Source: Deferrisomatales bacterium
Lineage (GTDB): Bacteria; Desulfobacterota; Deferrisomatia; Deferrisomatales; JARGFW01
Direction of reading: 5' to 3'
Assembly (NCBI GenBank): GCA_029211085.1
Contig: JARGFW010000003.1
Coordinates: 15,938 to 79,937, forward strand
Length of the DNA stretch: 64,000 bases
The notes under the pieces are model-generated. The model did not search any database. It was not told the DNA's origin and saw nothing but the letters and a program-made list of their open reading frames with translations. Of this stretch, positions 1-64,000 are shown piece after piece; the stretch's first letter is position 1, and every line of letters begins with the position of its first letter. The position numbers were made by a program, and so were the translations under genes.

Positions 1-2303
1 CCCAGGAGGTCAACATCACGGGGAAACCGGTTCCGGCCATGACGGTCAACGGCGCGATCCCCGGACCCGTGTTGCGCTTCCAGGAGGGAGACACCGCACG
101 GATCGCGGTCCACAACGCAATGACCGAGGACACCTCGATCCACTGGCACGGCATCCTGGTGCCTCCGGGTATGGACGGCGTGCCGAACATCAGCTTCCCA
201 CCCATCGCGCCGGGGGCCACCTTCACCTATGAGTTCCCGATCCGCCAGGCCGGCACCTACTGGTACCACTCCCACACCGACGTGCAAGAACAGCGCGGGG
301 TGTACGGGGGCATCGTGATCCAACCGCGTCAGGTAGCAACGGTGAGGGCTCGTGAACACGTGGTCCTGCTGTCCGACTGGACCGACGAGGACCCCCATGC
401 CGTGCTGCGCACCCTGAAGCGCGGCAGCGAGTGGTACGCCCTGGAGAAAGGGGCAGCCCAGAGCATCGCCGGCGCAGCCCGGGCGGGGGCCCTGGGAGCC
501 TACTTCCAGCGCGAGTTGCTGCGCATGCCGCCGATGGATATCGCCGACGTGGCCTATGACCGTTTCCTGGCTAACGGGTCCCCCGAGGTCCGTCTGGGCG
601 CAAAACCCGGCGAAACCGTGCGGCTGCGCCTCATCGACGGCTCGGCCACCACCTATTTCCACCTGGAGTTCGCCGGCGGCCCCCTGACCGTGGTGGCGGC
701 CGACGGCCAGGACGTGGAGCCTTTGGACCTGGAACAGCTGCTGATCGGGGTGGCGGAAACCTACGACGTGCGGGTCACCCTGCCCGGGGACGGCGCCTAC
801 GAACTGCGGGCCACAGCCCACGACGGATCGTCTTACGCCAGTGTGTGGCTCGGCGACGGGGAACGACACGCTGCCCCCGCGACGCCCCGGCCGGACCTCT
901 ACCGGGGGCACGCCATGGGGTTGAGTTGGCGCCGGGTGTTCGCCCTCACCCCGGCGGGCTCGATGGGCATGACCGACGCAGCGGTAGAGGCAGGCCGGTT
1001 TGACCATACAGGCATGGGGGACATGGGGGGCATGCACGGGGACATGGGGGGCATGGGAGGCGTGGGGGACATGAGGGACATGGGGGAAATGGGAGGTATG
1101 CGCGGGGGCATGGGGTCCATGCACGGCGCCGGCCATGGGGGGATGGGGGGAGAAATGATGCACTCGATGCCCCACCCGATGAACGCCGCGATGAACCATG
1201 GCGGAGACCACCCCGCACAGGAACCCCGCAGCGGCGCTGGGGAGCCACCCAGTGGGCGCCGGTTCGCCACCGCGTTCCGCCCCCTGGCGGCGGACGTCTC
1301 CTCTGCCGCTGATCTGGCGATGGACGGCATGGACCCCCGCCGCCCCTGGCCCCCCTATGACAAATTGCGCGCCACCCGCCCGACAGCCCTGCCCTCAGGG
1401 CAACCGGTGCGGGAGTTGCGCTTCACCTTGGACGGCGACATGGAGCGCTACGTCTGGTTGTTGAACAACAAGGCCCTCGCGGAAAGTGATGTCATCCACA
1501 TCCACGAAGGAGAAGCGGTGCGTTTCATCCTCATCAACCGCACCATGATGCACCACCCCATGCACCTGCACGGGCACTTCTTCCGGGTCGTCACCGGACA
1601 AGGGGACCGCTCCCCCCTCAAGCACACCGTGGACGTGGCACCGATGTCCACCACCGTCATCGAGTTCGACGCCAACGAGGTGGGAGACTGGTTCTTCCAC
1701 TGCCACCTGCTCTACCACATGAAGAGCGGCATGGCTCGGGTGGTGCACTACGACGGGTTCGACGCCGGTCCCGAGGTGGCGGCCGGGCGACCGGCCCTGT
1801 ACCGAGATCCCTGGTACGCGTGGGGGCAGGGGGACGTGCTGACCAGCATGACCGAGGGCACCCTGCAGGCGTCGAACACCCGCAACGTCCTGGCCGCCGG
1901 GTGGGAGGTCGGCTGGCAACATGTAGATGGCACCGAGTGGGAGGGGATCGCCACCTGGGACCGGGTTCTGAACCGCTTCACCAGCCTGTTCGCAGGGGGG
2001 GACTTTCTGGGCGTCGATGACGACGTGGAGGACGTCCGGGCCATCGCGGGGGTGCGCTACCTGCTGCCCCTGAGCATCGAATCGCGTTTGTGGCTCGACT
2101 CGGAGTTGGGAGCGCGCATCACCCTGGGTCGGCGGCTGGATCTCACCCCGCGGTTGGGGCTGAGCGGCGAGGTGGGGTACGACACCCATGCCCAGTGGGA
2201 GGGTCGGGTCACCGCAGACTACACCCTGACCCGCGGCTTCTCCATCCTGGGTAGCTGGCACTCCCAGTTCGGCTGGGGTGCCGGAGTGCAAGTTCGGTTC
2301 TGA
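1..2303 (+). CDS. Multicopper oxidase (CopA/PcoA type), 5' end outside the window, with a C-terminal CopB/PcoB-like extension
   Basis: The frame of ORF 39..2303 stays open back to nt 3 (QEVNITGKPVPA precedes the first Met), so the gene is 5'-truncated. Copper-site motifs are present: HWHG, WYHSH, HPMHLHGH, HCHLLYHMKSGM. There is a Met/Gly/His-rich insert (GMGDMGGMHGDMGGMGG...). About 190 aa after ...ARVVHYDG are beta-strand-like and end in ...GAGVQVRF, as in CopB-type outer-membrane proteins. Confidence 0.85.
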   Translation, partial: QEVNITGKPVPAMTVNGAIPGPVLRFQEGDTARIAVHNAMTEDTSIHWHGILVPPGMDGVPNISFPPIAPGATFTYEFPIRQAGTYWYHSHTDVQEQRGVYGGIVIQPRQVATVRAREHVVLLSDWTDEDPHAVLRTLKRGSEWYALEKGAAQSIAGAARAGALGAYFQRELLRMPPMDIADVAYDRFLANGSPEVRLGAKPGETVRLRLIDGSATTYFHLEFAGGPLTVVAADGQDVEPLDLEQLLIGVAETYDVRVTLPGDGAYELRATAHDGSSYASVWLGDGERHAAPATPRPDLYRGHAMGLSWRRVFALTPAGSMGMTDAAVEAGRFDHTGMGDMGGMHGDMGGMGGVGDMRDMGEMGGMRGGMGSMHGAGHGGMGGEMMHSMPHPMNAAMNHGGDHPAQEPRSGAGEPPSGRRFATAFRPLAADVSSAADLAMDGMDPRRPWPPYDKLRATRPTALPSGQPVRELRFTLDGDMERYVWLLNNKALAESDVIHIHEGEAVRFILINRTMMHHPMHLHGHFFRVVTGQGDRSPLKHTVDVAPMSTTVIEFDANEVGDWFFHCHLLYHMKSGMARVVHYDGFDAGPEVAAGRPALYRDPWYAWGQGDVLTSMTEGTLQASNTRNVLAAGWEVGWQHVDGTEWEGIATWDRVLNRFTSLFAGGDFLGVDDDVEDVRAIAGVRYLLPLSIESRLWLDSELGARITLGRRLDLTPRLGLSGEVGYDTHAQWEGRVTADYTLTRGFSILGSWHSQFGWGAGVQVRF

Positions 2304-2511
2304 TCAGCGGCCGCGGCTCCGCAATGACACGTCGACGCCGGGAAACGAGCCCCTTCTGTCCAATAGAGCACAGCCGTGCTGACTATTCTGCAGAAACTCG
2401 GCAACCCTCTCCGTTTTGCCTCGATTCCCGGGCCCGCAACCAGGCACGCCTCTTGCTCTACCCTTGCCCGAAGTACCGAACGCCCCCGTTCACCGAAGGG
2501 TACGTGTCACG

Positions 2512-4890
2512 ATGGCCCACACCCTGCGACGTTGGTTCGATGTGTATCAAGGCGAGGCGCGTCTGTTTCTCCTCTCGGCCCTGGTGCTGTTTTTCGTCCG
2601 CAGCTCCGGGGTTCTGTTCGGCAACTACGCGGAGACGGCATTTCTGAAGCGGTTCGGGATCGAGTACCTCCCGATCCTCATCGTGGTGAACTCCCTGTGC
2701 ACCTTCGTGGTGATGGGGTTCTTCGGGAGGCTGATGGCCCGGGTGCCGGCCGGCAACCTGCTCCGGCGCGCCCTCATCGGCTGCGGCGTCGTGGTGGGTA
2801 CCCTGCGGCTGGCGGTCCCGCTGGGACTCGATCTCCTGTATCCGGTGCTGTACGTGCTGCGCACCCAGTTCGACCTGTTGCTCACGTTCCTGTTTTGGAA
2901 CCTGGCCAACGAGCGGTTCTCTACCCGTCAATCCAAGCGCCTGTTTCCCCTGATCACTGCCGGCGGGATCGTGGGGGGGATTCTAGGCAGCTTCGCCACC
3001 CCACTGGTGGCACGCATGACCTCGGTGGACAACTTCATGTGGCTCTATGGGATCCTGGTCCTCACCGGAGCGACGTTCACCCGGAGTCTGGCCCAGGAGG
3101 AAAGACCCCCGTCGCCGCAGCACGCCGAGCCGGCGGAACCGTCGGGGCGTTCCTCCCTGTTCCAGGAGATCCGCAGGGCCACCCCCGTGCTGCGGGAATC
3201 CTCCCTGGCCCGTTCTCTGGTGCTGATGACCCTGCTGCCGAACATCGTGATACCGCTCTTGAACTACCAGTTCAGCTTTGCGGTGGACATGAACTACGGC
3301 TCCGAAGCGGCCATGCTGGGGTTCTACAGCACCTTCCGGGGTGTCCAGTACATTCTCGCCCTGGTGATCAGCCTGTTCGCCGGGCGCTTGTATGCCCGCT
3401 TCGGGATTCCCACGTCCCTGCTGTTCCATCCACTCAACTACCTGTTCGTGTTCGCCGGGTTCCTGTTCCAGTTCGATATCTTCACCGCGGTGTACGCCGG
3501 CATCTCCGTGGGCGTGTTGCGGATGTCCGTGCACAACCCGGCCCGAACCGCTTTGTTCGGGCTCTTCCAGGAGCGGGAACGGGTGCTCCTGCGCGTGTTG
3601 CTCCGGAGCACGGTGGTGCGTGTCGGCCTCCTCTTGGGTTCCCTCCTCGTGCTGGTTTGCCAGTCCGGTTATTTCGCCTGGTGCCGCTCGGCCCTCCACC
3701 CCCAAAACCTCTCCCCGTTCGGGATGTTCTTCGCCGGGCTATGGGTCTGGGTGACGCTGCGACTCCGGCGGAAGTACCCCGCCATCCTGCTCCGGTCGAT
3801 CGGACACGAGCCCCCGGCCGCAGTCGCGGCGGGAGCCCTGGTGAGCCATGGCGTGCGGCTTCCGGCCGACGTTCTCTCCCGGTGCCGAGAACGGGTGGAC
3901 CGCTGCTACCGGAGCCTTTTCGCGGCACGGGATCTGCGGCGGGTTTCTCCCCCGAGCCCGCACCGCGAGCTACTCGCGCGGCACCTGGAGGAAGCGGCAA
4001 AGCAGGACGCGCTGGAGACCCTCTCTGCGGCCGCTCAAGCGGATTCGAGCGGCCAACTGGCGACGGTCCGGCGTGCCCTCGACTCCGGCTCCTCCCGTCG
4101 GCGATCCAACGCCCTGGAAACCCTGGACCACCTCCTCGACCGCTCCCTGGCCCGACCGTTGCTCGCGTTGCTCGATGACCTGGCACCGGGCGACCGGCTG
4201 GCTGCCGGCGCTCGGTACCTGAAGGACCGACGACCGGCGCGATCGTCGGCGGCGGACCTGATCGGCGGGTTCCTGCGCAGCCCGGACCGGGTGACGCAGT
4301 TGCTCGCGCTCCATCTCGCGCAGCACGGCGGAGCACCCTCGACCCATGCGACCGACCTGCTGCGGTTGGCCGACTCGTCCACCTCCCACGTTCGGGATCT
4401 GGCCGCCGCCATGGCTCACGGAACCCATGACAGCGGCGCGGTTTCGAACGGGCCGGCGGTTGTCACCCCAAACCTGGTCGACGCCATCCTGCTGCTGCAC
4501 AGCCTGCCCGCCATGGCCGGCGTGCCCGTGCGGGACCTGGCTGAGTTGGTGTCCTCGGGAGGCTTCGTGGAGGCGGATGCGGGGCGGGAGATCGCCCTGG
4601 ACGGCGCTCCGTTTCAAGGCATCTGTCTGGTGCTCGCGGGTGCCCTGTCGGTCGAGGGTGATGCCGTTGGCGGAGGACTGGAGTCTGGAGGGGCACTGCT
4701 CCTCGGTCCGGGAGATGCGTTCGGACCGGCGCTCCCCAACGACCCGTGCAGCCGGGGCTTGTCGGGGCGGGTGGTGGAAAACATCCGCCTGTTCCTCGTC
4801 CCCAGGGACCGACCGGCCCCGCTGGACGCGATCGCGGCGGCAAGTCGCTTCAGGGCGCCCTGCTCTCCCGCGCCAGCATGGTCTCGATGA
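2512..4890 (+). CDS. TLC/AAA-family (ATP:ADP-antiporter-like) polytopic transporter fused to HEAT-like repeats and a degenerate C-terminal cNMP-binding-like domain (paralogue 1)
   Basis: It lies in ORF 2416..4890, and I place the start at ATG 2512 (MAHTLRRWFDVYQGE). The N-terminal half is collinear with the 15453..18734 protein (FFVRSSGVLFGNYAETAFLKRFGIEYLP / LFWNLANERFSTRQSKRLFPLITAGG). The middle has HEAT-like helical repeats. The C-terminus looks like a beta-barrel but lacks a clean FGE...R(S/T)A phosphate-binding cassette. Confidence 0.7.
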   Translation: MAHTLRRWFDVYQGEARLFLLSALVLFFVRSSGVLFGNYAETAFLKRFGIEYLPILIVVNSLCTFVVMGFFGRLMARVPAGNLLRRALIGCGVVVGTLRLAVPLGLDLLYPVLYVLRTQFDLLLTFLFWNLANERFSTRQSKRLFPLITAGGIVGGILGSFATPLVARMTSVDNFMWLYGILVLTGATFTRSLAQEERPPSPQHAEPAEPSGRSSLFQEIRRATPVLRESSLARSLVLMTLLPNIVIPLLNYQFSFAVDMNYGSEAAMLGFYSTFRGVQYILALVISLFAGRLYARFGIPTSLLFHPLNYLFVFAGFLFQFDIFTAVYAGISVGVLRMSVHNPARTALFGLFQERERVLLRVLLRSTVVRVGLLLGSLLVLVCQSGYFAWCRSALHPQNLSPFGMFFAGLWVWVTLRLRRKYPAILLRSIGHEPPAAVAAGALVSHGVRLPADVLSRCRERVDRCYRSLFAARDLRRVSPPSPHRELLARHLEEAAKQDALETLSAAAQADSSGQLATVRRALDSGSSRRRSNALETLDHLLDRSLARPLLALLDDLAPGDRLAAGARYLKDRRPARSSAADLIGGFLRSPDRVTQLLALHLAQHGGAPSTHATDLLRLADSSTSHVRDLAAAMAHGTHDSGAVSNGPAVVTPNLVDAILLLHSLPAMAGVPVRDLAELVSSGGFVEADAGREIALDGAPFQGICLVLAGALSVEGDAVGGGLESGGALLLGPGDAFGPALPNDPCSRGLSGRVVENIRLFLVPRDRPAPLDAIAAASRFRAPCSPAPAWSR

Positions 4891-5989
4891 CCTCGGCGAT
4901 GTCGTGTCTGCCAGCCTGGCGCAACGGCCCGAGCAGCTCGCGGTAGAAGACGTCGCGGTGGCGGATGTTGATGTCGAAGGCCGAGAGCTTTTCGAGATCC
5001 ACGTCGTCCGCGACGAAAGCCCGGGAGCGCTCCAGCGCCCCCACGGCGGCCAGCCCGGTCATCGTGCGCAGGCACTTCTCGCACTCGCCACAGTTGAGCC
5101 GGTCCTCCACATTGGCCAGACAGACCCTCAAGTTGTGCAGCGCCACCTCCCAGTCGGCAACCAGGCGAATCTTGTCCATCCGCGACAGATGCAGGTCCTT
5201 GTGGAAGATGGGCAGGTCACGGCTGGAGTACTTGGGTTCGAGCAGCGGGTGGGTGCCGCAGGGGACCAGGTGCGCCACCGGGTAGGACGAACCGATGTAC
5301 AGGGTGTCCCACCGCGACGCGAAGGCGTGCCCGCCCGCCGCTAGGACCGCGCCGCAGAACTTGCCCAGCCACAGGGCGCGGTCGTCACACAGGTGGCGCA
5401 CGTTGGTGTACAGGGGCACCAGTCGGGTGCCGGCTGCCTCCATGACCGGGGCCAGCGCCTGCCGAGCGCGCTGGTAGACCGGGTACTTCATGCCCCGGCG
5501 CACCACCCCACCGATCTCGAAACCGTGGATGAACAGGCACTCCCGCACATAGCCGGGGTGGCCCTCGGGATAGTACTGCCGGTTGGTGAGCAACGCGGCA
5601 AAGGAATCGATGCCGCCCGACATCAACAGCGCAGCGCTGCGGTCCCGCCCCGGGAACAGGGTCTCCCCGAGCCTCGGCGCATGGATCTCCAGGGGGCGGT
5701 AGGCATCGCCACCCCAGTGTGCCAGCAGCGCCATCGCGTCTGCCAACCCCTCGGCCAGCTGCGGACACACCGGATCTTCGAGGGCGATTCTTCGCTCTCG
5801 GAAGTGCATGGCGGGCACGAAGCAGCCAACCAGAAAGGGGTGGGCGGTGAGCGAGAGGCTCTCGCCGTACGGCTCCTCCGTCTCGAAGAACACTTCGGCG
5901 GGTTCCTTGCTGCAGTCTTCCCACACCACGTCGCAGCGGATCCGCACCCTGCCCTCGCGGGTGACTTTGTCCAGGTTGCGGATTCTCAT
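4850..5989 (-). CDS. PP-loop ATP pyrophosphatase superfamily protein, QueC-like (predicted carboxylate adenylation/amidation enzyme)
   Basis: It lies in ORF 4850..6154, with the start at ATG 5989 (MRIRNLDKV). That start overlaps the upstream TGA by 4 nt (ATGA). It carries the PP-loop motif SGGIDS and a C-terminal Cys cluster NCGECEKC like the Zn site of QueC. The upstream extension of the ORF is Arg/Gly/Pro-rich and looks non-coding. Confidence 0.7.
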   Translation of the reverse strand: MRIRNLDKVTREGRVRIRCDVVWEDCSKEPAEVFFETEEPYGESLSLTAHPFLVGCFVPAMHFRERRIALEDPVCPQLAEGLADAMALLAHWGGDAYRPLEIHAPRLGETLFPGRDRSAALLMSGGIDSFAALLTNRQYYPEGHPGYVRECLFIHGFEIGGVVRRGMKYPVYQRARQALAPVMEAAGTRLVPLYTNVRHLCDDRALWLGKFCGAVLAAGGHAFASRWDTLYIGSSYPVAHLVPCGTHPLLEPKYSSRDLPIFHKDLHLSRMDKIRLVADWEVALHNLRVCLANVEDRLNCGECEKCLRTMTGLAAVGALERSRAFVADDVDLEKLSAFDINIRHRDVFYRELLGPLRQAGRHDIAEVIETMLARESRAP

Positions 5990-6867
5990 GGGGAGTACTC
6001 CGTTTCCAGGTGCCGCACGATCATTGCCGCCACATCCAGCCCGGTGGCCTGCTCCAGCCCCCGAAACCCGGGTGCATAGTTCACCTCCAGGAGATAGGGG
6101 CTGCCGTCCCGGTCGACGAGCAGGTCCACGCCGGCCAAGTCCAACCCGATGCAATGGGCCGCTCGCTCGGCCAGGCGCCGCAGGTCCGCCGCAACGGGAA
6201 CCCCTCCCCCCCGACCACCGCGGTGGATGTTGGCTCGGAAATCGCCGGGGGCGGCCACGACATCCATGGCGGCGACCGCGGCGCCTCCGAGTACCAGCAC
6301 ACGGATGTCACGACGTCCTTGGATCGGCACGAAGCGTTGCAGCAGGAACCCCTGCTTCGGCTCCAGGTCGCGGTCTACCAGCGCCTCCAGTTCGCGCAGG
6401 GATTCCGCCAGCCAAACCCCGCTTCCCTGCCGTGAGCGGGTCTGCTTGACCACCAGGGGGAACGCGCCGACGCTGGCAGCACAGGCAGCCAGGGTGTCGC
6501 GGTGGTTGCACAGAATCGAATCCGGGACCGGCAAACCCGCCGCGGTGAGACACTGCATCGTGTGAAACTTGTCGCGGGCGATGGCGATGGGCTGCGCCCG
6601 GTTGAGCAGCGCGACGCCCGCCAGCTCCAACTGCCTCACGTAGGCCAGATTCGGGTCGCTGACCAAGGCCCCCTGGCGTGGGATGACGACATCGGGGCGC
6701 GGCCCCTCCGGGTTGGGGCCGAAACCCAGCTGGCCACCGCGCATGAGGGGCCGGAGCGCATACGGATTGATCAACGATGCGTCGTGGCCGCGCTGCTGCG
6801 CGGCCTCCATCAAGCGCTGGTTGGGATGGTAGGCCGCGTCACGGACCGATACGATGCCAATACGCAC
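5986..6867 (-). CDS. RimK-family ATP-grasp ligase (alpha-L-glutamate-ligase-like)
   Basis: This 293-aa protein has a GTG start at 6867. RimK-like blocks are present: ARDKFHTMQ, VVKQTRSRQGSGV, DIRVLVLGG, DFRANIHRGG, AGVDLL...YLLEVN. Confidence 0.85.
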   Translation of the reverse strand: MRIGIVSVRDAAYHPNQRLMEAAQQRGHDASLINPYALRPLMRGGQLGFGPNPEGPRPDVVIPRQGALVSDPNLAYVRQLELAGVALLNRAQPIAIARDKFHTMQCLTAAGLPVPDSILCNHRDTLAACAASVGAFPLVVKQTRSRQGSGVWLAESLRELEALVDRDLEPKQGFLLQRFVPIQGRRDIRVLVLGGAAVAAMDVVAAPGDFRANIHRGGRGGGVPVAADLRRLAERAAHCIGLDLAGVDLLVDRDGSPYLLEVNYAPGFRGLEQATGLDVAAMIVRHLETEYSP

Positions 6868-6891
6868 AGGCGTTGCCTTTCCGAAGGGGGC

Positions 6892-8079
6892 TCAGCGGCT
6901 GGCGATTTCAGCGAACTCCGCGGCCGTCCAGATACCGACCTGCTTGTTCATCTTGGTGCTGAAGAACGAGCCGACCTGCACGGTGTTGTTGCGCCGGGCC
7001 ATGGTCTTGGTGGCCTCGTTGTCTTCGGCGATGATCGAGTAGAACTTGCGGCCCTCGGCCCGCGCGGTCAGTCCCGCGAGCAGCTGCGTGCCGATCCCCA
7101 GCCCCCGGTACTCGGGACGAACCGAGGTATAGCCGCGCTCGAGAAAGCCGCGCAGGTCGAAGCCGGTCTGCTGGCGCACGGTTTCGATGTATTCCTCGCG
7201 GGGGTGCTTCAGGGTGGAATCCGCCACCACCCGCCCGCGCTCCGTCACGTAGCCGATCAGGAACGCGGTCTCCAGATTGCTGCGCACGCGCTCGGTGGCC
7301 ACCGCCCCCCCCGCCGCCACCAGTCGCAGCACCTCGTCGAAGACCCCCGCGGGAACCTCCGCGGGGGGCGCGAACTGGTACTCGAGGGCCGCGCCCAGGG
7401 TGAACAGGGAACCGTCGTCGGCCGCGCGCATGCGGCACAGGGTCTTGACTCCGTACCGGAGCACGGCGCACAGCAGCTCCGCAGGGTCGGCCAGCCGGGT
7501 CCACAGCGGACGACCTTCGAGGGCGGCGGTCTCACCGTAGCGTGCGCGCAAATCGACCCCCCGCAATCCGCCGTCGGGTCGCTGGTGGAAGCGCGCATGG
7601 ACCACCGTGGGCTCGGCGGCGGCCTCGGCGTCCCAGGCCGTGCACACTGCGGGGGGAGACTGCGCGTCGCTGAGCACCACGTTCCAGATCCCATCTTTTG
7701 CACTCTGCCACAGACGCTTGATCTGGTCCCCCGCGGGCGGCTCGTGGACGCGCCAGAAGACCACGCGGACGCGGCGGCCGAACTCGGACAGACCCGGGCG
7801 CCCTACCGACCCATCCAAGGGCAGGGTCATCGCTATGCTTCCGCCCACCTCCGGATGCTCGCGGATGTGCTCCAGGAGGACGTGGGCCGCTGGCTCACGG
7901 ACCGCAACCCCGGGCAACAGGCTTGCCCGAACGCCCAACACAGGTCCGCAATACAACAACAGGTCTTCTCCCCGCGAAAAATCTTGGCACACGGGTTCCT
8001 GGCCAACCGGCCGGTCGCCCGCCCCTTCGGCACTGCGGGGTACGGCGCCCCCGCGACTCCGCTCTTCCGCGTCCGTCAC
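6892..8079 (-). CDS. Two-domain protein: unknown N-terminal domain (about 230 aa) plus C-terminal GNAT acyltransferase
   Basis: It lies in ORF 6892..8130. I place the start at GTG 8079, which overlaps the upstream TGA (GTGA) and has AAGGGAGG 7 nt upstream. The C-terminus has the GNAT acetyl-CoA motif (RPEYRGLGIGTQLLAGL). I recognise no motif in the N-terminal part. Confidence 0.65.
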   Translation of the reverse strand: MTDAEERSRGGAVPRSAEGAGDRPVGQEPVCQDFSRGEDLLLYCGPVLGVRASLLPGVAVREPAAHVLLEHIREHPEVGGSIAMTLPLDGSVGRPGLSEFGRRVRVVFWRVHEPPAGDQIKRLWQSAKDGIWNVVLSDAQSPPAVCTAWDAEAAAEPTVVHARFHQRPDGGLRGVDLRARYGETAALEGRPLWTRLADPAELLCAVLRYGVKTLCRMRAADDGSLFTLGAALEYQFAPPAEVPAGVFDEVLRLVAAGGAVATERVRSNLETAFLIGYVTERGRVVADSTLKHPREEYIETVRQQTGFDLRGFLERGYTSVRPEYRGLGIGTQLLAGLTARAEGRKFYSIIAEDNEATKTMARRNNTVQVGSFFSTKMNKQVGIWTAAEFAEIASR

Positions 8080-8876
8080 GGTGTGCCTCCCTTCTGGTCG
8101 GTGCACCGCAGGTCGTCTGCAAAGCGGCACAAGACCTCGCCCATGGCCATCTTGATTGACGACAGTTTCAGCGCGTCGCAGGCATAGGCATCCGGCTGTT
8201 TATACAGATCCTCGTTGAGTTCCACCTGAATTGCCCACTTGCCTTGCTGACGAAGCAACGGGCCGTAAGTCGCTGTGATGAAGCCACCGGAATACGGGCT
8301 ATTGAGGGAGACGCTGAACCCCTGCGCACGAAACGCCTCCGCGAGGAAAGCCAGAATCTCGCCCGGGCAGCTGGTGGTCCGCCTGGCAGAGGTCGAACCA
8401 TTGGGATCCCCCAGGTTGCCCAGGGTCACATCCTTGCGACGCTGGGATCGGTCTGGAGCGTTGACCGGGCCGATCCCCTCCAAGGAGTGGCAATCGATCA
8501 AGCCGGCGCAAGGCGTCGTGGCGAGCACGTCGCGCAGGCGGGTGTGAAACGGCTGGTAGTAGCGCTCGATCAGCTGCGCTCTCAACGCGGCGGACGGCTC
8601 CCGTCCGGGCTTCCACACCCGGTTGCCCCCGTAATCCGTCTGCGGGATCACCCCCATCGGGCGCTGGTCGTCGATTGCCCGGTTCAGATCGACAACCAAC
8701 CGGCTACACACCGCCGGCACAACGGCCACTACCGGCAGGTCGACATAGATCTCGCCGGTGCACAGGTCCGCCGAGCGGGCCACCTCTTCGTCGCCGACCG
8801 CCAGGCGCTCGACGATCTCCGCGGCGATGGTTGTAGAACAGTGGGGCAACGACAGAACGAACGGCAGCGGGTTCAC
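8076..8876 (-). CDS. N-formylglutamate amidohydrolase (FGase) family hydrolase
   Basis: This 266-aa protein has a GTG start at 8876 that overlaps the upstream TGA (GTGA). FGase-like blocks are present: SLPH, RLVVDLNR, GLIDCHS. Confidence 0.7.
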   Translation of the reverse strand: MNPLPFVLSLPHCSTTIAAEIVERLAVGDEEVARSADLCTGEIYVDLPVVAVVPAVCSRLVVDLNRAIDDQRPMGVIPQTDYGGNRVWKPGREPSAALRAQLIERYYQPFHTRLRDVLATTPCAGLIDCHSLEGIGPVNAPDRSQRRKDVTLGNLGDPNGSTSARRTTSCPGEILAFLAEAFRAQGFSVSLNSPYSGGFITATYGPLLRQQGKWAIQVELNEDLYKQPDAYACDALKLSSIKMAMGEVLCRFADDLRCTDQKGGTP

Positions 8877-9880
8877 TCTTGAGCCCTCGCAAAGCCGCGC
8901 TTCTCGGCCACCTTGAGTTCGATGAAATCGACGATCTTCTCTTCCAGCTTCACTTTGTCCAGGCGATTGATGCGCGGCACGCCGCCGGGACTGAGGCAGT
9001 TGATCTCGATGAGCTTGTCCCCGATGATATCGATGCCCACGAAGTACAGCCCATCGCGCACCAGACGCTCCTTGATCACCTCACAGATATGGCGTTGGGC
9101 CGGCGTCAGTGTGTGCTTCAGCGCCCGGCCCCCCGCGTGGATGTTGGTGCGGAAATCACCCACTGCCGGGACCCGGCGCATGGCGCCCAGCACCTCGCCG
9201 TTGAGCAGCAGGACACGCACGTCTCCCTCACTCAGGCTGGTCTCGAGGTACTCCTGCACCATGATCGGTTCCCGCCGCGCATACTCCCGGGAGGAATGGA
9301 CGTAGAAGTGGATCAGGGAGTTCAGATTGAGCTTGTCCTGCATGCCCACCTTGATGACCCCTTCCCCCCCGAACCGGGAGATGGGCTTGATGATCATGGA
9401 GCCCCCGAACTCCTCGATCACCCTGCGCAGTCGGTTGGGGTCCCTGGACAAGTGGGTTTCCGGAATGATACTGGGAAAGTTCAGGGCGTAGAGCTTGGTG
9501 TGGGCGAGCAGTTGCCCGTGGGTCGAGTTGAGGATGAACACCCGGTCTTCGAGCGGCGACAGAATTTCCAAGGCATGGCGAACGATCGGCGGGTTCTTGC
9601 GCAGGAAGATCGCGTCGATCTCGCTCAAGGGCTCGAAAATTCGCTCCTCGCGCTTCAAGCCCCGGATCAAGGTCCGCCAGTACTGCTTCATCGACAGATC
9701 TTGGGGAGCCGATACATCCCGCATTCGTGCAACAATGCGATTGCCCCGCACATAGATGTCGTGGGGCTCGAAGAAATACACCGAGTGCCGGCGCTGGTTG
9801 CACTCGTACATGATGTGGCTGGTGGTCTCGTGGACTGGAGCGATGGACTCAAGGGGGTCCATCAGGAATGCTATTCTCAT
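8873..9880 (-). CDS. Glutathione-synthetase-like (GshB-type) ATP-grasp ligase
   Basis: This 335-aa protein starts at ATG 9880. It is collinear by eye with E. coli GshB: MDP...; IFLRKNPP; IIKP..RFGGEGV; GDVRVLLLNGE; NIHAGGR; GLYFVGIDIIGDKLIEINCLSP. Its GC content is visibly lower (about 57% in the first 120 nt) than that of its neighbours. Confidence 0.8.
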   Translation of the reverse strand: MRIAFLMDPLESIAPVHETTSHIMYECNQRRHSVYFFEPHDIYVRGNRIVARMRDVSAPQDLSMKQYWRTLIRGLKREERIFEPLSEIDAIFLRKNPPIVRHALEILSPLEDRVFILNSTHGQLLAHTKLYALNFPSIIPETHLSRDPNRLRRVIEEFGGSMIIKPISRFGGEGVIKVGMQDKLNLNSLIHFYVHSSREYARREPIMVQEYLETSLSEGDVRVLLLNGEVLGAMRRVPAVGDFRTNIHAGGRALKHTLTPAQRHICEVIKERLVRDGLYFVGIDIIGDKLIEINCLSPGGVPRINRLDKVKLEEKIVDFIELKVAEKRGFARAQE

Positions 9881-10183
9881 GATTGCACCGGCTTTCTTCT
9901 TCCGTGGCCAGCGAGAACACCGCTAATCATGCGCTAGTTTTTCTTCCTCCACCTGCTGGGTCCAATCGTTTACCATGGTTCTTAGATTCCCTATCTACCA
10001 GGGTGCATCACCTCCGGGAAGAAAAACCCTCCAAATGGTTTCTCTGCCCCCCGTAAAAGCATCCAAAAATTTGTGTTCAAGGGGAAGGATGACCGCTGTC
10101 CTGCCGAAGGGCCGTCCCTTTGCCACGGCCGATCTCACTACTACACTTACTCTAGCGCGCGCCACCTCAGGAGCCACCCCCGG

Positions 10184-11788
10184 ATGAGTCCGTCCACCCT
10201 GCGTCACGCATTGGCCATCGCAGCACTGCTGCTCTTGGCCCCCCCCGTGCAGGCACGGACAAAGACCCCGGCCGATCTGCTGCTGTTGGCTGCGGATCTC
10301 AGCTCGATGATCACCCTGGACCCCGCGGCCGTGGCGGAAAGCCTCACCAGCGGGTTCCTGCGCAACACCTGCGACACGCTGATGGACCTCGACGAAGAGG
10401 ATGCTTCGCGCGTAGTACCGGGGGTCGCCGAGCGGTGGAGCGTTTCGGAGGATCTGAGCACCTACACCTTCACCCTCCGGGACGGGCTGGTGTTCCCTTC
10501 CGGCAATCCGGTCACCGCCCGGGACTTCGCCTGGTCAATGCGCAGAAACGTGGAGCTCAACCTGGCCAGCGCGAAGCGGCTCCGCGACTGGGGGATCGAC
10601 GCCAGCAATATCGACCAGGTGGTGACCGTGGTCGATGATCGCACCCTGCGGTTGACGCCGCCGCGGCGTTACGCCCCCTCGCTGTTCCTGTTCGCCCTCA
10701 CCGACTACCGGGTGGCCCCCGCCCTCGACTCCGTCCTGGTGCAGGAGAAGGAGGTCAGCGGCGACCACGGCAACCGCTGGCTGTCACGCAACACCGCCTG
10801 CTACGGGCCGTTCCGGGTCAAGACCTGGCGCCCCCAGGAGGTGCTGGTACTGGAACGCAATCCGGACTGGTACAAGGACAACCCCATCCGCAAGGTCCTC
10901 GTGCGCCACATCTCCGAACCCGGCTCCCAACGCCTGATGCTGGAGCGCGGCGACATCGACATGGGGGTCAACATCGACCCCGCAGACTACGACGAACTGG
11001 AAAACAACCCCGACACGTACCTGACGAAGACGCCGGGGCTGCGGATGATCTACATGGCCTTCAACACGCTGGACCCGCGGTTTCAGGACCCTCGGGTGAT
11101 CCAGGCCTTCCGCCACATGATCGACTACGACACGCTGAGCAACACCGTGTTGAAGAACGCGGCCGAGGTGCGACAGAGTCCGGTGCCCAGCGCGATGTTC
11201 GGCGCCCTGCCGCGGGACTTCCGGCCCTACGCGTTCGACCTGGAGAAAGCCCGGCAGTTGCTCCGCGATGCAGGGCACGCAGACGGCCTGGTGGTGGAAC
11301 TGATGACCCAGAGTTCCTACCCGTACTACGACATCGCCCAGCACATCCAGGCGAACGCAGCCGCGATCGGCGTGGAGGTCCGTATCGCCTCCACCATCGG
11401 CAAGCACCTCTACACGAGTCTGCGGGCGCGCAAATACGAGATCTCCCTGTCCGGGTACGCGTTCAACTACCCCGACGCCAACAATGTGATGCTCAGCCAC
11501 GGATACAACCCCAGCGGGTCCGACACGGACAACACCGTCTCGGTGGCGTGGCGCTCCTCATGGTTCCCGGAGCCGTGGTTCAACGAGGCCATCCTGGCCG
11601 CCCAGACCGCGGCCGACCCGGACCGGCGCCGGAGCATCTACGAGGATCTGCAGCGCTACCACGTGGAGCACTCACCACTGATCTACCTGTTCGAGCGAAT
11701 CGATGTCCGGGCCCTGAGCAGGTCGGTGCGGAGCGTGAAGTGCAACGCGGCTGGCATATGTTTCTCCTCGGTGGTGAAAGAGCAATGA
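10184..11788 (+). CDS. ABC transporter substrate-binding protein, family 5 (peptide/nickel, DppA/OppA-like)
   Basis: It lies in ORF 10073..11788, starting at ATG 10184, which is preceded by AGGAG. It has a signal peptide (MSPSTLRHALAIAALLLLAPPVQA). Length and composition are typical of family-5 substrate-binding proteins. Confidence 0.85.
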   Translation: MSPSTLRHALAIAALLLLAPPVQARTKTPADLLLLAADLSSMITLDPAAVAESLTSGFLRNTCDTLMDLDEEDASRVVPGVAERWSVSEDLSTYTFTLRDGLVFPSGNPVTARDFAWSMRRNVELNLASAKRLRDWGIDASNIDQVVTVVDDRTLRLTPPRRYAPSLFLFALTDYRVAPALDSVLVQEKEVSGDHGNRWLSRNTACYGPFRVKTWRPQEVLVLERNPDWYKDNPIRKVLVRHISEPGSQRLMLERGDIDMGVNIDPADYDELENNPDTYLTKTPGLRMIYMAFNTLDPRFQDPRVIQAFRHMIDYDTLSNTVLKNAAEVRQSPVPSAMFGALPRDFRPYAFDLEKARQLLRDAGHADGLVVELMTQSSYPYYDIAQHIQANAAAIGVEVRIASTIGKHLYTSLRARKYEISLSGYAFNYPDANNVMLSHGYNPSGSDTDNTVSVAWRSSWFPEPWFNEAILAAQTAADPDRRRSIYEDLQRYHVEHSPLIYLFERIDVRALSRSVRSVKCNAAGICFSSVVKEQ

Positions 11789-12855
11789 ACATGGCACAGA
11801 CCACCCAGCAGGGGACAGACCCGCACCGCGGGGGAGCCACGCAGTGGGGCTCTCGGGCCCGGCGGCTGGCCCAGCTGGTGCTGACCATCGGGCTCACCCT
11901 GCTCGGTCTGCTAGCGGTGACCTTCTTCATCGGCCGGTTGATGCCCATCGACCCGGTGGTCGCCATCATCGGCGAGCAGGCAGACCAGGCGGCGTATCAG
12001 ACGGTGTATCACCAGCTCGGGCTGGACAAGCCGCTGCCGGTGCAGTTCTTCATCTACGCCCGCAGCATCTTCAGCGGCGACTTCGGCTTCTCCCTCACCA
12101 CCGGCAATCCGGTGGCCGAAGACCTTTGGCGGGTCTGGCCCGCGACCATGGAATTGGCCACCCTGGCGCTGGTGCTGGGGGTGCTGGCGGGGGTGCCGCT
12201 GGGGATCATCGCCGCCATCTGCCAGAACTCCGTGTGGGACCACCTGGTCCGGCTGTTCAGCCTGATCGGCCACTCGATCCCGAATTTCTGGCTCGGGCTG
12301 ATGGCCCTGGTGGTGTTCTACGCCAAGCTGGGCTGGATCGGGGGGGCAGGCCGCACCTCGATGCAGTTCATCGACGCGCTGGATCCGGTGACGGGATCGA
12401 TTCTGCTGGACTCGCTGTTGGCCCGCAGGTGGGACATGCTCGCCGACGCCCTGCGACACGTGATCATGCCCGCCCTGATCCTCGCCAGCGGCTCGATGGC
12501 GTTCCTCAGCCGCATGACCCGCAGTTTCATGCTCGAGCAGTTGAACCAGGAGTACATCGTCACCGCCAAGCTGAAGGGCCTGGGCACGGCCGGTCTGGTC
12601 GCCCACGCCATGCGCAACATCGGCGTGCAGTTGGTCACCATCGTGGTGCTTTCCTACGGCGGGCTGCTCGACGGAGCGGTGCTGACCGAGACGGTCTTTG
12701 CCTGGCCCGGCTTCGGCAGGTACATGACCACAGGACTGATGAACGGCGACATGAACGTGACCCTGGCCTGCGTGTTCCTCGTGGGCACGATCTTCATCAC
12801 CATGAATCTGTGCGCAGACGCACTCTACCGCATACTCGACCCGAGGACCCGCTGA
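11785..12855 (+). CDS. ABC transporter permease (DppB/OppB-like)
   Basis: The start at ATG 11785 overlaps the stop of the binding-protein gene (ATGA). Typical DppB blocks are present: RLMPIDPV, MTRSFMLEQLNQEYIVTAKLKGL. Confidence 0.9.
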   Translation: MNMAQTTQQGTDPHRGGATQWGSRARRLAQLVLTIGLTLLGLLAVTFFIGRLMPIDPVVAIIGEQADQAAYQTVYHQLGLDKPLPVQFFIYARSIFSGDFGFSLTTGNPVAEDLWRVWPATMELATLALVLGVLAGVPLGIIAAICQNSVWDHLVRLFSLIGHSIPNFWLGLMALVVFYAKLGWIGGAGRTSMQFIDALDPVTGSILLDSLLARRWDMLADALRHVIMPALILASGSMAFLSRMTRSFMLEQLNQEYIVTAKLKGLGTAGLVAHAMRNIGVQLVTIVVLSYGGLLDGAVLTETVFAWPGFGRYMTTGLMNGDMNVTLACVFLVGTIFITMNLCADALYRILDPRTR

Positions 12856-13757
12856 TGATCGGGGTAAGGCAGTGGCTACGGGCCGCCGAGGCCGCTTCAC
12901 CGACCCAGGCCCTGGCCCAAAGGGTCTACTTCGGCTGGCTCGAGTTCAAGTCGCACCGACTCGCCATGGTGGGGCTCTCGGTGCTCGCCGCACTGGTGCT
13001 GATGGCCGCGTTTGCCCCCTGGATCGCCACCCACGACCCACTGGCGCAGGACCTAATGTTCCGCCTGGCCGGACCCAGCAGGGAACACTGGCTGGGCACC
13101 GACGAACTCGGCCGGGACCTGTTCAGTCGCATCGTCTACGGCTCTCGGACCACCCTGTACATCATGACCGTGGTCGCCTCCATGATCGGCCCCGCCGGCC
13201 TGTTGATCGGCACCGTGGCCGGGTTCCTGGGGGGCCGGGTGGACGCCCTGCTGATGCGCATCACCGACGTGTTTCTCGCCTTCCCCGGGCTGGTCTTGGC
13301 CCTGGCTTTTGTCGCCGTACTCGGCCCCGGCCTGGAAAACGCGTTGATCGCCATCGCGCTGACCGGGTGGCCCGGCATCGCACGCCTGGCCCGGGCGGAA
13401 ACCCTCACCCTGCGCTCCCGGGACTTCATCCACGTGATCAGACTGCAGGGGGGGTCACAGCTACGGATCATCCTGCGCCACATCATCCCCCTGTGCCTGC
13501 CGTCGGTGATCGTGCGCCTTACCCTGGGCATGTCGGGCATCATCCTCACGGCCGCCGGCCTGGGGTTCCTGGGTCTGGGTGCACGGCCCCCCGCGCCCGA
13601 GTGGGGATCCATGCTTTCCACCGGGCGGCGGTTCATGCTCGACCACTGGTGGCTCGCCGCGATACCGGGCACGGCGATCCTGCTGGTGAGCCTCGCCTGC
13701 AACCTGCTTGGCGACGGGCTGCGGGATGTCCTGGACCCAAGGAGCAAGACCGGATGA
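12855..13757 (+). CDS. ABC transporter permease (DppC/OppC-like)
   Basis: The start at ATG 12855 shares one nt with the upstream TGA. It carries the block HWLGTDELGRDLFSRIVYGSR and several transmembrane segments. Confidence 0.9.
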   Translation: MIGVRQWLRAAEAASPTQALAQRVYFGWLEFKSHRLAMVGLSVLAALVLMAAFAPWIATHDPLAQDLMFRLAGPSREHWLGTDELGRDLFSRIVYGSRTTLYIMTVVASMIGPAGLLIGTVAGFLGGRVDALLMRITDVFLAFPGLVLALAFVAVLGPGLENALIAIALTGWPGIARLARAETLTLRSRDFIHVIRLQGGSQLRIILRHIIPLCLPSVIVRLTLGMSGIILTAAGLGFLGLGARPPAPEWGSMLSTGRRFMLDHWWLAAIPGTAILLVSLACNLLGDGLRDVLDPRSKTG

Positions 13758-14623
13758 ACCACACCACCCCCCCCGCCGACCCCATTCTCAAGGTGGACAA
13801 CCTGTCGGTCGGCTACGCCTCCCATCACGGAACGGTGCACGCCGTGCGGGACGTTTCGTTCCAGATGGGTGCGGAAAAGGTGGGCATCGTCGGCGAGTCG
13901 GGTTCGGGCAAGTCCACCCTGGGCAGGGCCCTGCTGCGCATTCTGCCGCGCAGCGCCACCCTGCAGGGGAACATCTGGTTTCACGGCACCGACCTGGCGC
14001 GGCTGACCGAAAAGCAACTGCGCGCCTACCGGGGTGCCCGACTGTCGATGGTCCTGCAGGACCCCAAGTACTCGCTGAATCCGTTGATGCGGGTAGGCGA
14101 ACAGATCGCCGAAGCCTACCGCCTGCATTCCGACGCCAGCCGAGAACAGGCCCGGGAGCGGGCCATGTCGATCCTCGAGGCGGTACAGATCAGGAACCCC
14201 GCTCGGGTCTACCGCTCCTACCCCCACGAGGTCTCCGGCGGCATGGGGCAACGAGTGATGATCGCCATGATGCTGGTCGCGGAGCCCGAGTTGGTGGTGG
14301 CCGACGAGATCACCTCCGCCCTCGACGCGACGGTGAGCATGCAGGTGCTGGCCATCCTCGACGATCTGGTCCGGGAAATGGGCTTGGGCCTGGTGTTCAT
14401 CAGCCACGATCTGGAACTCGTCGCGACGTTCTGCGAGCGCATCCTGGTCATGTACGCCGGGCGCATCGTCGAGGAGTGTCGCGCCGGGGAACTCGACCAG
14501 GCCCGGCACCCGTACACCCGCGGGCTGCTCGGGTCGGTTCCGCGCATCGACCGGCCGAGCCGCCGCCTGGCGGTGCTCGAACGCTGTCCCACCTGGGCCG
14601 AGCCCACACCGGGTGCCCCGTGA
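13754..14623 (+). CDS. ABC transporter ATP-binding protein (DppD/OppD-like)
   Basis: The start at ATG 13754 overlaps the upstream TGA (ATGA). It has Walker A GESGSGKST, the signature VSGGMGQRV, and Walker B LVVADEITSALD. Confidence 0.9.
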   Translation: MNHTTPPADPILKVDNLSVGYASHHGTVHAVRDVSFQMGAEKVGIVGESGSGKSTLGRALLRILPRSATLQGNIWFHGTDLARLTEKQLRAYRGARLSMVLQDPKYSLNPLMRVGEQIAEAYRLHSDASREQARERAMSILEAVQIRNPARVYRSYPHEVSGGMGQRVMIAMMLVAEPELVVADEITSALDATVSMQVLAILDDLVREMGLGLVFISHDLELVATFCERILVMYAGRIVEECRAGELDQARHPYTRGLLGSVPRIDRPSRRLAVLERCPTWAEPTPGAP

Positions 14624-15417
14624 CACCCGTGATCGAGGCAAACGGCCTGAGCGTGGTTTTCGGCAAGGGTGCGGCGGCCCACCGGGTGCTGGACTCGGTG
14701 TCCTTCAGGGTAGGCCGCAACGAGGTGTTCGGCCTGGTCGGGGAGTCCGGCTGCGGCAAGTCTACCCTGCTCAACTGCCTCAGCGGGCTGCAGCGCAACT
14801 GGGAGGGAGAGCTCCGCATCGACGGCGCCCCCCTGGCCCGCAGGCGCAGCAAGGCGTGTTTCCGCCGTACCCAGATGGTCTTCCAGGATCCCTATGACTC
14901 GCTGCACCCGCGACACACCGTCAACTCGATCCTGCGCGAGCCGCTCTCCATCCACCGCCTGGGCGACGTGGACGCGCGCATTCGCGGCGCGCTGAGCGAA
15001 GTCGGGTTGGGACCCGAGTTTCGTTTTCGCTACCCCCATCAGCTCTCCGGCGGCCAACGCCAGCGCGTGGCCATCGCCCGCGCCCTGATCCTGGACCCCG
15101 AGATCCTACTGCTGGACGAGCCCACCTCGGCCCTGGATGTTTCCGTGCAGGCAGAGATCCTCAACCTGCTCCTGGACATTCGGGAGAAGGGCCGCATCAC
15201 CTACGTGCTGGTCAGCCACAACCTGGGCGTGGTGGCCCACATGTGCAACCGGATCGCGGTCCTGCACGGCGGAGTCCTGGTCGAGGAACTGGTCCCCGAC
15301 CAACTGCGGGAGCACACCCCGCAACACCCCTACACCCGTCGACTCCTCGACGCCAACCTCGGCTACGACCGCGGCAAGGCCCACAGGATGCTGCAAGGGG
15401 CGGAGTCCGGTGGGTAG
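14620..15417 (+). CDS. ABC transporter ATP-binding protein (DppF/OppF-like)
   Basis: The start at GTG 14620 overlaps the upstream TGA (GTGA). It has Walker A GESGCGKST, the signature LSGGQRQRVAIARAL, and Walker B LLLDEPTSALD. Confidence 0.9.
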   Translation: MTPVIEANGLSVVFGKGAAAHRVLDSVSFRVGRNEVFGLVGESGCGKSTLLNCLSGLQRNWEGELRIDGAPLARRRSKACFRRTQMVFQDPYDSLHPRHTVNSILREPLSIHRLGDVDARIRGALSEVGLGPEFRFRYPHQLSGGQRQRVAIARALILDPEILLLDEPTSALDVSVQAEILNLLLDIREKGRITYVLVSHNLGVVAHMCNRIAVLHGGVLVEELVPDQLREHTPQHPYTRRLLDANLGYDRGKAHRMLQGAESGG

Positions 15418-15452
15418 ACCACCCGGCGCCGGGAACCCTGGGGAGTCCCCCC

Positions 15453-18400
15453 GTGCGTAAGCGGCTCCTGGGCTTGCTGAACCTTACCGAGAACGAGCTC
15501 GCCCTGTTCCTGTGGACCGCTGCCCTGCTGTTTTTCGTCAGGAGTTCGGGCATCGTCCTCAACAACTTCGCCGAGACGGTGTTCCTGCAGCGCTTCGGCG
15601 TGGAGTTCCTGCCCTACGTCAACATGGGCAACGCGGCGGCCACGTTCCTGTTGATGGGCTGGATGAGCGGGCTCCTCGGGCGCTTCTCCGCCGCACAGCT
15701 GCTCGAGAAAATGTTCTTTTTCTGCGGCATCTCGGTGGTGTTCTTGCGCCTCCTCATTCCCCTCGGCCTGACCTTCGTCTATCCGGTGTTCTTCATCCTC
15801 AAGGCCCAGTACGAGGTCCTGCTTGCCCTGTTGTTCTGGAATCTCGCCAATGACCTGTTCGACACCCGGCAGTCGAAACGCATCTTCCCCCTGGTCACGG
15901 CGGGGGGGGTGGTCGGGCAGATTCTCGGCAGCTTTCTCACGCCAGCGGCCGCGCGACTTCTCTCCCTGGACAACCTCGTCTATTTCTACCTGGCCATCGT
16001 GGTCGCGGGGGCCCTGACGACACTGGCGATGCGGCGGAAGCACCCATCCTCCGCGTTCATCGGGGAGAAGAAAGAGAGCAACGACAAAATTTCCATACTG
16101 GATGAAGTTCGAAACATCATCCCTATAATAAAAGAGTCTCACCTACTGAAGATCCTCATCGCGTTGACATTCATTCCCAACGTTCTCATACCCATACTGA
16201 ATTACCAATTCAATTTCGTTGTCGCGGACCGCTTTGCCTCTGAAAGTGGTATGTTGGATTTCCTGAGCAATTTCAGAGGTTATCTAAACATCGTCAGCCT
16301 ATTGATATTGCTTTTCGTCGGAAAGTTATACGGAAGATTCGGTCTACCGATCGCTTTGATGTTCCACCCAATCAACTACCTTCTTATCTTCGCCTCCCTG
16401 CTGCTCCGCTTCGACATCATCACGGCTTCATACGCGCGCCTGACAGCCAACATCGTCCGCACGACGATCAATGCGCCAGCGCTCGCCGTAGTCACCGGGA
16501 TGTTCCCGGAACGCTACCGGAATCAAGTGCGCCCGTTCCTGCGCGGGACGGTCGTGCGCGTCGGGATCGTGGGCAGCTCGGCCGTCATCCTGGCATCTGC
16601 CCCCTTGTTCCACCCCCGCTACCTGTCGCTGGTGGCCCTGCCATTTTGCCTCACGTGGATTGCCGCCTGTGTGTCCCTGAAGCGCAACTACGCGGCTCTG
16701 CTGCTGGGCATCGTGCGGGATGGCACCCTGGAGCTGAACTCCATGGAGGAGGATCGGGTCGCCGAGTATTTTCAGGACTCCCGGGTAAAAGACACCCTCG
16801 CCCAGAACCTGGCGCAGGCGAGCGAAGATACCAAGGTCTGGCATGCGGACCTGCTGCGCCGGGTGGACGCGGCGCGCGCCAGTATCCTGATCGCGGCAGT
16901 CCTGAAACGGGAGGACTCGGAGCAGACGTGCACCCGGCTCATCCATCTACTGGACTCGGACCCGGACGGCTCGGTGGTGGAGAAGCTCAAGACCCTGGTG
17001 GACCTCTCGCGCACCCGGCAGACCCGCGCGCTGCTCACCGCGTTGCGCCGCTTCGACCCAGCCAGTTCCCGAGAGGTCTGCGCGCACATCGAGACCCTGG
17101 AACCGCCCCTGTCGATCCGCGCGCACACCGTTGCGGATCTGTACGCAACCGATCCGCAGGCCTACGGCCGCACCGTAGACGCCTGGCTCCACTCTTCCCA
17201 GCGCCGGGAGCGGGCCGCCGGGGCCGTGGCTGCCGGCCTGATCGGCGCGGACTACGGCGACACCCTGCGCGGCATGCTCGACCGCGAGCAGGACCCTCGG
17301 GTCACGGCCAAACTTCTCCAGGCACTGCAGCAGATAGGGATGAGCGGGTTGAAACCCCTCGCCGAGCGGTTTCTCGATCACCCGAGCCCGGCGGTGCGCT
17401 TCTTCGCTCTGCAGGGGTACGGAGTGGGGGGAAGGAGCGACTTGCGCAAGGTCGTCTATATGTTCGCCGACCCGTCCAGCAGGGTGGCCGAACGGGCTCG
17501 GCAGAAGGTCAAGAGCGCTCCCAACCTCGACGCCCAGGATCTGTTCGCCCTGCTGGACCTGCCCCACAAGAAAGTGCGCAAAGGAATTCTCGCGCTACTG
17601 AAGTCGATCAACGTGGGCGAGATCGAGGTCATCCGCTTCGGCATGAAACAGGCGCGCACCGCGTATCAACGTCTGGCCGAGGCCAACGCCCTGGACCAGT
17701 TGCCAGATAGCCTGGAGCGCAACCTGCTCCAACGCCACCTGCTGACCCTCAAGGACGAAGCGGCGGAGACCCTGATCCGCGTCCTGCAGAGCCAGAACCG
17801 AGAGGTTGGGATGCGAACCCTGGCCAGGGGGCTGTTCACCGGGGACGAGCGCAGGAAGGCAAACAGCGTGGAGGCGATTTCACAACTCCTCGCCAAGCCG
17901 CTGCGCGAGGTGCTGGTGCCCATCCTGGACAGCACCGACAACGACGCGAAGCTGGCGGCAGGAAGGCGGCACTTCTCCCTGAAATACTACCGCCAAGAGA
18001 CCGACGCGTTGGTGTCGACGCTGTCGGTCAGCGAGGACTGCGTGACCTCCGCCCTCGCCTATTTCCTGTCGATGAAGGAGCACATCCCCATCGACCTGTC
18101 GGCGGCCGTGGATCTGGAACGCTTCGAGTCGGAACCCATCTGCAAGATCGCCCACTTCCTGTATCAGTCGGGCGCCGGCCCGAACACGGCAACGGAGTCC
18201 GCCATGAAGAACGCCCTGGGCCTTCCAGAAAAGATCTTCTTGCTGCAGAACGTATACGTCTTCCAAGGCATGTCCGTCGGCGACCTGGCGGCGGTCGCCG
18301 CAGTCGGCGAGGAGGTAGCGCTGCAGGCCGGACAGCGCGTCTTCGCCGAAGGCGAGTTCGCCGACAAGATGTTCATGGTGGCCACAGGCGCGGTGTCGCT

Positions 18401-18734
18401 GACGAAGCAGGTGGAGAACGGGGAGGCGGTTGAAGTGCGGAACCTCGGGAAAGGCGATCATTTCGGCGAGATCGCCCTATTCAACGACGACCCGCGCCTG
18501 GTCACCGCCACGGCGAGCACCGACACCCACCTACTGGTCTTGCACAAGGACGAACTGACCGAACTGATCCGTGAGTTTCCCCAGATCGGGCTGCACATCT
18601 GCCGCGCGTTCAGCAAGCAACTGCGCCAGGTTCTGAACCTGGTTGCCGAGCGCCACGGGCCCCGGGGGCTCTCCGACCTCATAAGCAAGGCCGGCGCCTT
18701 GTGTGGGTCACCCTCCACGGGCGACTTGAGCTGA
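15453..18734 (+). CDS. TLC/AAA-family transporter fused to HEAT-like repeats and a C-terminal cyclic-nucleotide-binding domain (paralogue 2)
   Basis: It lies in ORF 15243..18734. I place the start at GTG 15453 (VRKRLLGLL), with GGGGAG upstream, only 36 nt after the ABC ATPase gene. The N-terminal half is collinear with paralogue 1. HEAT-like repeats are present ([15 protein letters not shown]..., [14 protein letters not shown]). The C-terminus has a near-canonical cNMP cassette ([23 protein letters not shown]). Confidence 0.75.
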
Positions 18735-18870
18735 CGCGCTGCCGTGGGCAGGGCCCAGGAATGCGGCAGCGCAGGCAGGCCCGGCTCGCTTGCGTCGCTG
18801 CTACCTCGCCGACGTGCCCTGCATCCTAGTGACACAACCGTCCCTTTGTTCCTCCCACGAAGGACCCGCC

Positions 18871-21726
<2,856 letters not shown>

Positions 21727-21788
21727 CTGCCTGTCACCGCCGTCAAACCCGGCGTGTTCCCCGCGCCTGCAATCGAAAGGAAGCCTTA

Positions 21789-23090
21789 GTGTCCCTTTCC
21801 TCCACCCCCGACGCCGACCTGCGCATCCTGGGGATCTATCCCCAGGCCCAGAACAACCGCTACATGCTTCGGGTCAAGGTGCCGGGGGGTGCCCTCTCCG
21901 CAGTCCAGGCGCGGCAACTCGCCGATCTCTCCGAGGCGTTCTCCCGGGGGGTGCTGCACCTGACCACCCGGGCCAGCCTCGAACTCCACGACCTGACCCG
22001 GGCCAGCCTGGAACTGGTTCTGCAGCGACTGGACGCCGCCGGCCTCACCTCCCGCGGCGCCTGCGGTGGCGCCGTACGCGGGGTGGCGGTGAGCACCCCG
22101 TTGGCTGAGGCCGCCCCGTCGGCCCGGGCCCTGGCGCGGGCGGTGCACACCCACTTCACCGGCAATTCCACGTTCGAGGGCCTGCCGAAAAAGTTCAAGG
22201 TCGGGGTGGACGCCGGCTACCCGGGGGCCCGCCACCTGATCCAGGATCTGGGGCTGGTGCTCACCTCGCCCCCTGGAGAGCCGGCCCGATGGGATGCCTG
22301 GGTGGCGGGGGGCCTGGGCCGCCAGCCCACCCCGGCGTTCCCCCTGGCTGCCGGGGTGGCCACCGACCGGGTGCTGGCGCTGGCCGAAGCGGCGGTGGAG
22401 GTGTACCGGCGCCACGCCCCGCCCGGCAAACGCCTCAAGCACGTGGCCGAGCAACTGGGCCGCGCGCAATTGGCGGCGGAGATCCACGCCGAGTGGCAGA
22501 AACGGGCGCCTGTGCCCGGGACCACGGTCGGCGAGGAACGGGGCGCCGCCCCCGGCGCCTCGGCCGCCCTGTTGGTGCCCGTGTTCGCCGGCGAACTGCC
22601 TGCCGCCGCCCTGCGCGCCCTGGCCGACGCCAGCGACCAGGTGGGCGCCGGCCGTCTGCTGCTCACCCCCGACCAGGACGTCGCCCTGCCCCTGCCCCGG
22701 GAGGATCGGGCCGAGGAGGTGGCCCGCCGACTGCTCCAGGCGGGCCTGGCGCTGTCTCCCACCGGCCCGGAGGTGCTGCGCATCTGCCCCGGCAGTCACC
22801 AGTGCAAGCTGGGTCTGGCCCCCACCCGCGACCTGGCCCGGGAGCTCATCGACGGCATGGGGCCGAAAGCCGCCGCCAGGGGATGGGCCATCTCCGGCTG
22901 CCCGAACAGCTGTTCCCAGCCCCAGCTGGCCGAGGTCGGGATCGTGTGTGCCAAGCGTGCCCGGGGGGAACGCGCCGAGCGCGAGCCGCGCTTCGATCTC
23001 TGGCGCCGGAAGGGTGAAGGGTTCGGCACCCGGGTGCTGGAGGGAGCCTCCCGGGGCGAGCTGTTCGCCGCCGTCGCGGAACTGGGCTGA
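21789..23090 (+). CDS. Short nitrite/sulfite-reductase-like hemoprotein (NirA/CysI/CobG superfamily)
   Basis: This is the 3' third of ORF 19914..23090. I place the start at GTG 21789, which is preceded by AAAGGAAG. Matching blocks are RYMLRVKVPGG.LS..QARQLADL, HLTTRASLELH and ACGGAVRGV. The siroheme/4Fe-4S Cys set is present: CPGSHQC ... SGCPNSC. Confidence 0.75.
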   Translation: MSLSSTPDADLRILGIYPQAQNNRYMLRVKVPGGALSAVQARQLADLSEAFSRGVLHLTTRASLELHDLTRASLELVLQRLDAAGLTSRGACGGAVRGVAVSTPLAEAAPSARALARAVHTHFTGNSTFEGLPKKFKVGVDAGYPGARHLIQDLGLVLTSPPGEPARWDAWVAGGLGRQPTPAFPLAAGVATDRVLALAEAAVEVYRRHAPPGKRLKHVAEQLGRAQLAAEIHAEWQKRAPVPGTTVGEERGAAPGASAALLVPVFAGELPAAALRALADASDQVGAGRLLLTPDQDVALPLPREDRAEEVARRLLQAGLALSPTGPEVLRICPGSHQCKLGLAPTRDLARELIDGMGPKAAARGWAISGCPNSCSQPQLAEVGIVCAKRARGERAEREPRFDLWRRKGEGFGTRVLEGASRGELFAAVAELG

Positions 23091-23120
23091 GCAGACCAAA
23101 GGCAAGGGCAAAGGGCATTC

Positions 23121-23232
23121 TTGGGCGGGATCGCACAGATCACGCGGATGAAGACCGTAGCATGATTTTGGGTTTGCTGTTCGATCCGTGAGATCCGTGA
23201 ACTCCTGTCAAAAAAGAGAAGGTTTGGACGTT
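23121..23232. repeat. Intergenic element with two TTGGG...GATC-N5-GATC units; homologous to 55706-55765
   Basis: GATC pairs lie at 23129/23138 and 23183/23192, each spaced 9 nt start to start. The stretch TTGGGTTT...GATCCGTGAGATCC...TGTCAAAA...GGTTTGGA recurs nearly unchanged at 55706-55765. Confidence 0.6.
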
Positions 23233-23256
23233 CCCTCCCCTGAGAGCGGAGTTCCC

Positions 23257-24399
23257 ATGGACATCGAGACCCGCCTAGCCCGCGTCGGCTTGGGCTCCGA
23301 CCCCGCCACCGGTGCCGTCAGCACCCCGATCCACCCGTCTTCCACCTACGCCCACCCGGGCCTGGGAGAGACCACCGGGTTCGACTACGCCCGCACCGGC
23401 AACCCCACCCGACAGGTTCTGGAACGGGCCCTGGCCGACCTGGAGGGCGGCGTGGCGGGGTTCGCGTTCGCCTCCGGCATGGCGGCCCTGACCACTTTCT
23501 TCCTGCTGTTTCGGCCGGGGGACCACGTGGTGGTGTCCGACGATCTGTACGGAGGCACCTACCGACTGCTCGAACAGGTGTTCCGCCGTTTCAACGTGCG
23601 GGCCAGCTACGCAGACCTCACCGATCGGGAGGCAGCGGCCACCGCGATCACGTCCGACACCCGGGCCTTGTTGCTGGAGACACCCAGTAACCCGCTGATG
23701 AAGGTGGCGGACCTCGTCGCCCTGGCAGACCTGTCTCGGAGCCGCGGCGTGCTGCTGGCGGTGGACAACACCTTCCTCACCCCCTACTACCAGCGCCCCC
23801 TGGAGCTCGGCGCCGACCTGGTGATCCACAGCGCCACCAAGTATCTGGGCGGCCACAACGACCTGTTGGCCGGGGTCCTGGTAGCGCGGGAGGCCGATCT
23901 GGCGCATCGGCTCGGGTTCCTGCACAACACCACCGGACCGGTGCTGCCGCCCCAGGACTCCTGGCTGCTGCTGCGCAGCCTCAAGACCCTGGGTGTGCGA
24001 CTCAAGCGGCAGTCGGAGAGTGCCGCGCATCTGGCCGGGTTCCTGCGGGAGCAGGCGTCGGTGACCCAGGTCTTCTACCCGGGGTTCGAGGACCATCCCG
24101 GACACCGGGTGATGCGGCGCCAAACCAGCGGCTTCGGCGGCATGCTCAGCTTCCGTCTCGCCGACCCGGAACGCGTGCCGGGGTTCCTGAAGGCCCTGCG
24201 CTGCGTCACCTTCGCCGAGAGCCTGGGCGGGGTGGAGACCCTGGTCACCGTGCCCAGCCGCCAGACCCACTGCGACATCCCTCCCCTGGTCCGGGAACGG
24301 ATGGGGGTCACCGACGACCTCTTGCGCCTGTCGGTGGGTCTGGAGGCTCCCCAAGACCTGATAAAAGATCTGGACCGGGCCCTGAAGGCCGCGCCCTAG
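23257..24399 (+). CDS. PLP-dependent Cys/Met-metabolism enzyme (cystathionine gamma-synthase / beta- or gamma-lyase family)
   Basis: It lies in ORF 23188..24399, starting at ATG 23257 (MDIETRLARVG). It has the PLP-lysine block HSATKYLGGHND and the family-typical blocks STPIHPSSTY and FESLGGVETL-like (FAESLGGVETLV). Confidence 0.85.
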   Translation: MDIETRLARVGLGSDPATGAVSTPIHPSSTYAHPGLGETTGFDYARTGNPTRQVLERALADLEGGVAGFAFASGMAALTTFFLLFRPGDHVVVSDDLYGGTYRLLEQVFRRFNVRASYADLTDREAAATAITSDTRALLLETPSNPLMKVADLVALADLSRSRGVLLAVDNTFLTPYYQRPLELGADLVIHSATKYLGGHNDLLAGVLVAREADLAHRLGFLHNTTGPVLPPQDSWLLLRSLKTLGVRLKRQSESAAHLAGFLREQASVTQVFYPGFEDHPGHRVMRRQTSGFGGMLSFRLADPERVPGFLKALRCVTFAESLGGVETLVTVPSRQTHCDIPPLVRERMGVTDDLLRLSVGLEAPQDLIKDLDRALKAAP

Positions 24400-24499
24400 G
24401 CGAAAGCCCGCAGCACTCCGCTACACCCCCGCGGGCCGGCGTGCGATGGCCTGCTGGCCGGGAGGGTCGGGTGCGGTGGCACAGGGGAAGCGGCGTGGC

Positions 24500-25090
24500 T
24501 CAGGACAGGGTCTTGCGACACCGCAGGGCGGCGACGCCCAGGGTGGTCGGGCCGAGCAGGGCCAGGCCCACCAGCTGGGGCCAGAGGATGTCGATCCCGA
24601 CCCCCTTGAGGAAGATGCCGTGAATGATCACCAGGAAGTAACGCAGGGGGTTCAGGTGGGTGACCCCCTGGATTGGTAACGGCATGTTCTGGATCGCTCC
24701 GTCCGCCGGCATGCCCGCTTTGAGCTCCCCCTCGGGGTTCGCAACCGTCACCGTCACCTTCACCCGGCAGACGAGCTTCACCCGCTCCCGCCGGGGTCTG
24801 GAGCGCCTTGGGGGTGAACTCCGCCGTAGAAGAGATAAAGGAGAAGCGGCCTGCATAGATCCTGCCCGGGTAGCTGTCTGTGGTGAGGTCCACCCGCTGC
24901 CCGAGCTACACGCGACCCAGGTGGGTCTCACGCACGTAGGCCCGCAGCCAGACCCTCGCCAGATCGCCCACGGTGACCTCGATGTACCCGGAAATGCGGA
25001 TCCGGCCCCCGGGCGCGCTGCCGCCGGCCCGCAGGAACAGGTGACCCCTGGCCCCCGATCCTGGTTCAGGCTGTGTCCGCGTGCCACTCT
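24500..25090 (-). pseudogene. Remnant of a HlyD-family membrane-fusion gene joined to the last ~60 codons of an ABC-2 permease gene (frameshifted, internally deleted)
   Basis: Three minus-strand frames carry consecutive HlyD-like pieces. The first is ...IEVTVGDLARVWLRAYVRETHLGRV, ending at 24906. The second is LTTDSYPGRIYAGRFSFISSTAEFTPKALQTP. The third is RVKLVCRVKVTVTVANPEGELKAGMPADGAI. The third piece runs straight into an ABC-2 permease C-terminus (NPLRYFLVIIHGIFLKGVGIDILWPQLVGLALLG...). Confidence 0.6.
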
Positions 25091-25195
25091 CCAGCATCAC
25101 AATTCCCGCCGCGCCACCCCTGCAACCCGGAAGCACACCGGCCGGACCCACGTACGTGGACCCGGCCGGGCAGCGGTTGGACCAACGGCTGAACC

Positions 25196-25570
25196 TCAAC
25201 CAGCGGCGAACACCACCTTGTTCAACACCTCGAGAACCTTCTCCTCCTCGAACGGCTTGAGAATGTAGTGTTTGGCTCCGGCCTTGGCGCACTCCACGAT
25301 CTTGTCCTTACCGGACATGGAGCTGACCATGATCACGGTGGCGTCGGGGTCGATCTTCTTCAGCAATACCAGGGTCTGAATGCCCCCCATCTGCGGCATC
25401 ACCAGATCCAGGGTGACGAAGTCGGGGCGGAACTCCTTGTACTTCTTCACCCCCTCCAGGCCGTTGGCGGCGGTGGCCACCACCTCACAGCCGTGCTTTT
25501 CCAGAATCTTCGACAACTCTTTCTGGATGTAGGGCGAGTCGTCCACCACCATTGCCCGTTTGGCCATCAT
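25196..25570 (-). CDS. Single-domain CheY-like response regulator
   Basis: The start is ATG 25570, with GAGGAGG upstream. Receiver residues are intact: VVDDS, phospho-acceptor TLDLVMP, VSS, KPF. Confidence 0.9.
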   Translation of the reverse strand: MMAKRAMVVDDSPYIQKELSKILEKHGCEVVATAANGLEGVKKYKEFRPDFVTLDLVMPQMGGIQTLVLLKKIDPDATVIMVSSMSGKDKIVECAKAGAKHYILKPFEEEKVLEVLNKVVFAAG

Positions 25571-25616
25571 CGTTCCTCCTCGGTCTCTATCCGCCACACA
25601 CCCGGCGAGCGCCGGG

Positions 25617-26099
25617 TCACGGGGTCTCCCGGGTCAGCGACACCACGACCGTGATCTCCCCCACGGTGGTCTCCAGGGGAATCTGCACGCTCTCTACTCC
25701 CCCATCGAAGCCGAAGCTCACCTCGGGCCCCAGAACCACGGTGGGGGGGGTGATCCCCTCCTGGATGCCCAGGTCGTATAGCAACCCGGTGGCGTTGCCC
25801 ACAATGGTGTTCGCCACCTCGGCCATGATCGCCCGCACATCGTCCTCACCCACCTCTTCGGGCGGGGCCTTGACGATCATCGCCGAAAGGGCCTCGGCCA
25901 CCGGCCGCGGGGCGGTGAAGATCACCGAGCCCGAGAGCCGCCCCTTGAGCCCGATGATGATGCTCAGGTGGTGGTCCACCGTGCTGCCCACACTCTGGCC
26001 CAGGCGGGACACCTTGCCCACCTTCACCTCCGTGCCCGCCATCTTTTGCAGCACCTGCACCGCGGGCACCAGGAACGCGTTGACGTGCTCTGCCTTCAT
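25617..26099 (-). CDS. CheX/CheC-like chemotaxis phosphatase family protein
   Basis: It lies in ORF 25617..26462, starting at ATG 26099 (MKAEHVNAFLVPAV), with GGAAGGAG upstream. It is about 160 aa with a CheX-like layout (..AEVANTIVGNA..). The upstream part of the ORF is Arg/Gly/Pro-rich shadow. Confidence 0.7.
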   Translation of the reverse strand: MKAEHVNAFLVPAVQVLQKMAGTEVKVGKVSRLGQSVGSTVDHHLSIIIGLKGRLSGSVIFTAPRPVAEALSAMIVKAPPEEVGEDDVRAIMAEVANTIVGNATGLLYDLGIQEGITPPTVVLGPEVSFGFDGGVESVQIPLETTVGEITVVVSLTRETP

Positions 26100-26128
26100 C
26101 GGGGCGCTCCTTCCCGGGAACGGGGCCA

Positions 26129-27847
26129 CTACTCCACCGCCTTGGTCACCCGGACGACTTCCTCCAGGGTGGTCTGCCCCGCCACCGCCTTGCGCAGCCC
26201 GTCGAAGCGCAGGTCGCGGAATCCCTTGCCGTACGCCACCCGGCGCAGCTGCGAGGTGCTCGCCTTCTCGATGATCAGCTCGCGAATCTCCTCGTCCACT
26301 TTGAGCACCTCGTGGATACCGGTCCGGCCCCGGTAGCCCGAACCGCTGCAGTAGCCGCACCCCTTGCCGCGGTAGAACGTCACCTGGCCGGCGATGTCCT
26401 GCACTCCGGCCTCGGCGATCTCGGCGGGCAGGGGCGTGTGGGGCGCCTTGCACTGGGGGCACACCCGACGCAGCAGGCGCTGGGCGAGGATGCCCAACAG
26501 GGTCGGCGCCAGCAGGAACGGCGCCACCCCCATCTCCATCAGTCGGGTGATCGAGCTGGGGGCGTCGTTGGTGTGCAGGGTGGACAGCACCAGGTGGCCG
26601 GTGAGTGCCGCCTCGGCGGCAATGGAGCCGGTCTCCGGGTCGCGGATCTCGCCCACCATGATGATGTCCGGGTCCTGGCGCAGAAACGCGCGCAAGGCAC
26701 CGGCGAACGTCAACCCCCGCTTCACGTTGACCGCCACCTGGTTGATCAGGGGGATCTGGTACTCCACCGGGTCCTCGACGGTGACGATGTTCCTCTCGAT
26801 CGAGTTGATGGAGTTGAGCGCCGCGTACAGGGTGGTTGACTTGCCGCTGCCCGTGGGGCCGGTGACCAGCACGATGCCGTTGGGCTGGCGCAGCAGGGAC
26901 TCGAACACCTCCAGGTTGTATTTGGAGAACCCCAGGTCGGTCAGCTCCACCCGCACGCTGCTGCGGTCGAGGATGCGCATGACCACCTTCTCGCCGTAGA
27001 CCACGGGCAGCACGCTGACGCGGAACTCCAGTTCCCGGTCCCCCATCTTGAGCTGTATGCGCCCGTCCTGGGGCCGCTGGCGCTCGGAGATGTCCAACGC
27101 CGAGAGGATCTTCACCCGGCTCGTCACCGCCGCCGAGAGTTGCATGGAGAACGCGAAGCGCTTCTGCATCACCCCATCGATGCGGAAGCGCACCAGCAGG
27201 TGGTCTTCGCCGGGCTCGATGTGGATGTCGCTGGCCCCCTCCCGCACCGCCAATTTGAGGATCTTGTCCACCATCTTGACGATGGGGGCCTCCTCACCGG
27301 CGGCCCGCAGGCTCTCGATGTCGGTCTTGCGCCCTCCCGAATCCACGTCCAGGGCGCCGAGGGTCACCAGGTCGTCGGAGGCCTCCTCTTCGTCGCCCCC
27401 CCCGTAATGGGAGGCGATGCTCTGCAGCACCTGGGTCTCGCTGACCAGCACCGGCTGCACCGGCCGTTTGAGCAGGCCGCTGACCACGTCCACTCCGTCG
27501 ATGCTGGTGGGATCGGAGACCGCCAGGGTGATCTCGTCGCCGATTGCGAACAGGGGCAGCAGTTTGTAGCGGCGGCAGATCTCCTCGGGCACCTGTGCCA
27601 GCAGATCTTCCTGGACCTCCACCTCCTCCAGATCCATCACCGCCAGGTTGAACTGGCGAGCCAGCACCCGCAGGCAGTCCTTCTCGTTGATGTAGCCGTG
27701 GCGCACCAGGTACTTGCCCACGGGCAGGCTGGTCAGGCCCTTGCGGTCCCGCTCGGTCAGCGCCTGCTCCAGTTCCTCCTCACTGAGCACCTGCTCCTCG
27801 ACCATCATCGACCCGAGGCGCCGCTCGACCTTGGTTATCTTGGCCAC
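26129..27847 (-). CDS. GspE/PilB/MshE-family secretion ATPase with T2SSE_N/MshEN-like N-terminal domain
   Basis: This 572-aa protein has a GTG start at 27847. It has Walker A GPTGSGKSTT, Asp/His boxes, and a tetra-Cys motif (CPQCK...CGYCSGSG). The N-terminus (RLGSMMVEEQVLSEEELEQAL...VGKYLVRHGYINEKDCLRVLARQ) resembles the MshEN c-di-GMP motif. Confidence 0.9.
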   Translation of the reverse strand: MAKITKVERRLGSMMVEEQVLSEEELEQALTERDRKGLTSLPVGKYLVRHGYINEKDCLRVLARQFNLAVMDLEEVEVQEDLLAQVPEEICRRYKLLPLFAIGDEITLAVSDPTSIDGVDVVSGLLKRPVQPVLVSETQVLQSIASHYGGGDEEEASDDLVTLGALDVDSGGRKTDIESLRAAGEEAPIVKMVDKILKLAVREGASDIHIEPGEDHLLVRFRIDGVMQKRFAFSMQLSAAVTSRVKILSALDISERQRPQDGRIQLKMGDRELEFRVSVLPVVYGEKVVMRILDRSSVRVELTDLGFSKYNLEVFESLLRQPNGIVLVTGPTGSGKSTTLYAALNSINSIERNIVTVEDPVEYQIPLINQVAVNVKRGLTFAGALRAFLRQDPDIIMVGEIRDPETGSIAAEAALTGHLVLSTLHTNDAPSSITRLMEMGVAPFLLAPTLLGILAQRLLRRVCPQCKAPHTPLPAEIAEAGVQDIAGQVTFYRGKGCGYCSGSGYRGRTGIHEVLKVDEEIRELIIEKASTSQLRRVAYGKGFRDLRFDGLRKAVAGQTTLEEVVRVTKAVE

Positions 27848-27850
27848 GGG

Positions 27851-28204
27851 TCAGTCTCCGAACAGGGAGTCGATGTCATCCTGCGACACCTTCACGTCCG
27901 CGTCCTGCTGCGCCACCTCCTCGGTCTCCCGGGCCGCTTCCAGCAGGTCGGCCATGCCGGCCATTGCGGGGCCGGCGTCCGGCGCCGGGGCGGGAACGGC
28001 GGGGGCGACCGGCCGAGCGGCGGACGGGCGGAGTTCCGGCCGGGGGGGAGCGTCGCCCAGGGGGCTGCCGCAACCGCCGCAGTAGTGGTCTGCCAGCCCG
28101 TTGCGGAAGCCACATCGGGGGCAGAACCGCACCAGCGGGCTGCCGCAGGCACCGCAGTAGTTGCGGCCGTCGGCACAGGGGTGTTTGCAGTGGGGACAGT
28201 TCAT
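27851..28204 (-). CDS. Double zinc-ribbon protein with Pro/Ala-rich linker and acidic C-terminal SQDDIDSLF peptide
   Basis: This 117-aa protein starts at ATG 28204, overlapping the upstream TGA (ATGA). Zinc-ribbon Cys pairs are CPHC..CGAC and CPRC..CGGC. The C-terminus is ...VKVSQDDIDSLFGD. Confidence 0.75.
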   Translation of the reverse strand: MNCPHCKHPCADGRNYCGACGSPLVRFCPRCGFRNGLADHYCGGCGSPLGDAPPRPELRPSAARPVAPAVPAPAPDAGPAMAGMADLLEAARETEEVAQQDADVKVSQDDIDSLFGD

Positions 28205-29166
28205 CGCTCGCTCACCATCACGCGGTTGCGCCCGGCCCGCTTCGCCCGGTACAGGGCGTCGTCCGCCAGGCGGATCAGATCGTCACCGCTCTCCACGGCG
28301 GGGTTGGGACAAGCCGAGACACCGATGCTCACCGTCATACTCACCTCGTGGCCGTCCACCAGCAGGGTCTTGTCTTCCACCCCGAGGCGCAGGCGGTGGG
28401 CAAACTCCGCGGCGCCTTCCAGGTCGGTCTCGGGTAACAGCATGCAGAACTCCTCGCCCCCGTAGCGGGCCGCGATGTCGGTGGTGCGCACCGCGTCGTG
28501 GATCAGCGCGCCCAGGCCCCGCAGCGCCTGGTCCCCCACCTGGTGGCCGAAGGTATCGTTGAGCCGCTTGAAGTGGTCGATGTCGAGCATCACCATGCCC
28601 AGGGGCGAGCCGTAGCGGTCGGTGCGTTCGAACTCCGTGCCCAGGGCCGCCATGAAGTAGCGGCGGTTGAACAGTTTGGTGAGGGCGTCGGTGGAGGAGA
28701 GCTCCTGGAGCAACTCGTTGGAGCGCCGCAGTTCGTCCTGCAGGGCCTTGATCTTGAGCTGCACCTTGATGCGGGCCAGCAGTTCCCCGGCATCGAACGG
28801 CTTGGTGACGTAGTCCGAGGCCCCCAGCTCCAGACCGCGGATCTTGGTCTCCACATCGGTCTTGCCGGTGACCAAGATCACCGGGATGTCCCGCAGTTCC
28901 TCCCGGGCGCGGATCAAGGCGAGGAACTTCAACCCGTCCACTCCGGGCATCACCAGGTCGCACAGGATCAGGTCCGGTGCTGCCTCCAGTACCCGTTTGT
29001 ACGCCTCGACGCCGTTTTCCGCTTCCCGGCAGGTGCCGAACACCCCCAGCCGCCCGGCCAGGCGCCGCACCTCCTGGCGCACGCTGACCGCGTCATCGAC
29101 GATGAGCAGGGAGAAGTCGCGCCGCCCCAGCAGCCCGAGGCGGTCGGCCGCCTCGTCGTCTCTCAC
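28201..29166 (-). CDS. Response regulator-diguanylate cyclase (REC-GGDEF)
   Basis: It lies in ORF 28201..30051. I place the start at GTG 29166, overlapping the upstream TGA (GTGA). The REC domain has [19 protein letters not shown]. The GGDEF active site GGEEF is present, with an RxxD I-site (RTTD) 5 residues upstream. Confidence 0.9.
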
Positions 29167-29960
29167 CGGTGCGGTGCCGGCAGCCACAGGGGAAGTTGCG
29201 TCGTGGTCCACGGTTCGGTTCCTTCCAGCGTTTCCACGGCTGTGCCCGGCGGCACCTCCAACCGCAGCGCAGCGGCGGGCAGGGTGTCGGTCGGCGTGAC
29301 CTGGCGAAACTCCAAGCGGTAGCCGGGCGCTCCGTAGCCCGGCTGCACGGCGATGGCCCCGGGGAACGGCTGCCCGTCCACCGCCATGTACTCTCCCAGT
29401 TCCACTTCCAACTCGGCGACCCCCGCCCGGCTGAACACGGCCCGCCGGGGCACCTGGGCACCCGCGGCGAACTCCACCTCCTCGAGCCAGTCCCCGCGGC
29501 CGGATAGCTGCAACACTTCCGCGCCGTCTGCCAGCCGCCGGGCCTCCCGGGCCTTCCCCATCACCGGCAGCCGGCCCCGGGTCAGGTCCAACAGCCACGG
29601 CCCCCAGGTCCCCGCGGGATCCACCAACACCCGGCGCTGCTCGGGCAGGTAGATACGGCAAGCGCCCCCGACGGTGCACGCCACCGACAGCAGCGGCCGG
29701 GAAAACGCCCCGCTCACCGCGTCCAGACGCAGCCCCTGGCCAACCACAGCGGTGGCCCCGAACACCGCGCTGCCGCGCCCCTCGAGCCGCAACCGCCCCT
29801 GCACTCGGGCCCCCGCAGGAGCCCCGTTGTACTCGGACAGGACGGCGGCGAGCCGTGCCGGCGGAATCGGCGCCCCGTCCCCGGCGCGCTCCAGGCCTCG
29901 CGGCGCACACCCCGGCCCGACCAGCACCAACGCCAACAGCAGGCCCGCCCCCAGCCTCAC
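29163..29960 (-). CDS. Exported protein / possible lipoprotein of unknown function
   Basis: This 265-aa protein has a GTG start at 29960 that overlaps the upstream TGA (GTGA). The N-terminus is MRLGAGLLLALVLVGPGC, a hydrophobic signal with a weak lipobox. I recognise no catalytic motif. Confidence 0.6.
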   Translation of the reverse strand: MRLGAGLLLALVLVGPGCAPRGLERAGDGAPIPPARLAAVLSEYNGAPAGARVQGRLRLEGRGSAVFGATAVVGQGLRLDAVSGAFSRPLLSVACTVGGACRIYLPEQRRVLVDPAGTWGPWLLDLTRGRLPVMGKAREARRLADGAEVLQLSGRGDWLEEVEFAAGAQVPRRAVFSRAGVAELEVELGEYMAVDGQPFPGAIAVQPGYGAPGYRLEFRQVTPTDTLPAAALRLEVPPGTAVETLEGTEPWTTTQLPLWLPAPHR

Positions 29961-31603
29961 TGCAGTTGCTCCGCCTTCTCCCGGGCCGAGCCGGTGTCGG
30001 GGGAGATCTCCAGGGTCTTCCGGTACGCCTCCAGGGCCTGTTGCGGCTCACCCCACTTCACCAGGGCGTCTCCCAGATGCTCCCAGATCACCGGATCCTT
30101 GGGGGCAATCTCCACCGCCCGGCGCAGGGTGGTCACGGCCTCTTCGAAGCGCCCCTGTTTGAAGTACACCCACCCCAGGCTGTCGGTGATGAACCCGTCC
30201 TGGGGGCGCAACTCCAGGGCCCGCAGGATCAACCCCTCCGCCTCCTCCAGGTACACCCCCTGGTCGGCGTAGGTGTAACCCAGGTAGTTGAGGGCGTGGG
30301 CATCGTCGGGCCGCAGCGCCAGCGAACGCTTCATGTATTCGGCACTGGTGCGCCAATCCTTTAGCTTGTCGTGGAGCACCCCGAGGGTGAAGAACACCCG
30401 GGCGTTGTCCACCTCGCCCCGGGCCACGTAGGCTTCCAGCAGCTCGACCGCGGCGCGGTAGTCCCCGGCGTTCTCATGCAGCCCGGCCAGGGCCAGGAGC
30501 ACCTCCTCGTCCTGGGGGGCCTCGGCCAACCGGGCCTCCAGCAGGGCCCGGGCCTCGGCGCCCCGCTGCAGGCTGCCCAGGGCGATGGCGCGGCGCACCA
30601 GGGCGTCGGAGTACTGGGCGTCATCCGGACCGATGCGGGCGAACACCTCTATGGCCTCGGCGTACTCCTCCTGGGCCAGCAGGCTGACCCCCAGCAGATA
30701 GAGGGCCTGGCTGTCGTCTTGGTGCCCCTCGGCCATGGTGCGGAACACCTTCTCGGCCTCCCCGGGGCGGTCGAACTGCAGCAGCAACACCCCGAGGCGG
30801 AAGCGCAGCCCGGGGTCGCCACCGCTCCAGCGCTCGGCCGCCTCGAACACCTGCACCGCCTCGTCCACCGCGCCTTCGCGCAGCAGTACCTGGCCCAGGC
30901 GCAGGCGCGCCTCCACGCTGTGGGGGTTGACCTCGATCACCCGCCGGTACAACGCCTCGGCTGCCGCCAGGTTGCCTGCTTCCTCCTCCAGCGCCGCGAG
31001 GGCACGCAACCCGGAGCGGTGGTTGGGGGCCAGCTCCAGGGCCCGGCGCAAGCGCTCGCGGCCCTGCTCGGTGTTTCCCTGCTGCGCCAACAGACGGCCC
31101 CAGGTGAACTGGGCCTCGGGGCTGTCCGGCACCTGCTCGGCCCAAGCGGCAGCCTGTGCCAGGGCCTCCCCCGGGCGCTCCAACCGCTCCAGCAGGTGCA
31201 CCGCGAGCGCCTGGGCCTCACTGCCCGCCCCCCGGGTGGCCGCCTCCCGCGCCGGTTCCAGGGCCTCGGCGGGACGCTCCAGCAGCTCCAGCAGGCGCGC
31301 CTGGAGCAGCAGCAACTCGGCACTTTGGGGCCGCAGCACCAACCCCTCCTCCACGGTGCCCAGGGCGGCAGTGTAGTCCCTGCGCCCGCCCAACAGGCGG
31401 GCGAGCTCGGTGCGGATCACCTCAGAGGCCGGGTCGGCCTCCAGCGCTTCGCGCAGGGACTGCAGGGTCTGCTCCAGATCCCCCGCGCGCTGGGCCAGGT
31501 AGGCGCGCAGCAGGGGTTCGACCGCAGACGCCAGGCTGGCTGGCGACGGGCACGGGGCCAGCAGCGCGGCGAACACGACCAACGGCAGGACACAGCGGCG
31601 CAT
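29957..31603 (-). CDS. Tetratricopeptide-repeat (TPR) protein with signal peptide
   Basis: It lies in ORF 29957..32680. The start at ATG 31603 (MRRCVLPLVVFAALLAPC) shares one nt with the mutS stop (TGATG). It has many TPR units (..ALNYLGYTYADQGVYLEEAEGLILRALELRPQD..). The upstream part of the ORF is antisense-frame shadow inside mutS. Confidence 0.85.
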   Translation of the reverse strand: MRRCVLPLVVFAALLAPCPSPASLASAVEPLLRAYLAQRAGDLEQTLQSLREALEADPASEVIRTELARLLGGRRDYTAALGTVEEGLVLRPQSAELLLLQARLLELLERPAEALEPAREAATRGAGSEAQALAVHLLERLERPGEALAQAAAWAEQVPDSPEAQFTWGRLLAQQGNTEQGRERLRRALELAPNHRSGLRALAALEEEAGNLAAAEALYRRVIEVNPHSVEARLRLGQVLLREGAVDEAVQVFEAAERWSGGDPGLRFRLGVLLLQFDRPGEAEKVFRTMAEGHQDDSQALYLLGVSLLAQEEYAEAIEVFARIGPDDAQYSDALVRRAIALGSLQRGAEARALLEARLAEAPQDEEVLLALAGLHENAGDYRAAVELLEAYVARGEVDNARVFFTLGVLHDKLKDWRTSAEYMKRSLALRPDDAHALNYLGYTYADQGVYLEEAEGLILRALELRPQDGFITDSLGWVYFKQGRFEEAVTTLRRAVEIAPKDPVIWEHLGDALVKWGEPQQALEAYRKTLEISPDTGSAREKAEQLQ

Positions 31604-34248
31604 CAGCGATCCTCCTGGGGGGCCAGCAGATCCCGGGCACGGCGGCGCAACTGCTCCAGGCGCACCAGCGCTTCCACCGGGGTGAGGGTTTCCAGATCCT
31701 GTCCGGCAAGTTCCGCCACCAAGCGCTCCTGGGCGCGGTTGACCGGGGCGCTGAACAGGTCGAGCTGGCGCAGGGGCAGTTCCGGCGGCACCCGCTCCGA
31801 CACCGACAGGCGGGGGCGCCCGATCTCGTCGAGCTCCTCGGCCTCCAGGTTGGCCAGCACCTCCCGGGCGCGCTCGATCACCGTGTCGGGCAGCCCCGCC
31901 AGCCGCGCCACCTGGATGCCGTAGGAGCGGCTCACGCCCCCCTCCACCAACCGCCGCAGGAAGATCACCTGCCCCTCCCACTCCTTCACGGCCACGTTGT
32001 AGTTGGCCACCCCCCGCAGGGTGCGAGCCAGGTCGGTAAGTTCGTGGTAGTGGGTGGCGAACAGGGTGCGGGAGCCCACATGGTGGATGTACTCGGCCAC
32101 CGCCCAGGCGATGGAGAGGCCGTCGAAGGTCGACGTGCCCCGGCCGATCTCGTCCAGGATCACCACGCTGCGCGGGGTGGCGTTGTGCAGGATGTTTGCC
32201 GCCTCGGTCATCTCCACCATGAACGTGGAGCGCCCCCGGGCCAGATCGTCGGAGGCCCCCACCCGGGTGAAGATGCGGTCGGCGACACCGATCCGGACCC
32301 GCTCCGCGGGCACGAACGAGCCCATCTGCGCCATCAGTACGATCAGGGCCGTCTGGCGCAGGATGGTGGACTTGCCCGCCATGTTGGGCCCGGTGATGAT
32401 CAGCAACTGGCCCGATTCCGGCCCCATGCGCACGTCGTTGGGCACGAAGCGCTCCCCGGACAGGCTCGCCTCCACCACCGGGTGGCGCCCGCCGACGATC
32501 TCCACCGCGGCCCCCTCGTCCACCGCCGGCCGCACATAGCCCCTCTCCACCGCCAGATCGGCCAGGGCACACAGCACGTCCAGGGTCGCCAGGGCGTCCG
32601 CCCGGCGATCCAGGGCGTCCAGGTGCTCGGCAATCTGCCGGCGCACCGCCACGAAACGCTCGTACTCGAGGACCCGGCAACGATCCTCGGCGCCCAGCAC
32701 CTTGGCCTCCATCTCCTTGAGCTCCGGGGTGACGTAGCGCTCCGCGTTGGCCAGGGTCTGGCGGCGCTGGTAGCGCTCCGGTACCGCCGCCAGGTGCGCA
32801 CGGGTCACCTCCAGGTAGTAGCCGAACACCTTGTTGAAGCCGATCTTCAGGGACCCGATGCCGGTGGCTTCGCGCTCGGCCGCCTGCAGCCCGGCGATCC
32901 AGCCGCGGCCGTCGCGCTGGATCATCCGCAGTTCGTCGATCTCCGGGTCGAAGCCGTCCCGGATCACCCCCCCCTCGGTGAGCACCACCGGGGGATCCTC
33001 GGCCAGCGCCCGCCGCAGCAGGTCAGCCACCTCGGGAAGGGGCTCCAGGGCCCGGGCCAGTTCCCCCAGCACCGCGGCCTCGGCGCCTTCGAGGGCCGTT
33101 GCCAGGTGGGGCAGGACCTCCACCGACTGGCCCAGGGCGCGCAGGTCGCGGCCGTTGGCGGTGGACATCGCCACCTTGCCGACCAACCGCTCCAGGTCGT
33201 GCACCACCCGGAGCTGGTCCCGGAGCCGGCGCCGGGTCTCCCCACGCCGCACCAGCTCCCCCACCCCGTCCAGGCGCCCCTCGATGCGCCCTGGATCCCG
33301 TAGGGGATAGGCCAGCCAGCGCCGCAGACAGCGCCCACCCATGGCGGTGCGGGCCCGGTCCATGAGGTGGAGCAGGGTGCCCTCCCGGCGACCGCCGGAA
33401 AGGGTCTGGAACAGTTCCAGGTTGCGCTTGGTGGTGTCGTCCAGGGTCAGGGTGCCGTCGCGGGAGTGGCGGTGCAGGCGACGCAGGTTGGCCAGCCCGC
33501 TGGGGTAGTTGGCCTGCACGTAGGCGAACACGGCGCCGGCGGCGCGTGCCCCCTCCGGCAGATCGTCGGTGCCGAACGCCGCCAGATCAGGCACCTCGAA
33601 GTGCTCGCACAGCGCCCGGCGACCGGTGCGGGCATGAAACGCCGCGGCGCGAAACGGGGTGGGGGCGGGCCCGGGCAGGAACACGCCCGCGGGCACAGGC
33701 GCGGCATCCTCTGCCACCAGCACCTCCCGGGGCTCCAGGCGCGCCAACTCCTCGGCCAGCTGCTGCCAGCCGTTCACCTCACCCAGACGGAACTCCCCGG
33801 TGGTCACATCGGCGTAGGCGAACCCCAGCACGTGCCGCCCCGGGGCCACGGCCAGCAGGTACTGGGACGTTCGGGCCTCGATCATCTCGGTGTCGGTGAC
33901 CAGACCGGGGGTGACCACCTGCACCACCGCGCGGCGCACCAACCCCTTGGCCTGCCCCGCTTCCTCCACCTGGTCGCAGATCGCCACCTTGTGGCCCGCC
34001 GTCACCAGGCGGCCGATGTAGCCCCGGGAGGCGTGCCACGGCACCCCGCACATGGGCACCGCGTTCTCCCCCTTGTCGCGGCTGGTGAGCGTTATCTCCA
34101 GCACCCGGGAGGCGACCTCGGCGTCCTCGAAGAACATCTCATAGAAGTCCCCGAGGCGGAACATGAGGATGCAGTCGGGATGCTCCTGCTTGATCTCCAG
34201 ATACTGACGCATCATCGGCGTCAGCTTGGGGGGGGTCGCTTCGGACAT
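31603..34248 (-). CDS. mutS: DNA mismatch repair protein MutS
   Basis: This 881-aa protein starts TPMMRQYLEIKQEHPDCILMFRLGDFYEMFFEDA. It has Walker A GPNMAGKST and the blocks DEIGRGTSTFDG and THYHEL. Confidence 0.97.
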   Translation of the reverse strand: MSEATPPKLTPMMRQYLEIKQEHPDCILMFRLGDFYEMFFEDAEVASRVLEITLTSRDKGENAVPMCGVPWHASRGYIGRLVTAGHKVAICDQVEEAGQAKGLVRRAVVQVVTPGLVTDTEMIEARTSQYLLAVAPGRHVLGFAYADVTTGEFRLGEVNGWQQLAEELARLEPREVLVAEDAAPVPAGVFLPGPAPTPFRAAAFHARTGRRALCEHFEVPDLAAFGTDDLPEGARAAGAVFAYVQANYPSGLANLRRLHRHSRDGTLTLDDTTKRNLELFQTLSGGRREGTLLHLMDRARTAMGGRCLRRWLAYPLRDPGRIEGRLDGVGELVRRGETRRRLRDQLRVVHDLERLVGKVAMSTANGRDLRALGQSVEVLPHLATALEGAEAAVLGELARALEPLPEVADLLRRALAEDPPVVLTEGGVIRDGFDPEIDELRMIQRDGRGWIAGLQAAEREATGIGSLKIGFNKVFGYYLEVTRAHLAAVPERYQRRQTLANAERYVTPELKEMEAKVLGAEDRCRVLEYERFVAVRRQIAEHLDALDRRADALATLDVLCALADLAVERGYVRPAVDEGAAVEIVGGRHPVVEASLSGERFVPNDVRMGPESGQLLIITGPNMAGKSTILRQTALIVLMAQMGSFVPAERVRIGVADRIFTRVGASDDLARGRSTFMVEMTEAANILHNATPRSVVILDEIGRGTSTFDGLSIAWAVAEYIHHVGSRTLFATHYHELTDLARTLRGVANYNVAVKEWEGQVIFLRRLVEGGVSRSYGIQVARLAGLPDTVIERAREVLANLEAEELDEIGRPRLSVSERVPPELPLRQLDLFSAPVNRAQERLVAELAGQDLETLTPVEALVRLEQLRRRARDLLAPQEDR

Positions 34249-34372
34249 GGACTCGGCTCGGGGCGGGCGGGCTCAGCCGCCCGGCGGGGTGGGCCTGTCA
34301 CCCCGCCGCGGGCTCGGGGCTCGGGGCGGAGGGCCGGGACAGCAGAGGAGAGGACGGCCCTCTCGGGCGGTG

Positions 34373-34777
34373 CTACAGGGTGGGTTCGTCATCCCGGATT
34401 GCGGGGGCCTCGATTCGCGGCTGTGCCCCCGCGGCCGGCTCGGCGGCTGGAGGCGGCCTGAGTTCGGCCAGTTGGGACCGCAGGGTGTCGGTCTCGGCCT
34501 CCAGGGTGCGGATGCGCTTGTTGCGCCGGCGGATCTCGGTCTTGCGGGCGATGCGCTCGTAGATGCCGTGGAAACCGGCGGCGAGGAGCCCCAGCAGGAA
34601 GAACACCCCATAGAGCAGCACCACCGGGAACTCGGGAGTCTGCCACTGGTAACCCTCGGCGTACAAGTCGAACACGAAGTGGGTCTTGGTGCTGAGGATC
34701 TCGGCATTCTGGTAGCCCAACAGCACCAACAGCAGCACCGCGACCGCGAACACGACTTTCTTCAGTAGCGACAGCAT
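34373..34777 (-). CDS. LapA-family (DUF1049-like) inner-membrane protein
   Basis: This 134-aa protein has two transmembrane helices followed by a basic coiled segment (RKTEIRRRNKRIRTLEAETDTLRSQLAEL), the architecture of LapA/YciS. Confidence 0.6.
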   Translation of the reverse strand: MLSLLKKVVFAVAVLLLVLLGYQNAEILSTKTHFVFDLYAEGYQWQTPEFPVVLLYGVFFLLGLLAAGFHGIYERIARKTEIRRRNKRIRTLEAETDTLRSQLAELRPPPAAEPAAGAQPRIEAPAIRDDEPTL

Positions 34778-34926
34778 GCCCCACTCCCCTCATTGCATCG
34801 TTGACCGGGCCGGCGCCAGCCAACCGGGTGTCGACGTCTCGTGGCATTGTACCCGGGCCGGCGGGCTGCGTCACCCGCGGCTTCGTGCAACCCCGGCAGG
34901 CAGGTCCCGGAGTCTCCGCGACCACT

Positions 34927-34967
34927 GTGCGGGTGGGGAGGTCCGATCGAGAAGGGATGCGGCCACC
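34927..34967. repeat. Conserved intergenic motif, copy A (GTGCGGG-N8-CCGATCGA-N-AAGGGATGCGGCCACC)
   Basis: The sequence is gtgcgggtggggaggtccgatcgagaagggatgcggccacc. A near-identical copy lies at 50241-50282. The flanks can pair (GGGTGG/CCACCC). Confidence 0.6.
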
Positions 34968-35048
34968 CAGACCAGAGTGTTCGGCATCGCAGCCCGCAGC
35001 GAGCGGGCCTCCCCGCCCGCACACCTCGGCGTTGAGCGATTCCCATGA

Positions 35049-35552
35049 TCACTCCCCTCCCACCAGCCGAAACTCCACCGCCACCCGATAGCCCTCGAGG
35101 GTCAGCAGCGCCACACTGCCCCGCCTGCTCCCCCGCGGGTGAAACGCCGAGCCGGGGTTCACCAGCCAGCGGTCGCCCACCTGCCGCGCCAGGGGCCGGT
35201 GGCTGTGGCCGAACACCACTACCCGCGCCTCGTCGGGACCGAACGCTTCCAGCACCCGTTGCTCCAACCCGGCCGGGGCGCCCCAGCCGTGCACCAGACC
35301 CACGGCAATCCCGTTCAACTGCACCACCCGCCGGGTGGGGAGGGCTCGACCCCGAACTCCCAGGTCCATATTGCCCGCCACCGCGAGGTAGGGGCGCGGC
35401 TCTTCGTCCTCCAGATACCCGATTACCCCGTCGCCCACGTGGTCTCCGGCGTGGAGCAGCACCTCGGCATCGCCCAGTTCCTCGGCCAACACTCGCCGCA
35501 AGTGCCCCTCCGGATGCGCCAGATGGGTGTCCGACAACAGTCCCACCCGCAT
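35049..35552 (-). CDS. YfcE/MJ0936-family metallophosphoesterase
   Basis: This 167-aa protein has the motifs LSDTH, AGDHV, GNMD, GHSH. Its start ATG shares a nt with the dtd stop (TGATG). Confidence 0.85.
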   Translation of the reverse strand: MRVGLLSDTHLAHPEGHLRRVLAEELGDAEVLLHAGDHVGDGVIGYLEDEEPRPYLAVAGNMDLGVRGRALPTRRVVQLNGIAVGLVHGWGAPAGLEQRVLEAFGPDEARVVVFGHSHRPLARQVGDRWLVNPGSAFHPRGSRRGSVALLTLEGYRVAVEFRLVGGE

Positions 35553-36007
35553 CAGAACAACCGCCGCGACTCGAGCAGCAGGGTCACCGGACCGTCGTTG
35601 ACCAGTTCCACCGCCATCTCGGCCCGAAAGCGCCCGGTGGCCACGGGGACGCCGGCTGCGGCGATGCGCTCCGCCACTTGCAGATACAGGATCTCCGCCC
35701 GTTCCGGGGGGGCCGACGCCGTGAACGACGGCCTCCGCCCCTTGCGGCAGTCCCCCAACAGGGTGAACTGGCTCACCACCAGGACACCGCCGCCGACCGC
35801 GTGCAGGCCCAGGTTCATCTTGCCCGCACCGTCCTCAAACACCCGCAGGCCTACCACCTTGTCGGCGATGTAGGCCGCGTCCGCTTCCCCGTCCCCCTGC
35901 TCCACCCCCACCAGGACGACGAACCCGGTGCCGATACGGCCCACCGTCTCGCTCCCCACCCGCACCTCGGCCCGGCGGACCCGCTGCACCACCGCTCGCA
36001 CTGTCAT
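35552..36007 (-). CDS. dtd: D-aminoacyl-tRNA deacylase
   Basis: It lies in ORF 35552..36043, starting at ATG 36007 (MTVRAVVQRV). Matching blocks are GFVVLVGV, SQFTL, NDGPVTLLLE. Confidence 0.9.
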   Translation of the reverse strand: MTVRAVVQRVRRAEVRVGSETVGRIGTGFVVLVGVEQGDGEADAAYIADKVVGLRVFEDGAGKMNLGLHAVGGGVLVVSQFTLLGDCRKGRRPSFTASAPPERAEILYLQVAERIAAAGVPVATGRFRAEMAVELVNDGPVTLLLESRRLF

Positions 36008-36237
36008 CCGCCCCGCACACTGGGGTTGGAAAAGGAGCCGCATGGTAGCCGATAGCCCCCGGAGGCGACAAGGTCGGCTCCGGCCTTCCCCCCCGGGGGA
36101 CTGCGGAGATTTTTCATCGCCGCGTTTCCATGCCCGACGTCACCCCGAGGCCCGAGAGGAGGGCGGGAGGTGTGATTCCTGGTAGGCGTCCGGCGGGACC
36201 CGGCGCAGTTCACCCGCCGGCGACCCCGGCAGGCTCC

Positions 36238-37788
36238 TCACCCATCCGGAACCGGATCGCCCGCCCCCGGCGGCACCCGCACGGTACGGTCTCCGGCCAC
36301 CAACACCTGGCCGGGGGAGGCACCCTTGGGTTTGCGCAGCCGGGCGATCTCGGCCACCTGCACTTCCACCGCGCCGTCCGCCGCACGACTGCTGAACCGG
36401 GCCGCCAGGCCGGCGGCCTCGGTGAGGGTGCGCTCGGGCACCCGGGAATCCCGGCCGGGTTTACGGATCACCACATGGGCACCGGCAGCGTCGCGGACGT
36501 GGAGCCACAGGTCCCAGGGCTTGGATTCCCGCACCAACCGCTCGTTCTCGGCACCGTTGCGCCCCACCCGGAGGCTCCAGCCGTCGGAGGAGCGGAAGCG
36601 GCGGTAGGGGCCGGTGGATTCCGCCCGTCCCTCGGCTGCCTGCCGTTCCTGGGTCTCGGCCGGGCCGGCGGCCAACTCCCGTTCGGAGGCGGAAAGTCGC
36701 GCCTCCAGGGCCTGCCGGGTGCGTTCCCGCTTGCGGGCCAGGAGGTAGAGCTGGTTCAGATTCCTCCCGGGGGAGAGGCCGGGATCCAGGGGGAGGTCGT
36801 GGACGACGCCGGGGATGCGGAGGTCCGGCGCTTGCACCGAACGCTGCCCGGCCTCCACCTGCCACAACACGGCTCCCAGGGCGTCGGCCCGGTCACGGGC
36901 TTCGGCGGGGTCGGGAAGGTTCGCCAGATCGGCGCGGATGTTCGCCAGACGGCGCTGGAGCCGCCTCTCGAAGCGGGAGTAGGCCTTTTCCGCCGAGGAC
37001 TCCTGGGCGCGGTGTGCGACACCCGCTGCGTCGGCGAGCAGGTGCTCGCCGGCCGCCTCCAGCAGGTCGGTCCGCGCCGTTCCCCGATCGGGTTGGCAGG
37101 TGAGCCGCGCCGCGCTCAGCTGGTCCCCAACCCGCCACAGGGGCCCCGGCCCGGAACACTCCTCGAGCACGCCGCACCACGCCCCCCAGGGTTCGCCGGC
37201 GGCGGCGCGGTGGGCCACCTCCCGGCCCAGGGCGGCACCCAGGCCCAGTACACGGCGGTGCAGTGGCTCCCCCGCGGCCAGCCAGGTTACCAGATCCCGC
37301 TCCCCCACGGCGTCCGGCAAGGGGCGGTCCGCGGGGAGTTCCGGCCGCACGTAGGTGTTCCCGGCGGCACCCCACCCGCCTCCGGCAGCAGCGGCCCGCA
37401 CGACCCCAGCGGCGTCTACGGCAACGATGCGCCCCGCCCGCGGAAGGGCCTCCAACACCACCCGACAGGCGGAGTCGGGCGATCCGAGTTCCAGCTCCAC
37501 GACGCGCTGTCCGGCGACCACCCGCACTGCCCGCAGGGTGCCGTGGCCGTGAGCTCTCAGATACGCCGCCAGCGCGGTTGGGCGCTGGGGACAGGGTGGG
37601 CGCCTGGGCACCAGCCCCAGACCGGCACTGGCGCCGTTGGCCCCGAGCAGGAGCAGGCCGTTGCGCCCCCTCTGGCGGAGTTTGAGGACGAGTCGGCCTT
37701 CCCGGTCCTCCCACGCCCCCTGCAGCCACGCCCCGGCCCAGTCCCGTTCCAGGACACCGGCGAGGCGGGCGAGGACGAAGGAGTCCAC
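36238..37788 (-). CDS. NFACT-family protein (FbpA/RqcH-like, N-terminal NFACT-N plus C-terminal DUF814/NFACT-R)
   Basis: This protein is 516 aa. The C-terminus (YRRFRSSDGWSLRVGRNGAENERLV...DLWLHVRDAAGAHVVIR) matches the DUF814 pattern. In the N-terminal domain, the position aligned by eye with the Bacillus DR motif reads QR. Confidence 0.7.
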   Translation of the reverse strand: MDSFVLARLAGVLERDWAGAWLQGAWEDREGRLVLKLRQRGRNGLLLLGANGASAGLGLVPRRPPCPQRPTALAAYLRAHGHGTLRAVRVVAGQRVVELELGSPDSACRVVLEALPRAGRIVAVDAAGVVRAAAAGGGWGAAGNTYVRPELPADRPLPDAVGERDLVTWLAAGEPLHRRVLGLGAALGREVAHRAAAGEPWGAWCGVLEECSGPGPLWRVGDQLSAARLTCQPDRGTARTDLLEAAGEHLLADAAGVAHRAQESSAEKAYSRFERRLQRRLANIRADLANLPDPAEARDRADALGAVLWQVEAGQRSVQAPDLRIPGVVHDLPLDPGLSPGRNLNQLYLLARKRERTRQALEARLSASERELAAGPAETQERQAAEGRAESTGPYRRFRSSDGWSLRVGRNGAENERLVRESKPWDLWLHVRDAAGAHVVIRKPGRDSRVPERTLTEAAGLAARFSSRAADGAVEVQVAEIARLRKPKGASPGQVLVAGDRTVRVPPGAGDPVPDG

Positions 37789-37797
37789 CCGCGCCCC

Positions 37798-38673
37798 TTA
37801 CCAGGACGGCAGGGCGTAGCGGAACGCAGGGGCGGCGACCGCCTGCAGGGGCTCCAGGGCGGAGGCGTCCTCCCCCAAGGCCCAGTGCAGCAGGCCCGAG
37901 TGCTGCTTGCGCCGGTAGTCCAGCTTGGGTTCGCCGGTGAGTCCACCCAGTTCCTGGGCCACGGCCACGGCGTCCCAGAAGTTGCCGAGTTGGTCCACCA
38001 GCCCCAGTTCCAGTGCCTGGCGGCCGGAGTACACCCGGCCATCGGCGAGTTGCCGCACCTGCTGTGGATCCATCTTCCTACCCTCGGCCACGGCCACCAC
38101 GAACTGGTCGAACAGATCGTCGATCAGGGTCTGAAAGGTGGCGCGGTCGGCGTCGGTCATCTCCCGGAACGGGCTCCCGGCGTCCTTCATCGCACCACTT
38201 TTCACCGCTTGGCTGCGCAGGCCCAACTTGTCGAACAGCAGATGGACCTCCTTGAACTGCAAGATCACTCCGATGGACCCGGTGGCGGTGCCGGGGTTGG
38301 CAACGATGCGGGTCGCCGGTGCGGAGACATAGTAGCCCCCGGACGCGGCCAGGGCCCCCATCGCCACCACCACCGGCTTCACCGCCGCGGTGCGCCGGAC
38401 CTCGTCGTGGATCTCCTGGGACGGCCCGATCACCCCCCCGGGGCTGTTCACCTGCAATACCACGGCCTTGATGTCGTCCTCTGCGCGCAGGTTGCGCAGG
38501 GCCGTCGTGACGTGGGTGGGATCGGAGATGAACCCCTCCACCTCCACCACCCCGATGCGTTCCCCGCCCCCCAGGGCGCCGTCCTCGCGCCAGACGGCCA
38601 CGACCACCAGGGCGATCACGACTCCAAGCATGAGGGCGAACAGGAAGGCGAAGAACAGCAGCAGGCGTTTCAA
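37798..38673 (-). CDS. sppA: Signal peptide peptidase SppA (36K type)
   Basis: It lies in ORF 37798..38772. A TTG start at 38673 (LKRLLLFFAF) with GAGAGG upstream is preferred, and ATG 38631 is the alternative. Matching blocks are AVVLQVNSPGG, GALAASGGYY, GSIGV. Confidence 0.8.
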   Translation of the reverse strand: MKRLLLFFAFLFALMLGVVIALVVVAVWREDGALGGGERIGVVEVEGFISDPTHVTTALRNLRAEDDIKAVVLQVNSPGGVIGPSQEIHDEVRRTAAVKPVVVAMGALAASGGYYVSAPATRIVANPGTATGSIGVILQFKEVHLLFDKLGLRSQAVKSGAMKDAGSPFREMTDADRATFQTLIDDLFDQFVVAVAEGRKMDPQQVRQLADGRVYSGRQALELGLVDQLGNFWDAVAVAQELGGLTGEPKLDYRRKQHSGLLHWALGEDASALEPLQAVAAPAFRYALPSW

Positions 38674-38775
38674 GGGGGCACCTCTCGTGGGCGGGCGAGA
38701 CAAAGGCGGACGCGGGAAAGGATGTGCCGAACCGTGGGAGGCTGTCAATTGGGGGGCGCCCATACCCGGCACTTA

Positions 38776-38816
38776 CGCACAGAGGGCCGCCCCAAAACCG
38801 GAGCGGCCCTCTGCGC
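38776..38816 (-). terminator. GC-rich hairpin downstream of rpsA (possible terminator/attenuator)
   Basis: On the minus strand the sequence is GCGCAGAGGGCCGC-uccgguuuugg-GGCGGCCCUCUGUGCG, a stem of about 13 bp. There is no U-tract after it, so intrinsic termination is uncertain. Confidence 0.35.
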
Positions 38817-38850
38817 ATGCCACGGCCCCCGGCAGTTGCCGGGAGCGGTT

Positions 38851-40620
38851 CTATTCCTCGGTCGCGGGCTCCACGGCGGCCGCCGCCGGGGCGCTCTCTG
38901 CGCCCCCCTCCTTGGCCTTCTTGGCCTGCAGGATCTTCTCGCCGAGGGTACTCGGCGAGTTGGCCGCGATCTCCTCGTTGATCGCCGCCAGGGCCACCTT
39001 CCCGGCCCGCACCTCGGCGTCCTCGATGGCCTTCATGGAGAGGGAGATCTTGCGCTCCTCCTGGTCGATATTCAGCACCTCGGCCTGGACCTCCTGGCCG
39101 ACCGCAATCACCTTGGAGAGGTCTTCCACCTTGTCGCTGGAAACCTCACTGATGTGCACCAGCCCCTCGATACCCGGCTCCAGTTCCACGAAGATGCCGA
39201 ACTCGGTGAGGTTGGTGGCCTTGCCGGTGACGATGGAACCGACCCGGTAGCGGGTGTGGATGCCGGCCCAGGGGTCCGGGTGCAACTGCTTGACACCGAG
39301 ACTGAAGCGTTCGTTTTCCTTGTCGATGCTGAGCACCACGGCCTCTACCTCGTCGCCCACGGTGTAGAGGGTGGCGGGGTGGGTGACGCGTTTGGTCCAG
39401 GACAGGTCGCTGACGTGGATGAGGCCGTCGATGCCCTCTTCCACACCCAGGAACACACCGAAGTCGGTGATGTTGCGGATGGTGCCGCGCACCACCGCAC
39501 CCGGCGGGTAGCGTCCCTCAAGCATGTCCCAGGGGTTGGCCTGGCACTGTTTGATGCCGAGGGAGATGCGCTTGCGGTTGGTATCCAGGTTGAGGATCAT
39601 CACCTCGACCTGCTCGCCGATGGCCACCTTCTCGCTGGGGTGGTTGACGCGCTTGGTCCAACTCATCTCGGAGATGTGGACCAGACCTTCGATGCCCCGC
39701 TCCAACTCCACGAACGCGCCGTAGTCGGTGATGGAGACCACCTTGCCCATGACCTTGGAACCGATGGGGTAGGTGTCCTCGGCGGTGGTCCACGGATCGG
39801 GCTGCAACTGCTTCAGGCCCAGGCTCACACGCTCCCGCTCCGGGTCGAAGGACAGCACCTTGACGGTGACCTCTTCGCCGATGTCGAACATTTCAGAGGG
39901 GTGGTTGACCCGGCCCCAGCTCATGTCGGTGACGTGAAGCAGGCCGTCGATGCCGCCCAGGTCGATGAACGCGCCGTAGTCGGTGACGTTCTTGACCACA
40001 CCCAACAGCACGGCGCCCTCTTCCAGTTTCTTGAGGATGTCCTTGCGCTGGCTCTCGCGCTCCTTCTCCAGCAACACCCGGCGCGACAGAACGATGTTGC
40101 CGCGACGGCGGTTGAACTTGATGATCTTGAACTGATAGGTCTCGCCGATCAGTTTCTCGAGTTGGCGCACGGGGCGCAGGGCCACCTGGGATCCCGGCAG
40201 GAACGCGCGCACGCCGATGTCAACGGACAGGCCGCCCTTGATGCGGGCGACGATCTTGCCATCCACTGGCTCGTCCTTCTCGGCGGCCTCACTGATCACG
40301 TCCCAGACGCGAATCTTGTCGGCCTTGTCCTTCGACAAGACCACCATGCCATCGTCATCTTCGAGGCGCTCGACCAGCACTTCCACCTGGTCGCCGACCG
40401 CGACCTCCAGCTTCTTGCCATCGGGCCCGCGGAACTCGTTGAGGTTCACCATGCCTTCGGACTTGTAGCCGATGTCCACCACGGCGAAGTCGCTGCTCAC
40501 TTTGATGATGCGGCCCATGGCGACCTCGCCCTGTTTCGGCCCGAAGGTGCTCTCATCGAGGAGCGCGCCGAAATCCAGCTCCTCTTCGCTGTGGGTGGTC
40601 TGCCCGTTGTCGGTTACCAT
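38851..40620 (-). CDS. rpsA: 30S ribosomal protein S1
   Basis: This 589-aa protein has six S1 repeats (e.g. GRIIKVSSDFAVVDIGYKSEG, GVVKNVTDYGAFIDLGGIDGLLHVTDMSW). Confidence 0.97.
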   Translation of the reverse strand: MVTDNGQTTHSEEELDFGALLDESTFGPKQGEVAMGRIIKVSSDFAVVDIGYKSEGMVNLNEFRGPDGKKLEVAVGDQVEVLVERLEDDDGMVVLSKDKADKIRVWDVISEAAEKDEPVDGKIVARIKGGLSVDIGVRAFLPGSQVALRPVRQLEKLIGETYQFKIIKFNRRRGNIVLSRRVLLEKERESQRKDILKKLEEGAVLLGVVKNVTDYGAFIDLGGIDGLLHVTDMSWGRVNHPSEMFDIGEEVTVKVLSFDPERERVSLGLKQLQPDPWTTAEDTYPIGSKVMGKVVSITDYGAFVELERGIEGLVHISEMSWTKRVNHPSEKVAIGEQVEVMILNLDTNRKRISLGIKQCQANPWDMLEGRYPPGAVVRGTIRNITDFGVFLGVEEGIDGLIHVSDLSWTKRVTHPATLYTVGDEVEAVVLSIDKENERFSLGVKQLHPDPWAGIHTRYRVGSIVTGKATNLTEFGIFVELEPGIEGLVHISEVSSDKVEDLSKVIAVGQEVQAEVLNIDQEERKISLSMKAIEDAEVRAGKVALAAINEEIAANSPSTLGEKILQAKKAKEGGAESAPAAAAVEPATEE

Positions 40621-40744
40621 TGCTGATGATTTCCTTGGCTAGGGTGAATAAACAAAAGGCACCGCCCATGGCGATCCCTTCCAACAGTGGACTGGTGAGG
40701 CTAGCACAGCGTTTCCAGGAACTCAACGGATTTTCCCCGCCGCT

Positions 40745-41431
40745 TCAACCGTTTTTCGCTCTCCCCACCACGTTCTCCACGATCTCAATGAGCCGCTGCA
40801 CCACGCCGTCGATGTCGAGCCCGGTGGTATCCACTGCCACGGCGTCGTCGGCGCGCCGGAGCGGCGCGTGCTCACGGGTGCTGTCCTGGCGGTCGCGGGC
40901 GCAGATATCTGCCAGCACCGCGGCCGCGGCCGCGGGCTGACCACGGCGGTTCAACTCCGCGGTGCGGCGGCGCGCGCGCTCCTCGGCGGTGGCTGTCAGG
41001 AAGATCTTTACCGCCGCGTCGGGGAACACCACGGTACCGACGTCGCGGCCCTCCAGCACCGCCGGACGCCGTTCTCCCAACTGGCGTTGGTAGCGGCCCA
41101 TGGCGTCGCGTACCGGCCGCCGGGCCGAAACCCGGGATGCCAGGTCACTGACCCGGTGTTCGCGGATCGCCGCCGACACATCCTCCCCGTCCAGCAGCAC
41201 CTGTACCCCCCCAGAGGGATCGGGCACCAGGTCGATGCGGGTGTCGGCACACAATCCGGCCAGGGCCTGGTCGTCGTCCAGGGCCACCCCTAGGCGGTCG
41301 GCCTTGAGCCCCACGCTGCGGTACATCGCACCGGTGTCGATGTAGCTCCAGCCCAGACGGGTGGCCAGGGCCCGGGCCACGGTGCTCTTGCCCGCTCCCG
41401 AGGGACCGTCGATCGCCACCACCTTCAGCAC
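40745..41431 (-). CDS. cmk: Cytidylate kinase
   Basis: It lies in ORF 40745..41764. The start is GTG 41431 (VLKVVAIDGPSGAGKST), with GGGAGG upstream, and it overlaps the end of engB by 7 nt. The block GAMYR is present. Confidence 0.9.
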   Translation of the reverse strand: MLKVVAIDGPSGAGKSTVARALATRLGWSYIDTGAMYRSVGLKADRLGVALDDDQALAGLCADTRIDLVPDPSGGVQVLLDGEDVSAAIREHRVSDLASRVSARRPVRDAMGRYQRQLGERRPAVLEGRDVGTVVFPDAAVKIFLTATAEERARRRTAELNRRGQPAAAAAVLADICARDRQDSTREHAPLRRADDAVAVDTTGLDIDGVVQRLIEIVENVVGRAKNG

Positions 41432-42051
41432 CCGGGTTCCGCCTCCCCGGCACCGGGCGCCAGCCAACCGTTCACGGTGTGCCACACCGCATCGATCCCC
41501 TCTCCGGTGCGGGCCGAGGTGACCAGCAGCAGGGCGGGATCGCACTCGAGCGCCCGGGCCAGCACCTGCACCCGCCGGCTGCGTTCCCCGCGCCCCACCT
41601 TGTCGGCCTTGGTCAGCGCCACCACCAGTTCGCGCCCCCCCTGACGGGCCAGGGACAACAGCTCCCGGTCGTCGGCGGTGGGATCGCGGCGCAGATCCAG
41701 CAGCAGCACCACACCCACCAGGTCGGCGGAGCCGAGCACATAGCGCCGGGTGTTCTGCTGCCACTGCTGTACCACCGCCAGGGGGGCCTTTGCGTATCCG
41801 TGCCCCGGCAGGTCCACCATCACCAACCCAGAACCCACCTCAAAGTAGTTGAGGGCCTGGGTGCGGCCCGGGGTATTCGAGGTGCGCGCCAGCCCCTTGC
41901 GCCCCAGCAGGCGGTTGAGAAGCGACGACTTGCCCACGTTGGAGCGTCCCCCTACCGCCACTTGGGGACGGCCATCGTCGTCGCCGGGGCGCCAAGAGGG
42001 CACGGTTTTCAAGAATCGCGCGGTGGATGGGTGGGGTCGCGGGTTGTTCAT
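41425..42051 (-). CDS. engB: Ribosome-biogenesis GTPase EngB/YihA
   Basis: It lies in ORF 41425..42249. G1 is GRSNVGKSSLLN and G3 is DLPGHG. ATG 42051 (MNNPRPHP) is preferred as the start, and ATG 42120 is the alternative. Confidence 0.85.
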   Translation of the reverse strand: MNNPRPHPSTARFLKTVPSWRPGDDDGRPQVAVGGRSNVGKSSLLNRLLGRKGLARTSNTPGRTQALNYFEVGSGLVMVDLPGHGYAKAPLAVVQQWQQNTRRYVLGSADLVGVVLLLDLRRDPTADDRELLSLARQGGRELVVALTKADKVGRGERSRRVQVLARALECDPALLLVTSARTGEGIDAVWHTVNGWLAPGAGEAEPGC

Positions 42052-42122
42052 GGGGGCCGGGGGTCGGGGTTGCGGCAGAGGTCTTACGGTAGGGCCAGGC
42101 CCTTGGAATTTCAACTTCATTC

Positions 42123-42152
42123 TTGACACGCTTTCGACCCAACCGAAACAAT
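42123..42152 (+). promoter_or_regulatory. Candidate sigma70-type promoter upstream of the 42298 gene
   Basis: TTGACA lies at 42123-42128, followed by an 18-nt spacer and AACAAT at 42147-42152. This is a sequence match only. Confidence 0.3.
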
Positions 42153-42297
42153 GCCAAGTTGGTTGACGTCCAGATCGTGCCCGCCCGACAGTCGGAGTTC
42201 TCCTCAACCGTTTCGCGTCGTCGGCTGCGGCCGTAGCGGGTCGGAACACTTCCCAGACGCCCAGGGTGAGGGCGAGCGGTTAAGCGCGGAGGGCCCC

Positions 42298-42510
42298 ATG
42301 GCCGATACGGTTGCCAAGCTCAAACACCTGTTGCCCCACTGGGTGGAGCACAACGCGTCCCACCTGGAGTCGTTCCGCCAGTGGCAGCAGAGGGCCCGCG
42401 ACCAGGGGCTGGATACGATTGCCGACGCACTGGGGGAGACTGTAGACGCGGCACGGCAAGCGGACGCCGCCCTGCGGCGGGCCACGGCAGCCGTCGCCGA
42501 AGCAGAGTGA
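42298..42510 (+). CDS. Small helical hypothetical protein (70 aa)
   Basis: The start is ATG 42298, with GGAGGG upstream (MADTVAKLKHLLPHWVEHNASHLESFRQW...). GC3 is high. I recognise no family. Confidence 0.5.
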   Translation: MADTVAKLKHLLPHWVEHNASHLESFRQWQQRARDQGLDTIADALGETVDAARQADAALRRATAAVAEAE

Positions 42511-42592
42511 CACGCCGCTTTTGGGAAGGGCTCAACATTTTGCGTTGGGGGTCCGATAGGAGAGTGCGGAACAACCGGGAAGGAATATCGCA

Positions 42593-43276
42593 GTGGAACT
42601 GCGCGGCAACCTGATCGATTTCAGCCTGCCTGATATCATCCAGTTGGTGGGCTTCGGGCGTAAGACGGGCGCCCTGCGACTGAGCTTTGCCGCCGGTGAC
42701 GCGGCGCTGTTCTTCGACCAGGGCAACGTGGTGCACGCCGAATACCCGGGCAGTGTGGGCCAGGACGCGGTGTACCAGTTGTTCCACGTGCCCTCCGGGG
42801 AGTTCCGGTTTCAGACCGAGGTGCTGCCCGATACCCGCACCATCGAGATGGACCCGACCAACCTCATCATGGAGGCCGCCCGGCTCCTGGATGAGTCCAA
42901 CCGGGAACGATCGGAGGAGGCAGTCCTCGCCGACGCCATCGACGAACTCAGCGAGTCCGACTGGTTCGGCGAGGCTACGGCTGGGCCAGAGGCTGCGGCT
43001 GAGCCAGAGGCTGGCCCCGCGCCAGACGCTGAGCCCGCCCCCCCCCGGCGGCGGACGCCCGGGGAGATCAAGGCGGATATCAAATCCCTGCTGAAAGAAC
43101 GCTTCGGACGGGGGGCCAAGAAACTCTTACAGGCTGTGGAGCGATGCGGAGATTCTGTCGAGGAAATGAACGAGATGACGGACCGGGCCGAGAAATACAT
43201 CCAGGTCTTTCTCGACAGCAGTGCCGCCCAGGACGTGGCCCGGCAGCTTCGCCAGCTCATCTCTGGATCCCCCTAG
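42593..43276 (+). CDS. DUF4388-like (PatA-N-like) domain protein with acidic/Pro-rich linker
   Basis: The start is GTG 42593. The N-terminus is LRGNLIDFSLPDIIQLVGFGRKTGALRL...G.VVHAEY, the typical DUF4388 signature. Confidence 0.65.
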   Translation: MELRGNLIDFSLPDIIQLVGFGRKTGALRLSFAAGDAALFFDQGNVVHAEYPGSVGQDAVYQLFHVPSGEFRFQTEVLPDTRTIEMDPTNLIMEAARLLDESNRERSEEAVLADAIDELSESDWFGEATAGPEAAAEPEAGPAPDAEPAPPRRRTPGEIKADIKSLLKERFGRGAKKLLQAVERCGDSVEEMNEMTDRAEKYIQVFLDSSAAQDVARQLRQLISGSP

Positions 43277-45606
43277 TCCTCCTGCTGCTCCCGAACCTGT
43301 GGGGAGCTGCAACCCCTTGTCTGGCCGGGCCCGCCGGCACAGCCGCGATCCAGATCACCCTTCCCAAAGACGCGTACTACGATATCGCTTCGGACTCCCT
43401 GGGCCACAAGACCGAGGCCATCCGCGCCGCAGTACGGAACGCCAACCCCGGGGTGACCTCGTTCGAACTGGACCGCAGCGGCGACGACATCACCCTGCAT
43501 TTCATCTTGGGTGACGGCATGGAACAGACCGGGTTCCGCCTGCTCGGTTCCAAGCGCGACTTCTATAGCATCTCCATGGGCGGGCGCCTGGAAGAGACCC
43601 TGGCCAAGCTGGCCCAGGCGGACCCCAACATCGAACCCGCCGGGGCCGAAAAATCCGGCGCAATGATCACCCTTCGCGTCGCCTATGCCTGGCCTGCGGG
43701 CCACGTGCCGTCGTTCGCGGTGCTGCTCCAGCCCGAGACCGCCCCGGAGCCGCCCCCGCCGCCGGAGACCACACCCAAACCCGCTCCGAAAACGGATTCC
43801 CGGCCCGAGACACCTCCCGAGAACAAGGTCCCTGCGCGGCAGGTGCGGTTCATCGACACCCCGGTAGCGGAACAGCAGCGCGCCGCGCCCCCTGCCCCTG
43901 CCCCAGCACCCGTCCAGGCCCGGCGGCCGGCCGCCGCGGAAGCGGCCGTGGCGGTGGAGCCACCGCCCCAAGCGCCGGTGGGCCGTTCACCGGTGGTACG
44001 GGAAAGCACCGCCACCGCAGCCCCCGCCCAGGCCGAAGCCCCCCGGCCGGCCTCCCGCACCCAGGCGGAGATGGACTTCAACGCCGCCCGCGAGACGGGA
44101 ACCTTGCAGGCCCTGACGCGCTTCCTCGACGCCCACCCCGACTCCCCGTACTCCCCAGAGGCAGAGCAACGGGCCAGCGAGCTCCGCGAGCGAGCCGCCT
44201 ATACCCGAGCCCGGGAGCGTGACGACGTGGCCGGTTATCGGGGCTTTTTGGAGAACTTTCCCGAATCCCGTCTGCGCGGCGAGATCGAGGTTCGGGCGCA
44301 GGCCCTGGAGGAGAGCCAACGCCGTCAGGAATCCGAGAAGCGCAACCAGGCCGACGCGGCGAAGCGCCTGCGCGCCGCCTACGACGAGACCCGCAAACTC
44401 GACAGCCCGGAGGCATACCAGATCTTCCTGGCTGCGTACCCCAACTCGACCGAGGCCGTGGCTGCCAAGAAGCGACTGGCGACGATCGAGGCCGACGAGG
44501 AGGCGTTTCGCGGAGCCCACGGGTCCGAGGAACAGCTCGACAGCTACCTGACCCAGTACCCCTATGGCCGCCACGCGAGCGAGGCCCGCAGCGAGTTGCA
44601 GACCCTGCGGGTTCGCCGCATGGAGGCGGACTACCGCACCACCCTGGCTGCCGGCACGGCCGAGGCGTTCCGCGCCTTTCTCAAACAGTGGCCCCGTAGC
44701 CCCCGGAGCCGGGAAGCCAGTGAAGCCCTGGCGTCCTTGGAGCGGAGCGGTATCCCCGAGCCCCCCCGGGCGGGAGGGCATCCGGCGGAGATCGCCACCT
44801 CGGCGGCGCAGCTGATCGCACCCCGGGTGACCACGCCCCCGACGGTGGACGGAAACGGGGCGGACCCGGGCTGGGCCGCAGCGCCTACCCTAGTGACCCC
44901 GTTGCACGGCGCGGCCGGTGCCGACAGGCTGGAAGTACGGGCAGTGCACGACGGCCAAACCTTGTACTTCCTGCTGCGCTGGGCCGATCCCACCCGCGAC
45001 ACGGTGAACCGGCCCTGGAACTGGTCTCCGGCGGACAAGACCTACCACCAGGGCCAGCAACTCGACGACGGCGCATCGGTGATGCTGTTCGGCGACACCG
45101 CACCGGGAGACGCCTGTATGCTCGCCGGCGGGGGATGGCAGGGCGATAGCTGGACCTGGCGGGCCAACTGGTCGAGCCTCGCCGGCCTGGCCGACGACGG
45201 GGTGATGCGCGGCAGCGTGGAGCGGCTCCCCCAGTCCAACCCCTACCCCGCCGCCGACGGCAACGGCCAGGTGTGGATCAGCAGGCACACCGACGAAGGC
45301 ACGCCGGGCTGGTCGTTCTACATCCCCCTGGATTTCGAAGGCCCGGTAGTGGGCAGTTACCAGGCCGCCAGGGCTCGCGGAAGCCGCGCCGACGTAGTCG
45401 CGCAGGGCCAGTGGTCCGAGGCCCGGGAGAACCCGACCTGGACCGTGGAGTTCTCAAGGGCACTGGACACCCGTCACAGCGACGACCAGCCGCTGGCGAT
45501 CGGCCGGCCCACGGCCGTCGCCTTCGCCGTGTACAACCAGGCGGACAAGGCCAACCACAGCGTCAGCTCGCTGATCCGGCTCATTCTGAAAAAGGAGCAA
45601 CCGTGA
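43144..45606 (+). CDS. Secreted multi-domain protein: N-terminal domain, Pro-rich linker, five ~40-aa FL..YP.S helical repeats, C-terminal EB_dh/DOMON-like (heme-binding-type) domain
   Basis: This is the long frame of ORF 43144..45606. The true start is uncertain, lying between 43144 and about 43290, and the hydrophobic stretch WIPLVLLLLPNLWGAA looks like a signal peptide. The repeats include LTRFLDAHPDSPYSPEAEQRASEL and YRGFLENFPESRLRGEIE. The C-terminus (PTVDGNGADPGWAAAP...VRAVHDGQTLYFLLRWADPTRD) matches the EB_dh/DOMON pattern. Confidence 0.65.
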   Translation: MRRFCRGNERDDGPGREIHPGLSRQQCRPGRGPAASPAHLWIPLVLLLLPNLWGAATPCLAGPAGTAAIQITLPKDAYYDIASDSLGHKTEAIRAAVRNANPGVTSFELDRSGDDITLHFILGDGMEQTGFRLLGSKRDFYSISMGGRLEETLAKLAQADPNIEPAGAEKSGAMITLRVAYAWPAGHVPSFAVLLQPETAPEPPPPPETTPKPAPKTDSRPETPPENKVPARQVRFIDTPVAEQQRAAPPAPAPAPVQARRPAAAEAAVAVEPPPQAPVGRSPVVRESTATAAPAQAEAPRPASRTQAEMDFNAARETGTLQALTRFLDAHPDSPYSPEAEQRASELRERAAYTRARERDDVAGYRGFLENFPESRLRGEIEVRAQALEESQRRQESEKRNQADAAKRLRAAYDETRKLDSPEAYQIFLAAYPNSTEAVAAKKRLATIEADEEAFRGAHGSEEQLDSYLTQYPYGRHASEARSELQTLRVRRMEADYRTTLAAGTAEAFRAFLKQWPRSPRSREASEALASLERSGIPEPPRAGGHPAEIATSAAQLIAPRVTTPPTVDGNGADPGWAAAPTLVTPLHGAAGADRLEVRAVHDGQTLYFLLRWADPTRDTVNRPWNWSPADKTYHQGQQLDDGASVMLFGDTAPGDACMLAGGGWQGDSWTWRANWSSLAGLADDGVMRGSVERLPQSNPYPAADGNGQVWISRHTDEGTPGWSFYIPLDFEGPVVGSYQAARARGSRADVVAQGQWSEARENPTWTVEFSRALDTRHSDDQPLAIGRPTAVAFAVYNQADKANHSVSSLIRLILKKEQP

Positions 45607-46241
45607 GCAAACCCGCCGGGGTACAAATCCGTTTCTGGATCTTGTTCTTGGGCGCGCTGCTGGTCCTGGTGGACCTCACCGCGCTTACCGGCAGCCTGCT
45701 GGTCACCCGCTCCATCCGCGTGGTATCCGATCGCGCCGCACCGGTGGCAGCCACCACCGCGGCGATCCGCCAGGAGATCATGGCAGCCCAGAACGAGCTG
45801 TTCCGTTACCTGGCCGAACTGTCCGACGACACCAGCCGCGCGGTGGCGCGCATCGACACCCTGGTCCGCCATGTGGACGCTACCCGGTCTCTCGACGTGA
45901 GCACCGAGGTGCTGGCCGAACTGGACACCATCCAGGCCAGCACGAGCCGCTACCGCAAGGTTCTCGCACTGCTGCCCGGCACAGTGGCGGGGGCACGGGA
46001 CTGGGCGCGGCTGCAGGAGTACAGCGAAACCGCGATCCGCTTGGGGCTGGAGATAGAGCAGCGGGTGGGGCAGCTGGCCGACCAGGCCCAGCAGGAAATC
46101 CTGTCCAAGAACCGCGACGCCACCCGGGTGGCCACCGCTGCGATGTGGGGCTCGGTGGGCGTGCTCAGCGTAAGCCTTCTGGCGCTGATGTCCCTGCGCC
46201 ACTGGTGGAAGCGGTTCGAGGAAACCCTGCTGGGATTCTAG
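45603..46241 (+). CDS. Membrane protein: two TM helices flanking a helical (4-helix-bundle-sensor-like) periplasmic segment
   Basis: The start at GTG 45603 overlaps the upstream TGA (GTGA). One TM helix lies at the N-terminus (FWILFLGALLVLVDL) and one near the C-terminus (AAMWGSVGVLSVSLLALM). Confidence 0.6.
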   Translation: MSKPAGVQIRFWILFLGALLVLVDLTALTGSLLVTRSIRVVSDRAAPVAATTAAIRQEIMAAQNELFRYLAELSDDTSRAVARIDTLVRHVDATRSLDVSTEVLAELDTIQASTSRYRKVLALLPGTVAGARDWARLQEYSETAIRLGLEIEQRVGQLADQAQQEILSKNRDATRVATAAMWGSVGVLSVSLLALMSLRHWWKRFEETLLGF

Positions 46242-46984
46242 TGGCCCTGGCTCCTGTGCTGATCGAGCAGAGCGGAGGCTCCTACCGGGTGAGCCGTGAC
46301 GGCGAACTGTTGCTGGTGGTCCCGCAGGCGCTGTTCGATACCTACACCCAGGATAGCGTGTTCCCCCCCTCTTGGCCGGACGCCACCGGCGACGCCCATC
46401 CGGTGCGGCGTCTCTACTGGAACCCCGAAAACCGGCAGTTCCTGATGGCCGGGCTGGAGCGCCACCCGGCCCGGGTGGTGGAGGGTCACGGCCTCACCGC
46501 GTACCGCTCGTTTCTGCAGGGGTTCTGGCTGCCGGAGCCGCCGGTGCTGCTCCTGCGGCCGTTCTGGAACCCCCCTGACCCCTACGCCGCGTTCGACCAG
46601 CAGGCCCGGGCCAGGAGCCTCGACCTGCAGTTGCAGTTCCACCGACTCCTGGCACAGATGCGCCCACCCCACGGTTGGGCCACCATTCTCAACGCCACCG
46701 ATGCCTACCTGGAGGCGCTGGGCATCACCTCCGCCGACGGCAGCAGCGACCCGGAAGCGATCCACGAACTGTCCCTGATCCCCCCCCTCGCGGTGGGTCG
46801 TCCCCCAGCGGTGAGACTGCTCGACGCTCTTTCCCAAGAGCACGTGAAGACGGTGTTTCCCCTACTGCGGGACAACGCCCTGTGCGGTCTGCACACCCTG
46901 GGACTGGATGCCCGCCACCGCGCGGAGGCCCTGCTGGAAACATCGGGCACCAACTACCAACCGGGAATCCTGCGCCCCCACTGA
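46241..46984 (+). CDS. Hypothetical protein (247 aa)
   Basis: The start at GTG 46241 shares one nt with the upstream TAG. GC3 is high. I recognise no motif. Confidence 0.5.
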   Translation: MALAPVLIEQSGGSYRVSRDGELLLVVPQALFDTYTQDSVFPPSWPDATGDAHPVRRLYWNPENRQFLMAGLERHPARVVEGHGLTAYRSFLQGFWLPEPPVLLLRPFWNPPDPYAAFDQQARARSLDLQLQFHRLLAQMRPPHGWATILNATDAYLEALGITSADGSSDPEAIHELSLIPPLAVGRPPAVRLLDALSQEHVKTVFPLLRDNALCGLHTLGLDARHRAEALLETSGTNYQPGILRPH

Positions 46985-47105
46985 ACTGCGCCGGCTACCA
47001 AACCGCGGTCCCGGGGCAGCGTTCCGGCGGCAGCGACTTCGACCCACCGGGAAACGGGCTTGCCTGCTGCTGGGAATCCGCCGCACGCCGCGCCCGGAGG
47101 CGTCG

Positions 47106-47972
47106 TCAGGGCGCCGGCCCAGCCGCGTCCCGCACGGTACCCGCGGCGAGCACCGTGAACGGCGCCCCCTGGCCGGGTCCCTCGGACGTTACCTGGACAG
47201 TGAACGGTCCACCCAGGGGAACCGAGGTGGCGAGCCGCACCGATGGGCCGAAACGGGCGTCCAGCACCAGGACCGTCAGGTCGCCGTCGCCGGCTCCGGT
47301 CACGGTACCGGCAACGGCGCCAGGGCTGGCCAGCACCCGCACGGTGAGACGGGCGTCGGGGCGGGTGTCCAGGGTGAGGTCGGTGAGCAGGAACTCGGTC
47401 CCCTTGGGCGGTGCGAAACTGCGCCGCTGGACACTCTGCTTCGCCTCGAACACGCCGGCGAACGCGAACGCTGCGTAGCGCGGCGGGGGCGGAGCGACCA
47501 CGGGCGGGGCGGGGGGCGAGTTCTCGACCCACACCCGCAGGAGTTGGTCGACGCTGACCGCCACAGGACCGTCCAGGGTCAGGGTTGGCGGCGCTGGAGG
47601 GTTGACCAGTTCCACGGGTAATGGTCCCGAGAGCCGCAGCCCCACCTCGCCCTGCACCGCCAGGGGCTGGTCCAGGCTCCCGCCCACCACCTGGACGTCC
47701 TGGACCGGTGGCTGGTTCACCACCTCCACCAGGCCGGTGATCGGCTCGGTCAAGTGCACCGGTGCGGAGACAGCCTCCCCCGGGCTGCGGATCGGGTATT
47801 CCTGGGCCCACGCGGCCCCGGCCCCGAGGGCCGCCAAGAGCGCCGGCGCCAGCCGCAGCCATGGCGCCGTTACCCCCCGACGTGAGCCCACAAATGGCCG
47901 CCACCGGCCCCTTGACCGGCCGCCGGACCCACTGGTAGCGTACCTCTCTGCAGGACATCCACCTTGGTTCAT
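47106..47972 (-). CDS. Secreted hypothetical protein
   Basis: It lies in ORF 47106..47999. The signal-like segment is RRGVTAPWLRLAPALLAALGAGAAWAQE. The start is uncertain: ATG 47972 or GTG about 47891. Confidence 0.5.
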   Translation of the reverse strand: MNQGGCPAERYATSGSGGRSRGRWRPFVGSRRGVTAPWLRLAPALLAALGAGAAWAQEYPIRSPGEAVSAPVHLTEPITGLVEVVNQPPVQDVQVVGGSLDQPLAVQGEVGLRLSGPLPVELVNPPAPPTLTLDGPVAVSVDQLLRVWVENSPPAPPVVAPPPPRYAAFAFAGVFEAKQSVQRRSFAPPKGTEFLLTDLTLDTRPDARLTVRVLASPGAVAGTVTGAGDGDLTVLVLDARFGPSVRLATSVPLGGPFTVQVTSEGPGQGAPFTVLAAGTVRDAAGPAP

Positions 47973-47997
47973 TTTTTCTGCCCCTGGAGGAAGGAAC

Positions 47998-48216
47998 ATG
48001 GCCCACTGGAACGACTATCCCACCCGGTACGTGGGAGACGCAAACCCTAACCGCCCCAGACACGTCCACGATCTCGCCAACGAAAAGGACAGCTGCGCGC
48101 TGCACGCCGTGGAGTGGGCCAACAACGCCGTGCCGTTCGCCACCAAACAGGCCGCGACCACCGCCGGTTATGCCCCCTGCCTGTTCTGCATGCCCTACGA
48201 CAAGGGCGCCAGCTGA
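47998..48216 (+). CDS. Small protein (72 aa) with Ada-type Zn-binding-like C-terminal motif (tentative)
   Basis: The start is ATG 47998, with GGAGGAAGGA upstream. The C-terminus FATKQAATTAGYAPCLFCMP resembles the ...G(F/Y)RPCKRC.P motif of the Ada metal-binding domain. Confidence 0.45.
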   Translation: MAHWNDYPTRYVGDANPNRPRHVHDLANEKDSCALHAVEWANNAVPFATKQAATTAGYAPCLFCMPYDKGAS

Positions 48217-48251
48217 CCCCCCCGCAGGCTCATCCAGCCAGGAGACCAGCC

Positions 48252-48803
48252 ATCGACCGCACCGTCCTCAAGGGCTATTACCTGGCCGCGATGCCCCAGC
48301 TGAAGGATCCCAACTTCGAGCAGACCGTGGTACTGCTGTGCGAACACAGTGCGGACGGAGCCCTGGGGGTGGTGGTGAACCGGCCCACCCCGTTCTTGTT
48401 GGGGCAGATCTACGAGGGTCAGCAAGTGGAGGGCACGGGCAGCGCGGAACAGCCGATCCTCTACGGCGGTCCGGTGCAGCCCGAGATGGGGTTCGTTCTC
48501 TACGAGGGTGGCGAGTACGAGGGTTCCGCGGAAGTGGTGCGCGGCCTGCGACTGAGCACCTCCATGGACGTACTGCGCGATATTGCCGCCGGAAAGGGAC
48601 CGGAGCGGTTCCTGTTCGCCCTGGGTTACGCCGGCTGGGCCCCGGACCAACTGGAACAAGAGATCGCCCGCAACGACTGGCTGGTGGTGCCCGCCGACCC
48701 CGAGCTGCTGTTTCGCGTACCCCCCGGCGAGCTGTGGACCGCAGCGGTGCGCAGTCTCGGCATCGATCCCGGCCTGTTGACCCAGGACTTCGGCACCGCC
48801 TGA
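48252..48803 (+). CDS. yqgE: YqgE/AlgH-family (UPF0301) protein
   Basis: It is collinear with E. coli YqgE: LAAMPQLKDPNFEQTVVLLCEH..GALGVVVNRP; GGPV; LGYAGWAPDQLEQEI..N.WL. There is no ATG, GTG or TTG upstream of the conserved N-terminus. The only plausible start is ATC 48252, 7 nt after AGGAGA. Otherwise Met 48291 would truncate the conserved segment. Confidence 0.75.
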   Translation: MDRTVLKGYYLAAMPQLKDPNFEQTVVLLCEHSADGALGVVVNRPTPFLLGQIYEGQQVEGTGSAEQPILYGGPVQPEMGFVLYEGGEYEGSAEVVRGLRLSTSMDVLRDIAAGKGPERFLFALGYAGWAPDQLEQEIARNDWLVVPADPELLFRVPPGELWTAAVRSLGIDPGLLTQDFGTA

Positions 48804-48836
48804 GCGTCTCCCCCAGGATCCCAGCCCCCCCCCTGT

Positions 48837-50021
48837 TCAGTCCACCAGTTGGATCACCAGCTCCTGACCGGGCCGGATGATGCTGCGGGCGTTCAGGCGG
48901 TTCCACTGCAGCAGGGAGTGCAGAGAAACGCTGTGGCGGCTGGCGATGGCGCTCAGGGTGTCGCCCCGGCGCACGGCGTAGTAGACCTTTTGGGGTTCCG
49001 GGTTGGCGGCCTCCCAACGGGCCAGTTCCCCGTCGAAGCTCCCGACGTTGGCGGTCGGCACCTGGACGCGGTAGGTACCGCGGGGCAGCGGCGCCCCCAA
49101 CAGCCAGGGGTTGAGGCGGCGCAGTTCTCGATACGGAACCCCGGCAGCGCCGGCCACCGCCGCCACGGGAAGCTCCCGGCGTCGCACTCGAAACTCGTGC
49201 ACCACCACGTCCAGCGGGGCGTACAGGCGGGCCCCCGGCACCCGGATGCCGTACTGCTCGGGGTTTTCAATCACCAGTTTCGCCGCGAGCATCCGGAACA
49301 CGTAGCGCTCGGTCTCCCGGGGCAGCACCAGATCGTAGTAATCGATGTGCTGCTGCTCCTCCATGGCGTTGCTCACCCGTTGGCGGCCGGCGTTGTACGC
49401 CGCCAGGGCCGCGGGCCAGGAGTCGAAGGACTCCCGCAGGGCACTGAGGTAGTCCAGGGCCGCGGAGGTGGCCTTATCCCAGTCGCGGCGCTCGTCCGCC
49501 CAGGCGCTATGTTCCAGTCCCATCTCACGGCCGGTACCGCCCATGAACTGCCAGGGGCCCACTGCGCCGGCGGAGCTGCGGGCGCTGGCCCGCAGGTTGC
49601 TCTCCACCAGAGCGACGTACTTGAGATCTTGGGGCAGCCCGCGCCGCTCCAGCTCGGCCTCTATCCCGGGAAAATAGCGGGGCAGGCGCTTGAACCAGAG
49701 GGTGGTGGCCACGGGATTGCCCAGGATGACCGCCAACTCCAGGTCCAAGCGCTCCGCCACGTCCGGCCTCTCCAGGGGCACCGGCTCCCCGCAGAACTCC
49801 ATCCGTTCGGGCACCTGGATGCTCAGCAGGTGGTTGATGGTGGCGGCCTCGAGCAGGGGCACGACAGAGGCAGCGGGCCGCGGCGTCTCCGGGGGGGGCG
49901 CCGCTTCCCCGACAGCGGCCATCGGGGGAACACCTCCGGAGTCGCTGTCAGCGGCCGGGATGGTGGCGGACACTCCGGGAAGAGCCAATCCGAGGAGAAA
50001 CAGTAACAGGGGCAGTCGCAT
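48837..50021 (-). CDS. Lytic murein transglycosylase (SLT domain) with C-terminal LysM domain (MltD-like)
   Basis: It lies in ORF 48837..50069, starting at ATG 50021 (MRLPLLLFLLGLALPGVSA). The SLT blocks are VALVESNL, GPWQFM, AAYNAG. The LysM domain is YYAVRRGDTLSAIASRHSVSLHSLLQWN. Confidence 0.85.
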   Translation of the reverse strand: MRLPLLLFLLGLALPGVSATIPAADSDSGGVPPMAAVGEAAPPPETPRPAASVVPLLEAATINHLLSIQVPERMEFCGEPVPLERPDVAERLDLELAVILGNPVATTLWFKRLPRYFPGIEAELERRGLPQDLKYVALVESNLRASARSSAGAVGPWQFMGGTGREMGLEHSAWADERRDWDKATSAALDYLSALRESFDSWPAALAAYNAGRQRVSNAMEEQQHIDYYDLVLPRETERYVFRMLAAKLVIENPEQYGIRVPGARLYAPLDVVVHEFRVRRRELPVAAVAGAAGVPYRELRRLNPWLLGAPLPRGTYRVQVPTANVGSFDGELARWEAANPEPQKVYYAVRRGDTLSAIASRHSVSLHSLLQWNRLNARSIIRPGQELVIQLVD

Positions 50022-50240
50022 GGGTTCATCTCGCTTTGCGGGGGCCAGTCCAGCCCGGGGGGAACTCATCCTCCCGGCGCCCCCCGCCGGAGTGCGGCGC
50101 CGCGCGGGGGATCACCGTTCACATCGTCCCGTTTCCCCGTAGACTTGACCGCTCTGGTATGCCACGCCTCCAGTATCCCGGCCGCCGGCCCGGTTGTCCA
50201 GGGGAGGAACCGCCACGGGGCAGTTGCCCATCGCCGCAGA

Positions 50241-50282
50241 GTGCGGGCAGGGGGGGGCCGATCGACAAGGGATGCGGCCACC
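50241..50282. repeat. Conserved intergenic motif, copy B
   Basis: The sequence is gtgcgggcagggggggggccgatcgacaagggatgcggccacc. It matches 34927-34967. The flanks are able to pair (GCGGGCAGG / CCTCCCCGC), and direct GCAGTTGCC repeats lie on both sides. Confidence 0.6.
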
Positions 50283-50361
50283 TCCCCGCTGCAGTTGCCA
50301 CCCCGGGTGCAAGCCGGTCGAGGGGATTACCCGGTACCCCGCAAGGCGCCGCTTGAGCCCC

Positions 50362-53163
50362 ATGGCCAATGGGCCGCATAATCAAAGCCCTCCCATGGAC
50401 ACCCCTCCCCTGCGCATCTTTGGTGCCCGGCAGAACAACCTGACCGGCTTCGACCTGGTGATCCCCCACGACCGGCTGGTGGTGGTCACCGGTGTGTCCG
50501 GCTCCGGGAAATCCAGTCTGGCGTTCGACACCGTTTACGCGGAAGGCCAGTGGCGCTTCCTGGAATCCCTGCCGTCCTACACCCGGCTGCTGTTGGAGAA
50601 GGTGGCGCGCCCCCGGGTGGACTCCCTGGAGAACGTGCGGCCGGCCGTCGCCCTGCAGCAACACAACGCGGTGCGCAGCGCCCGTTCCACGGTGGGCACC
50701 GCAACCGAGCTGTACGACCTGTTCCGGGTGCTGTTCGCCCGGGCCGGACGCTGGGTCTGTCCGACCTGCCGGGAGGCGGTACGGGCCTGGACCCCGGGGG
50801 CCGCGGCCGCCGACGCCCTGCGCCGCTGCGCCGGAGCGACGGTATCGGTAGAGGTGCCGGTGGCGGACCTGGACCCACCGGCGGCCACAGACTGGCCGGC
50901 CGACCTGGCCGCCCGGGGATACGCCCGGGTCGCGTTCGACGGCGAACTGCGGCGCCTGGACTCGGGGGACCTCCCCGCTGAACTGCCCCCCAACGCCACC
51001 CTGGTGCTGGACCGTGTGCGCCTAACTGAGGAGCGCAACCCTCGCCTGGAGACCGCAGTGGCCGAAGCGTTCCGCATGGCGGCGGCGTGGATCGTGGTAC
51101 GCCCCGACGGGGGGAGCGAACCGCTGCGCTACCCCACCGACCGGCGCTGCCGACAGTGCGGTACCGAGGCGCCCCAGCTGCGCCCCGTGCTGTTCAGCTT
51201 CAACCACCCCCTGGGGGCGTGCCCCGGGTGCAACGGCTTCGGCGCCAACCTGGAGGGGGACGAAGCCAAGATCGTTCCAGCCCCCTGGTTGAGCCTGGCC
51301 GAAGGCGCGGTGCACCCGTGGCAGACCCCCGCCAACGCCTGGTGGCAGGAGCAACTGGAGGCCCACGCCGCGGACCACGGCATCCCCCTGGACGTGCCGT
51401 GGTGCGACCTGCCCCCCGCGGCACGCCGCACGGTGTGGTCCGGAGCCGACGGGCTGGAGGGGGTGGAGGGGTTCCTGCGTTACCTGGAGTCCAAGCGCTA
51501 CAAGATGCACGTGCGGGTGTTCCTGGCCCGCTACCGGACCCCCCGGCGCTGCACGGAGTGCGGCGGTGCCCGACTGCGTGCAGGGGTGCGCCAGGTGCTG
51601 GTTGACGGACGCTCCATCGACCAGGTGGCGGCCCAGGACCTGGGTTCCCTGGCCACCTGGGTGCGCGGCCTGTCCGCCACCCTCGGGGACGGCGTCCGGG
51701 AGATCCTGTGGCGCCTCGAGACGCGCCTCGATACTCTGCTGCGCCTGGGGCTGCACTACCTCACCATGGATCGCGCGACCCGCACCCTGAGCGGCGGAGA
51801 GGCCCAGCGGGCGGCCCTGGCCCTGCAACTGCAGAACCACCTGACCGGGACCCTCTACGTCCTGGACGAGCCCACCGTGGGCCTGCACCCCCGGGACGTG
51901 GACGTACTGGCCGGAGTCATCGAAGAACTTACCAGCCGCGGCAACACGGTGCTGGCGGTGGAGCACGACCTGGCCCTGGTCCGCCGCGCCGACCACTGTG
52001 TGGAGATGGGCCCCGGCGGCGGCCGCGACGGCGGGCGGGTGCTGTTCGCCGGCTCCCCGGCGGAACTGGCAGCCAGCGACACCCCCACCGGCCGACAGTT
52101 GCGCCCCCGTCCCGCCCGCCCGTTGACCGCCGCCCCCACACCGGGCTCGGGCCGGCTGCGTCTGCGGGGCTGCAGCCTTCACAATCTTCAAGACCTGGAC
52201 GTGAGCTTCCCCCTGCACACCATGACCTGCGTCACGGGGGTGTCCGGCTCGGGCAAGACCAGTCTGGTCGGTGGCACCCTGCTGCCTGCGGTGGAGTCCC
52301 GGGGCCGGCGCGGCCCGTTCGCCGCCGCCGAGGCGGTGGACGGCGGCCGCTTCCCGAAAGCCGTTCTCGCCGTGGACCAGTCCCCCATGGGCCGCACCCC
52401 GCGCTCCATTCCGCTCACCTATATCGGTGCCTACGACGCGGTGCGCGGCTGTTTCGCCACACTGGAGGCGAGCCGCCGCCTGGGCCTCGGCGCCCGCCAC
52501 TTCTCGTTCAATGTGGCCGGGGGCCGCTGCGAACGCTGCGACGGCAGCGGCTACGAGAAGCTGGAGATGCTGTTCTTCGAGGACCTGTACGTGCCCTGCG
52601 AGACCTGCGCCGGCCGCCGTTTCCGCCCGGAGGTGTTGTCCGTGCGCTACCGGGGACACACCATCGCCGAGGTGCTGGAACTGAGCGTGGATGGTGCCGC
52701 GGAGCTGTTCGCGGACGAGGACAAGGTGGCCCGCCCCCTGGGCCGGCTGCGGCAGATGGGGCTGGGCTACCTGGTGCTGGGCCAGCCGGCACCCAGCCTC
52801 TCCGGCGGGGAGGCGCAACGACTGAAGATCGCTGCCCAGCTGGTGGGGCGCCCGCCTCGGGACACCCTGTTCCTCCTGGACGAGCCCACCACCGGCCTGC
52901 ACGCCGACGACGTGGAACGACTGCTCGACGTGCTGCGCGAACTGGTGGCGGCGGGCAACACCGTGGTGGCGGTGGAACACCATCTGGAGTTGGTGTCCCG
53001 CTGCGACTGGGTGTTGGATCTGGGCCCTGAAGGCGGCACCGGGGGGGGACGGCTGGTGGACTGCGGCCCCCCGGGTGAGATCGCTGCCCGATCCCTGGGC
53101 GCCACCGGGCAGTACCTGGCCCGGCACCTGGGCCTGGCCCCGCTGGGGAGGAGGTCCCGGTGA
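50362..53163 (+). CDS. uvrA: Excinuclease ABC subunit A family protein (UvrA or UvrA paralogue)
   Basis: It lies in ORF 50194..53163, starting at ATG 50362 or ATG 50395 (MDTPPLRIFGARQNNL). Both ABC modules are present (GVSGSGKSSLAFDT, LSGGEAQR twice). The Zn modules are CPTC and CRQCG...CPGCNG, plus CERCDGSG...CETCAG. Confidence 0.9.
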   Translation: MANGPHNQSPPMDTPPLRIFGARQNNLTGFDLVIPHDRLVVVTGVSGSGKSSLAFDTVYAEGQWRFLESLPSYTRLLLEKVARPRVDSLENVRPAVALQQHNAVRSARSTVGTATELYDLFRVLFARAGRWVCPTCREAVRAWTPGAAAADALRRCAGATVSVEVPVADLDPPAATDWPADLAARGYARVAFDGELRRLDSGDLPAELPPNATLVLDRVRLTEERNPRLETAVAEAFRMAAAWIVVRPDGGSEPLRYPTDRRCRQCGTEAPQLRPVLFSFNHPLGACPGCNGFGANLEGDEAKIVPAPWLSLAEGAVHPWQTPANAWWQEQLEAHAADHGIPLDVPWCDLPPAARRTVWSGADGLEGVEGFLRYLESKRYKMHVRVFLARYRTPRRCTECGGARLRAGVRQVLVDGRSIDQVAAQDLGSLATWVRGLSATLGDGVREILWRLETRLDTLLRLGLHYLTMDRATRTLSGGEAQRAALALQLQNHLTGTLYVLDEPTVGLHPRDVDVLAGVIEELTSRGNTVLAVEHDLALVRRADHCVEMGPGGGRDGGRVLFAGSPAELAASDTPTGRQLRPRPARPLTAAPTPGSGRLRLRGCSLHNLQDLDVSFPLHTMTCVTGVSGSGKTSLVGGTLLPAVESRGRRGPFAAAEAVDGGRFPKAVLAVDQSPMGRTPRSIPLTYIGAYDAVRGCFATLEASRRLGLGARHFSFNVAGGRCERCDGSGYEKLEMLFFEDLYVPCETCAGRRFRPEVLSVRYRGHTIAEVLELSVDGAAELFADEDKVARPLGRLRQMGLGYLVLGQPAPSLSGGEAQRLKIAAQLVGRPPRDTLFLLDEPTTGLHADDVERLLDVLRELVAAGNTVVAVEHHLELVSRCDWVLDLGPEGGTGGGRLVDCGPPGEIAARSLGATGQYLARHLGLAPLGRRSR

Positions 53164-53639
53164 GTGGCGCCGCGCCCAGGGGCGGTCTGCACGTGATACT
53201 GGTGGAACCCGAGATTCCCCCCAACACCGGCAACATCGCCCGTCTGTGCGCCGCCACCCGAACTGCCCTGCACCTGGTGCACCCCCTGGGATTTTCGGTG
53301 GATGACCGACACCTGCGGCGCGCCGGCCTCGACTACTGGCCCCATGTGACTGTGCACCACCACGACAACCTGGCGACCGCCCTGGCGGCCAGCGGCGACG
53401 GCCCGGTGTGCCTGTTCTCGGCCCGCCACGGTGCCCCCTACGATCAGGCCCCCTATCGCCCCGGCACCCGACTGGTGTTCGGGCCGGAAACCCGCGGACT
53501 GCCGGCTGCGCTGCTGGAGCAGAACCCACATCAGTGCTACCGCATCCCGATCTGGGGGGAGGTGCGCAGCCTCAACCTCTCGGCGGCGGCGGCGGTGGTG
53601 GTGTACGAGGGGTACCGCCAGATCGGCGGCTGCTGGTAG
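53160..53639 (+). CDS. trmL: tRNA (cytidine/uridine-2'-O)-methyltransferase TrmL (SpoU/TrmH family)
   Basis: The start at GTG 53160 overlaps the uvrA TGA (GTGA). Matching blocks are VEPEIPPNTGNIARLC, LVFGPETRGL, IPIWGEVRSLNLS. Confidence 0.9.
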   Translation: MSGAAPRGGLHVILVEPEIPPNTGNIARLCAATRTALHLVHPLGFSVDDRHLRRAGLDYWPHVTVHHHDNLATALAASGDGPVCLFSARHGAPYDQAPYRPGTRLVFGPETRGLPAALLEQNPHQCYRIPIWGEVRSLNLSAAAAVVVYEGYRQIGGCW

Positions 53640-53831
53640 GGGTCACACGGTTCCGAACTGGGGAGCCGACCCGTGGGTGCCTGCGTGGAGTCCGGGGCGG
53701 GTTGCGCCGATCCCTGCACCCCGAACGTCCCACCCCGGCATGCCCGACAGGACAACATGGCAGCGGCGCGGCGGCGAACACGGCGTCCGGTCGACGCGGG
53801 GGAGCCGCCCGCACACCGCGCGGGCAGGTCT

Positions 53832-54119
53832 TCAGGCGAGGAGGTCGAGCAACTTTCGGGGATCCAGCCCCTGCTGTACGCTGGCCGCCTCACGGTTGGA
53901 CGCGGCGATCATCTCCCGGGTCTCCCCCGCCACCTGCAGTGCCTCGGCGGCGGTGGTGATGCCGGACTCGGCAAGCTTGCCGGCGGCCCGGCTCAACTCC
54001 ACCCGGTATGCCGCGCCGTCGCCTGCGGCCGTGTTCCGCCCCGGGTCCGGCTTTTCCCCGGTGCTCCCCTGCGGGAAAACTCGCTCCGAGATGGGAAGGG
54101 GTACGTTGCCGATCTTCAT
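53832..54119 (-). CDS. Small hypothetical protein (95 aa)
   Basis: It lies in ORF 53832..54173, starting at ATG 54119 (MKIGNVPLP), with AAGGAGAG upstream. It shows a faint FlgM-like flavour (VELSRAAGKLAES), too weak for a family call. Confidence 0.5.
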   Translation of the reverse strand: MKIGNVPLPISERVFPQGSTGEKPDPGRNTAAGDGAAYRVELSRAAGKLAESGITTAAEALQVAGETREMIAASNREAASVQQGLDPRKLLDLLA

Positions 54120-54337
54120 CGCCGTCTCTCCTTGAACCGCCCTGCTGCTGCGGCCTTGCGGGCTTGCCTTCACCCTTGTCTGATTTCACCGATCCGTTGG
54201 TGAAATCAGACTACGCGACGCATTGCGCGACGTCAACCGCCGGGGAACGGGAATATAGGAACTGCGTCAGGAGTTGCGGCGATCGCCCGCCCCATCGGGA
54301 CGGAGAGCGGGGTTTTCGCGCCCCTCGCAGGAGGCTC

Positions 54338-55291
54338 TCAGCCCAGGGCTGCCTCTTCGGCCAGGGAACGCTGGGTCTCGGGATGGTGCAGCAGGGTGGT
54401 CTTGAGGTCGAGTTCGTCGAGCAGGTCCATCTTCTGGAAGCGCCGATCCTTGTGGATCGCGGTGAGAGCCAGCACCAGGTACGCCGCGCCGCGACGGTGC
54501 AAGGTGGCCGCCAGCAGGAACGGCGCGGGGCGCCCCGGCACGTGGATGGTGAGAAACAGGCGGTCTCCCTCGCGGGCGGCGGTCAACCACCCCTGGGAGG
54601 CGTCCACCTCCAGGCGCAGGAAACGGTCGGAGAAGTCCTGCACGCTGCAGGGGGTACCCACGGCGTCCGGCTCCGGGCTCAGGCTGGCGGGGAGGCAGGT
54701 GTACACCCGATGGTACTGGCGCTGATCCAGAAACTGGAAAGACCCTCCATCCGGCTCCAGCGCCGCCACCCTGCGGTTGGCGTACACCCCGTCGCGCAGA
54801 TCGATCAACCGGGCGACGGTGCAGTCCAGGTACGCCACTTTGCCGTTGGAGCCCTTGTTGAACAGGGTGATGGTGTTGCCGCGTTTGAAATCGTTGACCG
54901 TCTTCTCGGTGAAGCTCTCCTCCTGGCCGGTGCCGTAGTCCATCTCGCTGCGGCTCTTGAACGGCACCAGGAAGCAAAAACGCGCCGCCGTCGCGATGCG
55001 CTCCAGGCGGCCCGGCGCCGTGCGCAGGGCGAGCGCGGCGGTGGCGGCGTCGAGTTCCAGGCTCACCGCGTGGTCCGAGTACACATGGTGGCCGTTGATG
55101 TCGTAGCCGAGCACCAGGGTGTCCAGCTTGACGCTGCGCTGATACTCAGGGAAGTAGTGCATCCGCGCCCCGATGGGGAAGTGGCGCAGGAACTCCCCCA
55201 CGGTGGCCAGCGGAACCCCCGCGGGTGCCGCCGCCGCGGGAGCGGGGGCGGCCCCGCCCTTGCCCAGCCAGTTGTTGATGATGCGCTTCAC
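54338..55291 (-). CDS. Protein with C-terminal PilZ-like domain (tentative)
   Basis: This protein is 317 aa. The motif QRQYHRV (RxxxR) is followed about 25 aa later by DFSDRF (D.S..G with G replaced by F), then beta-rich sequence. The N-terminal domain is unassigned. Confidence 0.5.
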   Translation of the reverse strand: MKRIINNWLGKGGAAPAPAAAAPAGVPLATVGEFLRHFPIGARMHYFPEYQRSVKLDTLVLGYDINGHHVYSDHAVSLELDAATAALALRTAPGRLERIATAARFCFLVPFKSRSEMDYGTGQEESFTEKTVNDFKRGNTITLFNKGSNGKVAYLDCTVARLIDLRDGVYANRRVAALEPDGGSFQFLDQRQYHRVYTCLPASLSPEPDAVGTPCSVQDFSDRFLRLEVDASQGWLTAAREGDRLFLTIHVPGRPAPFLLAATLHRRGAAYLVLALTAIHKDRRFQKMDLLDELDLKTTLLHHPETQRSLAEEAALG

Positions 55292-55444
55292 CGGTGTCGC
55301 CTCGCGCGGTAGGTTCCGGGTGGTGTCGGTCGCGGGGCCCGTTCCCCTCCCCGGACTTATCGGCCTGGGATCTCCCTACTTGAGGGCGACGCGGGCGGGG
55401 TTCGGGGGTATTCTGGGGGCGGTGACAACCCCTGCAGCAGCAGG

Positions 55445-55684
55445 TTGCGGGAGGTAGCGGTGGCAGACCGAGAGGAGAGGTTCCGGCCGGTGGCGGGGCT
55501 GCCGGGCAAGCTCTACGTGCCGCGGCCCGGGAAGCCCTGCAAACACCCCTGCGCCGACTGCTTCAGCTGCCAGTGGTGTGGGGACACCCGCTGTGCGGCG
55601 TGCCTCGGGAAGGTGGAGGAAGACGGCGGGAAGGAGGAAAGAGAAGCAGGCCCTTTTGGACCGGAGGGCACGGATCCAGAGTAA
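55445..55684 (+). CDS. Small Cys-rich protein (79 aa)
   Basis: GC3 is high. Seven Cys fall within 22 residues (CKHPCADCFSCQWCGDTRCAAC), followed by an acidic tail. The start is uncertain (ATG 55445 or GTG a few codons downstream). Confidence 0.45.
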   Translation: MREVAVADREERFRPVAGLPGKLYVPRPGKPCKHPCADCFSCQWCGDTRCAACLGKVEEDGGKEEREAGPFGPEGTDPE

Positions 55685-55705
55685 ACAGCACAAGGCGGGG
55701 TCGGG

Positions 55706-55765
55706 TCTTGGGTTTCCCACTCAGGGGATCCGTGTGATCCTGTCAAAAGGCGGGTCTTGGAACCG
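55706..55765. repeat. Intergenic TTGGGTTT...GATC-N5-GATC...TGTCAAAA...GGTCTTGGA element; homologous to 23166-23232
   Basis: GATC sites lie at 55727 and 55736. The core GATCCGTGTGATCC compares with GATCCGTGAGATCC at 23183. Confidence 0.6.
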
Positions 55766-55832
55766 TTTGGGGCAGATCCCGACTCCCGCTCGGGCGCCCT
55801 GGCAGGCCCCGCCGTGTCGACCCGAAGAGAAG

Positions 55833-56318
55833 CTACCGAACTTCCGCCGGCTCCCCGGTCACCTCGTGGAGCATGGCCACCTCGTCGCAGTCCGGGAACT
55901 TGGAACAGTTCACACAATCCTGCCACACCTTGTGGGGCAACTGGGCTTTGTCCACCTCGTGGAACCCTAACTTGCGGAAGAACCCGGGGCGGTAGGTGAG
56001 CGAGAACACCTGCCGCAAGCCCAGGGCGGCGGCGTCCGCCAGACAGCTCTCCACCAGCGCGCGCCCGACTCCGCCCCCCTGCAGTTCCCGTTGCACCGCC
56101 AGGGAACGCACCTCCCCCAGGTCCGTCCAGCACACGTGCAGAGCCCCGAGCCCCACCAGCACTCCCGCCCTGCGGGCCACGAAGAAGTCGCGGATGCACT
56201 CGTACAGGGACAGCCGCGAGCGCGCCAGCAGGTCGCCGCTGGCGGCGTAGTCGTCCAGGATCTTCTTCATCGCCTCTACGTCGTTGAGGCGGGCCCGTTC
56301 GATGGTGATCTCGTTCAC
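55833..56318 (-). CDS. GNAT N-acetyltransferase (short ArgA-like / N-acetylglutamate-synthase-like form)
   Basis: This 161-aa protein has the acetyl-CoA motif (VQRELQGGGVGRALV). Its start ATG overlaps the recN stop. Confidence 0.8.
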   Translation of the reverse strand: MNEITIERARLNDVEAMKKILDDYAASGDLLARSRLSLYECIRDFFVARRAGVLVGLGALHVCWTDLGEVRSLAVQRELQGGGVGRALVESCLADAAALGLRQVFSLTYRPGFFRKLGFHEVDKAQLPHKVWQDCVNCSKFPDCDEVAMLHEVTGEPAEVR

Positions 56319-57991
56319 GTTGCATACCTCGCGGCCAGCTCTCGGGCGTGGCCCAGCACGGTGGGACTGATCTCGTTACCGGCCAGCATGCGCGCCAGCT
56401 CGGCCACCCGCTCCTCGGCCCCCAGGGCCACCACCCGGATCACCGTGCGGCCGTCGGCGACCTGTTTGTCCACCCGCAGATGGCGGGCCGCCCGCGGTGC
56501 GATCTGGGGCAGGTGGGTGATCACCACCACCTGGCAACCCCGGGCCAGCTCGCTGAGCCGCTCCCCCACCGCCTCCGCGGTGGCGCCGCCGACCCCCGCG
56601 TCCACCTCGTCGAACACCAGGGTCTCCACCCCGGCGTCGCGCAGGGCGTTCTTCAAACCCAGCAGGATGCGCGAGAGTTCACCGCCGCTGGCGGTGCGGG
56701 CCAGGGGCTTGGCGGGTTCGCCGGGGTTGGGCGCCAGCAAGAAGCGTGCGGTCTCGGTGCCGTCAGGCCCCGGCTCCACCGGCAGCCACTCCACCCGGAA
56801 CGCCGAACGGCCCAGGGCCAGGGCCTCCAGCTCCCGGCCTACCCGCTGTTCCAGCTCCGCCGCCGTGGCCCGTCGCACCCGACACAGCTCGGCAGCGGCC
56901 CGCTGCAGGACAACCGCGGCAGAGGTCAGGGTCTTGCGGGCCTGGTCCAGCGCCAGCTCGGTATTCTCCAGTTCCCAGAGCTCCGCCTCCATCGCCTCCA
57001 GACGCCCCAGAATCGCCTCGACTCCAGCGCCGTACTTGCGCTCGAGTCGCCGTAGCTGGTCGATGCGCCCTTCCACCGCCTCCAGGCGCCGGGGGTCGGC
57101 TTCCAGCCGGTCGCGGCGCTGGCGCAGCTGCAGGGCCGCTTCCTCCAGACCGCTGCGGGCCTCCTCCAGCACCTCGCGGATCGGTGCCGCCGCGGGGTCC
57201 CGCTCGGCGGCCCGCTCCACCGTGCGCAGGGCCCGTCCCACCCGGTCCAGGGCGGCGTCCGTCCCGGAGTAGAGCTCGGCCTCGGCTTCGGCGTAGCCCT
57301 CGAGCAGCTTGCCGGCGTGGGCCAGCAGGTCGCGCTCGGCCCGCAGCGTCCGGTCCTCCCCGGGCTGCAGGCCGGCGGCACGGATCTCCTCGCACTGGAA
57401 GCGCAGGAACTCGGCCCGTTCCCGCCCCTCGGTCTCCAGCCGCTGCAGCCGTGCCACCGTGTCCCGGGCGGTCAGCCATTTCGCCAGTTCCCCGGAGTAG
57501 TCGAGCAGAACGGCGCGTCCCGCCGCCGGCAGGGCGCGGTCCAGCAGGCCCAGGTGGGTCTCCTCACGCAGCAGGCCCTGGTGCTGGTGCTGTCCCGAGA
57601 ACTCCACCAGGTGGGCTCCCAGGCGGGTCAGCAGGCCGGTGGACACCGTGCTGCCGTTGACGAACGCCCGGCTGCGGCCGTCGGCGGCCACCGTACGCGC
57701 CAGCAGCAGCGGGTCGCCGTCCTCCCAGGGCACCCCCGCCTCCTCCAGCAGCACCCGCAACCGCCCCGCGGCTGCCTCCGCGGGCTGAAACTCCCCCTGC
57801 ACCCGCGCCTGGGCGGCGCCGGCGCGCACCGAATCGCGGCTGGCGCGGTCGCCCAGCAGCAGGCCGAGGGCCTGCAGCAGGATCGACTTGCCCGCCCCGG
57901 TCTCCCCGGTCAACACGTTGAGCCCCGGGCCCAACTCCAGGGTCAGTTCCTCCACCAGGGCGAAGTTGCGGATCTGCAGCGACTCGATCAC
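56315..57991 (-). CDS. recN: DNA repair protein RecN
   Basis: This 558-aa protein starts MIESLQIRNFALVEEL.L.L..GLNVLTGETGAGKSIL. It has a long coiled coil and the C-terminal blocks SGGELSR and VFDEVDAGVGG. Confidence 0.95.
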   Translation of the reverse strand: MIESLQIRNFALVEELTLELGPGLNVLTGETGAGKSILLQALGLLLGDRASRDSVRAGAAQARVQGEFQPAEAAAGRLRVLLEEAGVPWEDGDPLLLARTVAADGRSRAFVNGSTVSTGLLTRLGAHLVEFSGQHQHQGLLREETHLGLLDRALPAAGRAVLLDYSGELAKWLTARDTVARLQRLETEGRERAEFLRFQCEEIRAAGLQPGEDRTLRAERDLLAHAGKLLEGYAEAEAELYSGTDAALDRVGRALRTVERAAERDPAAAPIREVLEEARSGLEEAALQLRQRRDRLEADPRRLEAVEGRIDQLRRLERKYGAGVEAILGRLEAMEAELWELENTELALDQARKTLTSAAVVLQRAAAELCRVRRATAAELEQRVGRELEALALGRSAFRVEWLPVEPGPDGTETARFLLAPNPGEPAKPLARTASGGELSRILLGLKNALRDAGVETLVFDEVDAGVGGATAEAVGERLSELARGCQVVVITHLPQIAPRAARHLRVDKQVADGRTVIRVVALGAEERVAELARMLAGNEISPTVLGHARELAARYAT

Positions 57992-58848
57992 CCGCCGCCC
58001 GCCCCCGGGCCGCGTCCGCCCCAGTGCAGTTTGCTGCGCAACACCTGGAAGAAATCCCGCTCCGGCGAACGCACCAGCAGCACGCGGTGGGCGGCCCTGA
58101 CCACCCGCACCACGTCGCCCACCGCCAGCTCCACACCCTGTTGCCCGTCCAGGGTGAGATAGACCTCACCGTTCTTGAGCTCCAGGCAGATCTCCACCAC
58201 GGCAGAGTCGGGCACCAGGATCGGCCGGTGGGTCAGGGTGTGGGGGCAGATCGGGGTGAGCACGAACGCCGCCAGGTCCGGGGAGACGATCGGCCCCCCG
58301 GCCGAAAGGTTGTAGGCGGTGGATCCGGTGGGGGTGGAGACGATGAAGCCGTCGCTGCGGTAGTTGCTCACCCGGCAGCCGTCCACCCGCACCGAAAAAT
58401 CGCTGATGCGGGCCAGCGCCCCGTTGTTGAGCACCACGTCGTTTAGCACCTGATAGGTGGCCACGGTGCGGCCGGCGCGGGCCACGGCGCAGGTGAGCAT
58501 GGTGCGGGGCTCGGTGCGGATCTCCCCGGCGAGCACCCGTTCCAAGGCCGGGTACAGCTCGTCCAGGGCGATCTCGGTGAGAAACCCGAGGCGCCCCAGG
58601 TTGACCCCCAGCACCGGCACCTCGCAACCGGCCAGGGCCCGCACCGCCGAGAGCAAGGTGCCGTCCCCTCCCAGCACCACCACCAGGTCCACCCCGGCGC
58701 ACCCTCCCCCGGCGATCAACTCCCCAAGGGCCTCCTCCCCCAATACCCGCAGCCCCCTGTGCTCGGCCCAGGCGCGCACCTCGCGGGCCACCCGGTCCGC
58801 CGCCGGCGTCGTCTTCTTGCGGTACAGCGCAATGGTCTGCAAGCTCAC
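57988..58848 (-). CDS. nadK: NAD+ kinase
   Basis: This 286-aa protein has a GTG start at 58848. Matching blocks are GGDGTLL, NLGRLGFL, STPTGSTAY. There is a 4-nt overlap with recN. Confidence 0.93.
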   Translation of the reverse strand: MSLQTIALYRKKTTPAADRVAREVRAWAEHRGLRVLGEEALGELIAGGGCAGVDLVVVLGGDGTLLSAVRALAGCEVPVLGVNLGRLGFLTEIALDELYPALERVLAGEIRTEPRTMLTCAVARAGRTVATYQVLNDVVLNNGALARISDFSVRVDGCRVSNYRSDGFIVSTPTGSTAYNLSAGGPIVSPDLAAFVLTPICPHTLTHRPILVPDSAVVEICLELKNGEVYLTLDGQQGVELAVGDVVRVVRAAHRVLLVRSPERDFFQVLRSKLHWGGRGPGAGGG

Positions 58849-58889
58849 CCTCCCCTCCTCTCGGGAAAGGGTGTTATGGTAGCAAAACC

Positions 58890-60212
58890 ATGCCTTCCCA
58901 GGAAGAACCGCGCCCCCACCCCCGTGCCCCCCTGGCCGACCGCATGCGCCCCCGCACCCTGGAGGAGGTGCTCGGCCAGGACCATCTACTGGGCCCCGGC
59001 CGTCCCTTGCGCGCCGCCCTGGAAGGGGGAGAACTGCCGTCCCTGCTGCTGTGGGGCCCGCCCGGGTGCGGCAAGACTAGCCTTGCCCGCCTGCTGGCCG
59101 ACCGCGCCGGGTATTATTTCGAACCCCTGTCCGCGGTGCTGGTGGGGGTCAAGGAGGTCCGCGCCGAGATCGCCGCCGCCGCCTCGCGCCGCGACGACGG
59201 CGGCCGCACCCTGCTGTTCCTCGACGAGATCCACCGCTTCAACAAGGCCCAGCAAGACGCCCTGCTGCCCCACGTGGAGGCCGGCACCATCACACTGGTG
59301 GGGGCCACCACCGAAAACCCGTCGTTCCAGCTCATCTCGGCCCTGCAGTCACGGCTGCTGATCTCGCGCCTGGAACCCCTGGAGGCCGACGCCCTGGCGA
59401 CCCTGGTGCGCCGCGCCCTGGAGGACTCCGAAAGCGGCCTGGGGGGAACCGGCGTGGCCCTGGAGGCGGCCGCCGAGCAGCTGCTGGTGCGCACCGCCCA
59501 GGGCGACGCCCGCAAGGCGCTCAACTTGCTGGAGGCGTCGGCGCGGGTGGCTCCGGCCGGCGCCGACGGCACCCGCACCGTGACCCGCGAAGTGGTGGCC
59601 GCGACCCTGCAGAGCCCCACCCTGTACCACGACGCCGACGGCGACTGGCACTACGACGTGGTCAGCGCCCTGATCAAGAGCCTGCGGGGCTCGGACCCCG
59701 ACGCCGCACTGTACTGGCTGGCACGCATGGTGGAGGCCGGCGAAGACCCTCTGTTCATCGCCCGCCGCCTGGTGATCTTCGCCTCCGAAGACGTGGGCAA
59801 CGCCGACCCCGAGGCCCTGCGCCTGGCCCTCTCGGTGCGGGACGCCGTGCACTTCGTGGGCATGCCCGAGGGCTGGATCCCCCTGGCCCAGGGGGCGGTG
59901 TACCTGGCCACCGCACCCAAGTCCAACAGCTCGTACGCGGCCTACAAGCTGGCAAAGAAAGACGTGCTGGAGCACGGCAACCTGCCCGTGCCCCTGCACC
60001 TGCGCAACGCGCCCACCCAGCTCGCCAAGCAGATGGGCCACGGCCAGGGCTACCTCTACCCCCATGACCACCCCGACGGGGTGGTGGCACAGACCTACCT
60101 GCCCGACGCGTTGGTGGGGCGCCGCTACTTCACCCCGGGCCCCTTCGGCTTCGAACGGGACATCGCCAAGCGCCTGGAGTGGTGGCGCAAGCGCCGGGGC
60201 GAGAACCCGTAG
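58890..60212 (+). CDS. rarA: Replication-associated recombination protein A (AAA+ ATPase RarA/MgsA)
   Basis: This protein is 440 aa. Matching blocks are LLLWGPPGCGKTSLA, LFLDEIHRFNK, GATTENPSF, YPHDHP. Confidence 0.95.
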   Translation: MPSQEEPRPHPRAPLADRMRPRTLEEVLGQDHLLGPGRPLRAALEGGELPSLLLWGPPGCGKTSLARLLADRAGYYFEPLSAVLVGVKEVRAEIAAAASRRDDGGRTLLFLDEIHRFNKAQQDALLPHVEAGTITLVGATTENPSFQLISALQSRLLISRLEPLEADALATLVRRALEDSESGLGGTGVALEAAAEQLLVRTAQGDARKALNLLEASARVAPAGADGTRTVTREVVAATLQSPTLYHDADGDWHYDVVSALIKSLRGSDPDAALYWLARMVEAGEDPLFIARRLVIFASEDVGNADPEALRLALSVRDAVHFVGMPEGWIPLAQGAVYLATAPKSNSSYAAYKLAKKDVLEHGNLPVPLHLRNAPTQLAKQMGHGQGYLYPHDHPDGVVAQTYLPDALVGRRYFTPGPFGFERDIAKRLEWWRKRRGENP

Positions 60213-60299
60213 GGCGGCGTCCAGCGCGGCAACGGGTGTTGCGGGGAGGGTCCGCGCCCGACCCGGCACCACCGGTTTCCCCCAATCGATCGAGGCCGG

Positions 60300-60329
60300 T
60301 TGACAGTTCAGAAGAGCCCTTGCTATGAG
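60300..60329 (+). promoter_or_regulatory. Candidate sigma70-type promoter upstream of the 60398 gene
   Basis: TTGACA lies at 60300-60305, followed by an 18-nt spacer and TATGAG at 60324-60329. This is about 70 nt upstream of the ATG. Confidence 0.4.
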
Positions 60330-60397
60330 GGGGCCGAGACTGCGGCGGCTCCCCCCACCACCGCCCCCTGCGGGGCGAACGCCTCCGAGCACAGGCC

Positions 60398-61678
60398 ATG
60401 GCACACGCCGTTTCCTGGTCCCCCTATCGACGGCTCACCGACCGGCTCAACCGGTTTCCCCAGGGCGCGCCTCCCTCCGAACTGCTGTTGCGGATCCTGA
60501 AACTCCTGTTCCAGGAGCAGGAGGCCGAGTTGGTGGCCCTGTTGCCGATCCGGCCGTTTACCGCCCGCAAGGCCGCCCGTATCTGGAAGACTGGGGAGCG
60601 GGCCGCCCGGGAGACCCTGGAAGGCCTGGCGGCCCGGGCACTGCTGGTAGACTTCGAGCAGGCGGGGGAGACCCGGTATGTGCTGCCTCCGCCCATGGCC
60701 GGCTTCTTCGAGTTCTCCCTCATGCGGGTCCGGAACGACATCGACCAGAAGCTACTGAGTGAGTTGTTTTTCCAGTACCTGAACGTGGAGGAAGACTTCG
60801 TCCGAGAGCTCTTTGCCGAGGGAAACACCCAGCTCGGGCGCACCTTCGTGCTCGAACCGGCGCTGTCGGAGGAAAACGCCGTGCACGTTCTCGACTTCGA
60901 GCGGGCCAGCGAGGTGATCCGTACCGCCACGGCCATGGGGGTGGGCACCTGCTACTGCCGCCACAAGATGCTGCACATGGGCCGCACCTGCGGGGCTCCC
61001 CTGGACATCTGCATGACCTTCAACACCACGGCCGATTCCCTGATCCGACACGGGCACGCCCGGTCCGTGGACCGGGCCGAGGGGCTCGACCTGCTCCAAC
61101 AGGCCTATGAAAACAACCTGGTGCAGTTCGGCGAGAACGTGCGGGAAGGGGTCAACTTCATTTGCAACTGCTGCGGGTGCTGCTGCGAGGCGATGATTGC
61201 GGCGCGTCGTTTCGCGGCCATGAACCCGATCCACACGACCGCTTTCCTCCCGGTCCTGGACCGCGGAAGCTGCACCGGCTGCGGACGGTGCGTAAGCATC
61301 TGTCCGGTGGAAGCCCTGGCCCTGGTCTCAGCCAACGACCCGGGTCGCCCTGGGAGGCACGAAGCCAGGATCGACCCAGACCGCTGCCTCGGCTGCGGCC
61401 TGTGCGTGCGGGCCTGCCCCGGGGAAGGGAGCCTGCGGCTGGAGGCCCGGCCCCACAGGGTGCTCACCCCCCGCAACGCTGCCCACCGGGCGGTGCTCAT
61501 GGCCGTCGAGCGCGGCAAGCTTCAGGAGCTGATCTTCGACAACCGGGTGCTCTGGAGCCACCGGGCCCTGGCCGCCGTGTTGGGTGCCATCCTGCGCCTG
61601 CCGCCGGTGAAGCGCGCCCTGGCCACCGAACAGGTCCGATCCCGCTACCTGGAAGCGCTGGTGGCCCGCGTGGCATGA
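60398..61678 (+). CDS. 4Fe-4S dicluster-domain protein with additional CNCCGCCC Cys cluster
   Basis: This protein is 426 aa. It has two ferredoxin motifs (CTGCGRCVSICP and CLGCGLCVRACP) and the upstream clusters CYCRHK...C and FICNCCGCCCEA. Confidence 0.8.
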   Translation: MAHAVSWSPYRRLTDRLNRFPQGAPPSELLLRILKLLFQEQEAELVALLPIRPFTARKAARIWKTGERAARETLEGLAARALLVDFEQAGETRYVLPPPMAGFFEFSLMRVRNDIDQKLLSELFFQYLNVEEDFVRELFAEGNTQLGRTFVLEPALSEENAVHVLDFERASEVIRTATAMGVGTCYCRHKMLHMGRTCGAPLDICMTFNTTADSLIRHGHARSVDRAEGLDLLQQAYENNLVQFGENVREGVNFICNCCGCCCEAMIAARRFAAMNPIHTTAFLPVLDRGSCTGCGRCVSICPVEALALVSANDPGRPGRHEARIDPDRCLGCGLCVRACPGEGSLRLEARPHRVLTPRNAAHRAVLMAVERGKLQELIFDNRVLWSHRALAAVLGAILRLPPVKRALATEQVRSRYLEALVARVA

Positions 61679-61810
61679 CCGGGGCACCTCTGCTGCGGGA
61701 CAGCCTCGCCGCAGGAACCACCCACGCCGCCGTGCACCCGTGCCCTGCTTGCCGCGCCACCCCTGTCGATGTCTTGCCCCGCCCCCTTCACTCCCGATCC
61801 TGTGCGCCGA

Positions 61811-62506
61811 TCAGAAAGGCACCCCGAGGGCTGCGCAGAGAAAGCTCATGTAGCCGCGCGAGGTGGCGAACTGCTTGGCACAGTAGATCGGGAAGTCTGG
61901 ATCGCCGATCTCCGCAGCCCCGACCGTTTGCACGGCCAGGAAATCCTTCCACTTCAGGTCTTCGCTACACGGGTGGTCCGGATCATATCCCTTGGGTGGC
62001 CGCGTCAGCCGGTCCCCGCTGAGCTCGAAGGCGGCCCGGAACCCCTGGTCGTCGCGGGCCGCTTCCCACTCGCCCGGGAACGCGACGATCCGATCCCGGA
62101 TCTTCGCGAGGGCGTCCGGTGCCGGGTGCCAGGTACCGAGGGCGACAAACGCCTCCTGCACCTCGATGTGCACGTAGAACCCGGGGGCGTGCACATCCTT
62201 GGCCCGTTCGTGACGGAACTGGATGCCGATGTTGGTCTTGTAGGGTGTCTTGTCCTTCGCGAACCGTGTATCCCGATGCACCCGCATCAAGGAACCCCGG
62301 GTCCGGGTGGGGACGGCGAGGATGTGGTGGGAAATGCTGTCGAGCAACGGGCCCATGGCAGCGATGAAGCGGAGCGCGGGCTCCAGCACCACTTGGTCGT
62401 AGCGGCCCTTGTTGGCCGTGAACCACTCGCGGTCGTTGTTGGCCGCCAGCTCTTCCAGGTAGGAGAGGGTCTCCGGGGGGAACCCGGTGAATCCTTGCAC
62501 AGGCAT
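61811..62506 (-). CDS. DUF2461-family (TIGR02453-like) protein
   Basis: This protein is 231 aa. Matching blocks are FL.EL..NN.REWF..NK..Y, RDTRFAKDKTPYKT, PGFYVHI. Confidence 0.75.
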   Translation of the reverse strand: MPVQGFTGFPPETLSYLEELAANNDREWFTANKGRYDQVVLEPALRFIAAMGPLLDSISHHILAVPTRTRGSLMRVHRDTRFAKDKTPYKTNIGIQFRHERAKDVHAPGFYVHIEVQEAFVALGTWHPAPDALAKIRDRIVAFPGEWEAARDDQGFRAAFELSGDRLTRPPKGYDPDHPCSEDLKWKDFLAVQTVGAAEIGDPDFPIYCAKQFATSRGYMSFLCAALGVPF

Positions 62507-63009
62507 GGTGGATCTCCTCTGCGGGGGTAAGGTCCAGCGCGGGTCGACGGGTTTCCCCTCGCGGGATCGACAGCCCTTCCCCCGGTTCCGCCAGATGGTA
62601 CCAACCCCTCAAGCCATCGTGTCCAGCACGTTCCAGCCGGGAGACACCCGGTTTCATCCGTCACGCAATCCTCGGTGCCCGTGGCGGATCCCTGCCAGGC
62701 GTCGATCTCCGGGAAGCGTACCTTGCGATAGCGGAGCCCCCGTTCCAGCGGCGCGCCTCACGACTCACACCCCATGAACGGGGTCGCCGCCAAGCCTCCC
62801 GTAGCCACAGAAGTGACCGCTCGTAGGCCTCATCCCATGAGTAGAGCAGTTCCAGGTCTCGGTCCGAAGCATCCCCTTCATGATGAATGCGTTTCAATCG
62901 GTTAGCGGCAACCCCATGCGCGAAACGCGCGGCGCTGTGCGCCTGTACCGCCCACCTGGTGCTGGGCCTGCTGCAGCCCAAGGGCAGACAACTCCCGCGG
63001 CCGGGCAAT

Positions 63010-63366
63010 GTGATGCACCTGTGCACCGGAGCGGCCCGTTCCATGGTGCAGATCACGGTGGTGTGCGCCGCGGCGGGCTTCGTCGTCGGCCTGGTTTCCT
63101 ACACCGGGTTGGACGCCGCCCGTGGCCCCGGCGGTGTATGCCGCCGCGGCCATAGCGGTGGTGTTGCGCCATTGAGCGGCGCTGTTTTCGGCCGCTGCCC
63201 TGGTGGGCCGGAAGACTGCTGGGAGTCGCGGCACTGCCCATGTTCGTCCCGGGATGGCACGCGCGGGTTGCCGGACTGACCATTGCCCTGCCGATCCTGG
63301 TCTGGGATTATTGGAAGGCCCGGGGCCAGCGCACCCCCGCCACACGAGGGGTGCGTGGCGGCCTGA
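63010..63366 (+). pseudogene. Remnant of a TRAP-transporter fused-permease gene (frameshifted, heavily truncated)
   Basis: One frame reads GAARSMVQITVVCAAAGFVVGLVSYTGL, which resembles the conserved GAR.A..V...CA.AGI.VGV...TGL block. A second frame reads LLGVAALPMFVPGWHARVAGLTIALPILVWDYWKARG, ending at the TGA at 63364-63366. No intact ORF spans both pieces. Confidence 0.45.
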
Positions 63367-63495
63367 CCCGCGGGCCAGATCTTACCTGCAGCGGGTCTTC
63401 CGGGCCCTCGGGAGGCCGTGGGCCCGGACAACTGCAGACACCGGGGCAGCCCATGGGGCCCCCGGGGCCAAAACACTTCCCCAGGAGGGAGTTTC

Positions 63496-64000
63496 ATGAG
63501 GCACATCGATGCGTTCAACCACTTTTTCCCGAAACGGCTCTGGGAACGGATGGTGGCCTCCGAGGGCAAGGCCCGCGACATCAGCATGCGCATGCGCAGC
63601 GTTCCCGCCATCCACGATCTGGACGTGCGCTTGCAGGTGCTCGACAGGTTCGAGGGGTACAGCCAGATCCTTTCTCTCGGGATGCCCCCCATGGAGGCAC
63701 TGGGTGGACCCGAGGTGGCCACCGAGTTCGCGCGGTTGGGCAACGACGGCCTGGCCGACCTGGTGGCCAAGTATCCGGACCGCTTTCCGGGCTTCGTCGG
63801 GTGCCTCCCCATGAACGCGCCGGAGGCGGCGGCCCGGGAGGCCGAGCGGGCCTTCACCGAGTGTGGCGCGAACGGCCTGCAGATCCACACCAACGTGAAC
63901 GGACTACCCTTGGACGACCCCCGGTTCCTGCCGATCTTCGAGATCGCGGCCCGGTACGACAAGCCGATCCTCCTCCACCCGGCGCGGGGGGCGGACGTGG
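63496..64000 (+). CDS. Amidohydrolase-2 (ACMSD-like decarboxylase/hydrolase) family protein, 3' end outside the window
   Basis: The start is ATG 63496, with AGGAGGGAG upstream. The frame is open to the window end and is not in the ORF track because no stop is reached. The N-terminus is MRHIDAFNHFFPKRLWERM, and the blocks ...GANGLQIHTNVNG...PILLHP are typical of PF04909-type enzymes. Confidence 0.75.
   Translation, partial: MRHIDAFNHFFPKRLWERMVASEGKARDISMRMRSVPAIHDLDVRLQVLDRFEGYSQILSLGMPPMEALGGPEVATEFARLGNDGLADLVAKYPDRFPGFVGCLPMNAPEAAAREAERAFTECGANGLQIHTNVNGLPLDDPRFLPIFEIAARYDKPILLHPARGADV

Follow-up and report, generated by a model that had tools for sequence, protein, structure and literature searches.

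Five adjacent genes encoding two ATP-grasp ligases, an acetyltransferase, an FGase-family protein and a PP-loop enzyme are part of a larger two-module system

Do five closely packed genes of a Deferrisomatales bacterium form a single unit, and what might their products make? The window analysed here, a stretch of 64,000 nucleotides from contig JARGFW010000003.1, carries five ORFs, g1 to g5, all on the minus strand and running from 9880 down to 4850. The earlier note had described these five same-strand genes, which are indeed present, as one translationally coupled operon. The run and its surroundings, with the modules A and B explained below, are as follows:

2416 to 4890, plus strand: NTT/TLC-like MFS transporter with HEAT-like region and degenerate C-terminus; likely ATG 2512; convergent with g5
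4850 to 5989, minus strand: g5, 379 aa, PP-loop ATPase that has an N-domain of its own and, C-terminally, a Cys4 cluster
5986 to 6867, minus strand: g4, RimK-family alpha-L-glutamate ligase, 293 aa
6892 to 7830, minus strand: g3, 312 aa, GNAT acetyltransferase preceded by an alpha/beta N-domain; revised ATG 7830; opens module B
7831 to 8075, minus strand: g2/g3 spacer, 245 nt, earlier taken as the 5' end of g3
8076 to 8876, minus strand: g2, 266 aa, FGase-family metallohydrolase, its start codon overlapping the stop of g1
8873 to 9880, minus strand: g1, GshB-like ATP-grasp ligase, 335 aa, module A
9881 to 10072, no strand: intergenic region from which g1 and the Opp operon diverge; 0.139 substitutions/site against relative L085, no codon bias
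10073 to 15417, plus strand: Opp/Dpp/Nik-type ABC importer (Pfam SBP_bac_5, BPD_transp_1, OppC_N, ABC_tran)
10073 to 11788, plus strand: SBP of the importer (SBP_bac_5)
11785 to 12855 and 12855 to 13757, plus strand: Opp permeases
13754 to 14623 and 14620 to 15417, plus strand: Opp ATPases
15243 to 18734 (maximal ORF), plus strand: NTT/TLC-HEAT-cNBD transporter; likely GTG 15453; Pfam TLC, HEAT_2, cNMP_binding

Two of the junctions described earlier are confirmed in the sequence: the GTGA at 8876/8873, which joins g1 and g2, and the ATGA at 5989/5986, which joins g4 and g5. The letters of the third, a GTGA at 8079/8076 with a AAGGGAGG motif, are also present, yet g3 does not have its conserved start at GTG 8079. 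In comparison with a relative of 93% identity, the segment 8079-7831 has diverged by 0.129 substitutions/site without third-position bias (6, 14 and 12 by codon position), matching the non-coding upstream region in the same comparison (0.139); real genes show 0.05-0.077 substitutions/site and a clear third-position excess. The GC content of 8079-7831 by codon position is likewise atypical (0.81/0.52/0.72). In three relatives, gene callers start g3 at the internal ATG, giving proteins of 312, 314 and 290 aa, and in an 81%-identical relative (L174) the region upstream of the homologous ATG contains in-frame stops and unrelated sequence. Together, the spacer-like divergence, the starts in relatives and the L174 stops place g3 at 7830-6892 (312 aa), with a 245-nt spacer after g2.

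The 24-nt gap between g3 and g4 is thus not the sole gap, as had been stated. Given the spacer, in which nothing stronger than a weak terminator-like hairpin (7975-7959) was found, stoichiometric expression as a single unit is not established, though one transcript is possible. The quintet falls into two blocks, g1-g2 and g3-g4-g5, each tightly coupled within itself. No signal peptide is evident, by reading, at the five N-termini.

After profile and fold searches, four family assignments stand: g1 as GshB-like, g2 as FGase, g3 as GNAT and g4 as RimK family. The g4 protein has the Rimk_N (46.6 bits) and RimK (134.6 bits) Pfam domains and passes TIGR00768 (190 bits, cut-off 143), bearing out the RimK blocks read earlier. 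It scores 174.5 bits against 331 for the RimK equivalog, lies under the MptN, LysX and CofF cut-offs, and matches RimK structures 7qyr, 5zct and 4iwx at 163-168 bits. RimK-family ligases (RimK, MptN, CofF, LysX; mammalian RIMKLA/B) share this domain pair; these relatives pair with S6, LysW or cofactor genes, whereas g4 always accompanies GNAT and PP-loop genes.

The g1 protein carries GSH-S_N (70.9 bits) and GSH-S_ATP (176.6 bits) and aligns over its full length with E. coli GshB (1GSA; 113 bits), so that the collinearity with glutathione synthetase claimed earlier holds over residues 2-324. It differs from bacterial GshB in falling under all three GshB model cut-offs (including, for equivalogs, 263 versus 272 bits and 240 versus 299), in its context beside NTT-HEAT-cNBD and Opp genes, and in its active-site loop: GDFRTNIHAGG is close to the RimK-family loop of g4 (GDFRANIHRGG) and unlike that of GshB (GETRGNLAAGG). 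Its orthologues elsewhere, at ~60% identity, lie between NTT-HEAT-cNBD and OppA. The g2 protein shares with HutG N-formylglutamate amidohydrolase the FGase domain (143 bits) and His, Asp and Glu positions that are conserved among its orthologues; it reaches only 86.5 of the 278.75 bits of the HutG equivalog, and no hut genes lie near it in the window.

In g3 (AF2 model, pLDDT 89), the C-terminal half is a GNAT by Pfam and by fold. Foldseek places it with small-molecule and amino-acid GNATs (ArsN/PAT 5jtf and 5wph, PaiA, RimI; E about 2e-8), and the nearest of these, ArsN/PAT, acetylate glutamate analogues, although the profile-model match is weak. The N-domain, in which the earlier note had recognised no motif, found no match with Foldseek on the AF2 model or in further searches. 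Most g3 orthologues are longer, at about 410 or 650 aa, with extra N-terminal domains that g3 of the window lacks.

The fifth gene is less easily placed. Its PP-loop SGGIDS (residues 124-129) and its NCGECEKC (299-306) are both present, as described earlier, and family-invariant; the invariant features are SGGxDS and C290, C300, C303 and C306. Membership of QueC, however, is rejected: the Pfam QueC score is 18 bits against a cut-off of 22, and hhalign to E. coli QueC covers 29 PP-loop columns only. With QueC and other PP-loop ATP pyrophosphatases (NadE, the AsnB C-domain, LarE, Cap9, MnmA), g5 shares SGGxDS and the C-terminal C-x9-C-x2-C-x2-C cluster, which we take to resemble the QueC zinc site; it differs from QueC in aligning through the PP-loop alone and in an additional N-domain of 110 residues. 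Against g5, all Pfam and NCBIfam models stay under their cut-offs, and the family, of 7704 clusters at 50% identity, lacks a curated model. Foldseek on the AF2 model (pLDDT 85) returns nothing at E <= 1e-3, the weak matches being nucleotide alpha-hydrolase/PP-loop folds (USP-like protein, LarE, ASNS, Cap9, MnmA). As the fold match is weak, amidation by g5, which has no glutaminase or glutamine amidotransferase domain, is suggested by the motif.

Are the five genes found together elsewhere? The earlier note had staked its reading in advance on their co-conservation. As a contiguous quintet they occur only in near-identical relatives (L085/L086; 93% nucleotide identity), but all the families recur as two modules. 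The quintet is part of a larger uncharacterised two-module system, mainly of Desulfobacterales-type (sulfate-reducer-type) bacteria. Module B, the trio GNAT, RimK-like, PP-loop, is complete in 53/60 loci with enough upstream sequence; in 75 of 81 loci g5 directly follows g4, at a median gap of 18 nt, and loci in which no Opp operon is seen still have the trio. Module A usually forms a separate neighbouring operon, in the order NTT/TLC-HEAT-cNBD transporter, GshB-like, OppABCDF, FGase, and the order NTT-HEAT-cNBD, GshB-like, Opp, FGase recurs among metagenome loci. An NTT-HEAT-cNBD orthologue is found in 22 of 25 well-covered loci and the GshB-like gene in 17. In FGase-anchored loci, a g1 orthologue lies ~6.75 kb upstream in 19/27, with the Opp operon in between, and the SBP is present in 21/27. 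The window contains all module A genes in rearranged order, with its Opp operon divergent from g1; we propose that g1-g2 were relocated beside module B, giving the apparent five-gene operon. No conserved small ORF or carrier was found around the trio loci, which upholds the earlier statement that the operon lacks a carrier or precursor gene. Gene structure, family and fold placement, and the conserved neighbourhood are thus directly supported.

The earlier reading overlooked that the system extends to the NTT-HEAT(-cNBD) transporters on its flanks and to the divergent Opp operon. The 2416-4890 transporter has weak Pfam MFS_1 and TLC matches and is 39% identical over 556 residues to the NTT-HEAT-cNBD protein of the window. 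The intergenic region 9881-10072 matches no Rfam family. Both flanking membrane proteins have the architecture of the NTT-HEAT(-cNBD) fusions, which have been described but are functionally uncharacterised (Major et al. 2017; PMC5381601). Control of these proteins by cAMP through adenylate cyclase was suggested there, and in the loci compared here a HAMP-cyclase often lies nearby. That study gave no function or conserved partner genes, whereas here the fusions are linked to the GshB-like ligase, the Opp operon, the FGase and the trio.

What, then, might the system make? In mammals, GNAT and RimK-like ligases (NAT8L with RIMKLA/B) make N-acetylaspartylglutamate. The closest bacterial parallel is NAGGN, made by an acetyltransferase, an ATP-grasp dipeptide ligase and a PP-loop amidating enzyme (PMC8070244). 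That pathway (Ngg GNAT/ATP-grasp fusion, AsnO amidotransferase, M42 hydrolase; a TIGR03103-type 'trio') has the same chemistries as those proposed here: it N-acetylates, forms a peptide bond with an ATP-grasp enzyme, amidates a carboxylate with a PP-loop-type enzyme and is accompanied by a metallohydrolase. Its product, like the one proposed here, is a small non-ribosomal peptide amide (PMC8070244). It differs in that the GNAT and ligase are fused there and separate here, g5 lacks a glutamine amidotransferase domain, and the hydrolase is M42 there and FGase here; a second ligase, two NTT-HEAT transporters and an Opp importer are additional here. The NAGGN-like product proposed earlier is therefore a reasonable functional analogy, while orthology is rejected (g4 scores 47 bits against the TIGR03103 cut-off of 569, and g5 matches no NCBIfam model).

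By this analogy, we tentatively favour, at somewhat less than an even chance, a non-orthologous NAGGN-pathway analogue whose product would be a small peptide amide that is N-acetylated and contains Glu, served by transport and recycling of its own. We infer every chemical step, the product and its role, be it compatible solute or exported chelator or signal. Module B would build the peptide amide in the cytoplasm in three steps: g3 would use acetyl-CoA to acetylate an acidic amino acid at its alpha-amino group; g4 would convert the carboxylate of this amino acid to an acyl phosphate and add L-glutamate; and g5 would adenylate a remaining carboxylate and exchange AMP for ammonia. Module A (the NTT/TLC-HEAT(-cNBD) transporters, g1, the Opp-type importer and g2) would extend, move, re-import and hydrolyse the peptide or a relative, partly under cyclic-nucleotide control. 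The roles of g1 and g2 in this scheme are guesses.

A purely cytoplasmic solute would need neither the SBP-dependent peptide importer nor the secreted FGE/PvdO-like protein that is a conserved neighbour elsewhere. The same chemistry could serve a different product role, that of a metallophore- or signal-like metabolite exported by NTT-HEAT, matured by the periplasmic FGE/PvdO-like protein, re-imported by an Opp/Nik-type ABC system and cut by the FGase. This possible but unlikely cycle covers the exporter-like membrane protein, secreted FGE-like protein, importer and cytoplasmic hydrolase, and the SBP scores against NikA and CntA about as well as against Opp models. The FGE-like protein reaches a sub-threshold 114 bits against PvdO, but its score and that of the SBP are far under the model cut-offs, the window has no FGE-like gene and no outer-membrane receptor was seen. 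In the window, a multicopper oxidase and a CopA-type ATPase flank the system; these copper genes are not co-conserved, with CopZ in 5 loci and the other two in none. Salvage of exogenous peptides is improbable. Here Opp would import a peptide or gamma-glutamyl compound, the FGase and ligases would recycle it, as in murein-peptide recycling, and the trio would cap or detoxify intermediates. The GshB-like and FGase genes are embedded in the Opp operon in the counts given above, yet two ATP-grasp ligases, a PP-loop enzyme that uses up ATP and an acetyltransferase are enzymes of biosynthesis, costly in energy for a catabolic route, and the trio persists where the Opp operon is not seen.

Tailoring of a glycan or glycoconjugate also appears improbable for this system: g5 would amidate or activate a sugar carboxylate (uronic acid or pyruvyl ketal), and an amino-acid substituent would be attached by g4 and capped by g3. 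Of six distant g5 relatives inspected, five are located in polysaccharide clusters (PS_pyruv_trans, glycosyltransferases, Wzy, ABC2 genes), and the family includes fusions to PS_pyruv_trans, sulfotransferase and Acetyltransf_6 (pyruvyl-, sulfo- and Fem-type transferases). The clusters suggest that the ancestral substrate of the g5 family was probably a glycan carboxylate rather than a peptide, which counts against the reading favoured above. Trio-type g5 proteins, however, form their own clade; its nearest relatives outside, at about 40-45% identity, belong to polysaccharide clusters of the Wzx/Wzy or ABC kind. Genes for a glycosyltransferase, flippase or polymerase are absent from three trio-type neighbourhoods and from the gene clusters common to many of 82 loci. 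Very unlikely is the modification of a protein tail, in which g4 would glutamylate a C-terminus, as RimK does on ribosomal protein S6, and the GNAT and PP-loop enzymes would modify it further. True RimK structures are nearest to g4, and some g3 orthologues have acidic ends (...WMIED or ...WMIEE), but g4 is well under the RimK equivalog cut-off, a search for a small conserved gene for a carrier or target found none, and acidic tails are not a conserved feature of the neighbouring proteins, g3 of the window itself ending ...EIASR. The glutathione-amide idea of the earlier note found no specific support: g1 as a glutathione synthetase, with g5 amidating the glycine carboxylate, is highly improbable. 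Its full GshB architecture and collinearity notwithstanding, g1 has sub-cut-off scores and a RimK-like loop, no GshA-like or other glutamate-cysteine ligase gene occurs in any neighbourhood examined, and the invariant partners of g5 are the GNAT and the alpha-Glu ligase rather than g1.

Genes flanking the system in two loci, L003 and L004, encode an MscS channel, an SNF transporter, a Glu_synthase-domain protein and an Asp-Al_Ex transporter, a weak hint of solute handling.

The five genes and the spacer that interrupts them lie on the minus strand as follows.

9880-8873, minus strand: g1, ORF for a GshB-like ATP-grasp ligase
8876-8076, minus strand: g2, ORF for an FGase-family hydrolase
7831-8075, minus strand: g2-g3 spacer, 245 nt
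7830-6892, minus strand: g3, an N-domain joined to a GNAT domain, 312 aa after revision of its start
6867-5986, minus strand: g4, ORF for a RimK-family ligase
5989-4850, minus strand: g5, ORF for a PP-loop ATPase

An earlier note on this DNA described five genes chained by start/stop overlaps with a single gap of 24 nt. The GTGA overlap of g1 and g2 (8876-8873) and the ATGA overlap of g4 and g5 (5989-5986) are as claimed, and the 24-nt gap between g3 and g4 is real; it is not the sole gap, because the 245-nt spacer separates g2 from g3. At this junction the proposed GTG at 8079 and the AAGGGAGG motif are present in the sequence, but g3 does not start there. Compared with L085, a close relative (93% nucleotide identity) with the same gene order, the stretch 8079-7831 has 0.129 substitutions per site with codon-position counts of 6, 14 and 12, akin to the non-coding upstream region (0.139 per site). 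The five genes diverge from L085 by 0.05-0.077 with a clear third-position excess. The GC content of 8079-7831 by codon position (0.81/0.52/0.72) is likewise unlike that of the five genes. Gene callers use the internal ATG as the g3 start in three relatives, and in L174, which is 81% identical, the region upstream of the homologous ATG contains in-frame stops and shows no similarity. Together, these observations rule out GTG 8079 and place g3 at 7830-6892. The spacer therefore divides the genes into two groups: g1-g2 and g3-g4-g5.

The spacer gives no tblastn signal that would mark it as the leftover of a long g3 N-terminal domain, and no Rfam match to an RNA element or riboswitch was found in the window. 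An antisense ORF crosses it (7607-8155, plus strand), and the counterpart in L085 (6875-7207) was called as a 110-aa gene; the substitution pattern speaks against coding on either strand. The interval 8001-10000 has the lowest GC content within the first 16 kb (0.616, otherwise about 0.65-0.69), and second-position GC in g1 is unusually low at 0.36; either value might be due to the make-up of the protein or to g1 having a different origin.

The C-terminal part of g3 adopts a GNAT fold in the predicted structure (pLDDT 89), with Foldseek probability 1.00 and E of about 2e-8 to many GNATs. Consistent with this assignment, Acetyltransf_1 scores 24.5 bits against a cut-off of 20.7, and an invariant RGLGIG fits the acetyl-CoA-binding motif R/Q-x-x-G-x-G/A. 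The best structural neighbours are acetyltransferases of small molecules and amino acids, among them ArsN/PAT enzymes, which act on glutamate analogues. The alpha/beta N-domain is unmatched. At about 410 or about 650 aa, the majority of g3 orthologues carry extra N-terminal domains missing from the window version. In most orthologues (L001, L059 and many others) the additional region comprises about 350 residues beginning ...LLVHPPVASPA..., and neither Pfam nor PDB sequences match the extra domains of the long forms. Desulfosarcina widdelii and D. alkanivorans also have g3 homologues. B12-binding/radical-SAM genes lie near g3 orthologues in about 15 loci. The g4 product combines Rimk_N (46.6 bits) and RimK (134.6 bits), passes TIGR00768 (190 versus 143) and is nearest to RimK structures; it is not an S6-ligase equivalog (NF007764, 174.5 versus 331).

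The g5 protein reaches the cut-off of no Pfam or NCBIfam model. Both family alignments show its SGGxDS PP-loop (SGGIDS) as invariant or nearly so; the motif follows a beta-strand predicted at residues 118-122, and a C-x9-C-x2-C-x2-C cluster is invariant in the family. Foldseek matches of the confident model (pLDDT 85) to nucleotide alpha-hydrolase/PP-loop folds are weak: the top hits, a USP-like protein, LarE, ASNS, Cap9 and MnmA, reach probabilities of 0.98 at most, with E of at least 0.02 and query-normalised TM-scores below 0.3. The enzyme had been called QueC-like; membership of QueC is rejected, as Pfam QueC scores 18 bits against 22 over the C-terminus only, and hhalign to E. coli QueC covers 29 PP-loop columns at a probability of 56%. 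Judged by its motifs, g5 should be read as a putative PP-loop ATPase with a QueC-style cysteine cluster.

Among 1.84 billion representatives, a profile search recovers a g5 family of 7704 clusters (50% identity) at E <= 1e-3, or 1850 at E <= 1e-30, whose members are mostly full-length at 400-420 aa. Certain members carry a polysaccharide pyruvyl transferase, sulfotransferase or Fem-type acyltransferase domain as a fusion. Of six distant members examined, five map to Wzx/Wzy or ABC2 polysaccharide clusters, in many cases adjoining PS_pyruv_trans. Relatives from other phyla (L087-L089, L091 and L092) also occur in polysaccharide clusters, often as tandem copies, beside or fused with pyruvyl transferases. 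The g5 proteins encoded with g3 and g4 group as one Desulfobacterales-type clade, with the window g5 at its base, in a neighbour-joining tree that carries no support values. The window is high in GC (about 68%).

Both g1 domains exceed their Pfam cut-offs (GSH-S_N 70.9 bits, GSH-S_ATP 176.6 bits), and the protein is collinear with E. coli GshB (1GSA), with the full GshB architecture. It falls below all three GshB equivalog cut-offs, TIGR01380, NF003573 and NF009110 (240 versus 299, 263 versus 272 and 284 versus 408), and its active-site loop, GDFRTNIHAGG, is closer to the loop of the RimK-family g4 than to that of GshB. The gene tables for the neighbourhoods examined list no GshA-like gene. 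The earlier suggestion of a glutathione-amide product thus finds no specific support, g1 lying under every GshB cut-off. The g2 product is a clear FGase family member (143 bits against a Pfam cut-off of 28.9). It is not a HutG equivalog (86.5 versus 278.75), and its context is not one of histidine utilisation, the neighbours being Opp, NTT-HEAT and ligase genes.

A scan of species-representative genomes returned 383 g5 relatives; the best 80 of these, at most 56% identical to the window g5, come almost all from metagenome-assembled Desulfobacterales/Thermodesulfobacteriota, together with the cultured Desulfatitalea alkaliphila. Of 81 non-redundant loci, 75 have g4 immediately upstream of g5 in the same orientation (median gap 18 nt), and of the 60 loci that offer 3 kb or more upstream, 53 hold the full g3>g4>g5 trio; these and the following neighbourhood counts depend on tblastn thresholds and on flanks of 8-10 kb. 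Where both flanks reach 8 kb or more (25 loci), recurrent neighbours are: an NTT/TLC-HEAT-cNBD transporter (22), a secreted FGE-sulfatase-like protein (20), a true g1 orthologue (17), an OppA-like binding protein (12) and a HAMP-adenylate cyclase (7). FGase appears in one of the 25, and metagenome loci anchored on FGase identify this apparent rarity as an artefact of the 10-kb flank. In such loci with 8 kb upstream, a g1 orthologue lies about 6.75 kb upstream in 19 of 27 and the binding protein is present in 21 of 27; the C-terminus of an NTT-HEAT-cNBD protein is found just ahead of g1, and FGase closes the GshB-like/Opp operon. It is not universal, being absent after OppF in L022 and L059.

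The usual order of this second module is [FGE-like] > NTT-HEAT-cNBD > GshB-like > OppABCDF > FGase > [cyclase or FGE-like], and it lies, usually divergently, beside GNAT > RimK-like > PP-loop > [cyclase]. The window carries both modules: an NTT-HEAT paralogue (2416-4890), the trio, g2, g1, the Opp operon (10073-15417) and an NTT-HEAT-cNBD gene extending to 18734. FGE-like and cyclase genes are not in the window. L085 and L086, both close relatives, are the only other loci in which the five genes are contiguous. One locus without a RimK-like gene (L004, JGI 3300020585) holds a Glu_synthase-domain protein, FGase, NTT-HEAT-cNBD, a small GNAT, g5, a GshB-like ligase and MscS. There the GshB-like ligase occupies the place beside g5, a hint that the two ligases may be able to replace one another in part.

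In the ORF at 15243-18734, TLC, HEAT_2 and cNMP_binding domains are all found, the TLC and HEAT scores being weak, and the architecture matches the NTT-HEAT-cNBD description in PMC5381601, which gives no function for NTT-HEAT transporters. This ORF and its paralogue at 2416-4890 (39% identical) bracket the whole system; a recognisable cyclic-nucleotide-binding domain is present only in the former, and the latter retains a degenerate C-terminal remnant. The five Opp-type genes between them overlap by 1-4 nt (11785/11788, 12855, 13754/13757 and 14620/14623), so their coupling is at least as tight as that within g1-g5.

From family chemistry we infer three catalytic steps, which would involve: N-acetylation of an acidic amino acid by g3; addition of L-Glu via an acyl phosphate by g4; and adenylation of a carboxylate by g5, with displacement of AMP by ammonia. 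The other module contributes a second ligase, a hydrolase, a binding-protein-dependent importer and MFS-type NTT-HEAT proteins with a cyclic-nucleotide sensor, a content that points to transport and recycling. A small-molecule product is the most economical reading, because none of g1-g5 as read has a signal peptide-like N-terminus and no conserved carrier or precursor gene accompanies them. No small ORF is common to more than 7 of 82 loci, and the short g4-g5 gaps contain no conserved ORF, which argues against a LysW-type carrier or a RiPP pathway.

Such a small molecule may have one of several roles. Neighbouring MscS, SNF, Glu_synthase and Asp-Al_Ex genes hint weakly at a compatible solute, and weak NikA/CntA/PvdO-like scores hint faintly at an exported chelator or signal; peptide salvage is a further candidate role. 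Tailoring of glycans and modification of protein tails are possible and less well supported than a small-molecule product; glycosyltransferase genes are absent both from the trio-type neighbourhood gene tables read and from the widely shared gene clusters. PADLOC, which would register anti-phage defence, gives no match for the five proteins. A link to copper might be drawn from the genes flanking the system, a multicopper oxidase (39-2303) and a CopA-type P-type ATPase with HMA, YHS and TRASH domains (18790-21726); copper genes are not kept beside the system elsewhere, save for a CopZ-like ORF in five Desulfobacula loci.

NAT8L and RIMKLA/B make N-acetylaspartylglutamate by chemistry like that proposed for the trio. 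Each enzyme falls in a known superfamily, and by family assignment the logic of the set appears to resemble synthesis of N-acetylglutaminylglutamine amide (NAGGN), whose pathway uses the same chemistry as the proposed g3-g4-g5 steps (PMC8070244). The earlier NAGGN-like proposal therefore stands as a resemblance of chemistry and logic, but not as orthology to Ngg/AsnO: g4 scores 47 bits against 569 for TIGR03103, and g5 is without an NCBIfam match. In NAGGN synthesis, Ngg is a GNAT-ATP-grasp fusion and the AsnO-type enzyme a glutamine amidotransferase, whereas g5 has no GATase domain.

Neither the curated models nor the literature searches yielded a description of the gene set, the g5 family, the g3 architecture or the NTT-HEAT-cNBD link. 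A fuller reading, to which we assign low confidence, is that the window holds a compact version of an undescribed system under cyclic-nucleotide control: the new PP-loop family, with a RimK-like ligase and a GNAT, would build an amidated N-acetyl peptide; NTT-HEAT-cNBD proteins would export or exchange it; the Opp-type importer would retrieve it; and the GshB-like ligase and FGase would rebuild or cleave it. Were this correct, the function of NTT-HEAT transporters, present as well in Chlamydia, cyanobacteria and oomycetes, could be approached for the first time, as could that of a PP-loop family of several thousand sequence clusters whose other members probably decorate polysaccharides. Desulfobacterales-type sulfate reducers, abundant in marine and saline sediments, would, if the proposed chemistry is right, make an undescribed peptide-amide metabolite by a route analogous, though not orthologous, to the NAGGN pathway. 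The conserved link itself supplies defined, testable partner genes for NTT-HEAT(-cNBD) transporters, and the g5 family, for which Pfam and NCBIfam have no model, is a sizeable annotation blind spot, here and in polysaccharide gene clusters.

Elsewhere in the window, the ORFs at 36130-40626 (1498 aa) and 21786-23111 (441 aa) match nothing in Pfam, are unusually GC-rich at the first codon position (0.87-0.88), and could be repetitive or low-complexity proteins or non-genes. The gene at 43144-45606 encodes an 820-aa protein with a C-terminal ethylbenzene-dehydrogenase-like (EB_dh) haem-binding domain.

Follow-up and report, generated by a model that had tools for sequence, protein, structure and literature searches.

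Genes for an NTT-HEAT-cNBD carrier, a peptide-type ABC importer and a ligase operon form one conserved gene neighbourhood in the Desulfobacterota. In the window, the 64-kb stretch of Deferrisomatales DNA analysed here, this neighbourhood occupies positions 4850-18734. Its recurrence across sulfate-reducing bacteria provides a first functional context for the orphan NTT-HEAT-cNBD family. The domain architecture is already published, and the neighbourhood appears to be new. Conservation of this kind indicates functional linkage and says nothing about mechanism. In line with the initial annotation, only a five-gene ligase operon on the minus strand and a complete five-gene ABC importer on the plus strand lie between two paralogous carrier genes, of which the second (paralogue 2) belongs to the conserved cluster.

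The carrier was followed through 336 loci in species-representative genomes. The best 80 were kept, and 29 of these have at least 8 kb of sequence on both sides. Ligase-operon genes of one kind or another occur at 27 of the 29 well-flanked loci, ABC permeases at 23, a gene resembling FGE-sulfatase at 21 and a membrane-bound class III nucleotidyl cyclase at 14. In most loci, the gene immediately upstream of that for the binding protein encodes the GshB-like ligase. Searching in reverse, from PP-loop orthologues of at least 47% identity with at least 7 kb upstream (n = 23), recovers the carrier near 20 and the RimK-like ligase near 22, and the carrier is near only one of 20 more distant PP-loop homologues. 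Nearly all sampled loci are from Desulfobacterota; cyanobacterial, chlamydial and oomycete NTT-HEAT proteins fall outside the sample.

One locus (L172) carries genes for FGase, carrier, GNAT, PP-loop protein, GshB-like ligase, binding protein, two permeases and two ATPases in this order; all run in one direction, and their ends overlap. Identity between the ABC proteins of this locus and those of the window is 58-72%, and its carrier, a 1248-aa protein with a double cNBD, represents an independent subfamily. The tight overlaps with GNAT, PP-loop and GshB genes suggest a shared pathway, beyond shared regulation. A closer relative (L001, 82% amino acid identity) is syntenic and has the part from the ABC genes to paralogue 2, on a contig that ends too early to show whether paralogue 1 or copper genes adjoin it. 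The make-up of the cluster varies: few loci yield an FGase match, L172 has no RimK gene, and at some loci the carrier is accompanied only by a radical-SAM protein and a paralogue of the PP-loop protein. Both search directions and the L172 unit support the functional island first proposed for this region as far as it comprises paralogue 2, the importer and the ligase operon; for paralogue 1 the idea is not supported.

Paralogue 2 (15453-18734, plus strand) encodes a protein of 1093 aa, characterised by Pfam, AF2, Foldseek and a family alignment (A1). A 12-TM NTT domain (about 15453-16718) is followed by an alpha-solenoid (about 16749-18248) and a cNBD (about 18276-18701) whose phosphate-binding cassette lies at about 18453-18512. 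Pfam scores are 31.3 bits for TLC, for which both paralogues exceed the gathering score of 21 bits, 19.9 bits for HEAT_2 and 79.1 bits for cNMP_binding. About 12 hydrophobic segments are recognised in the membrane domain. The choice of the TLC type over an ordinary MFS protein was correct: NTT1 proteins are the only PDB sequence matches of the membrane domain (profile A3), and the top Foldseek matches are AtNTT1 (9j3l; target-normalised TM-score 0.73) and Chlamydia pneumoniae NTT1 (CpNTT1). By these matches and the Pfam TLC scores, the domain is not a generic MFS. Proteins of about 1070 aa that are 41-44% identical to paralogue 2 carry the names 'Npt1/Npt2 family nucleotide transporter' or 'cyclic nucleotide-binding domain-containing protein'.

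The GTG start codon of paralogue 2 lies 35 nt past the TAG of the last ABC ATPase gene, in good agreement with an earlier count of 36 nt. Because the gap is so short, holds a GGGGAG ribosome-binding site and contains no terminator-like hairpin, paralogue 2 and the ABC genes are predicted to be co-transcribed. The cNBD is canonical and keeps the near-canonical FGEIAL..PR cassette reported initially. Within this cassette, however, RLVT replaces the family consensus RSAT, and neither a class III cyclase nor an FGE-like gene is found within the 64-kb window. For these reasons, cNMP control may be weakened in this Deferrisomatales lineage. The description of paralogue 2 as a cyclic-nucleotide-gated carrier thus fits the family and is overstated for this member.

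Major, Embley and Williams (2017, PMC5381601) described fusions of this type, which they report to be monophyletic and to occur mostly in bacteria; deltaproteobacterial sequences are in their set. The portions of that paper considered here contain no gene-neighbourhood analysis and assign no function to the fusions, in keeping with what the initial annotation had said of them. Paralogue 2 is a full-length member with the same three domains, whereas paralogue 1 is a short-clade form with a vestigial cNBD. The links to ATP-grasp, PP-loop, GNAT, FGase, ABC, cyclase and FGE-like genes come from the present analysis. With the canonical NTT/TLC ATP/ADP translocases (AtNTT1 and CpNTT1; 9j3l, 9j3m and 9j3n), a family known from intracellular parasites, paralogue 2 shares the 12-helix fold, at target-normalised TM-scores of 0.66-0.73. 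It differs from them in carrying about 670 aa more at the C-terminus and in having a free-living host. SLC9C1 and MloK1, which also join a membrane transport domain to a C-terminal cNBD, match paralogue 2 through the cNBD in the fold and sequence comparisons. Their membrane domains are unrelated to that of paralogue 2, and neither has a HEAT solenoid linker.

The ABC importer begins with a Dpp/Opp-type family-5 substrate-binding protein (10184-11788, plus strand; Pfam SBP_bac_5, 255 bits), whose start is taken from the 86%-identical orthologue in L001. Two permeases (11791-12855 and 12855-13757; BPD_transp_1, BPD_transp_1_N and OppC_N across both) and two ATPases (13754-14623 and 14620-15417; ABC_tran and oligo_HPY across both) follow on the same strand, completing the set typical of Dpp/Opp/Gsi importers. 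Among proteins of solved structure, HbpA/GbpA, DppA and YliB/GsiB match best, and the window proteins reach no equivalog cutoff. On reading the sequence, the intergenic region between the divergent ligase and ABC operons (9881-10183) contains a single sigma-70-like match (10120-10147, plus strand) and no Rfam match.

The five genes of the ligase operon (4850-9880, minus strand) are tightly packed. The first encodes a GshB-like ATP-grasp ligase (8873-9880) with Pfam GSH-S_ATP and GSH-S_N domains, which scores 262.9 bits against the PRK05246 cutoff of 272 and matches E. coli GshB (1gsa) at E = 1.6e-31. Next come an N-formylglutamate amidohydrolase-family (FGase) hydrolase (8076-8876; Pfam FGase, E = 2e-41) and a protein of 412 aa whose C-terminal GNAT domain is conserved (6892-8130; Acetyltransf_1, alignment A4). 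In many relatives, the GNAT protein is fused to the RimK-like ligase, and one such 915-aa fusion, from L004, maps contiguously onto window positions 7719-5995. The RimK-family ATP-grasp ligase itself (5986-6867, 293 aa; Pfam RimK, E = 4e-39) scores 190 bits against the TIGR00768 (rimK_fam) cutoff of 143 and resembles S6-glutamate ligase and LysX.

The last gene (4850-5989, 379 aa) matches no Pfam or NCBIfam family. Its product, which is 52.5% identical to orf390 of L004, is a divergent PP-loop ATP pyrophosphatase with a QueC-like cysteine ribbon. This assignment follows from the invariant SGGxDS motif and cysteines C290, C300, C303 and C306, from an AF2 model (pLDDT 88) whose sole fold matches are weak and are PP-loop or AANH enzymes, and from weak QueC matches in 19 of 29 family members.

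A related combination of enzymes makes N-acetylglutaminylglutamine amide. In that pathway, Ngg combines GNAT and ATP-grasp domains, and AsnO is an amidotransferase with a PP-loop synthetase domain. The cluster likewise has a GNAT domain fused or adjacent to a RimK-like ATP-grasp ligase, together with a PP-loop enzyme that may amidate a carboxylate. Its TIGR03103 scores, however, are 25-47 bits against a cutoff of 569, its PP-loop protein lacks a glutaminase domain, and it adds the GshB-like ligase, FGase, ABC importer and NTT carrier. The resemblance is one of analogy, not of membership.

With moderate confidence, we propose that the genes at 4850-18734 act as one functional module conserved across Desulfobacterota, in which a ligase product, ABC import and a carrier set by cNMP would be connected. 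The two ATP-grasp ligases, GNAT protein, PP-loop ATPase and FGase would jointly assemble, trim or amidate a small molecule with amide linkages, most likely a glutamyl-type oligopeptide, with a logic like that of N-acetylglutaminylglutamine amide or of a peptide resembling glutathione. The Dpp/Opp-type system might import this product or its precursor. Paralogue 2 would serve as a secondary carrier with the 12-helix NTT fold, and its cytoplasmic HEAT solenoid and cyclic-nucleotide-binding domain would set carrier activity. In the loci that have one, the adjacent membrane-bound cyclase could make the signal. A cNMP-gated carrier for a small amide-linked, glutamyl-type metabolite is our best guess. 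To our knowledge, characterised NTTs all carry nucleotides and never peptides, which counts against this proposal.

Paralogue 2 could instead be a true nucleotide transporter, exchanging or importing ATP/ADP or other NTP/NDP pairs and tuned by cAMP to the energy state, with the ligases and ABC genes adjoining only through a common signal. We consider this unlikely, and yet the strongest of the alternatives. It agrees with the NTT fold, with the FW..AN(D/E)...(S/A)K(R/K) motif that it shares with AtNTT1 and CpNTT1, with the many invariant arginines and lysines of its membrane domain (A1), and with the frequent neighbouring cyclase; cAMP tuning was also speculated on by Major et al. (PMC5381601). 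The hosts are free-living anaerobes, however, with no host cytosol as a nucleotide source. Moreover, identity to the solved NTTs is 15%, the score for TIGR00769 (NTP/NDP exchange transporter) is 34 bits against a cutoff of 387, and the L172 overlaps favour a shared pathway.

It is rather improbable that paralogue 2 acts mainly as a 'transceptor', a sensor or scaffold whose solenoid binds the ligases or ABC ATPases under control of the cNBD and whose transport activity is secondary or lost. The solenoid of about 500 aa that joins the membrane domain to the cNBD is confidently modelled by AF2, and HEAT repeats are protein-interaction modules. Conservation, however, is highest in the membrane domain, where long-clade members share about 57-62% identity and polar residues are invariant by the dozen, as expected of an active transporter. 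A shade less probable again is an operon that modifies a protein, by RimK-type S6 polyglutamylation or LysX/LysW-type carrier chemistry, with the carrier and ABC genes loosely connected. The rimK_fam score agrees with this idea, but no gene for a small carrier protein and no conserved acidic C-terminus is seen in the cluster, and the place of the GshB-like ligase gene before the binding-protein gene fits a small peptide better.

Paralogue 1 (2512-4890, plus strand) encodes a protein of 792 aa with a 12-TM carrier domain of the NTT/TLC type (about aa 1-420; TLC 24.2 bits). Its helical-repeat region is shortened, and its cNBD-like C-terminus (about 4570-4809) is vestigial. BLASTP confirms its paralogy to paralogue 2 and the alignable N-terminal membrane domains noted initially: the main segment is 39% identical over 556 aa (E = 9e-120), and another, in the C-terminal part, is 31% identical over 291 aa (E = 7e-20). 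Both motif strings quoted for the pair occur verbatim in the two proteins. The same three-part architecture claimed for them holds approximately, but paralogue 1 lacks about 300 aa of helical repeats. Its cNMP cassette is indeed lost: cNMP_binding scores just 13.6 bits (E = 0.067), and FGP replaces FGE.

Paralogue 1 is 97% identical to a partial protein from a Deferrisomatales MAG, and its nearest full-length relatives have about 600 aa. In a neighbour-joining tree it falls in this short NTT-HEAT clade, and its TM-domain identity is 62% to P0122-P0124 against 43% to paralogue 2. Five short-clade members in other genomes have no ligase or ABC genes around them; three of these loci (L086, L088 and L090) share one synteny, leaving about three independent contexts. 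The proposed co-occurrence of carriers with ligase and ABC genes is seen for paralogue 2 and not for these five short-clade members. By sequence relationship, paralogue 1 is probably an old paralogue that abuts the module by chance in this lineage, and probably not a conserved cluster member. The paralogue 1 and PP-loop genes are convergent and overlap by 41 nt, an orientation matched by the single carrier gene in nine Desulfotignum/Desulfobacula-type loci (L055, L065, L066, L072, L077, L079, L080, L082 and L084).

Copper genes do flank the block, as first reported: a multicopper oxidase on the left (39-2303, plus strand, cut by the window start; Cu-oxidase_3, Cu-oxidase_2 and Cu-oxidase) and a P1B-type ATPase with two YHS/TRASH and two HMA domains on the right (18790-21726, plus strand; Pfam). 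The earlier reading, in which both paralogues are carriers of a 16-kb island (import by one and export by the other, for example) inserted into a copper-homeostasis locus, draws on these flanks and on the orientation of paralogue 1, and is highly improbable given the short-clade results, copper genes at none of the 29 well-flanked loci or the 80 species loci (best 80 of 336), and no tRNA, flanking direct repeats or marked compositional break around the block. The oxidase and the ATPase are unrelated neighbours outside the conserved cluster. To the right of the ATPase lies a sulfite-reductase-like gene, not a copper gene. Among 85 related loci, none has a multicopper oxidase and one has a P1B-type ATPase, about 8 kb from the carrier gene.

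At a G+C content of about 67%, the window has long spurious ORFs on each strand, and genes were therefore assigned by third-position G+C, family scans and comparison with L001, a metagenomic relative that is 82-89% identical and whose orthologues set the coordinates of the ABC genes. A multicopper oxidase gene (39-2303, plus strand, cut by the window start) is followed by the first of two genes for NTT/TLC-type carriers, paralogue 1 (2512-4890, plus strand). Five tightly packed minus-strand genes form one operon: they encode a 379-aa protein with no family match (4850-5989), a RimK-family ATP-grasp protein (5986-6867), a 412-aa protein with a GNAT domain at its C-terminus (6892-8130), an FGase-family hydrolase (8076-8876) and a GshB-like ATP-grasp protein (8873-9880). 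Plus-strand ORFs at 4965-9937 were rejected as genes; they have no family matches, and GC3 frame analysis puts the real genes on the minus strand.

A complete Dpp/Opp-type importer follows on the plus strand, consisting of a family-5 (SBP_bac_5) binding protein (10184-11788), two BPD_transp_1 permeases (11791-12855 and 12855-13757) and two ABC ATPases (13754-14623 and 14620-15417), all with Pfam scores above cutoff. The best solved relatives of the binding protein are the HbpA/GbpA and YliB/GsiB group, and also DppA. The gene calls of L001 split the first permease in two (3681-4735; 294 and 76 aa), apparently through a frameshift or an error of assembly, since the window copy is one intact 354-aa frame. 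The second carrier gene, paralogue 2 (15453-18734, plus strand), starts with GTG at 15453, 35 nt past the stop of the last ATPase gene, and is preceded by a GGGGAG ribosome-binding site. No terminator-like hairpin is present in this 35-nt gap, an arrangement that is compatible with co-transcription of paralogue 2 and the ABC genes. An Rfam scan of the whole window found no RNA family. The gene map agrees with the initial annotation, which had placed a five-gene ligase operon and a five-gene ABC importer between the two carrier genes.

The two carriers are clearly homologous (one alignment of 556 aa has 39% identity, E 9e-120, and a second, of 291 aa in the C-terminal part, has 31%), and the motif strings by which they had originally been paired are found in both proteins. 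The three-part architecture that they were said to have in common holds only approximately, since paralogue 1 is shorter by some 300 aa in its helical region and its cNBD is vestigial. Paralogue 2 carries TLC, HEAT_2 (19.9 bits, sub-threshold) and cNMP_binding (79 bits) matches, and in its AF2 model (mean pLDDT 77) 12 membrane helices are followed by an alpha-solenoid (aa 433-932) and a cNBD. An NTT domain, a HEAT-type solenoid and a C-terminal cNBD are all present in this one polypeptide. Paralogue 1 has the combination in part, with a shortened solenoid and only a vestige of the cNMP domain (13.6 bits, E 0.067).

The consensus of the phosphate-binding cassette in PF00027 is FGE(L/I/M)AL ... 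R(S/T)A. Paralogue 2 keeps the Gly-Glu and the Arg of this cassette, with LV after the Arg against SA in 20 of 23 relatives, so that the cassette has RLVT in place of the family's RSAT. In paralogue 1 the cassette reads FGPALPND...R; FGE is changed to FGP and the Glu is gone. No cyclase or FGE-like gene is found in the 64-kb window at E <= 1e-5. Given this result and the RLVT sequence, regulation by cyclic nucleotides may differ here.

On whether the membrane domain belongs to the NTT/TLC family or is an ordinary MFS transporter, the evidence favors the former. MFS_1 scores 32.1, just under its own cutoff of 33.4, whereas PF03219, with a cutoff of 21, scores 31.3 bits for paralogue 2 and 24.2 bits for paralogue 1. 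In a search of 177,635 PDB sequences, a profile built from 22 membrane domains matches NTT1 chains only (C. pneumoniae NTT1, E 4.8e-5; Arabidopsis NTT1, E 2.5e-4), and the family and NTT1 have in common the region around FW..AN(D/E)....(S/A)K(R/K). In a Foldseek search with the paralogue 2 model, ranks 1-3 are occupied by AtNTT1 and CpNTT1, with TM scores of 0.66-0.73 normalised to the target. The fold and PDB tests were run on paralogue 2, and the fold of paralogue 1 is inferred from the 43% identity between the two membrane domains.

The two proteins are nevertheless distant from the canonical NTT exchangers, with 15% identity to the solved structures and scores far under the cutoff of TIGR00769, the model for NTP/NDP exchange transporters (33.7 and 25.3 bits against 387.2). 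Less probable alternatives to the function proposed below are that the carrier is a true nucleotide transporter or that it acts as a scaffold or sensor.

Paralogue 2 is an ordinary full-length NTT-HEAT-cNBD protein, and the window copy is a new member of an architecture that is already known. Its database search returned 876 matches; the family members, about 1070 aa in length and with 41-44% identity to paralogue 2, are mainly from Desulfobacterota and bear the annotation 'Npt1/Npt2 family nucleotide transporter' or 'cyclic nucleotide-binding domain-containing protein'. NTT-HEAT and NTT-HEAT-cNBD fusions were described by Major, Embley and Williams 2017 (PMC5381601), whose data set held 33 deltaproteobacterial NTT sequences. 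In the passages of that paper considered here, the function of the fusions is given as unknown, cAMP tuning of ATP uptake is speculated upon, and there is no gene-neighbourhood analysis. Later papers found on NTT-HEAT proteins do not go beyond citing this work, and the literature search returned no paper connecting TLC, cNBD and ATP-grasp genes. The literature searched appears to contain no description of the conserved cluster around the carrier, presented below, or of the PP-loop family inside it.

A forward scan of species-representative genomes, which do not include the window genome and in which the best identity is 43%, yielded 336 loci with relatives, of which the best 80 were kept. These were searched by tblastn with the window proteins and with proteins of L004, one of the related loci (the cyclase, the FGE-like protein, the fusion ligase and orf390). 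In the typical order, a cyclase gene is followed by genes for an FGE-sulfatase-like protein, the carrier, a GshB-like protein, the binding protein, two permeases and two ATPases, in some cases with FGase and cyclase genes at the end; where present, RimK (or a RimK-GNAT fusion) and PP-loop genes precede the first cyclase gene and point in the opposite direction. Features were counted over the 29 loci among the best 80 of 336 that have at least 8 kb on each side of the carrier. At least one ligase-operon gene is near the carrier in 27 of these loci, ABC permeases in 23, an FGE-like gene encoding a protein of the FGE-sulfatase fold in 21, and a membrane-anchored class III cyclase in 14. One of the two loci lacking ligase genes holds the second carrier copy of a MAG whose cluster sits at its first copy. 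The other is from Desulfosarcina widdelii (PP31), where ABC, cyclase, GAF and FGE-like genes occupy the entire flank upstream of the carrier.

For the reverse test, metagenomes were scanned with the 379-aa protein as the seed. Among PP-loop orthologues that have 47% identity or more and 7 kb or more of upstream sequence, 20 of 23 are accompanied by the carrier and 22 of 23 by RimK; for more distant PP-loop homologues each figure is 1 of 20. A further locus, L172, encodes a 1248-aa carrier with two cNBDs that represents an independent subfamily. Its genes run in one direction with overlapping ends (FGase, carrier, GNAT, PP-loop, GshB-like, binding protein, permease, permease, ATPase, ATPase), and its ABC proteins are 58-72% identical to those of the window. 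Because the forward, reverse and L172 evidence agree, the linkage of carrier, ABC importer and ligases is real and old, and the co-occurrence that the initial annotation had proposed as a check is confirmed for paralogue 2.

Simpler associations also exist. The delta proteobacterium NaphS2 has the carrier with a PP-loop paralogue. In a minimal arrangement (L089 13339-16067, also L023, L049, L074 and others), a distant PP-loop paralogue (27-29% identity) directly follows the carrier; in L089 a B12-binding/radical-SAM-like protein comes next, and no ATP-grasp or ABC genes occur in the available parts of the flanks.

The initial annotation had suggested that both carriers, the ligases and the importer may form one functional island. 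The conserved neighbourhood upholds this for paralogue 2, the ABC importer and the ligases but not for paralogue 1, which belongs to a clade found in other contexts. Paralogue 1 is 97% identical to a partial protein from a Deferrisomatales MAG, from which the window probably originates, and its nearest full-length relatives are proteins of about 600 aa that have the membrane domain and a short helical tail and no cNBD. In a neighbor-joining tree of membrane domains it falls within this short clade (62% identity to the relatives P0122-P0124), and paralogue 2 falls within the long clade of NTT-HEAT-cNBD proteins (57-62% identity). The insertion CQSGYF..C...LHPQNL(S/A)PFG is specific to the short clade and common to paralogue 1 and its ~600-aa relatives. 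The tree and this insertion rule out paralogue 1 as a recent local duplicate of paralogue 2.

None of five short-clade loci contains ligase or ABC genes. Three Geothermobacter-type loci have common synteny with a sigma-54 regulator upstream; in two of these (L086 and L088) DUF302 and CusAB-like efflux genes lie downstream, and the third contig ends before that region. Another locus adjoins queF. One point counts for membership of paralogue 1 in the island, namely that it is convergent with the PP-loop gene, a placement like that seen in nine Desulfotignum/Desulfobacula-type loci for their only carrier gene. On balance, paralogue 1 is unlikely to belong to the module.

Two of the short-clade settings merit description. 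In L087 (4202-12676) the NTT-HEAT gene lies among polyphosphate genes, beside PPK2, Ppx-GppA, PPK1, CHAD and CYTH. In L086 and L088 (11.8-21.8 kb) the short-clade genes adjoin DUF302, CusA/CusB-like RND efflux, PCYCGC and HMA genes. The short clade may have a link to metals, judging from these efflux genes and the oxidase beside paralogue 1, which represent two independent lineages only.

The GshB-like protein falls short of both equivalog cutoffs for glutathione synthase (PRK05246, 262.9 against 272; TIGR01380, 240.3 against 299) and counts as a close relative of glutathione synthetase and not as a demonstrated GshB. The RimK-like protein scores 190.1 bits with the subfamily model TIGR00768 (cutoff 143.4), and its 174.5 bits with the S6-ligase equivalog lie below the cutoff of 331. 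That the ligase operon serves protein modification is an unlikely alternative. In Desulfobacterales, GNAT proteins (L106 7072-9069 and relatives) have an extra N-terminal domain starting ILLVxPPxxSPA...DANLDF, which is absent from the aligned window protein (6892-8130). This domain is faintly like the N-terminus of the L172 B12-binding radical-SAM protein, a similarity too weak (E 0.19) to accept such an origin.

The family of the 379-aa protein is annotated only as hypothetical and has no Pfam or NCBIfam model. Its SGGxDS motif and four cysteines (C290, C300, C303 and C306) are invariant in 29 members. PDB searches with the single sequence and with a profile gave nothing meaningful, and the structure model (pLDDT 88, pTM 0.89) has no significant PDB fold neighbor. 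The weak fold matches are all PP-loop/AANH proteins (1m1z, 5ztb, 2dum and 8sue, E 0.045-0.5) and include beta-lactam synthetase, a TtuA-type sulfurtransferase, a USP protein and asparagine synthetase. No profile matches at threshold (QueC, 18 bits against 22); below threshold, QueC matches over the cysteine ribbon in 19 of 29 members. From the motif and the weak fold and QueC matches, we read the protein as a divergent PP-loop ATP pyrophosphatase. PP-loop ATP pyrophosphatases activate carboxylates by adenylation. The wider PP-loop-like family, a large set of unannotated enzymes flagged here, comprises 7760 clusters at 50% identity (E <= 1e-3). Occasional members (P0358, P0386 and P0403) are fused to FemAB-like GNAT, sulfotransferase or (polysaccharide) pyruvyl-transferase domains, and judging from these fusions other branches may act on glycans.

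In the module, an NTT-fold carrier with HEAT solenoid and cNBD occurs together with a peptide-type ABC importer and a set of enzymes, namely two ATP-grasp ligases, a GNAT protein, a putative PP-loop enzyme and an FGase-type amidohydrolase. Many related genomes add a membrane-anchored class III cyclase and a protein of the FGE-sulfatase fold. With such an enzyme set two peptide bonds could be made, an amine acylated, a carboxylate amidated or activated in some other way, and a bond of the N-acyl-glutamate type hydrolysed; from this logic we infer small modified glutamyl peptides. The near-miss glutathione-synthase score and the solved relatives of the binding protein are hints and no more. Under cNMP control, the carrier would transport the glutamyl-type product (or a precursor that is charged) through the inner membrane; the ABC system would import the product or its building block. 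It is possible, if somewhat doubtful as a whole, that in free-living bacteria NTT-HEAT-cNBD proteins are not energy-parasitism transporters but serve an undescribed pathway as its cNMP-gated membrane component. The metabolite of this pathway, peptide-like and either amidated or acylated, could be an osmolyte, a thiol or a signal. It would be made by two ATP-grasp ligases together with a GNAT and PP-loop enzymes of a new family, leave the cell through the carrier and be taken up again by a Dpp-type importer dedicated to it, with flux set by the cluster-encoded cyclase.

A reproducible neighbourhood in cultured sulfate reducers, such as D. widdelii PP31 and NaphS2, supplies definite partners, as well as candidates for the substrates and the signal, for a family that has been without a function since 2017, and the conserved cluster makes this orphan family a testable system. 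For genome annotation, a TLC/NTT match should not be taken as a mark of an intracellular lifestyle.

The block had also been described as lying between two copper loci and perhaps inserted into one. A copper gene does flank it on each side, the oxidase on the left and a P1B ATPase with two YHS/TRASH and two HMA modules (18790-21726, plus strand) on the right, but each 'locus' is a single gene, because the next genes on the right encode a sulfite/nitrite-reductase-like protein (21801-23090, plus strand; NIR_SIR_ferr and NIR_SIR, ~75% G+C) and a Cys/Met-metabolism PLP enzyme (23188-24399, plus strand). Insertion finds no support: the window contains no tRNA, a repeat search found no direct repeats flanking the block, and G+C is 0.58-0.70 inside and similar outside. 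Copper genes are near the carrier in none of the 29 loci and absent from all related species loci among the best 80 of 336; in L001, the sole close relative, the contig ends at the carrier gene. We regard the oxidase and the P1B ATPase as neighbors.

The flanking genes have some features of their own. The reductase-like gene is concealed in a read-through frame of a spurious 1058-aa ORF and forms with the PLP enzyme gene a sulfur-assimilation pair immediately right of the P1B ATPase. The oxidase has a weak TamB-like C-terminal tail, and its gene contains a 9-nt periodic repeat (1010-1100) encoding a Met/Gly-rich stretch. The P1B ATPase gene contains a tandem duplication of 130 nt (18927-19233, 78% identity) that corresponds to the two YHS/TRASH modules that precede the two HMA domains.

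Follow-up and report, generated by a model that had tools for sequence, protein, structure and literature searches.

A double zinc ribbon protein with a proposed CheY-P docking peptide is encoded beside a PilB/MshE-like ATPase and CheY in Deferrisomatales and other phyla

The eight-gene chain running from mutS to cheY on the minus strand of the window (the whole 64,000-nucleotide stretch of Deferrisomatales DNA that was analysed) is a conserved Deferrisomatales operon composed of three blocks: mutS (repair), a TPR protein and a LolB-fold lipoprotein that probably form an envelope pair, and five signalling genes. Across phyla the evolutionary unit is a smaller module, in which a double zinc ribbon (DZR) adaptor is grouped with a PilB/MshE-type ATPase, with CheY and, optionally, with CheX. 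This widespread and previously undescribed DZR-ATPase-CheY module was missed in the first-pass annotation of this DNA. The most informative member of the chain is the zinc-ribbon protein, whose FliM/CheZ-like C-terminal peptide, likewise missed, is proposed to be a docking peptide for CheY-P.

31603-34248, minus strand: mutS, 881 aa, gene for DNA mismatch repair that opens the chain
29957-31603, minus strand: TPR protein, 548 aa, multiple TPR matches in Pfam
29163-29960, minus strand: lipoprotein ("exported protein" in the first-pass annotation), 265 aa, predicted LolA/LolB fold
28201-29166, minus strand: REC-GGDEF protein, 321 aa, diguanylate cyclase (Pfam)
27851-28204, minus strand: double zinc ribbon (DZR) protein, 117 aa, Pfam DZR
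26129-27847, minus strand: PilB/MshE-like hexameric ATPase, 572 aa, MshEN and T2SSE domains
25617-26099, minus strand: CheX, 160 aa, predicted CheY-P phosphatase (Pfam CheX)
25196-25570, minus strand: CheY, 124 aa, single-domain receiver
27860-27889, minus strand: C-terminal peptide VSQDDIDSLF of the DZR protein, proposed CheY-P docking peptide
27653-27820, minus strand: MshEN_N c-di-GMP motif pair, ATPase residues 10-65 (NF053729)
25138-25169, minus strand: GC-rich hairpin, 27 nt past the cheY stop, putative end of the transcription unit

The gene chain and its conservation

Reading of the sequence gave the junctions TGATG between mutS and the TPR gene, GTGA between the TPR and lipoprotein genes and again between the lipoprotein and REC-GGDEF genes, and ATGA between the REC-GGDEF and DZR genes, followed by gaps of 3 nt (DZR-ATPase), 29 nt (ATPase-CheX) and 46 nt (CheX-CheY). 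Together with Pfam and NCBIfam searches, it bore out the eight genes, seven junctions and all domain calls of the first-pass annotation. The stop/start overlaps suggest that mutS and the genes following it are translationally coupled, and the tight packing points to co-transcription of the chain. No promoter-like site could be detected inside the eight genes, where independent promoters separating mutS from the rest had been considered earlier, nor any terminator-like site on their coding strand. The hairpin after cheY, the strongest inverted repeat in 24300-34400, displays a 14-bp stem in the minimum-free-energy fold and no clear U tract; it is a putative terminator that probably marks the end of the transcription unit.

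The full order from mutS to cheY, overlaps included, is conserved in the Deferrisomatales loci L002, L008 and L010, and is kept from the TPR gene onward in a fourth one, L018, whose contig begins within that gene. Since gene order and overlapping junctions recur in these four loci, with proteins 38-86 % identical to those of the window, the chain is more than a chance arrangement. The conservation of gene order expected by the first-pass annotation thus holds within Deferrisomatales but fails elsewhere, where the core DZR-ATPase-(CheX)-CheY alone survives. In the Nitrospirota loci L011-L015 and in soil metagenomes, this core module is found amid unrelated housekeeping genes and never by mutS or pilus genes. 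A metagenome scan with the DZR profile yielded 11 loci, in all of which a CheY gene and/or an ATPase gene adjoins the DZR gene, as it always does among the loci examined. Two layouts were observed: DZR-ATPase-(CheX)-CheY, and CheY-DZR-ATPase with a CheX-like ORF behind it, to which L028 adds a CheA-like kinase; a CheA-like Hpt kinase is encoded in type B loci. In L027, a putative CheA-like C-terminus (read from the translation), CheY, DZR and CheX are encoded with no adjacent ATPase, which ties the DZR protein to CheY and not to the ATPase alone.

The remaining genes of the chain neighbour the module in this lineage only. The REC-GGDEF gene is present in L002, L008, L010 and L018 and is not beside the module in L011-L015 and L019-L028, and is a Deferrisomatales-specific addition. 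The product of mutS matches the MutS equivalog NF003810 (1066.6 bits, cutoff 480) and carries all five MutS Pfam domains (I-V). Its gene precedes the TPR gene only in L002, L008 and L010, all Deferrisomatales, and is not a neighbour of the module in Nitrospirota or in the metagenome loci. The coupling to mutS, described earlier as unusual and unexplained, is therefore a synteny specific to Deferrisomatales with no sign of a functional tie, and mutS falls outside the signalling module. On its other flank, mutS has a LapA-domain gene, which, with the TPR and lipoprotein genes, places it among envelope genes.

The TPR protein, whose conservation is limited to L002, L008, L010 and L018 of Deferrisomatales, has a hydrophobic N-terminal signal or anchor, matches no NCBIfam equivalog over cutoff and is probably located in the cell envelope. 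The lipoprotein, whose N-terminus reads ...LVGPGC, gave no match in Pfam, NCBIfam or PDB sequences, and eight homologues were found. Its AF2 model (pLDDT 81.9, pTM 0.79) was best matched by Foldseek to P. gingivalis LolB (9tpm, E 4.7e-8, TM 0.63/0.70) and then to many LolA and LolB structures. Because of this predicted fold, the two proteins probably constitute an envelope pair. Outside Deferrisomatales, no copy of the module includes their genes, and the "seven-gene signalling operon" of the first-pass annotation has to be reduced accordingly.

The DZR protein and its C-terminal peptide

The DZR protein is one member of a large family without annotation, newly recognized here, for which 1272 representatives were counted at E<=1e-10. 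Zinc ribbons make up its residues 1-50 (Pfam DZR spanning 3-46); a disordered linker leads from them to a helix (80-100), beyond which lies the C-terminal peptide. AF2 confidence is high in the ribbons (pLDDT 92-94 at residues 1-50) and drops below 50 at residues 56-61 and 75-79; helices are predicted at 80-100 and 108-115, and the motif described below falls in the short terminal helix beyond the disordered linker.

This near-invariant C-terminal motif reads [VI]-[ST]-Q-D-[DE]-[IL]-D-x-L-F-G and corresponds in the window to VSQDDIDSLF (residues 106-115), with GD and then the stop codon after it. It is found in 179/187 small members of the family, mostly 0-5 residues from the C-terminus, with conservation of D+4 in 169, L+6 in 163 and F+7 in 175 of the 179. 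Additionally, in many members another acidic-hydrophobic helix precedes the motif by about 25 residues.

CheY-P is known to bind the N-terminal EIDAL(L) motif of FliM through a groove between CheY helices alpha4 and alpha5 (PMC6946799; PMC9126983). The DZR motif shares with the N-terminus of E. coli FliM (SILSQAEIDALL) and the C-terminus of E. coli CheZ (ASQDQVDDLL) the pattern hydrophobic-S-Q-x-[DEQ]-[IV]-D-x-L-[LF]. A single regular expression, run against 784,430 six-frame residues, matched the C-termini of DZR proteins, the N-terminus of FliM and the C-terminus of CheZ and nothing else. A search of PDB sequences with the motif profile returned chance matches and neither FliM nor CheZ; since a peptide of this length cannot reach significance, the likeness rests on the pattern. 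All three peptides are short, acidic, amphipathic and terminal, and are carried on a flexible linker. As further points of comparison, the DZR gene adjoins cheY and, in many loci, also a CheY-P phosphatase gene. The carrier, however, is here a small double-zinc-ribbon protein instead of a flagellar switch protein (FliM) or a phosphatase (CheZ), and the DZR motif ends in L-F-G where FliM and CheZ end in L-L. Binding of CheY-P by the DZR peptide is putative.

The ATPase and its signalling partners

The ATPase matches Pfam T2SSE (458 bits) and MshEN (69 bits), carries Walker A, Walker B and His boxes together with a tetracysteine site, and scores 630.5 against the PilB equivalog (cutoff 675.65) and 585.6 against GspE (cutoff 630.25). 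Its nearest solved relatives are the PilB proteins of M. xanthus and Geobacter, at about 500 bits. In a small identity matrix and a crude neighbour-joining tree, DZR-linked ATPases clustered together, sharing 51-59 % identity with one another across phyla versus 38-42 % with pilus-linked ATPases. The c-di-GMP motif model MshEN_N (NF053729) is passed narrowly by the window ATPase (41.6 bits, cutoff 38), whose motif 1, judged against the published definition (PMC5013675), contains Gln in place of the expected Gly/Ala/Ser, with a spacer of 8 residues and not 5. The remaining type A ATPases reach 49.6-64.6 bits, so that all type A members pass, whereas those of type B loci are without the MshEN motif.

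The REC-GGDEF protein (Response_reg 97 bits, GGDEF 162.8 bits in Pfam) has a receiver of the phospho-acceptor type, and the intact GGEEF and RxxD I-site reported earlier were seen at residue 236 and, five residues upstream, at 227 (RTTD). CheX (Pfam CheX, 58.6 bits, cutoff 27), when aligned to T. maritima CheX 1squ, presents E-x-x-N (AEVAN) at the GELGN active-site position. A CheX gene also occurs in L015 and L027, L018 has an ORF aligning to the window CheX, and L026 and L028 carry putative CheX-like ORFs at the same position, that of L028 giving no Pfam match. CheY is 33 % identical to E. coli CheY, and alignment of the two recovers the receiver residues claimed in the first-pass annotation (equivalents of D12, D13, D57, Y106 and K109), with Ser at the T87 position. 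Its top PDB matches are chemotaxis CheYs, such as T. maritima 4iga and 1tmy (about 114 bits), whereas Spo0F-type receivers score about 60 bits; by these alignments it is of the chemotaxis type. The convergence of c-di-GMP and CheY inputs on the ATPase suggested earlier is plausible.

Among 40 additional predicted genes, which take in most of the window, Pfam searches revealed no T2SSF, pilin (N_methyl), secretin, CheA, CheW or MCP, in agreement with the first-pass annotation. Neither CheY nor the REC-GGDEF protein was found to have a kinase gene in the window, and no pilus or secretion genes lie beside the DZR-linked ATPase, here or in about 20 related loci. In the control loci L003 and L006, by comparison, ATPase homologues at 41-42 % identity adjoin T2SSF and pilin genes. 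Pilus genes are scattered in many bacteria, and a full type IVa pilus (T4aP) cluster, with its own pilB adjoining ribF, has been documented in a relative, Deferrisoma camini, and not in the window organism (PMC6060248). Because D. camini has this separate canonical pilB cluster, the window ATPase is probably an extra paralogue beside canonical PilB and may serve as a second, signal-gated motor for a T4aP machine encoded elsewhere. The earlier view of an ATPase "detached from any machine" is not supported, as the D. camini cluster offers a candidate machine (PMC6060248).

Alternative readings and a proposed mechanism

On balance we lean towards a mechanism in which the DZR protein would act as the link between CheY-P and the ATPase, the switch would be reset by CheX, c-di-GMP would enter through MshEN and the output would probably be a T4aP machine encoded elsewhere. 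It is very improbable that the seven genes after mutS are a self-contained c-di-GMP/CheY machine, with an ATPase freed from its apparatus and tied to mismatch repair. Such a machine would agree with the packing of the eight genes (overlaps or gaps <=46 nt, no internal promoter or terminator match), with the gene order conserved in Deferrisomatales and with the lack of a platform or pilin gene in the window or beside any related module. However, the mutS, TPR, lipoprotein and GGDEF genes never neighbour the module outside Deferrisomatales, the LolA/LolB fold of the "exported protein" points to envelope biogenesis, mutS sits among envelope genes with the LapA-domain gene on its other flank, and the complete T4aP system of D. 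camini could be served by the ATPase (PMC6060248). That the latter is instead an ordinary T4P or type II secretion motor with partner genes elsewhere, the zinc-ribbon protein and CheY being incidental, is quite unlikely: adjacency of DZR, ATPase and CheY genes across phyla in two orders is not expected of incidental neighbours, the canonical D. camini pilB lies by ribF in a pil cluster whereas the window gene lies between DZR and cheX, and DZR-linked ATPases resemble each other across phyla more than they resemble pilus-linked ones. These points have to be set against the full-length alignment to PilB structures (about 500 bits), the score near the PilB cutoff (630.5 versus 675.65), the intact catalytic and zinc motifs and the frequent scattering of pilus genes in bacteria (PMC6060248).

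It is also unlikely that the DZR peptide binds the ATPase (for example its N1/MshEN region) or another partner, or is a degradation or localisation tag, with CheY acting directly on the ATPase. In favour of this reading, CheY-like regulators of cyanobacteria are said to bind PilB directly; moreover, the profile search gave no link to FliM or CheZ, the L-F-G-x ending at the extreme C-terminus is unlike FliM, and the upstream acidic-hydrophobic helix could be the site for either CheY or the ATPase. The motif is nevertheless unchanged in type B loci, whose ATPase has no MshEN motif, it persists in L027 by CheA-like, CheY and CheX genes with no adjacent ATPase gene, and its pattern matches the two known CheY-P docking peptides specifically.

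The archaellum ATPase is homologous to the secretion/pilus ATPase superfamily. In the archaeal CheY-CheF-archaellum pathway, as proposed here, CheY-P acts via a dedicated adaptor on an ATPase-driven machine (PMC9126983). The adaptor there, CheF, is however a dimer of PH-domain type, contacts CheY close to the site of phosphorylation without an EIDAL-type peptide, and is unrelated to the DZR protein in sequence and fold; the system proposed here is bacterial, with c-di-GMP as an added input. In PilB-PilZ-FimX of Xanthomonas and Pseudomonas, a small adaptor likewise bridges a receiver-type signalling protein to the extension ATPase with c-di-GMP as input (PMC11656802); there, in contrast, the adaptor has a PilZ fold, the FimX receiver is degenerate and non-phosphorylatable, c-di-GMP is sensed by the FimX EAL domain, and CheY, CheX and a zinc ribbon are missing. 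V. cholerae MshE and M. xanthus PilB share with the window ATPase the MshEN_N, N1/N2 and ATPase domains and the tetracysteine, and its motif model is passed (PMC5013675), yet it deviates from their c-di-GMP motif at one conserved Gly, and they are in or used by known pilus clusters whereas the window type is flanked by DZR/cheY and never by pilus genes. Pil-Chp (PilG/PilH) similarly governs pilus function through a Che-type phosphorelay with CheY-like outputs (PMC11656802), and type B loci resemble Tfp-class systems in their CheA-like Hpt kinase; unlike in Pil-Chp, no MCP or CheW was seen with the module, and the output would be wired to the ATPase gene via an adaptor of the same operon where PilG/PilH use other partners.

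In the mechanism that we favour, a kinase encoded elsewhere, or in some relatives the CheA-like Hpt kinase of the same locus, would phosphorylate CheY. CheY-P would then dock on the C-terminal peptide of the DZR protein, in the manner known for FliM (N-terminus) and CheZ (C-terminus), while the zinc-ribbon head would remain on the ATPase, and the phosphorylation state would set ATPase activity or recruitment until CheX dephosphorylates CheY-P and resets the switch. The second input would be c-di-GMP bound by the MshEN domain, produced in Deferrisomatales by the phospho-activated REC-GGDEF cyclase of the same operon. The most likely output would be a type IVa pilus machine encoded elsewhere, for which the ATPase would be an additional, signal-gated motor.

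Gene chain and transcription unit

Both the ORF listing and a direct reading of the strand bear out the chain of eight minus-strand genes described by the first-pass annotation, together with its junctions: TGATG between mutS and the TPR gene, GTGA at the next two boundaries, ATGA between the REC-GGDEF gene and the gene for the double-zinc-ribbon (DZR) protein, and then gaps of 3, 29 and 46 nt down to cheY.

Genes of the chain (from the ORF listing and direct reading), with two flanking features
34373-34777, minus strand: LapA-domain membrane protein gene, 124 nt upstream of mutS
31603-34248, minus strand: mutS, 881 aa
29957-31603, minus strand: TPR protein, 548 aa
29163-29960, minus strand: lipoprotein, 265 aa
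28201-29166, minus strand: REC-GGDEF protein, 321 aa
27851-28204, minus strand: double-zinc-ribbon (DZR) protein, 117 aa
26129-27847, minus strand: ATPase, 572 aa
25617-26099, minus strand: CheX, 160 aa
25196-25570, minus strand: CheY, 124 aa
25138-25169, minus strand: GC-rich hairpin with a 14-bp stem, 27 nt past the cheY stop, no clear U tract

The domain call made earlier for each gene of the chain was upheld by Pfam and NCBIfam. MutS scored 1066.6 bits against NF003810 (cutoff 480) and 995.7 bits against TIGR01070 (cutoff 641.7), with five Pfam domains covering its domains I-V; near the C-terminus, residues 828-832 (31753-31767, minus strand) read QLDLF, which we take to be a pentapeptide of the beta-clamp-binding type. 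No gene for a platform protein, pilin, secretin, CheA, CheW or MCP was found when 40 further predicted genes, which take in most of the window, were scanned with Pfam. The names borne by its nearest homologues place the source of the window in Deferrisomatales.

Sigma-70-like sites were not found inside the chain, nor terminator-like sites on its coding strand. The hairpin past cheY is the strongest inverted repeat within 24300-34400 and probably marks the end of the operon; combined with the lack of internal promoter- or terminator-like sites, it fits a single transcription unit ending there. The sole promoter-like match of the region lies at 34846-34874, upstream of the LapA-domain gene. An Rfam scan of the whole window returned no RNA family and hence no c-di-GMP riboswitch, and the anti-phage defence models of PADLOC gave nothing meaningful for the DZR protein, the ATPase, the lipoprotein or the TPR protein. 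At 24396-25090 (minus strand), small fragments of ORFs, not all in one frame, look like the C-terminal parts of two proteins, the first similar to an HlyD-type adaptor (SFISSTAEFTPK) and the second to an ABC-2 permease (NPLRYFLVIIHGIFLKGVGIDILWPQ), each without a Pfam match; these pieces may be the deletion scar of a transporter operon. Elsewhere in the window lie genes for a DUF4388 protein (42593-43276, plus strand), an NFACT-domain protein (36238-37788, minus strand) and a 1093-aa TLC-type transporter-like protein with a cyclic-nucleotide-binding domain (15453-18734, plus strand).

Envelope genes and the reach of the mutS linkage

The lipoprotein, initially described only as an exported protein, has a lipoprotein-type N-terminus (...LVGPGC) and no match in Pfam (E<=1), NCBIfam or the PDB sequences. 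When its AF2 model (pLDDT 82) was searched with Foldseek, the best match was P. gingivalis LolB (9tpm, E 4.7e-8, TM 0.63/0.70), and almost all of the 52 matches at E<=0.001 were LolA or LolB. The protein is accordingly modelled as an open beta-barrel of LolA/LolB fold and is a predicted member of the LolB/LolA superfamily, and the TPR protein and the lipoprotein, as a pair, probably serve envelope biogenesis. With the LapA-like gene upstream and the TPR and LolB-fold genes downstream, mutS sits between envelope genes, so that the chain reads repair, envelope and signalling in that order. The proposal that all seven genes following mutS form one signalling machine was not borne out, as the predicted fold of the lipoprotein points to a probable envelope block formed with the TPR protein.

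The full order from mutS to cheY recurs in a groundwater MAG, in Deferrisoma palaeochoriense (L008) and in another MAG (L010), and a Deferrisomatales metagenome contig that begins inside the TPR gene keeps the chain from there through cheY. The Deferrisomatales loci share the 4-nt overlaps at the mutS/TPR, TPR/lipoprotein and GGDEF/DZR junctions and a gap of 3-5 nt ahead of the ATPase gene. The next-best ATPase homologues (50-55 % identity) belong mostly to Nitrospirota and Thermodesulfovibrionia, where just the core of DZR, ATPase and CheY genes is kept, with CheX in one locus (L015). The neighbours of the core in these loci are unrelated housekeeping genes (for example isocitrate/isopropylmalate-type dehydrogenase, glucokinase, hyp genes and PmbA/TldD), and no mutS, TPR, lipoprotein, GGDEF or pilus gene was found near it. 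A scan of genome contigs with the ATPase recovered only two close and five distant loci. Conservation of the gene order thus stands within Deferrisomatales and fails beyond it, where the core travels without mutS.

Since the core occurs elsewhere without mutS and without genes for a GGDEF, TPR or lipoprotein product, linkage to mutS amounts to synteny within one order. The other three genes were added to the core locally, and the adjacency of mutS is lineage-specific gene packing and the least interesting part of the locus; it should not be taken to mean that mismatch repair and signalling are linked in their regulation.

The DZR family, its C-terminal peptide and its gene partners

Starting from a homology search, a profile search against 1.84 billion cluster representatives gave 14,439 DZR family matches (E<=1e-3), of which 1,272 reach E<=1e-10, and a cluster look-up of the members returned only the name 'hypothetical protein'. 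Zinc ribbons and a C-terminal peptide occurred together in 179 of the 187 small family matches that were inspected. The consensus of this peptide, which mostly lies 2-4 residues from the C-terminus, is [RK]-[VI]-[ST]-Q-D-[DE]-[IL]-D-x-L-F-G, and three of its positions are strongly conserved (D+4 in 169/179, L+6 in 163/179, F+7 in 175/179). AF2 confidently models residues 1-50 of the window protein as zinc ribbons; a disordered linker then leads to a helix at 80-100, and the motif itself is modelled as a short helix. Among the longer family matches, an apparent REC-DZR fusion (P0190) was set aside, as it looks like a frameshifted merge of adjoining cheY and DZR genes.

The two classic docking peptides for CheY-P are the N-terminus of FliM and the C-terminus of CheZ. 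The E. coli FliM start (MGDSILSQAEIDALLNG) and the E. coli CheZ end (VVASQDQVDDLLDSLGF) have in common with the DZR peptide the pattern S-Q-x-x-[IV]-D-x-L-[LF], which the DZR protein carries, according to AF2, on a flexible tether. One regular expression run over 784,430 six-frame residues matched three kinds of site only: the C-termini of the DZR proteins (once per locus), the start of FliM and the end of CheZ. The 'EIDAL(L)' motif of FliM is known to occupy the groove between helices alpha4 and alpha5 of CheY (PMC6946799; PMC9126983). A motif profile compared with the PDB sequences gave chance matches alone (E above 1), the peptide being too short for significance. A reading of the peptide as a beta-clamp motif was rejected, its Q-x-x-[IL]-D-x-L-F spacing being a misfit to QL[SD]LF. 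The resemblance in sequence and placement points to a terminal peptide of the FliM-N/CheZ-C type and makes it a candidate CheY-P docking peptide. Many DZR members also have a second acidic-hydrophobic helix some 24-27 residues ahead of the terminal motif (in the window, in the region of 27905-27934); this upstream helix, for example LAELLEAA, ELDGLF or AELDELF, resembles the terminal motif in a weaker form.

Scanning metagenomes with the DZR profile yielded 11 loci, in every one of which (11/11) the DZR gene adjoins a CheY gene, an ATPase gene or both. Two layouts were seen, a type A of DZR-ATPase-(CheX)-CheY and a type B of CheY-DZR-ATPase followed by a CheX-like ORF; this ORF was read in the type B loci L026 and L028 and has no Pfam match in L028. 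In L028 (3233-7100) a CheA-like kinase, which combines Hpt and HATPase_c domains, comes after the module, with a Ser/Thr protein kinase behind it, and in another locus, L027, an apparent CheA C-terminus, read from the translation, is followed by CheY, DZR and CheX, with the ATPase not adjacent. All type A ATPases pass the NCBIfam model for the MshE-type c-di-GMP motif and the sole type B protein scored does not. By this pattern and the 11/11 adjacency, the DZR protein is constantly partnered by CheY and the ATPase; CheX and c-di-GMP sensing are frequent options of the module, with a dedicated cyclase added in Deferrisomatales. In two Verrucomicrobia MAGs (L004, 9341-11581; L005, 5128-7361), a receiver gene, an ORF of about 67 aa (...EILDQMEISQIFT...) and a gene for a PilB-like ATPase of 42 % identity stand together; the small ORF has neither zinc ribbons nor the motif and may encode another type of small adaptor in a similar arrangement.

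The CheY of the module aligns with E. coli CheY with DD, D, S (for T87), Y106 and K109 all present, and its top PDB matches are CheYs at 108-115 bits, the best of them from T. maritima and archaea at about 114 bits, with Spo0F at about 60 bits. It stays below the cutoffs of the NCBIfam CheY equivalogs (104.4 bits vs 200 for CheY_Halo, 54.2 vs 189 for the E. coli type) and is, judged by its residues and matches, a chemotaxis-type single-domain response regulator. CheX matches PF13690 (58.6 bits vs 27), with AEVAN (E-x-x-N) aligned to GELGN of T. maritima CheX, and falls below the Thermotogales equivalog (60.4 vs 280). The REC-GGDEF protein combines Response_reg and GGDEF domains, with RTTD, an RxxD I-site, at residue 227, five residues before GGEEF at 236; it has the phospho-acceptor receiver, active site and I-site of a response-regulator diguanylate cyclase of the PleD/WspR type, and lies below the PleD equivalog (266.9 bits vs 474) with one receiver domain instead of two.

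A PilB/MshE-like ATPase and a possible route from CheY-P

Over its full length the ATPase matches PilB of M. xanthus and of Geobacter with scores of about 500 bits, and it lies below both the PilB equivalog TIGR02538 (630.5 bits vs 675.65) and the GspE equivalog TIGR02533 (585.6 vs 630.25); no gsp gene was found in the window. Walker A, Walker B, the His box and the tetracysteine zinc site are all kept (GPTGSGKST at residue 330, DPDIIMVGEIRD at 392, TGHLVLSTLHTNDA at 416, CPQC at 463, CGYC at 497). PilC, PilT and PilMNOPQ genes were found neither in the window nor beside the module in six related loci (L008, L010, L011, L013, L014, L015), while two control homologues have pilus-type neighbours, a platform gene (T2SSF) in L003 and a pilin gene in L006. 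Across phyla, the DZR-linked ATPases share 51-59 % identity among themselves and 38-42 % with the two controls, the corrected L028 ORF being used in this comparison and the L004 row and the first L028 row being left out. According to a published survey, the T4aP cluster of Deferrisoma camini follows the Cystobacterineae arrangement, in which ribF comes after pilB (PMC6060248); since the gene studied here lies between DZR and cheX, it most likely represents an extra paralogue, one that may drive the same pilus machine or act alone.

The MshEN domain, a receptor type for c-di-GMP, is defined by two tandem 24-residue motifs, RLGxx(L/V/I)(L/V/I)xxG(L/V/I)(L/V/I)xxxxLxxxLxxQ, with a 5-residue spacer (PMC5013675). 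The putative one at the N-terminus of the window ATPase scores 41.6 bits against NF053729 (cutoff 38), as compared to 49.6-64.6 in its relatives, and departs from the consensus by Gln for Gly in motif 1, Cys at a hydrophobic position of motif 2 and an 8-residue spacer; most relatives keep the Gly of motif 1.

From the gene anatomy, its conservation and the motif resemblance we infer a route in which CheY-P would dock on the DZR tail while the zinc-ribbon head would hold the ATPase, CheX would reset the CheY-P signal, and c-di-GMP would enter through the MshEN domain, supplied in Deferrisomatales by the phospho-activated cyclase encoded alongside; what the route would control is a PilB-like motor. 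Its logic is like that of the docking of CheY-P by FliM and CheZ, of the archaeal CheY-CheF-archaellum adaptor system and of the PilB-PilZ-FimX complex. No zinc-ribbon/PilB/CheY module was found described in the searchable literature, of incomplete coverage and including a PilB cofactor review and a Geobacter che-gene survey, nor was an account found there of the DZR adaptors as a family, of their peptide or of the conserved module.

The boldest version, that the module is a new bacterial chemosensory output in which CheY-P, via an adaptor with a FliM-like peptide, switches an ATPase acting without a pilus or secretion platform, strikes us as improbable. Under it, the ATPase would be a stand-alone, signal-controlled remodelling or assembly motor, and the module, if this were true, would be to bacteria what the CheY-CheF-archaellum link is to archaea. 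Should the peptide bind CheY-P, the docking peptide of FliM and CheZ would have been re-used on a small portable adaptor, giving a third class of CheY-P target with such a peptide and coupling a motor ATPase of the pilus type to chemotaxis-type phosphorylation. The module offers a simple system for the integration of c-di-GMP and phosphorylation on one hexameric ATPase, and the model would give a function to a family whose sequence clusters, more than 1,000 in number, at present bear no label beyond 'hypothetical' or 'zinc ribbon'.
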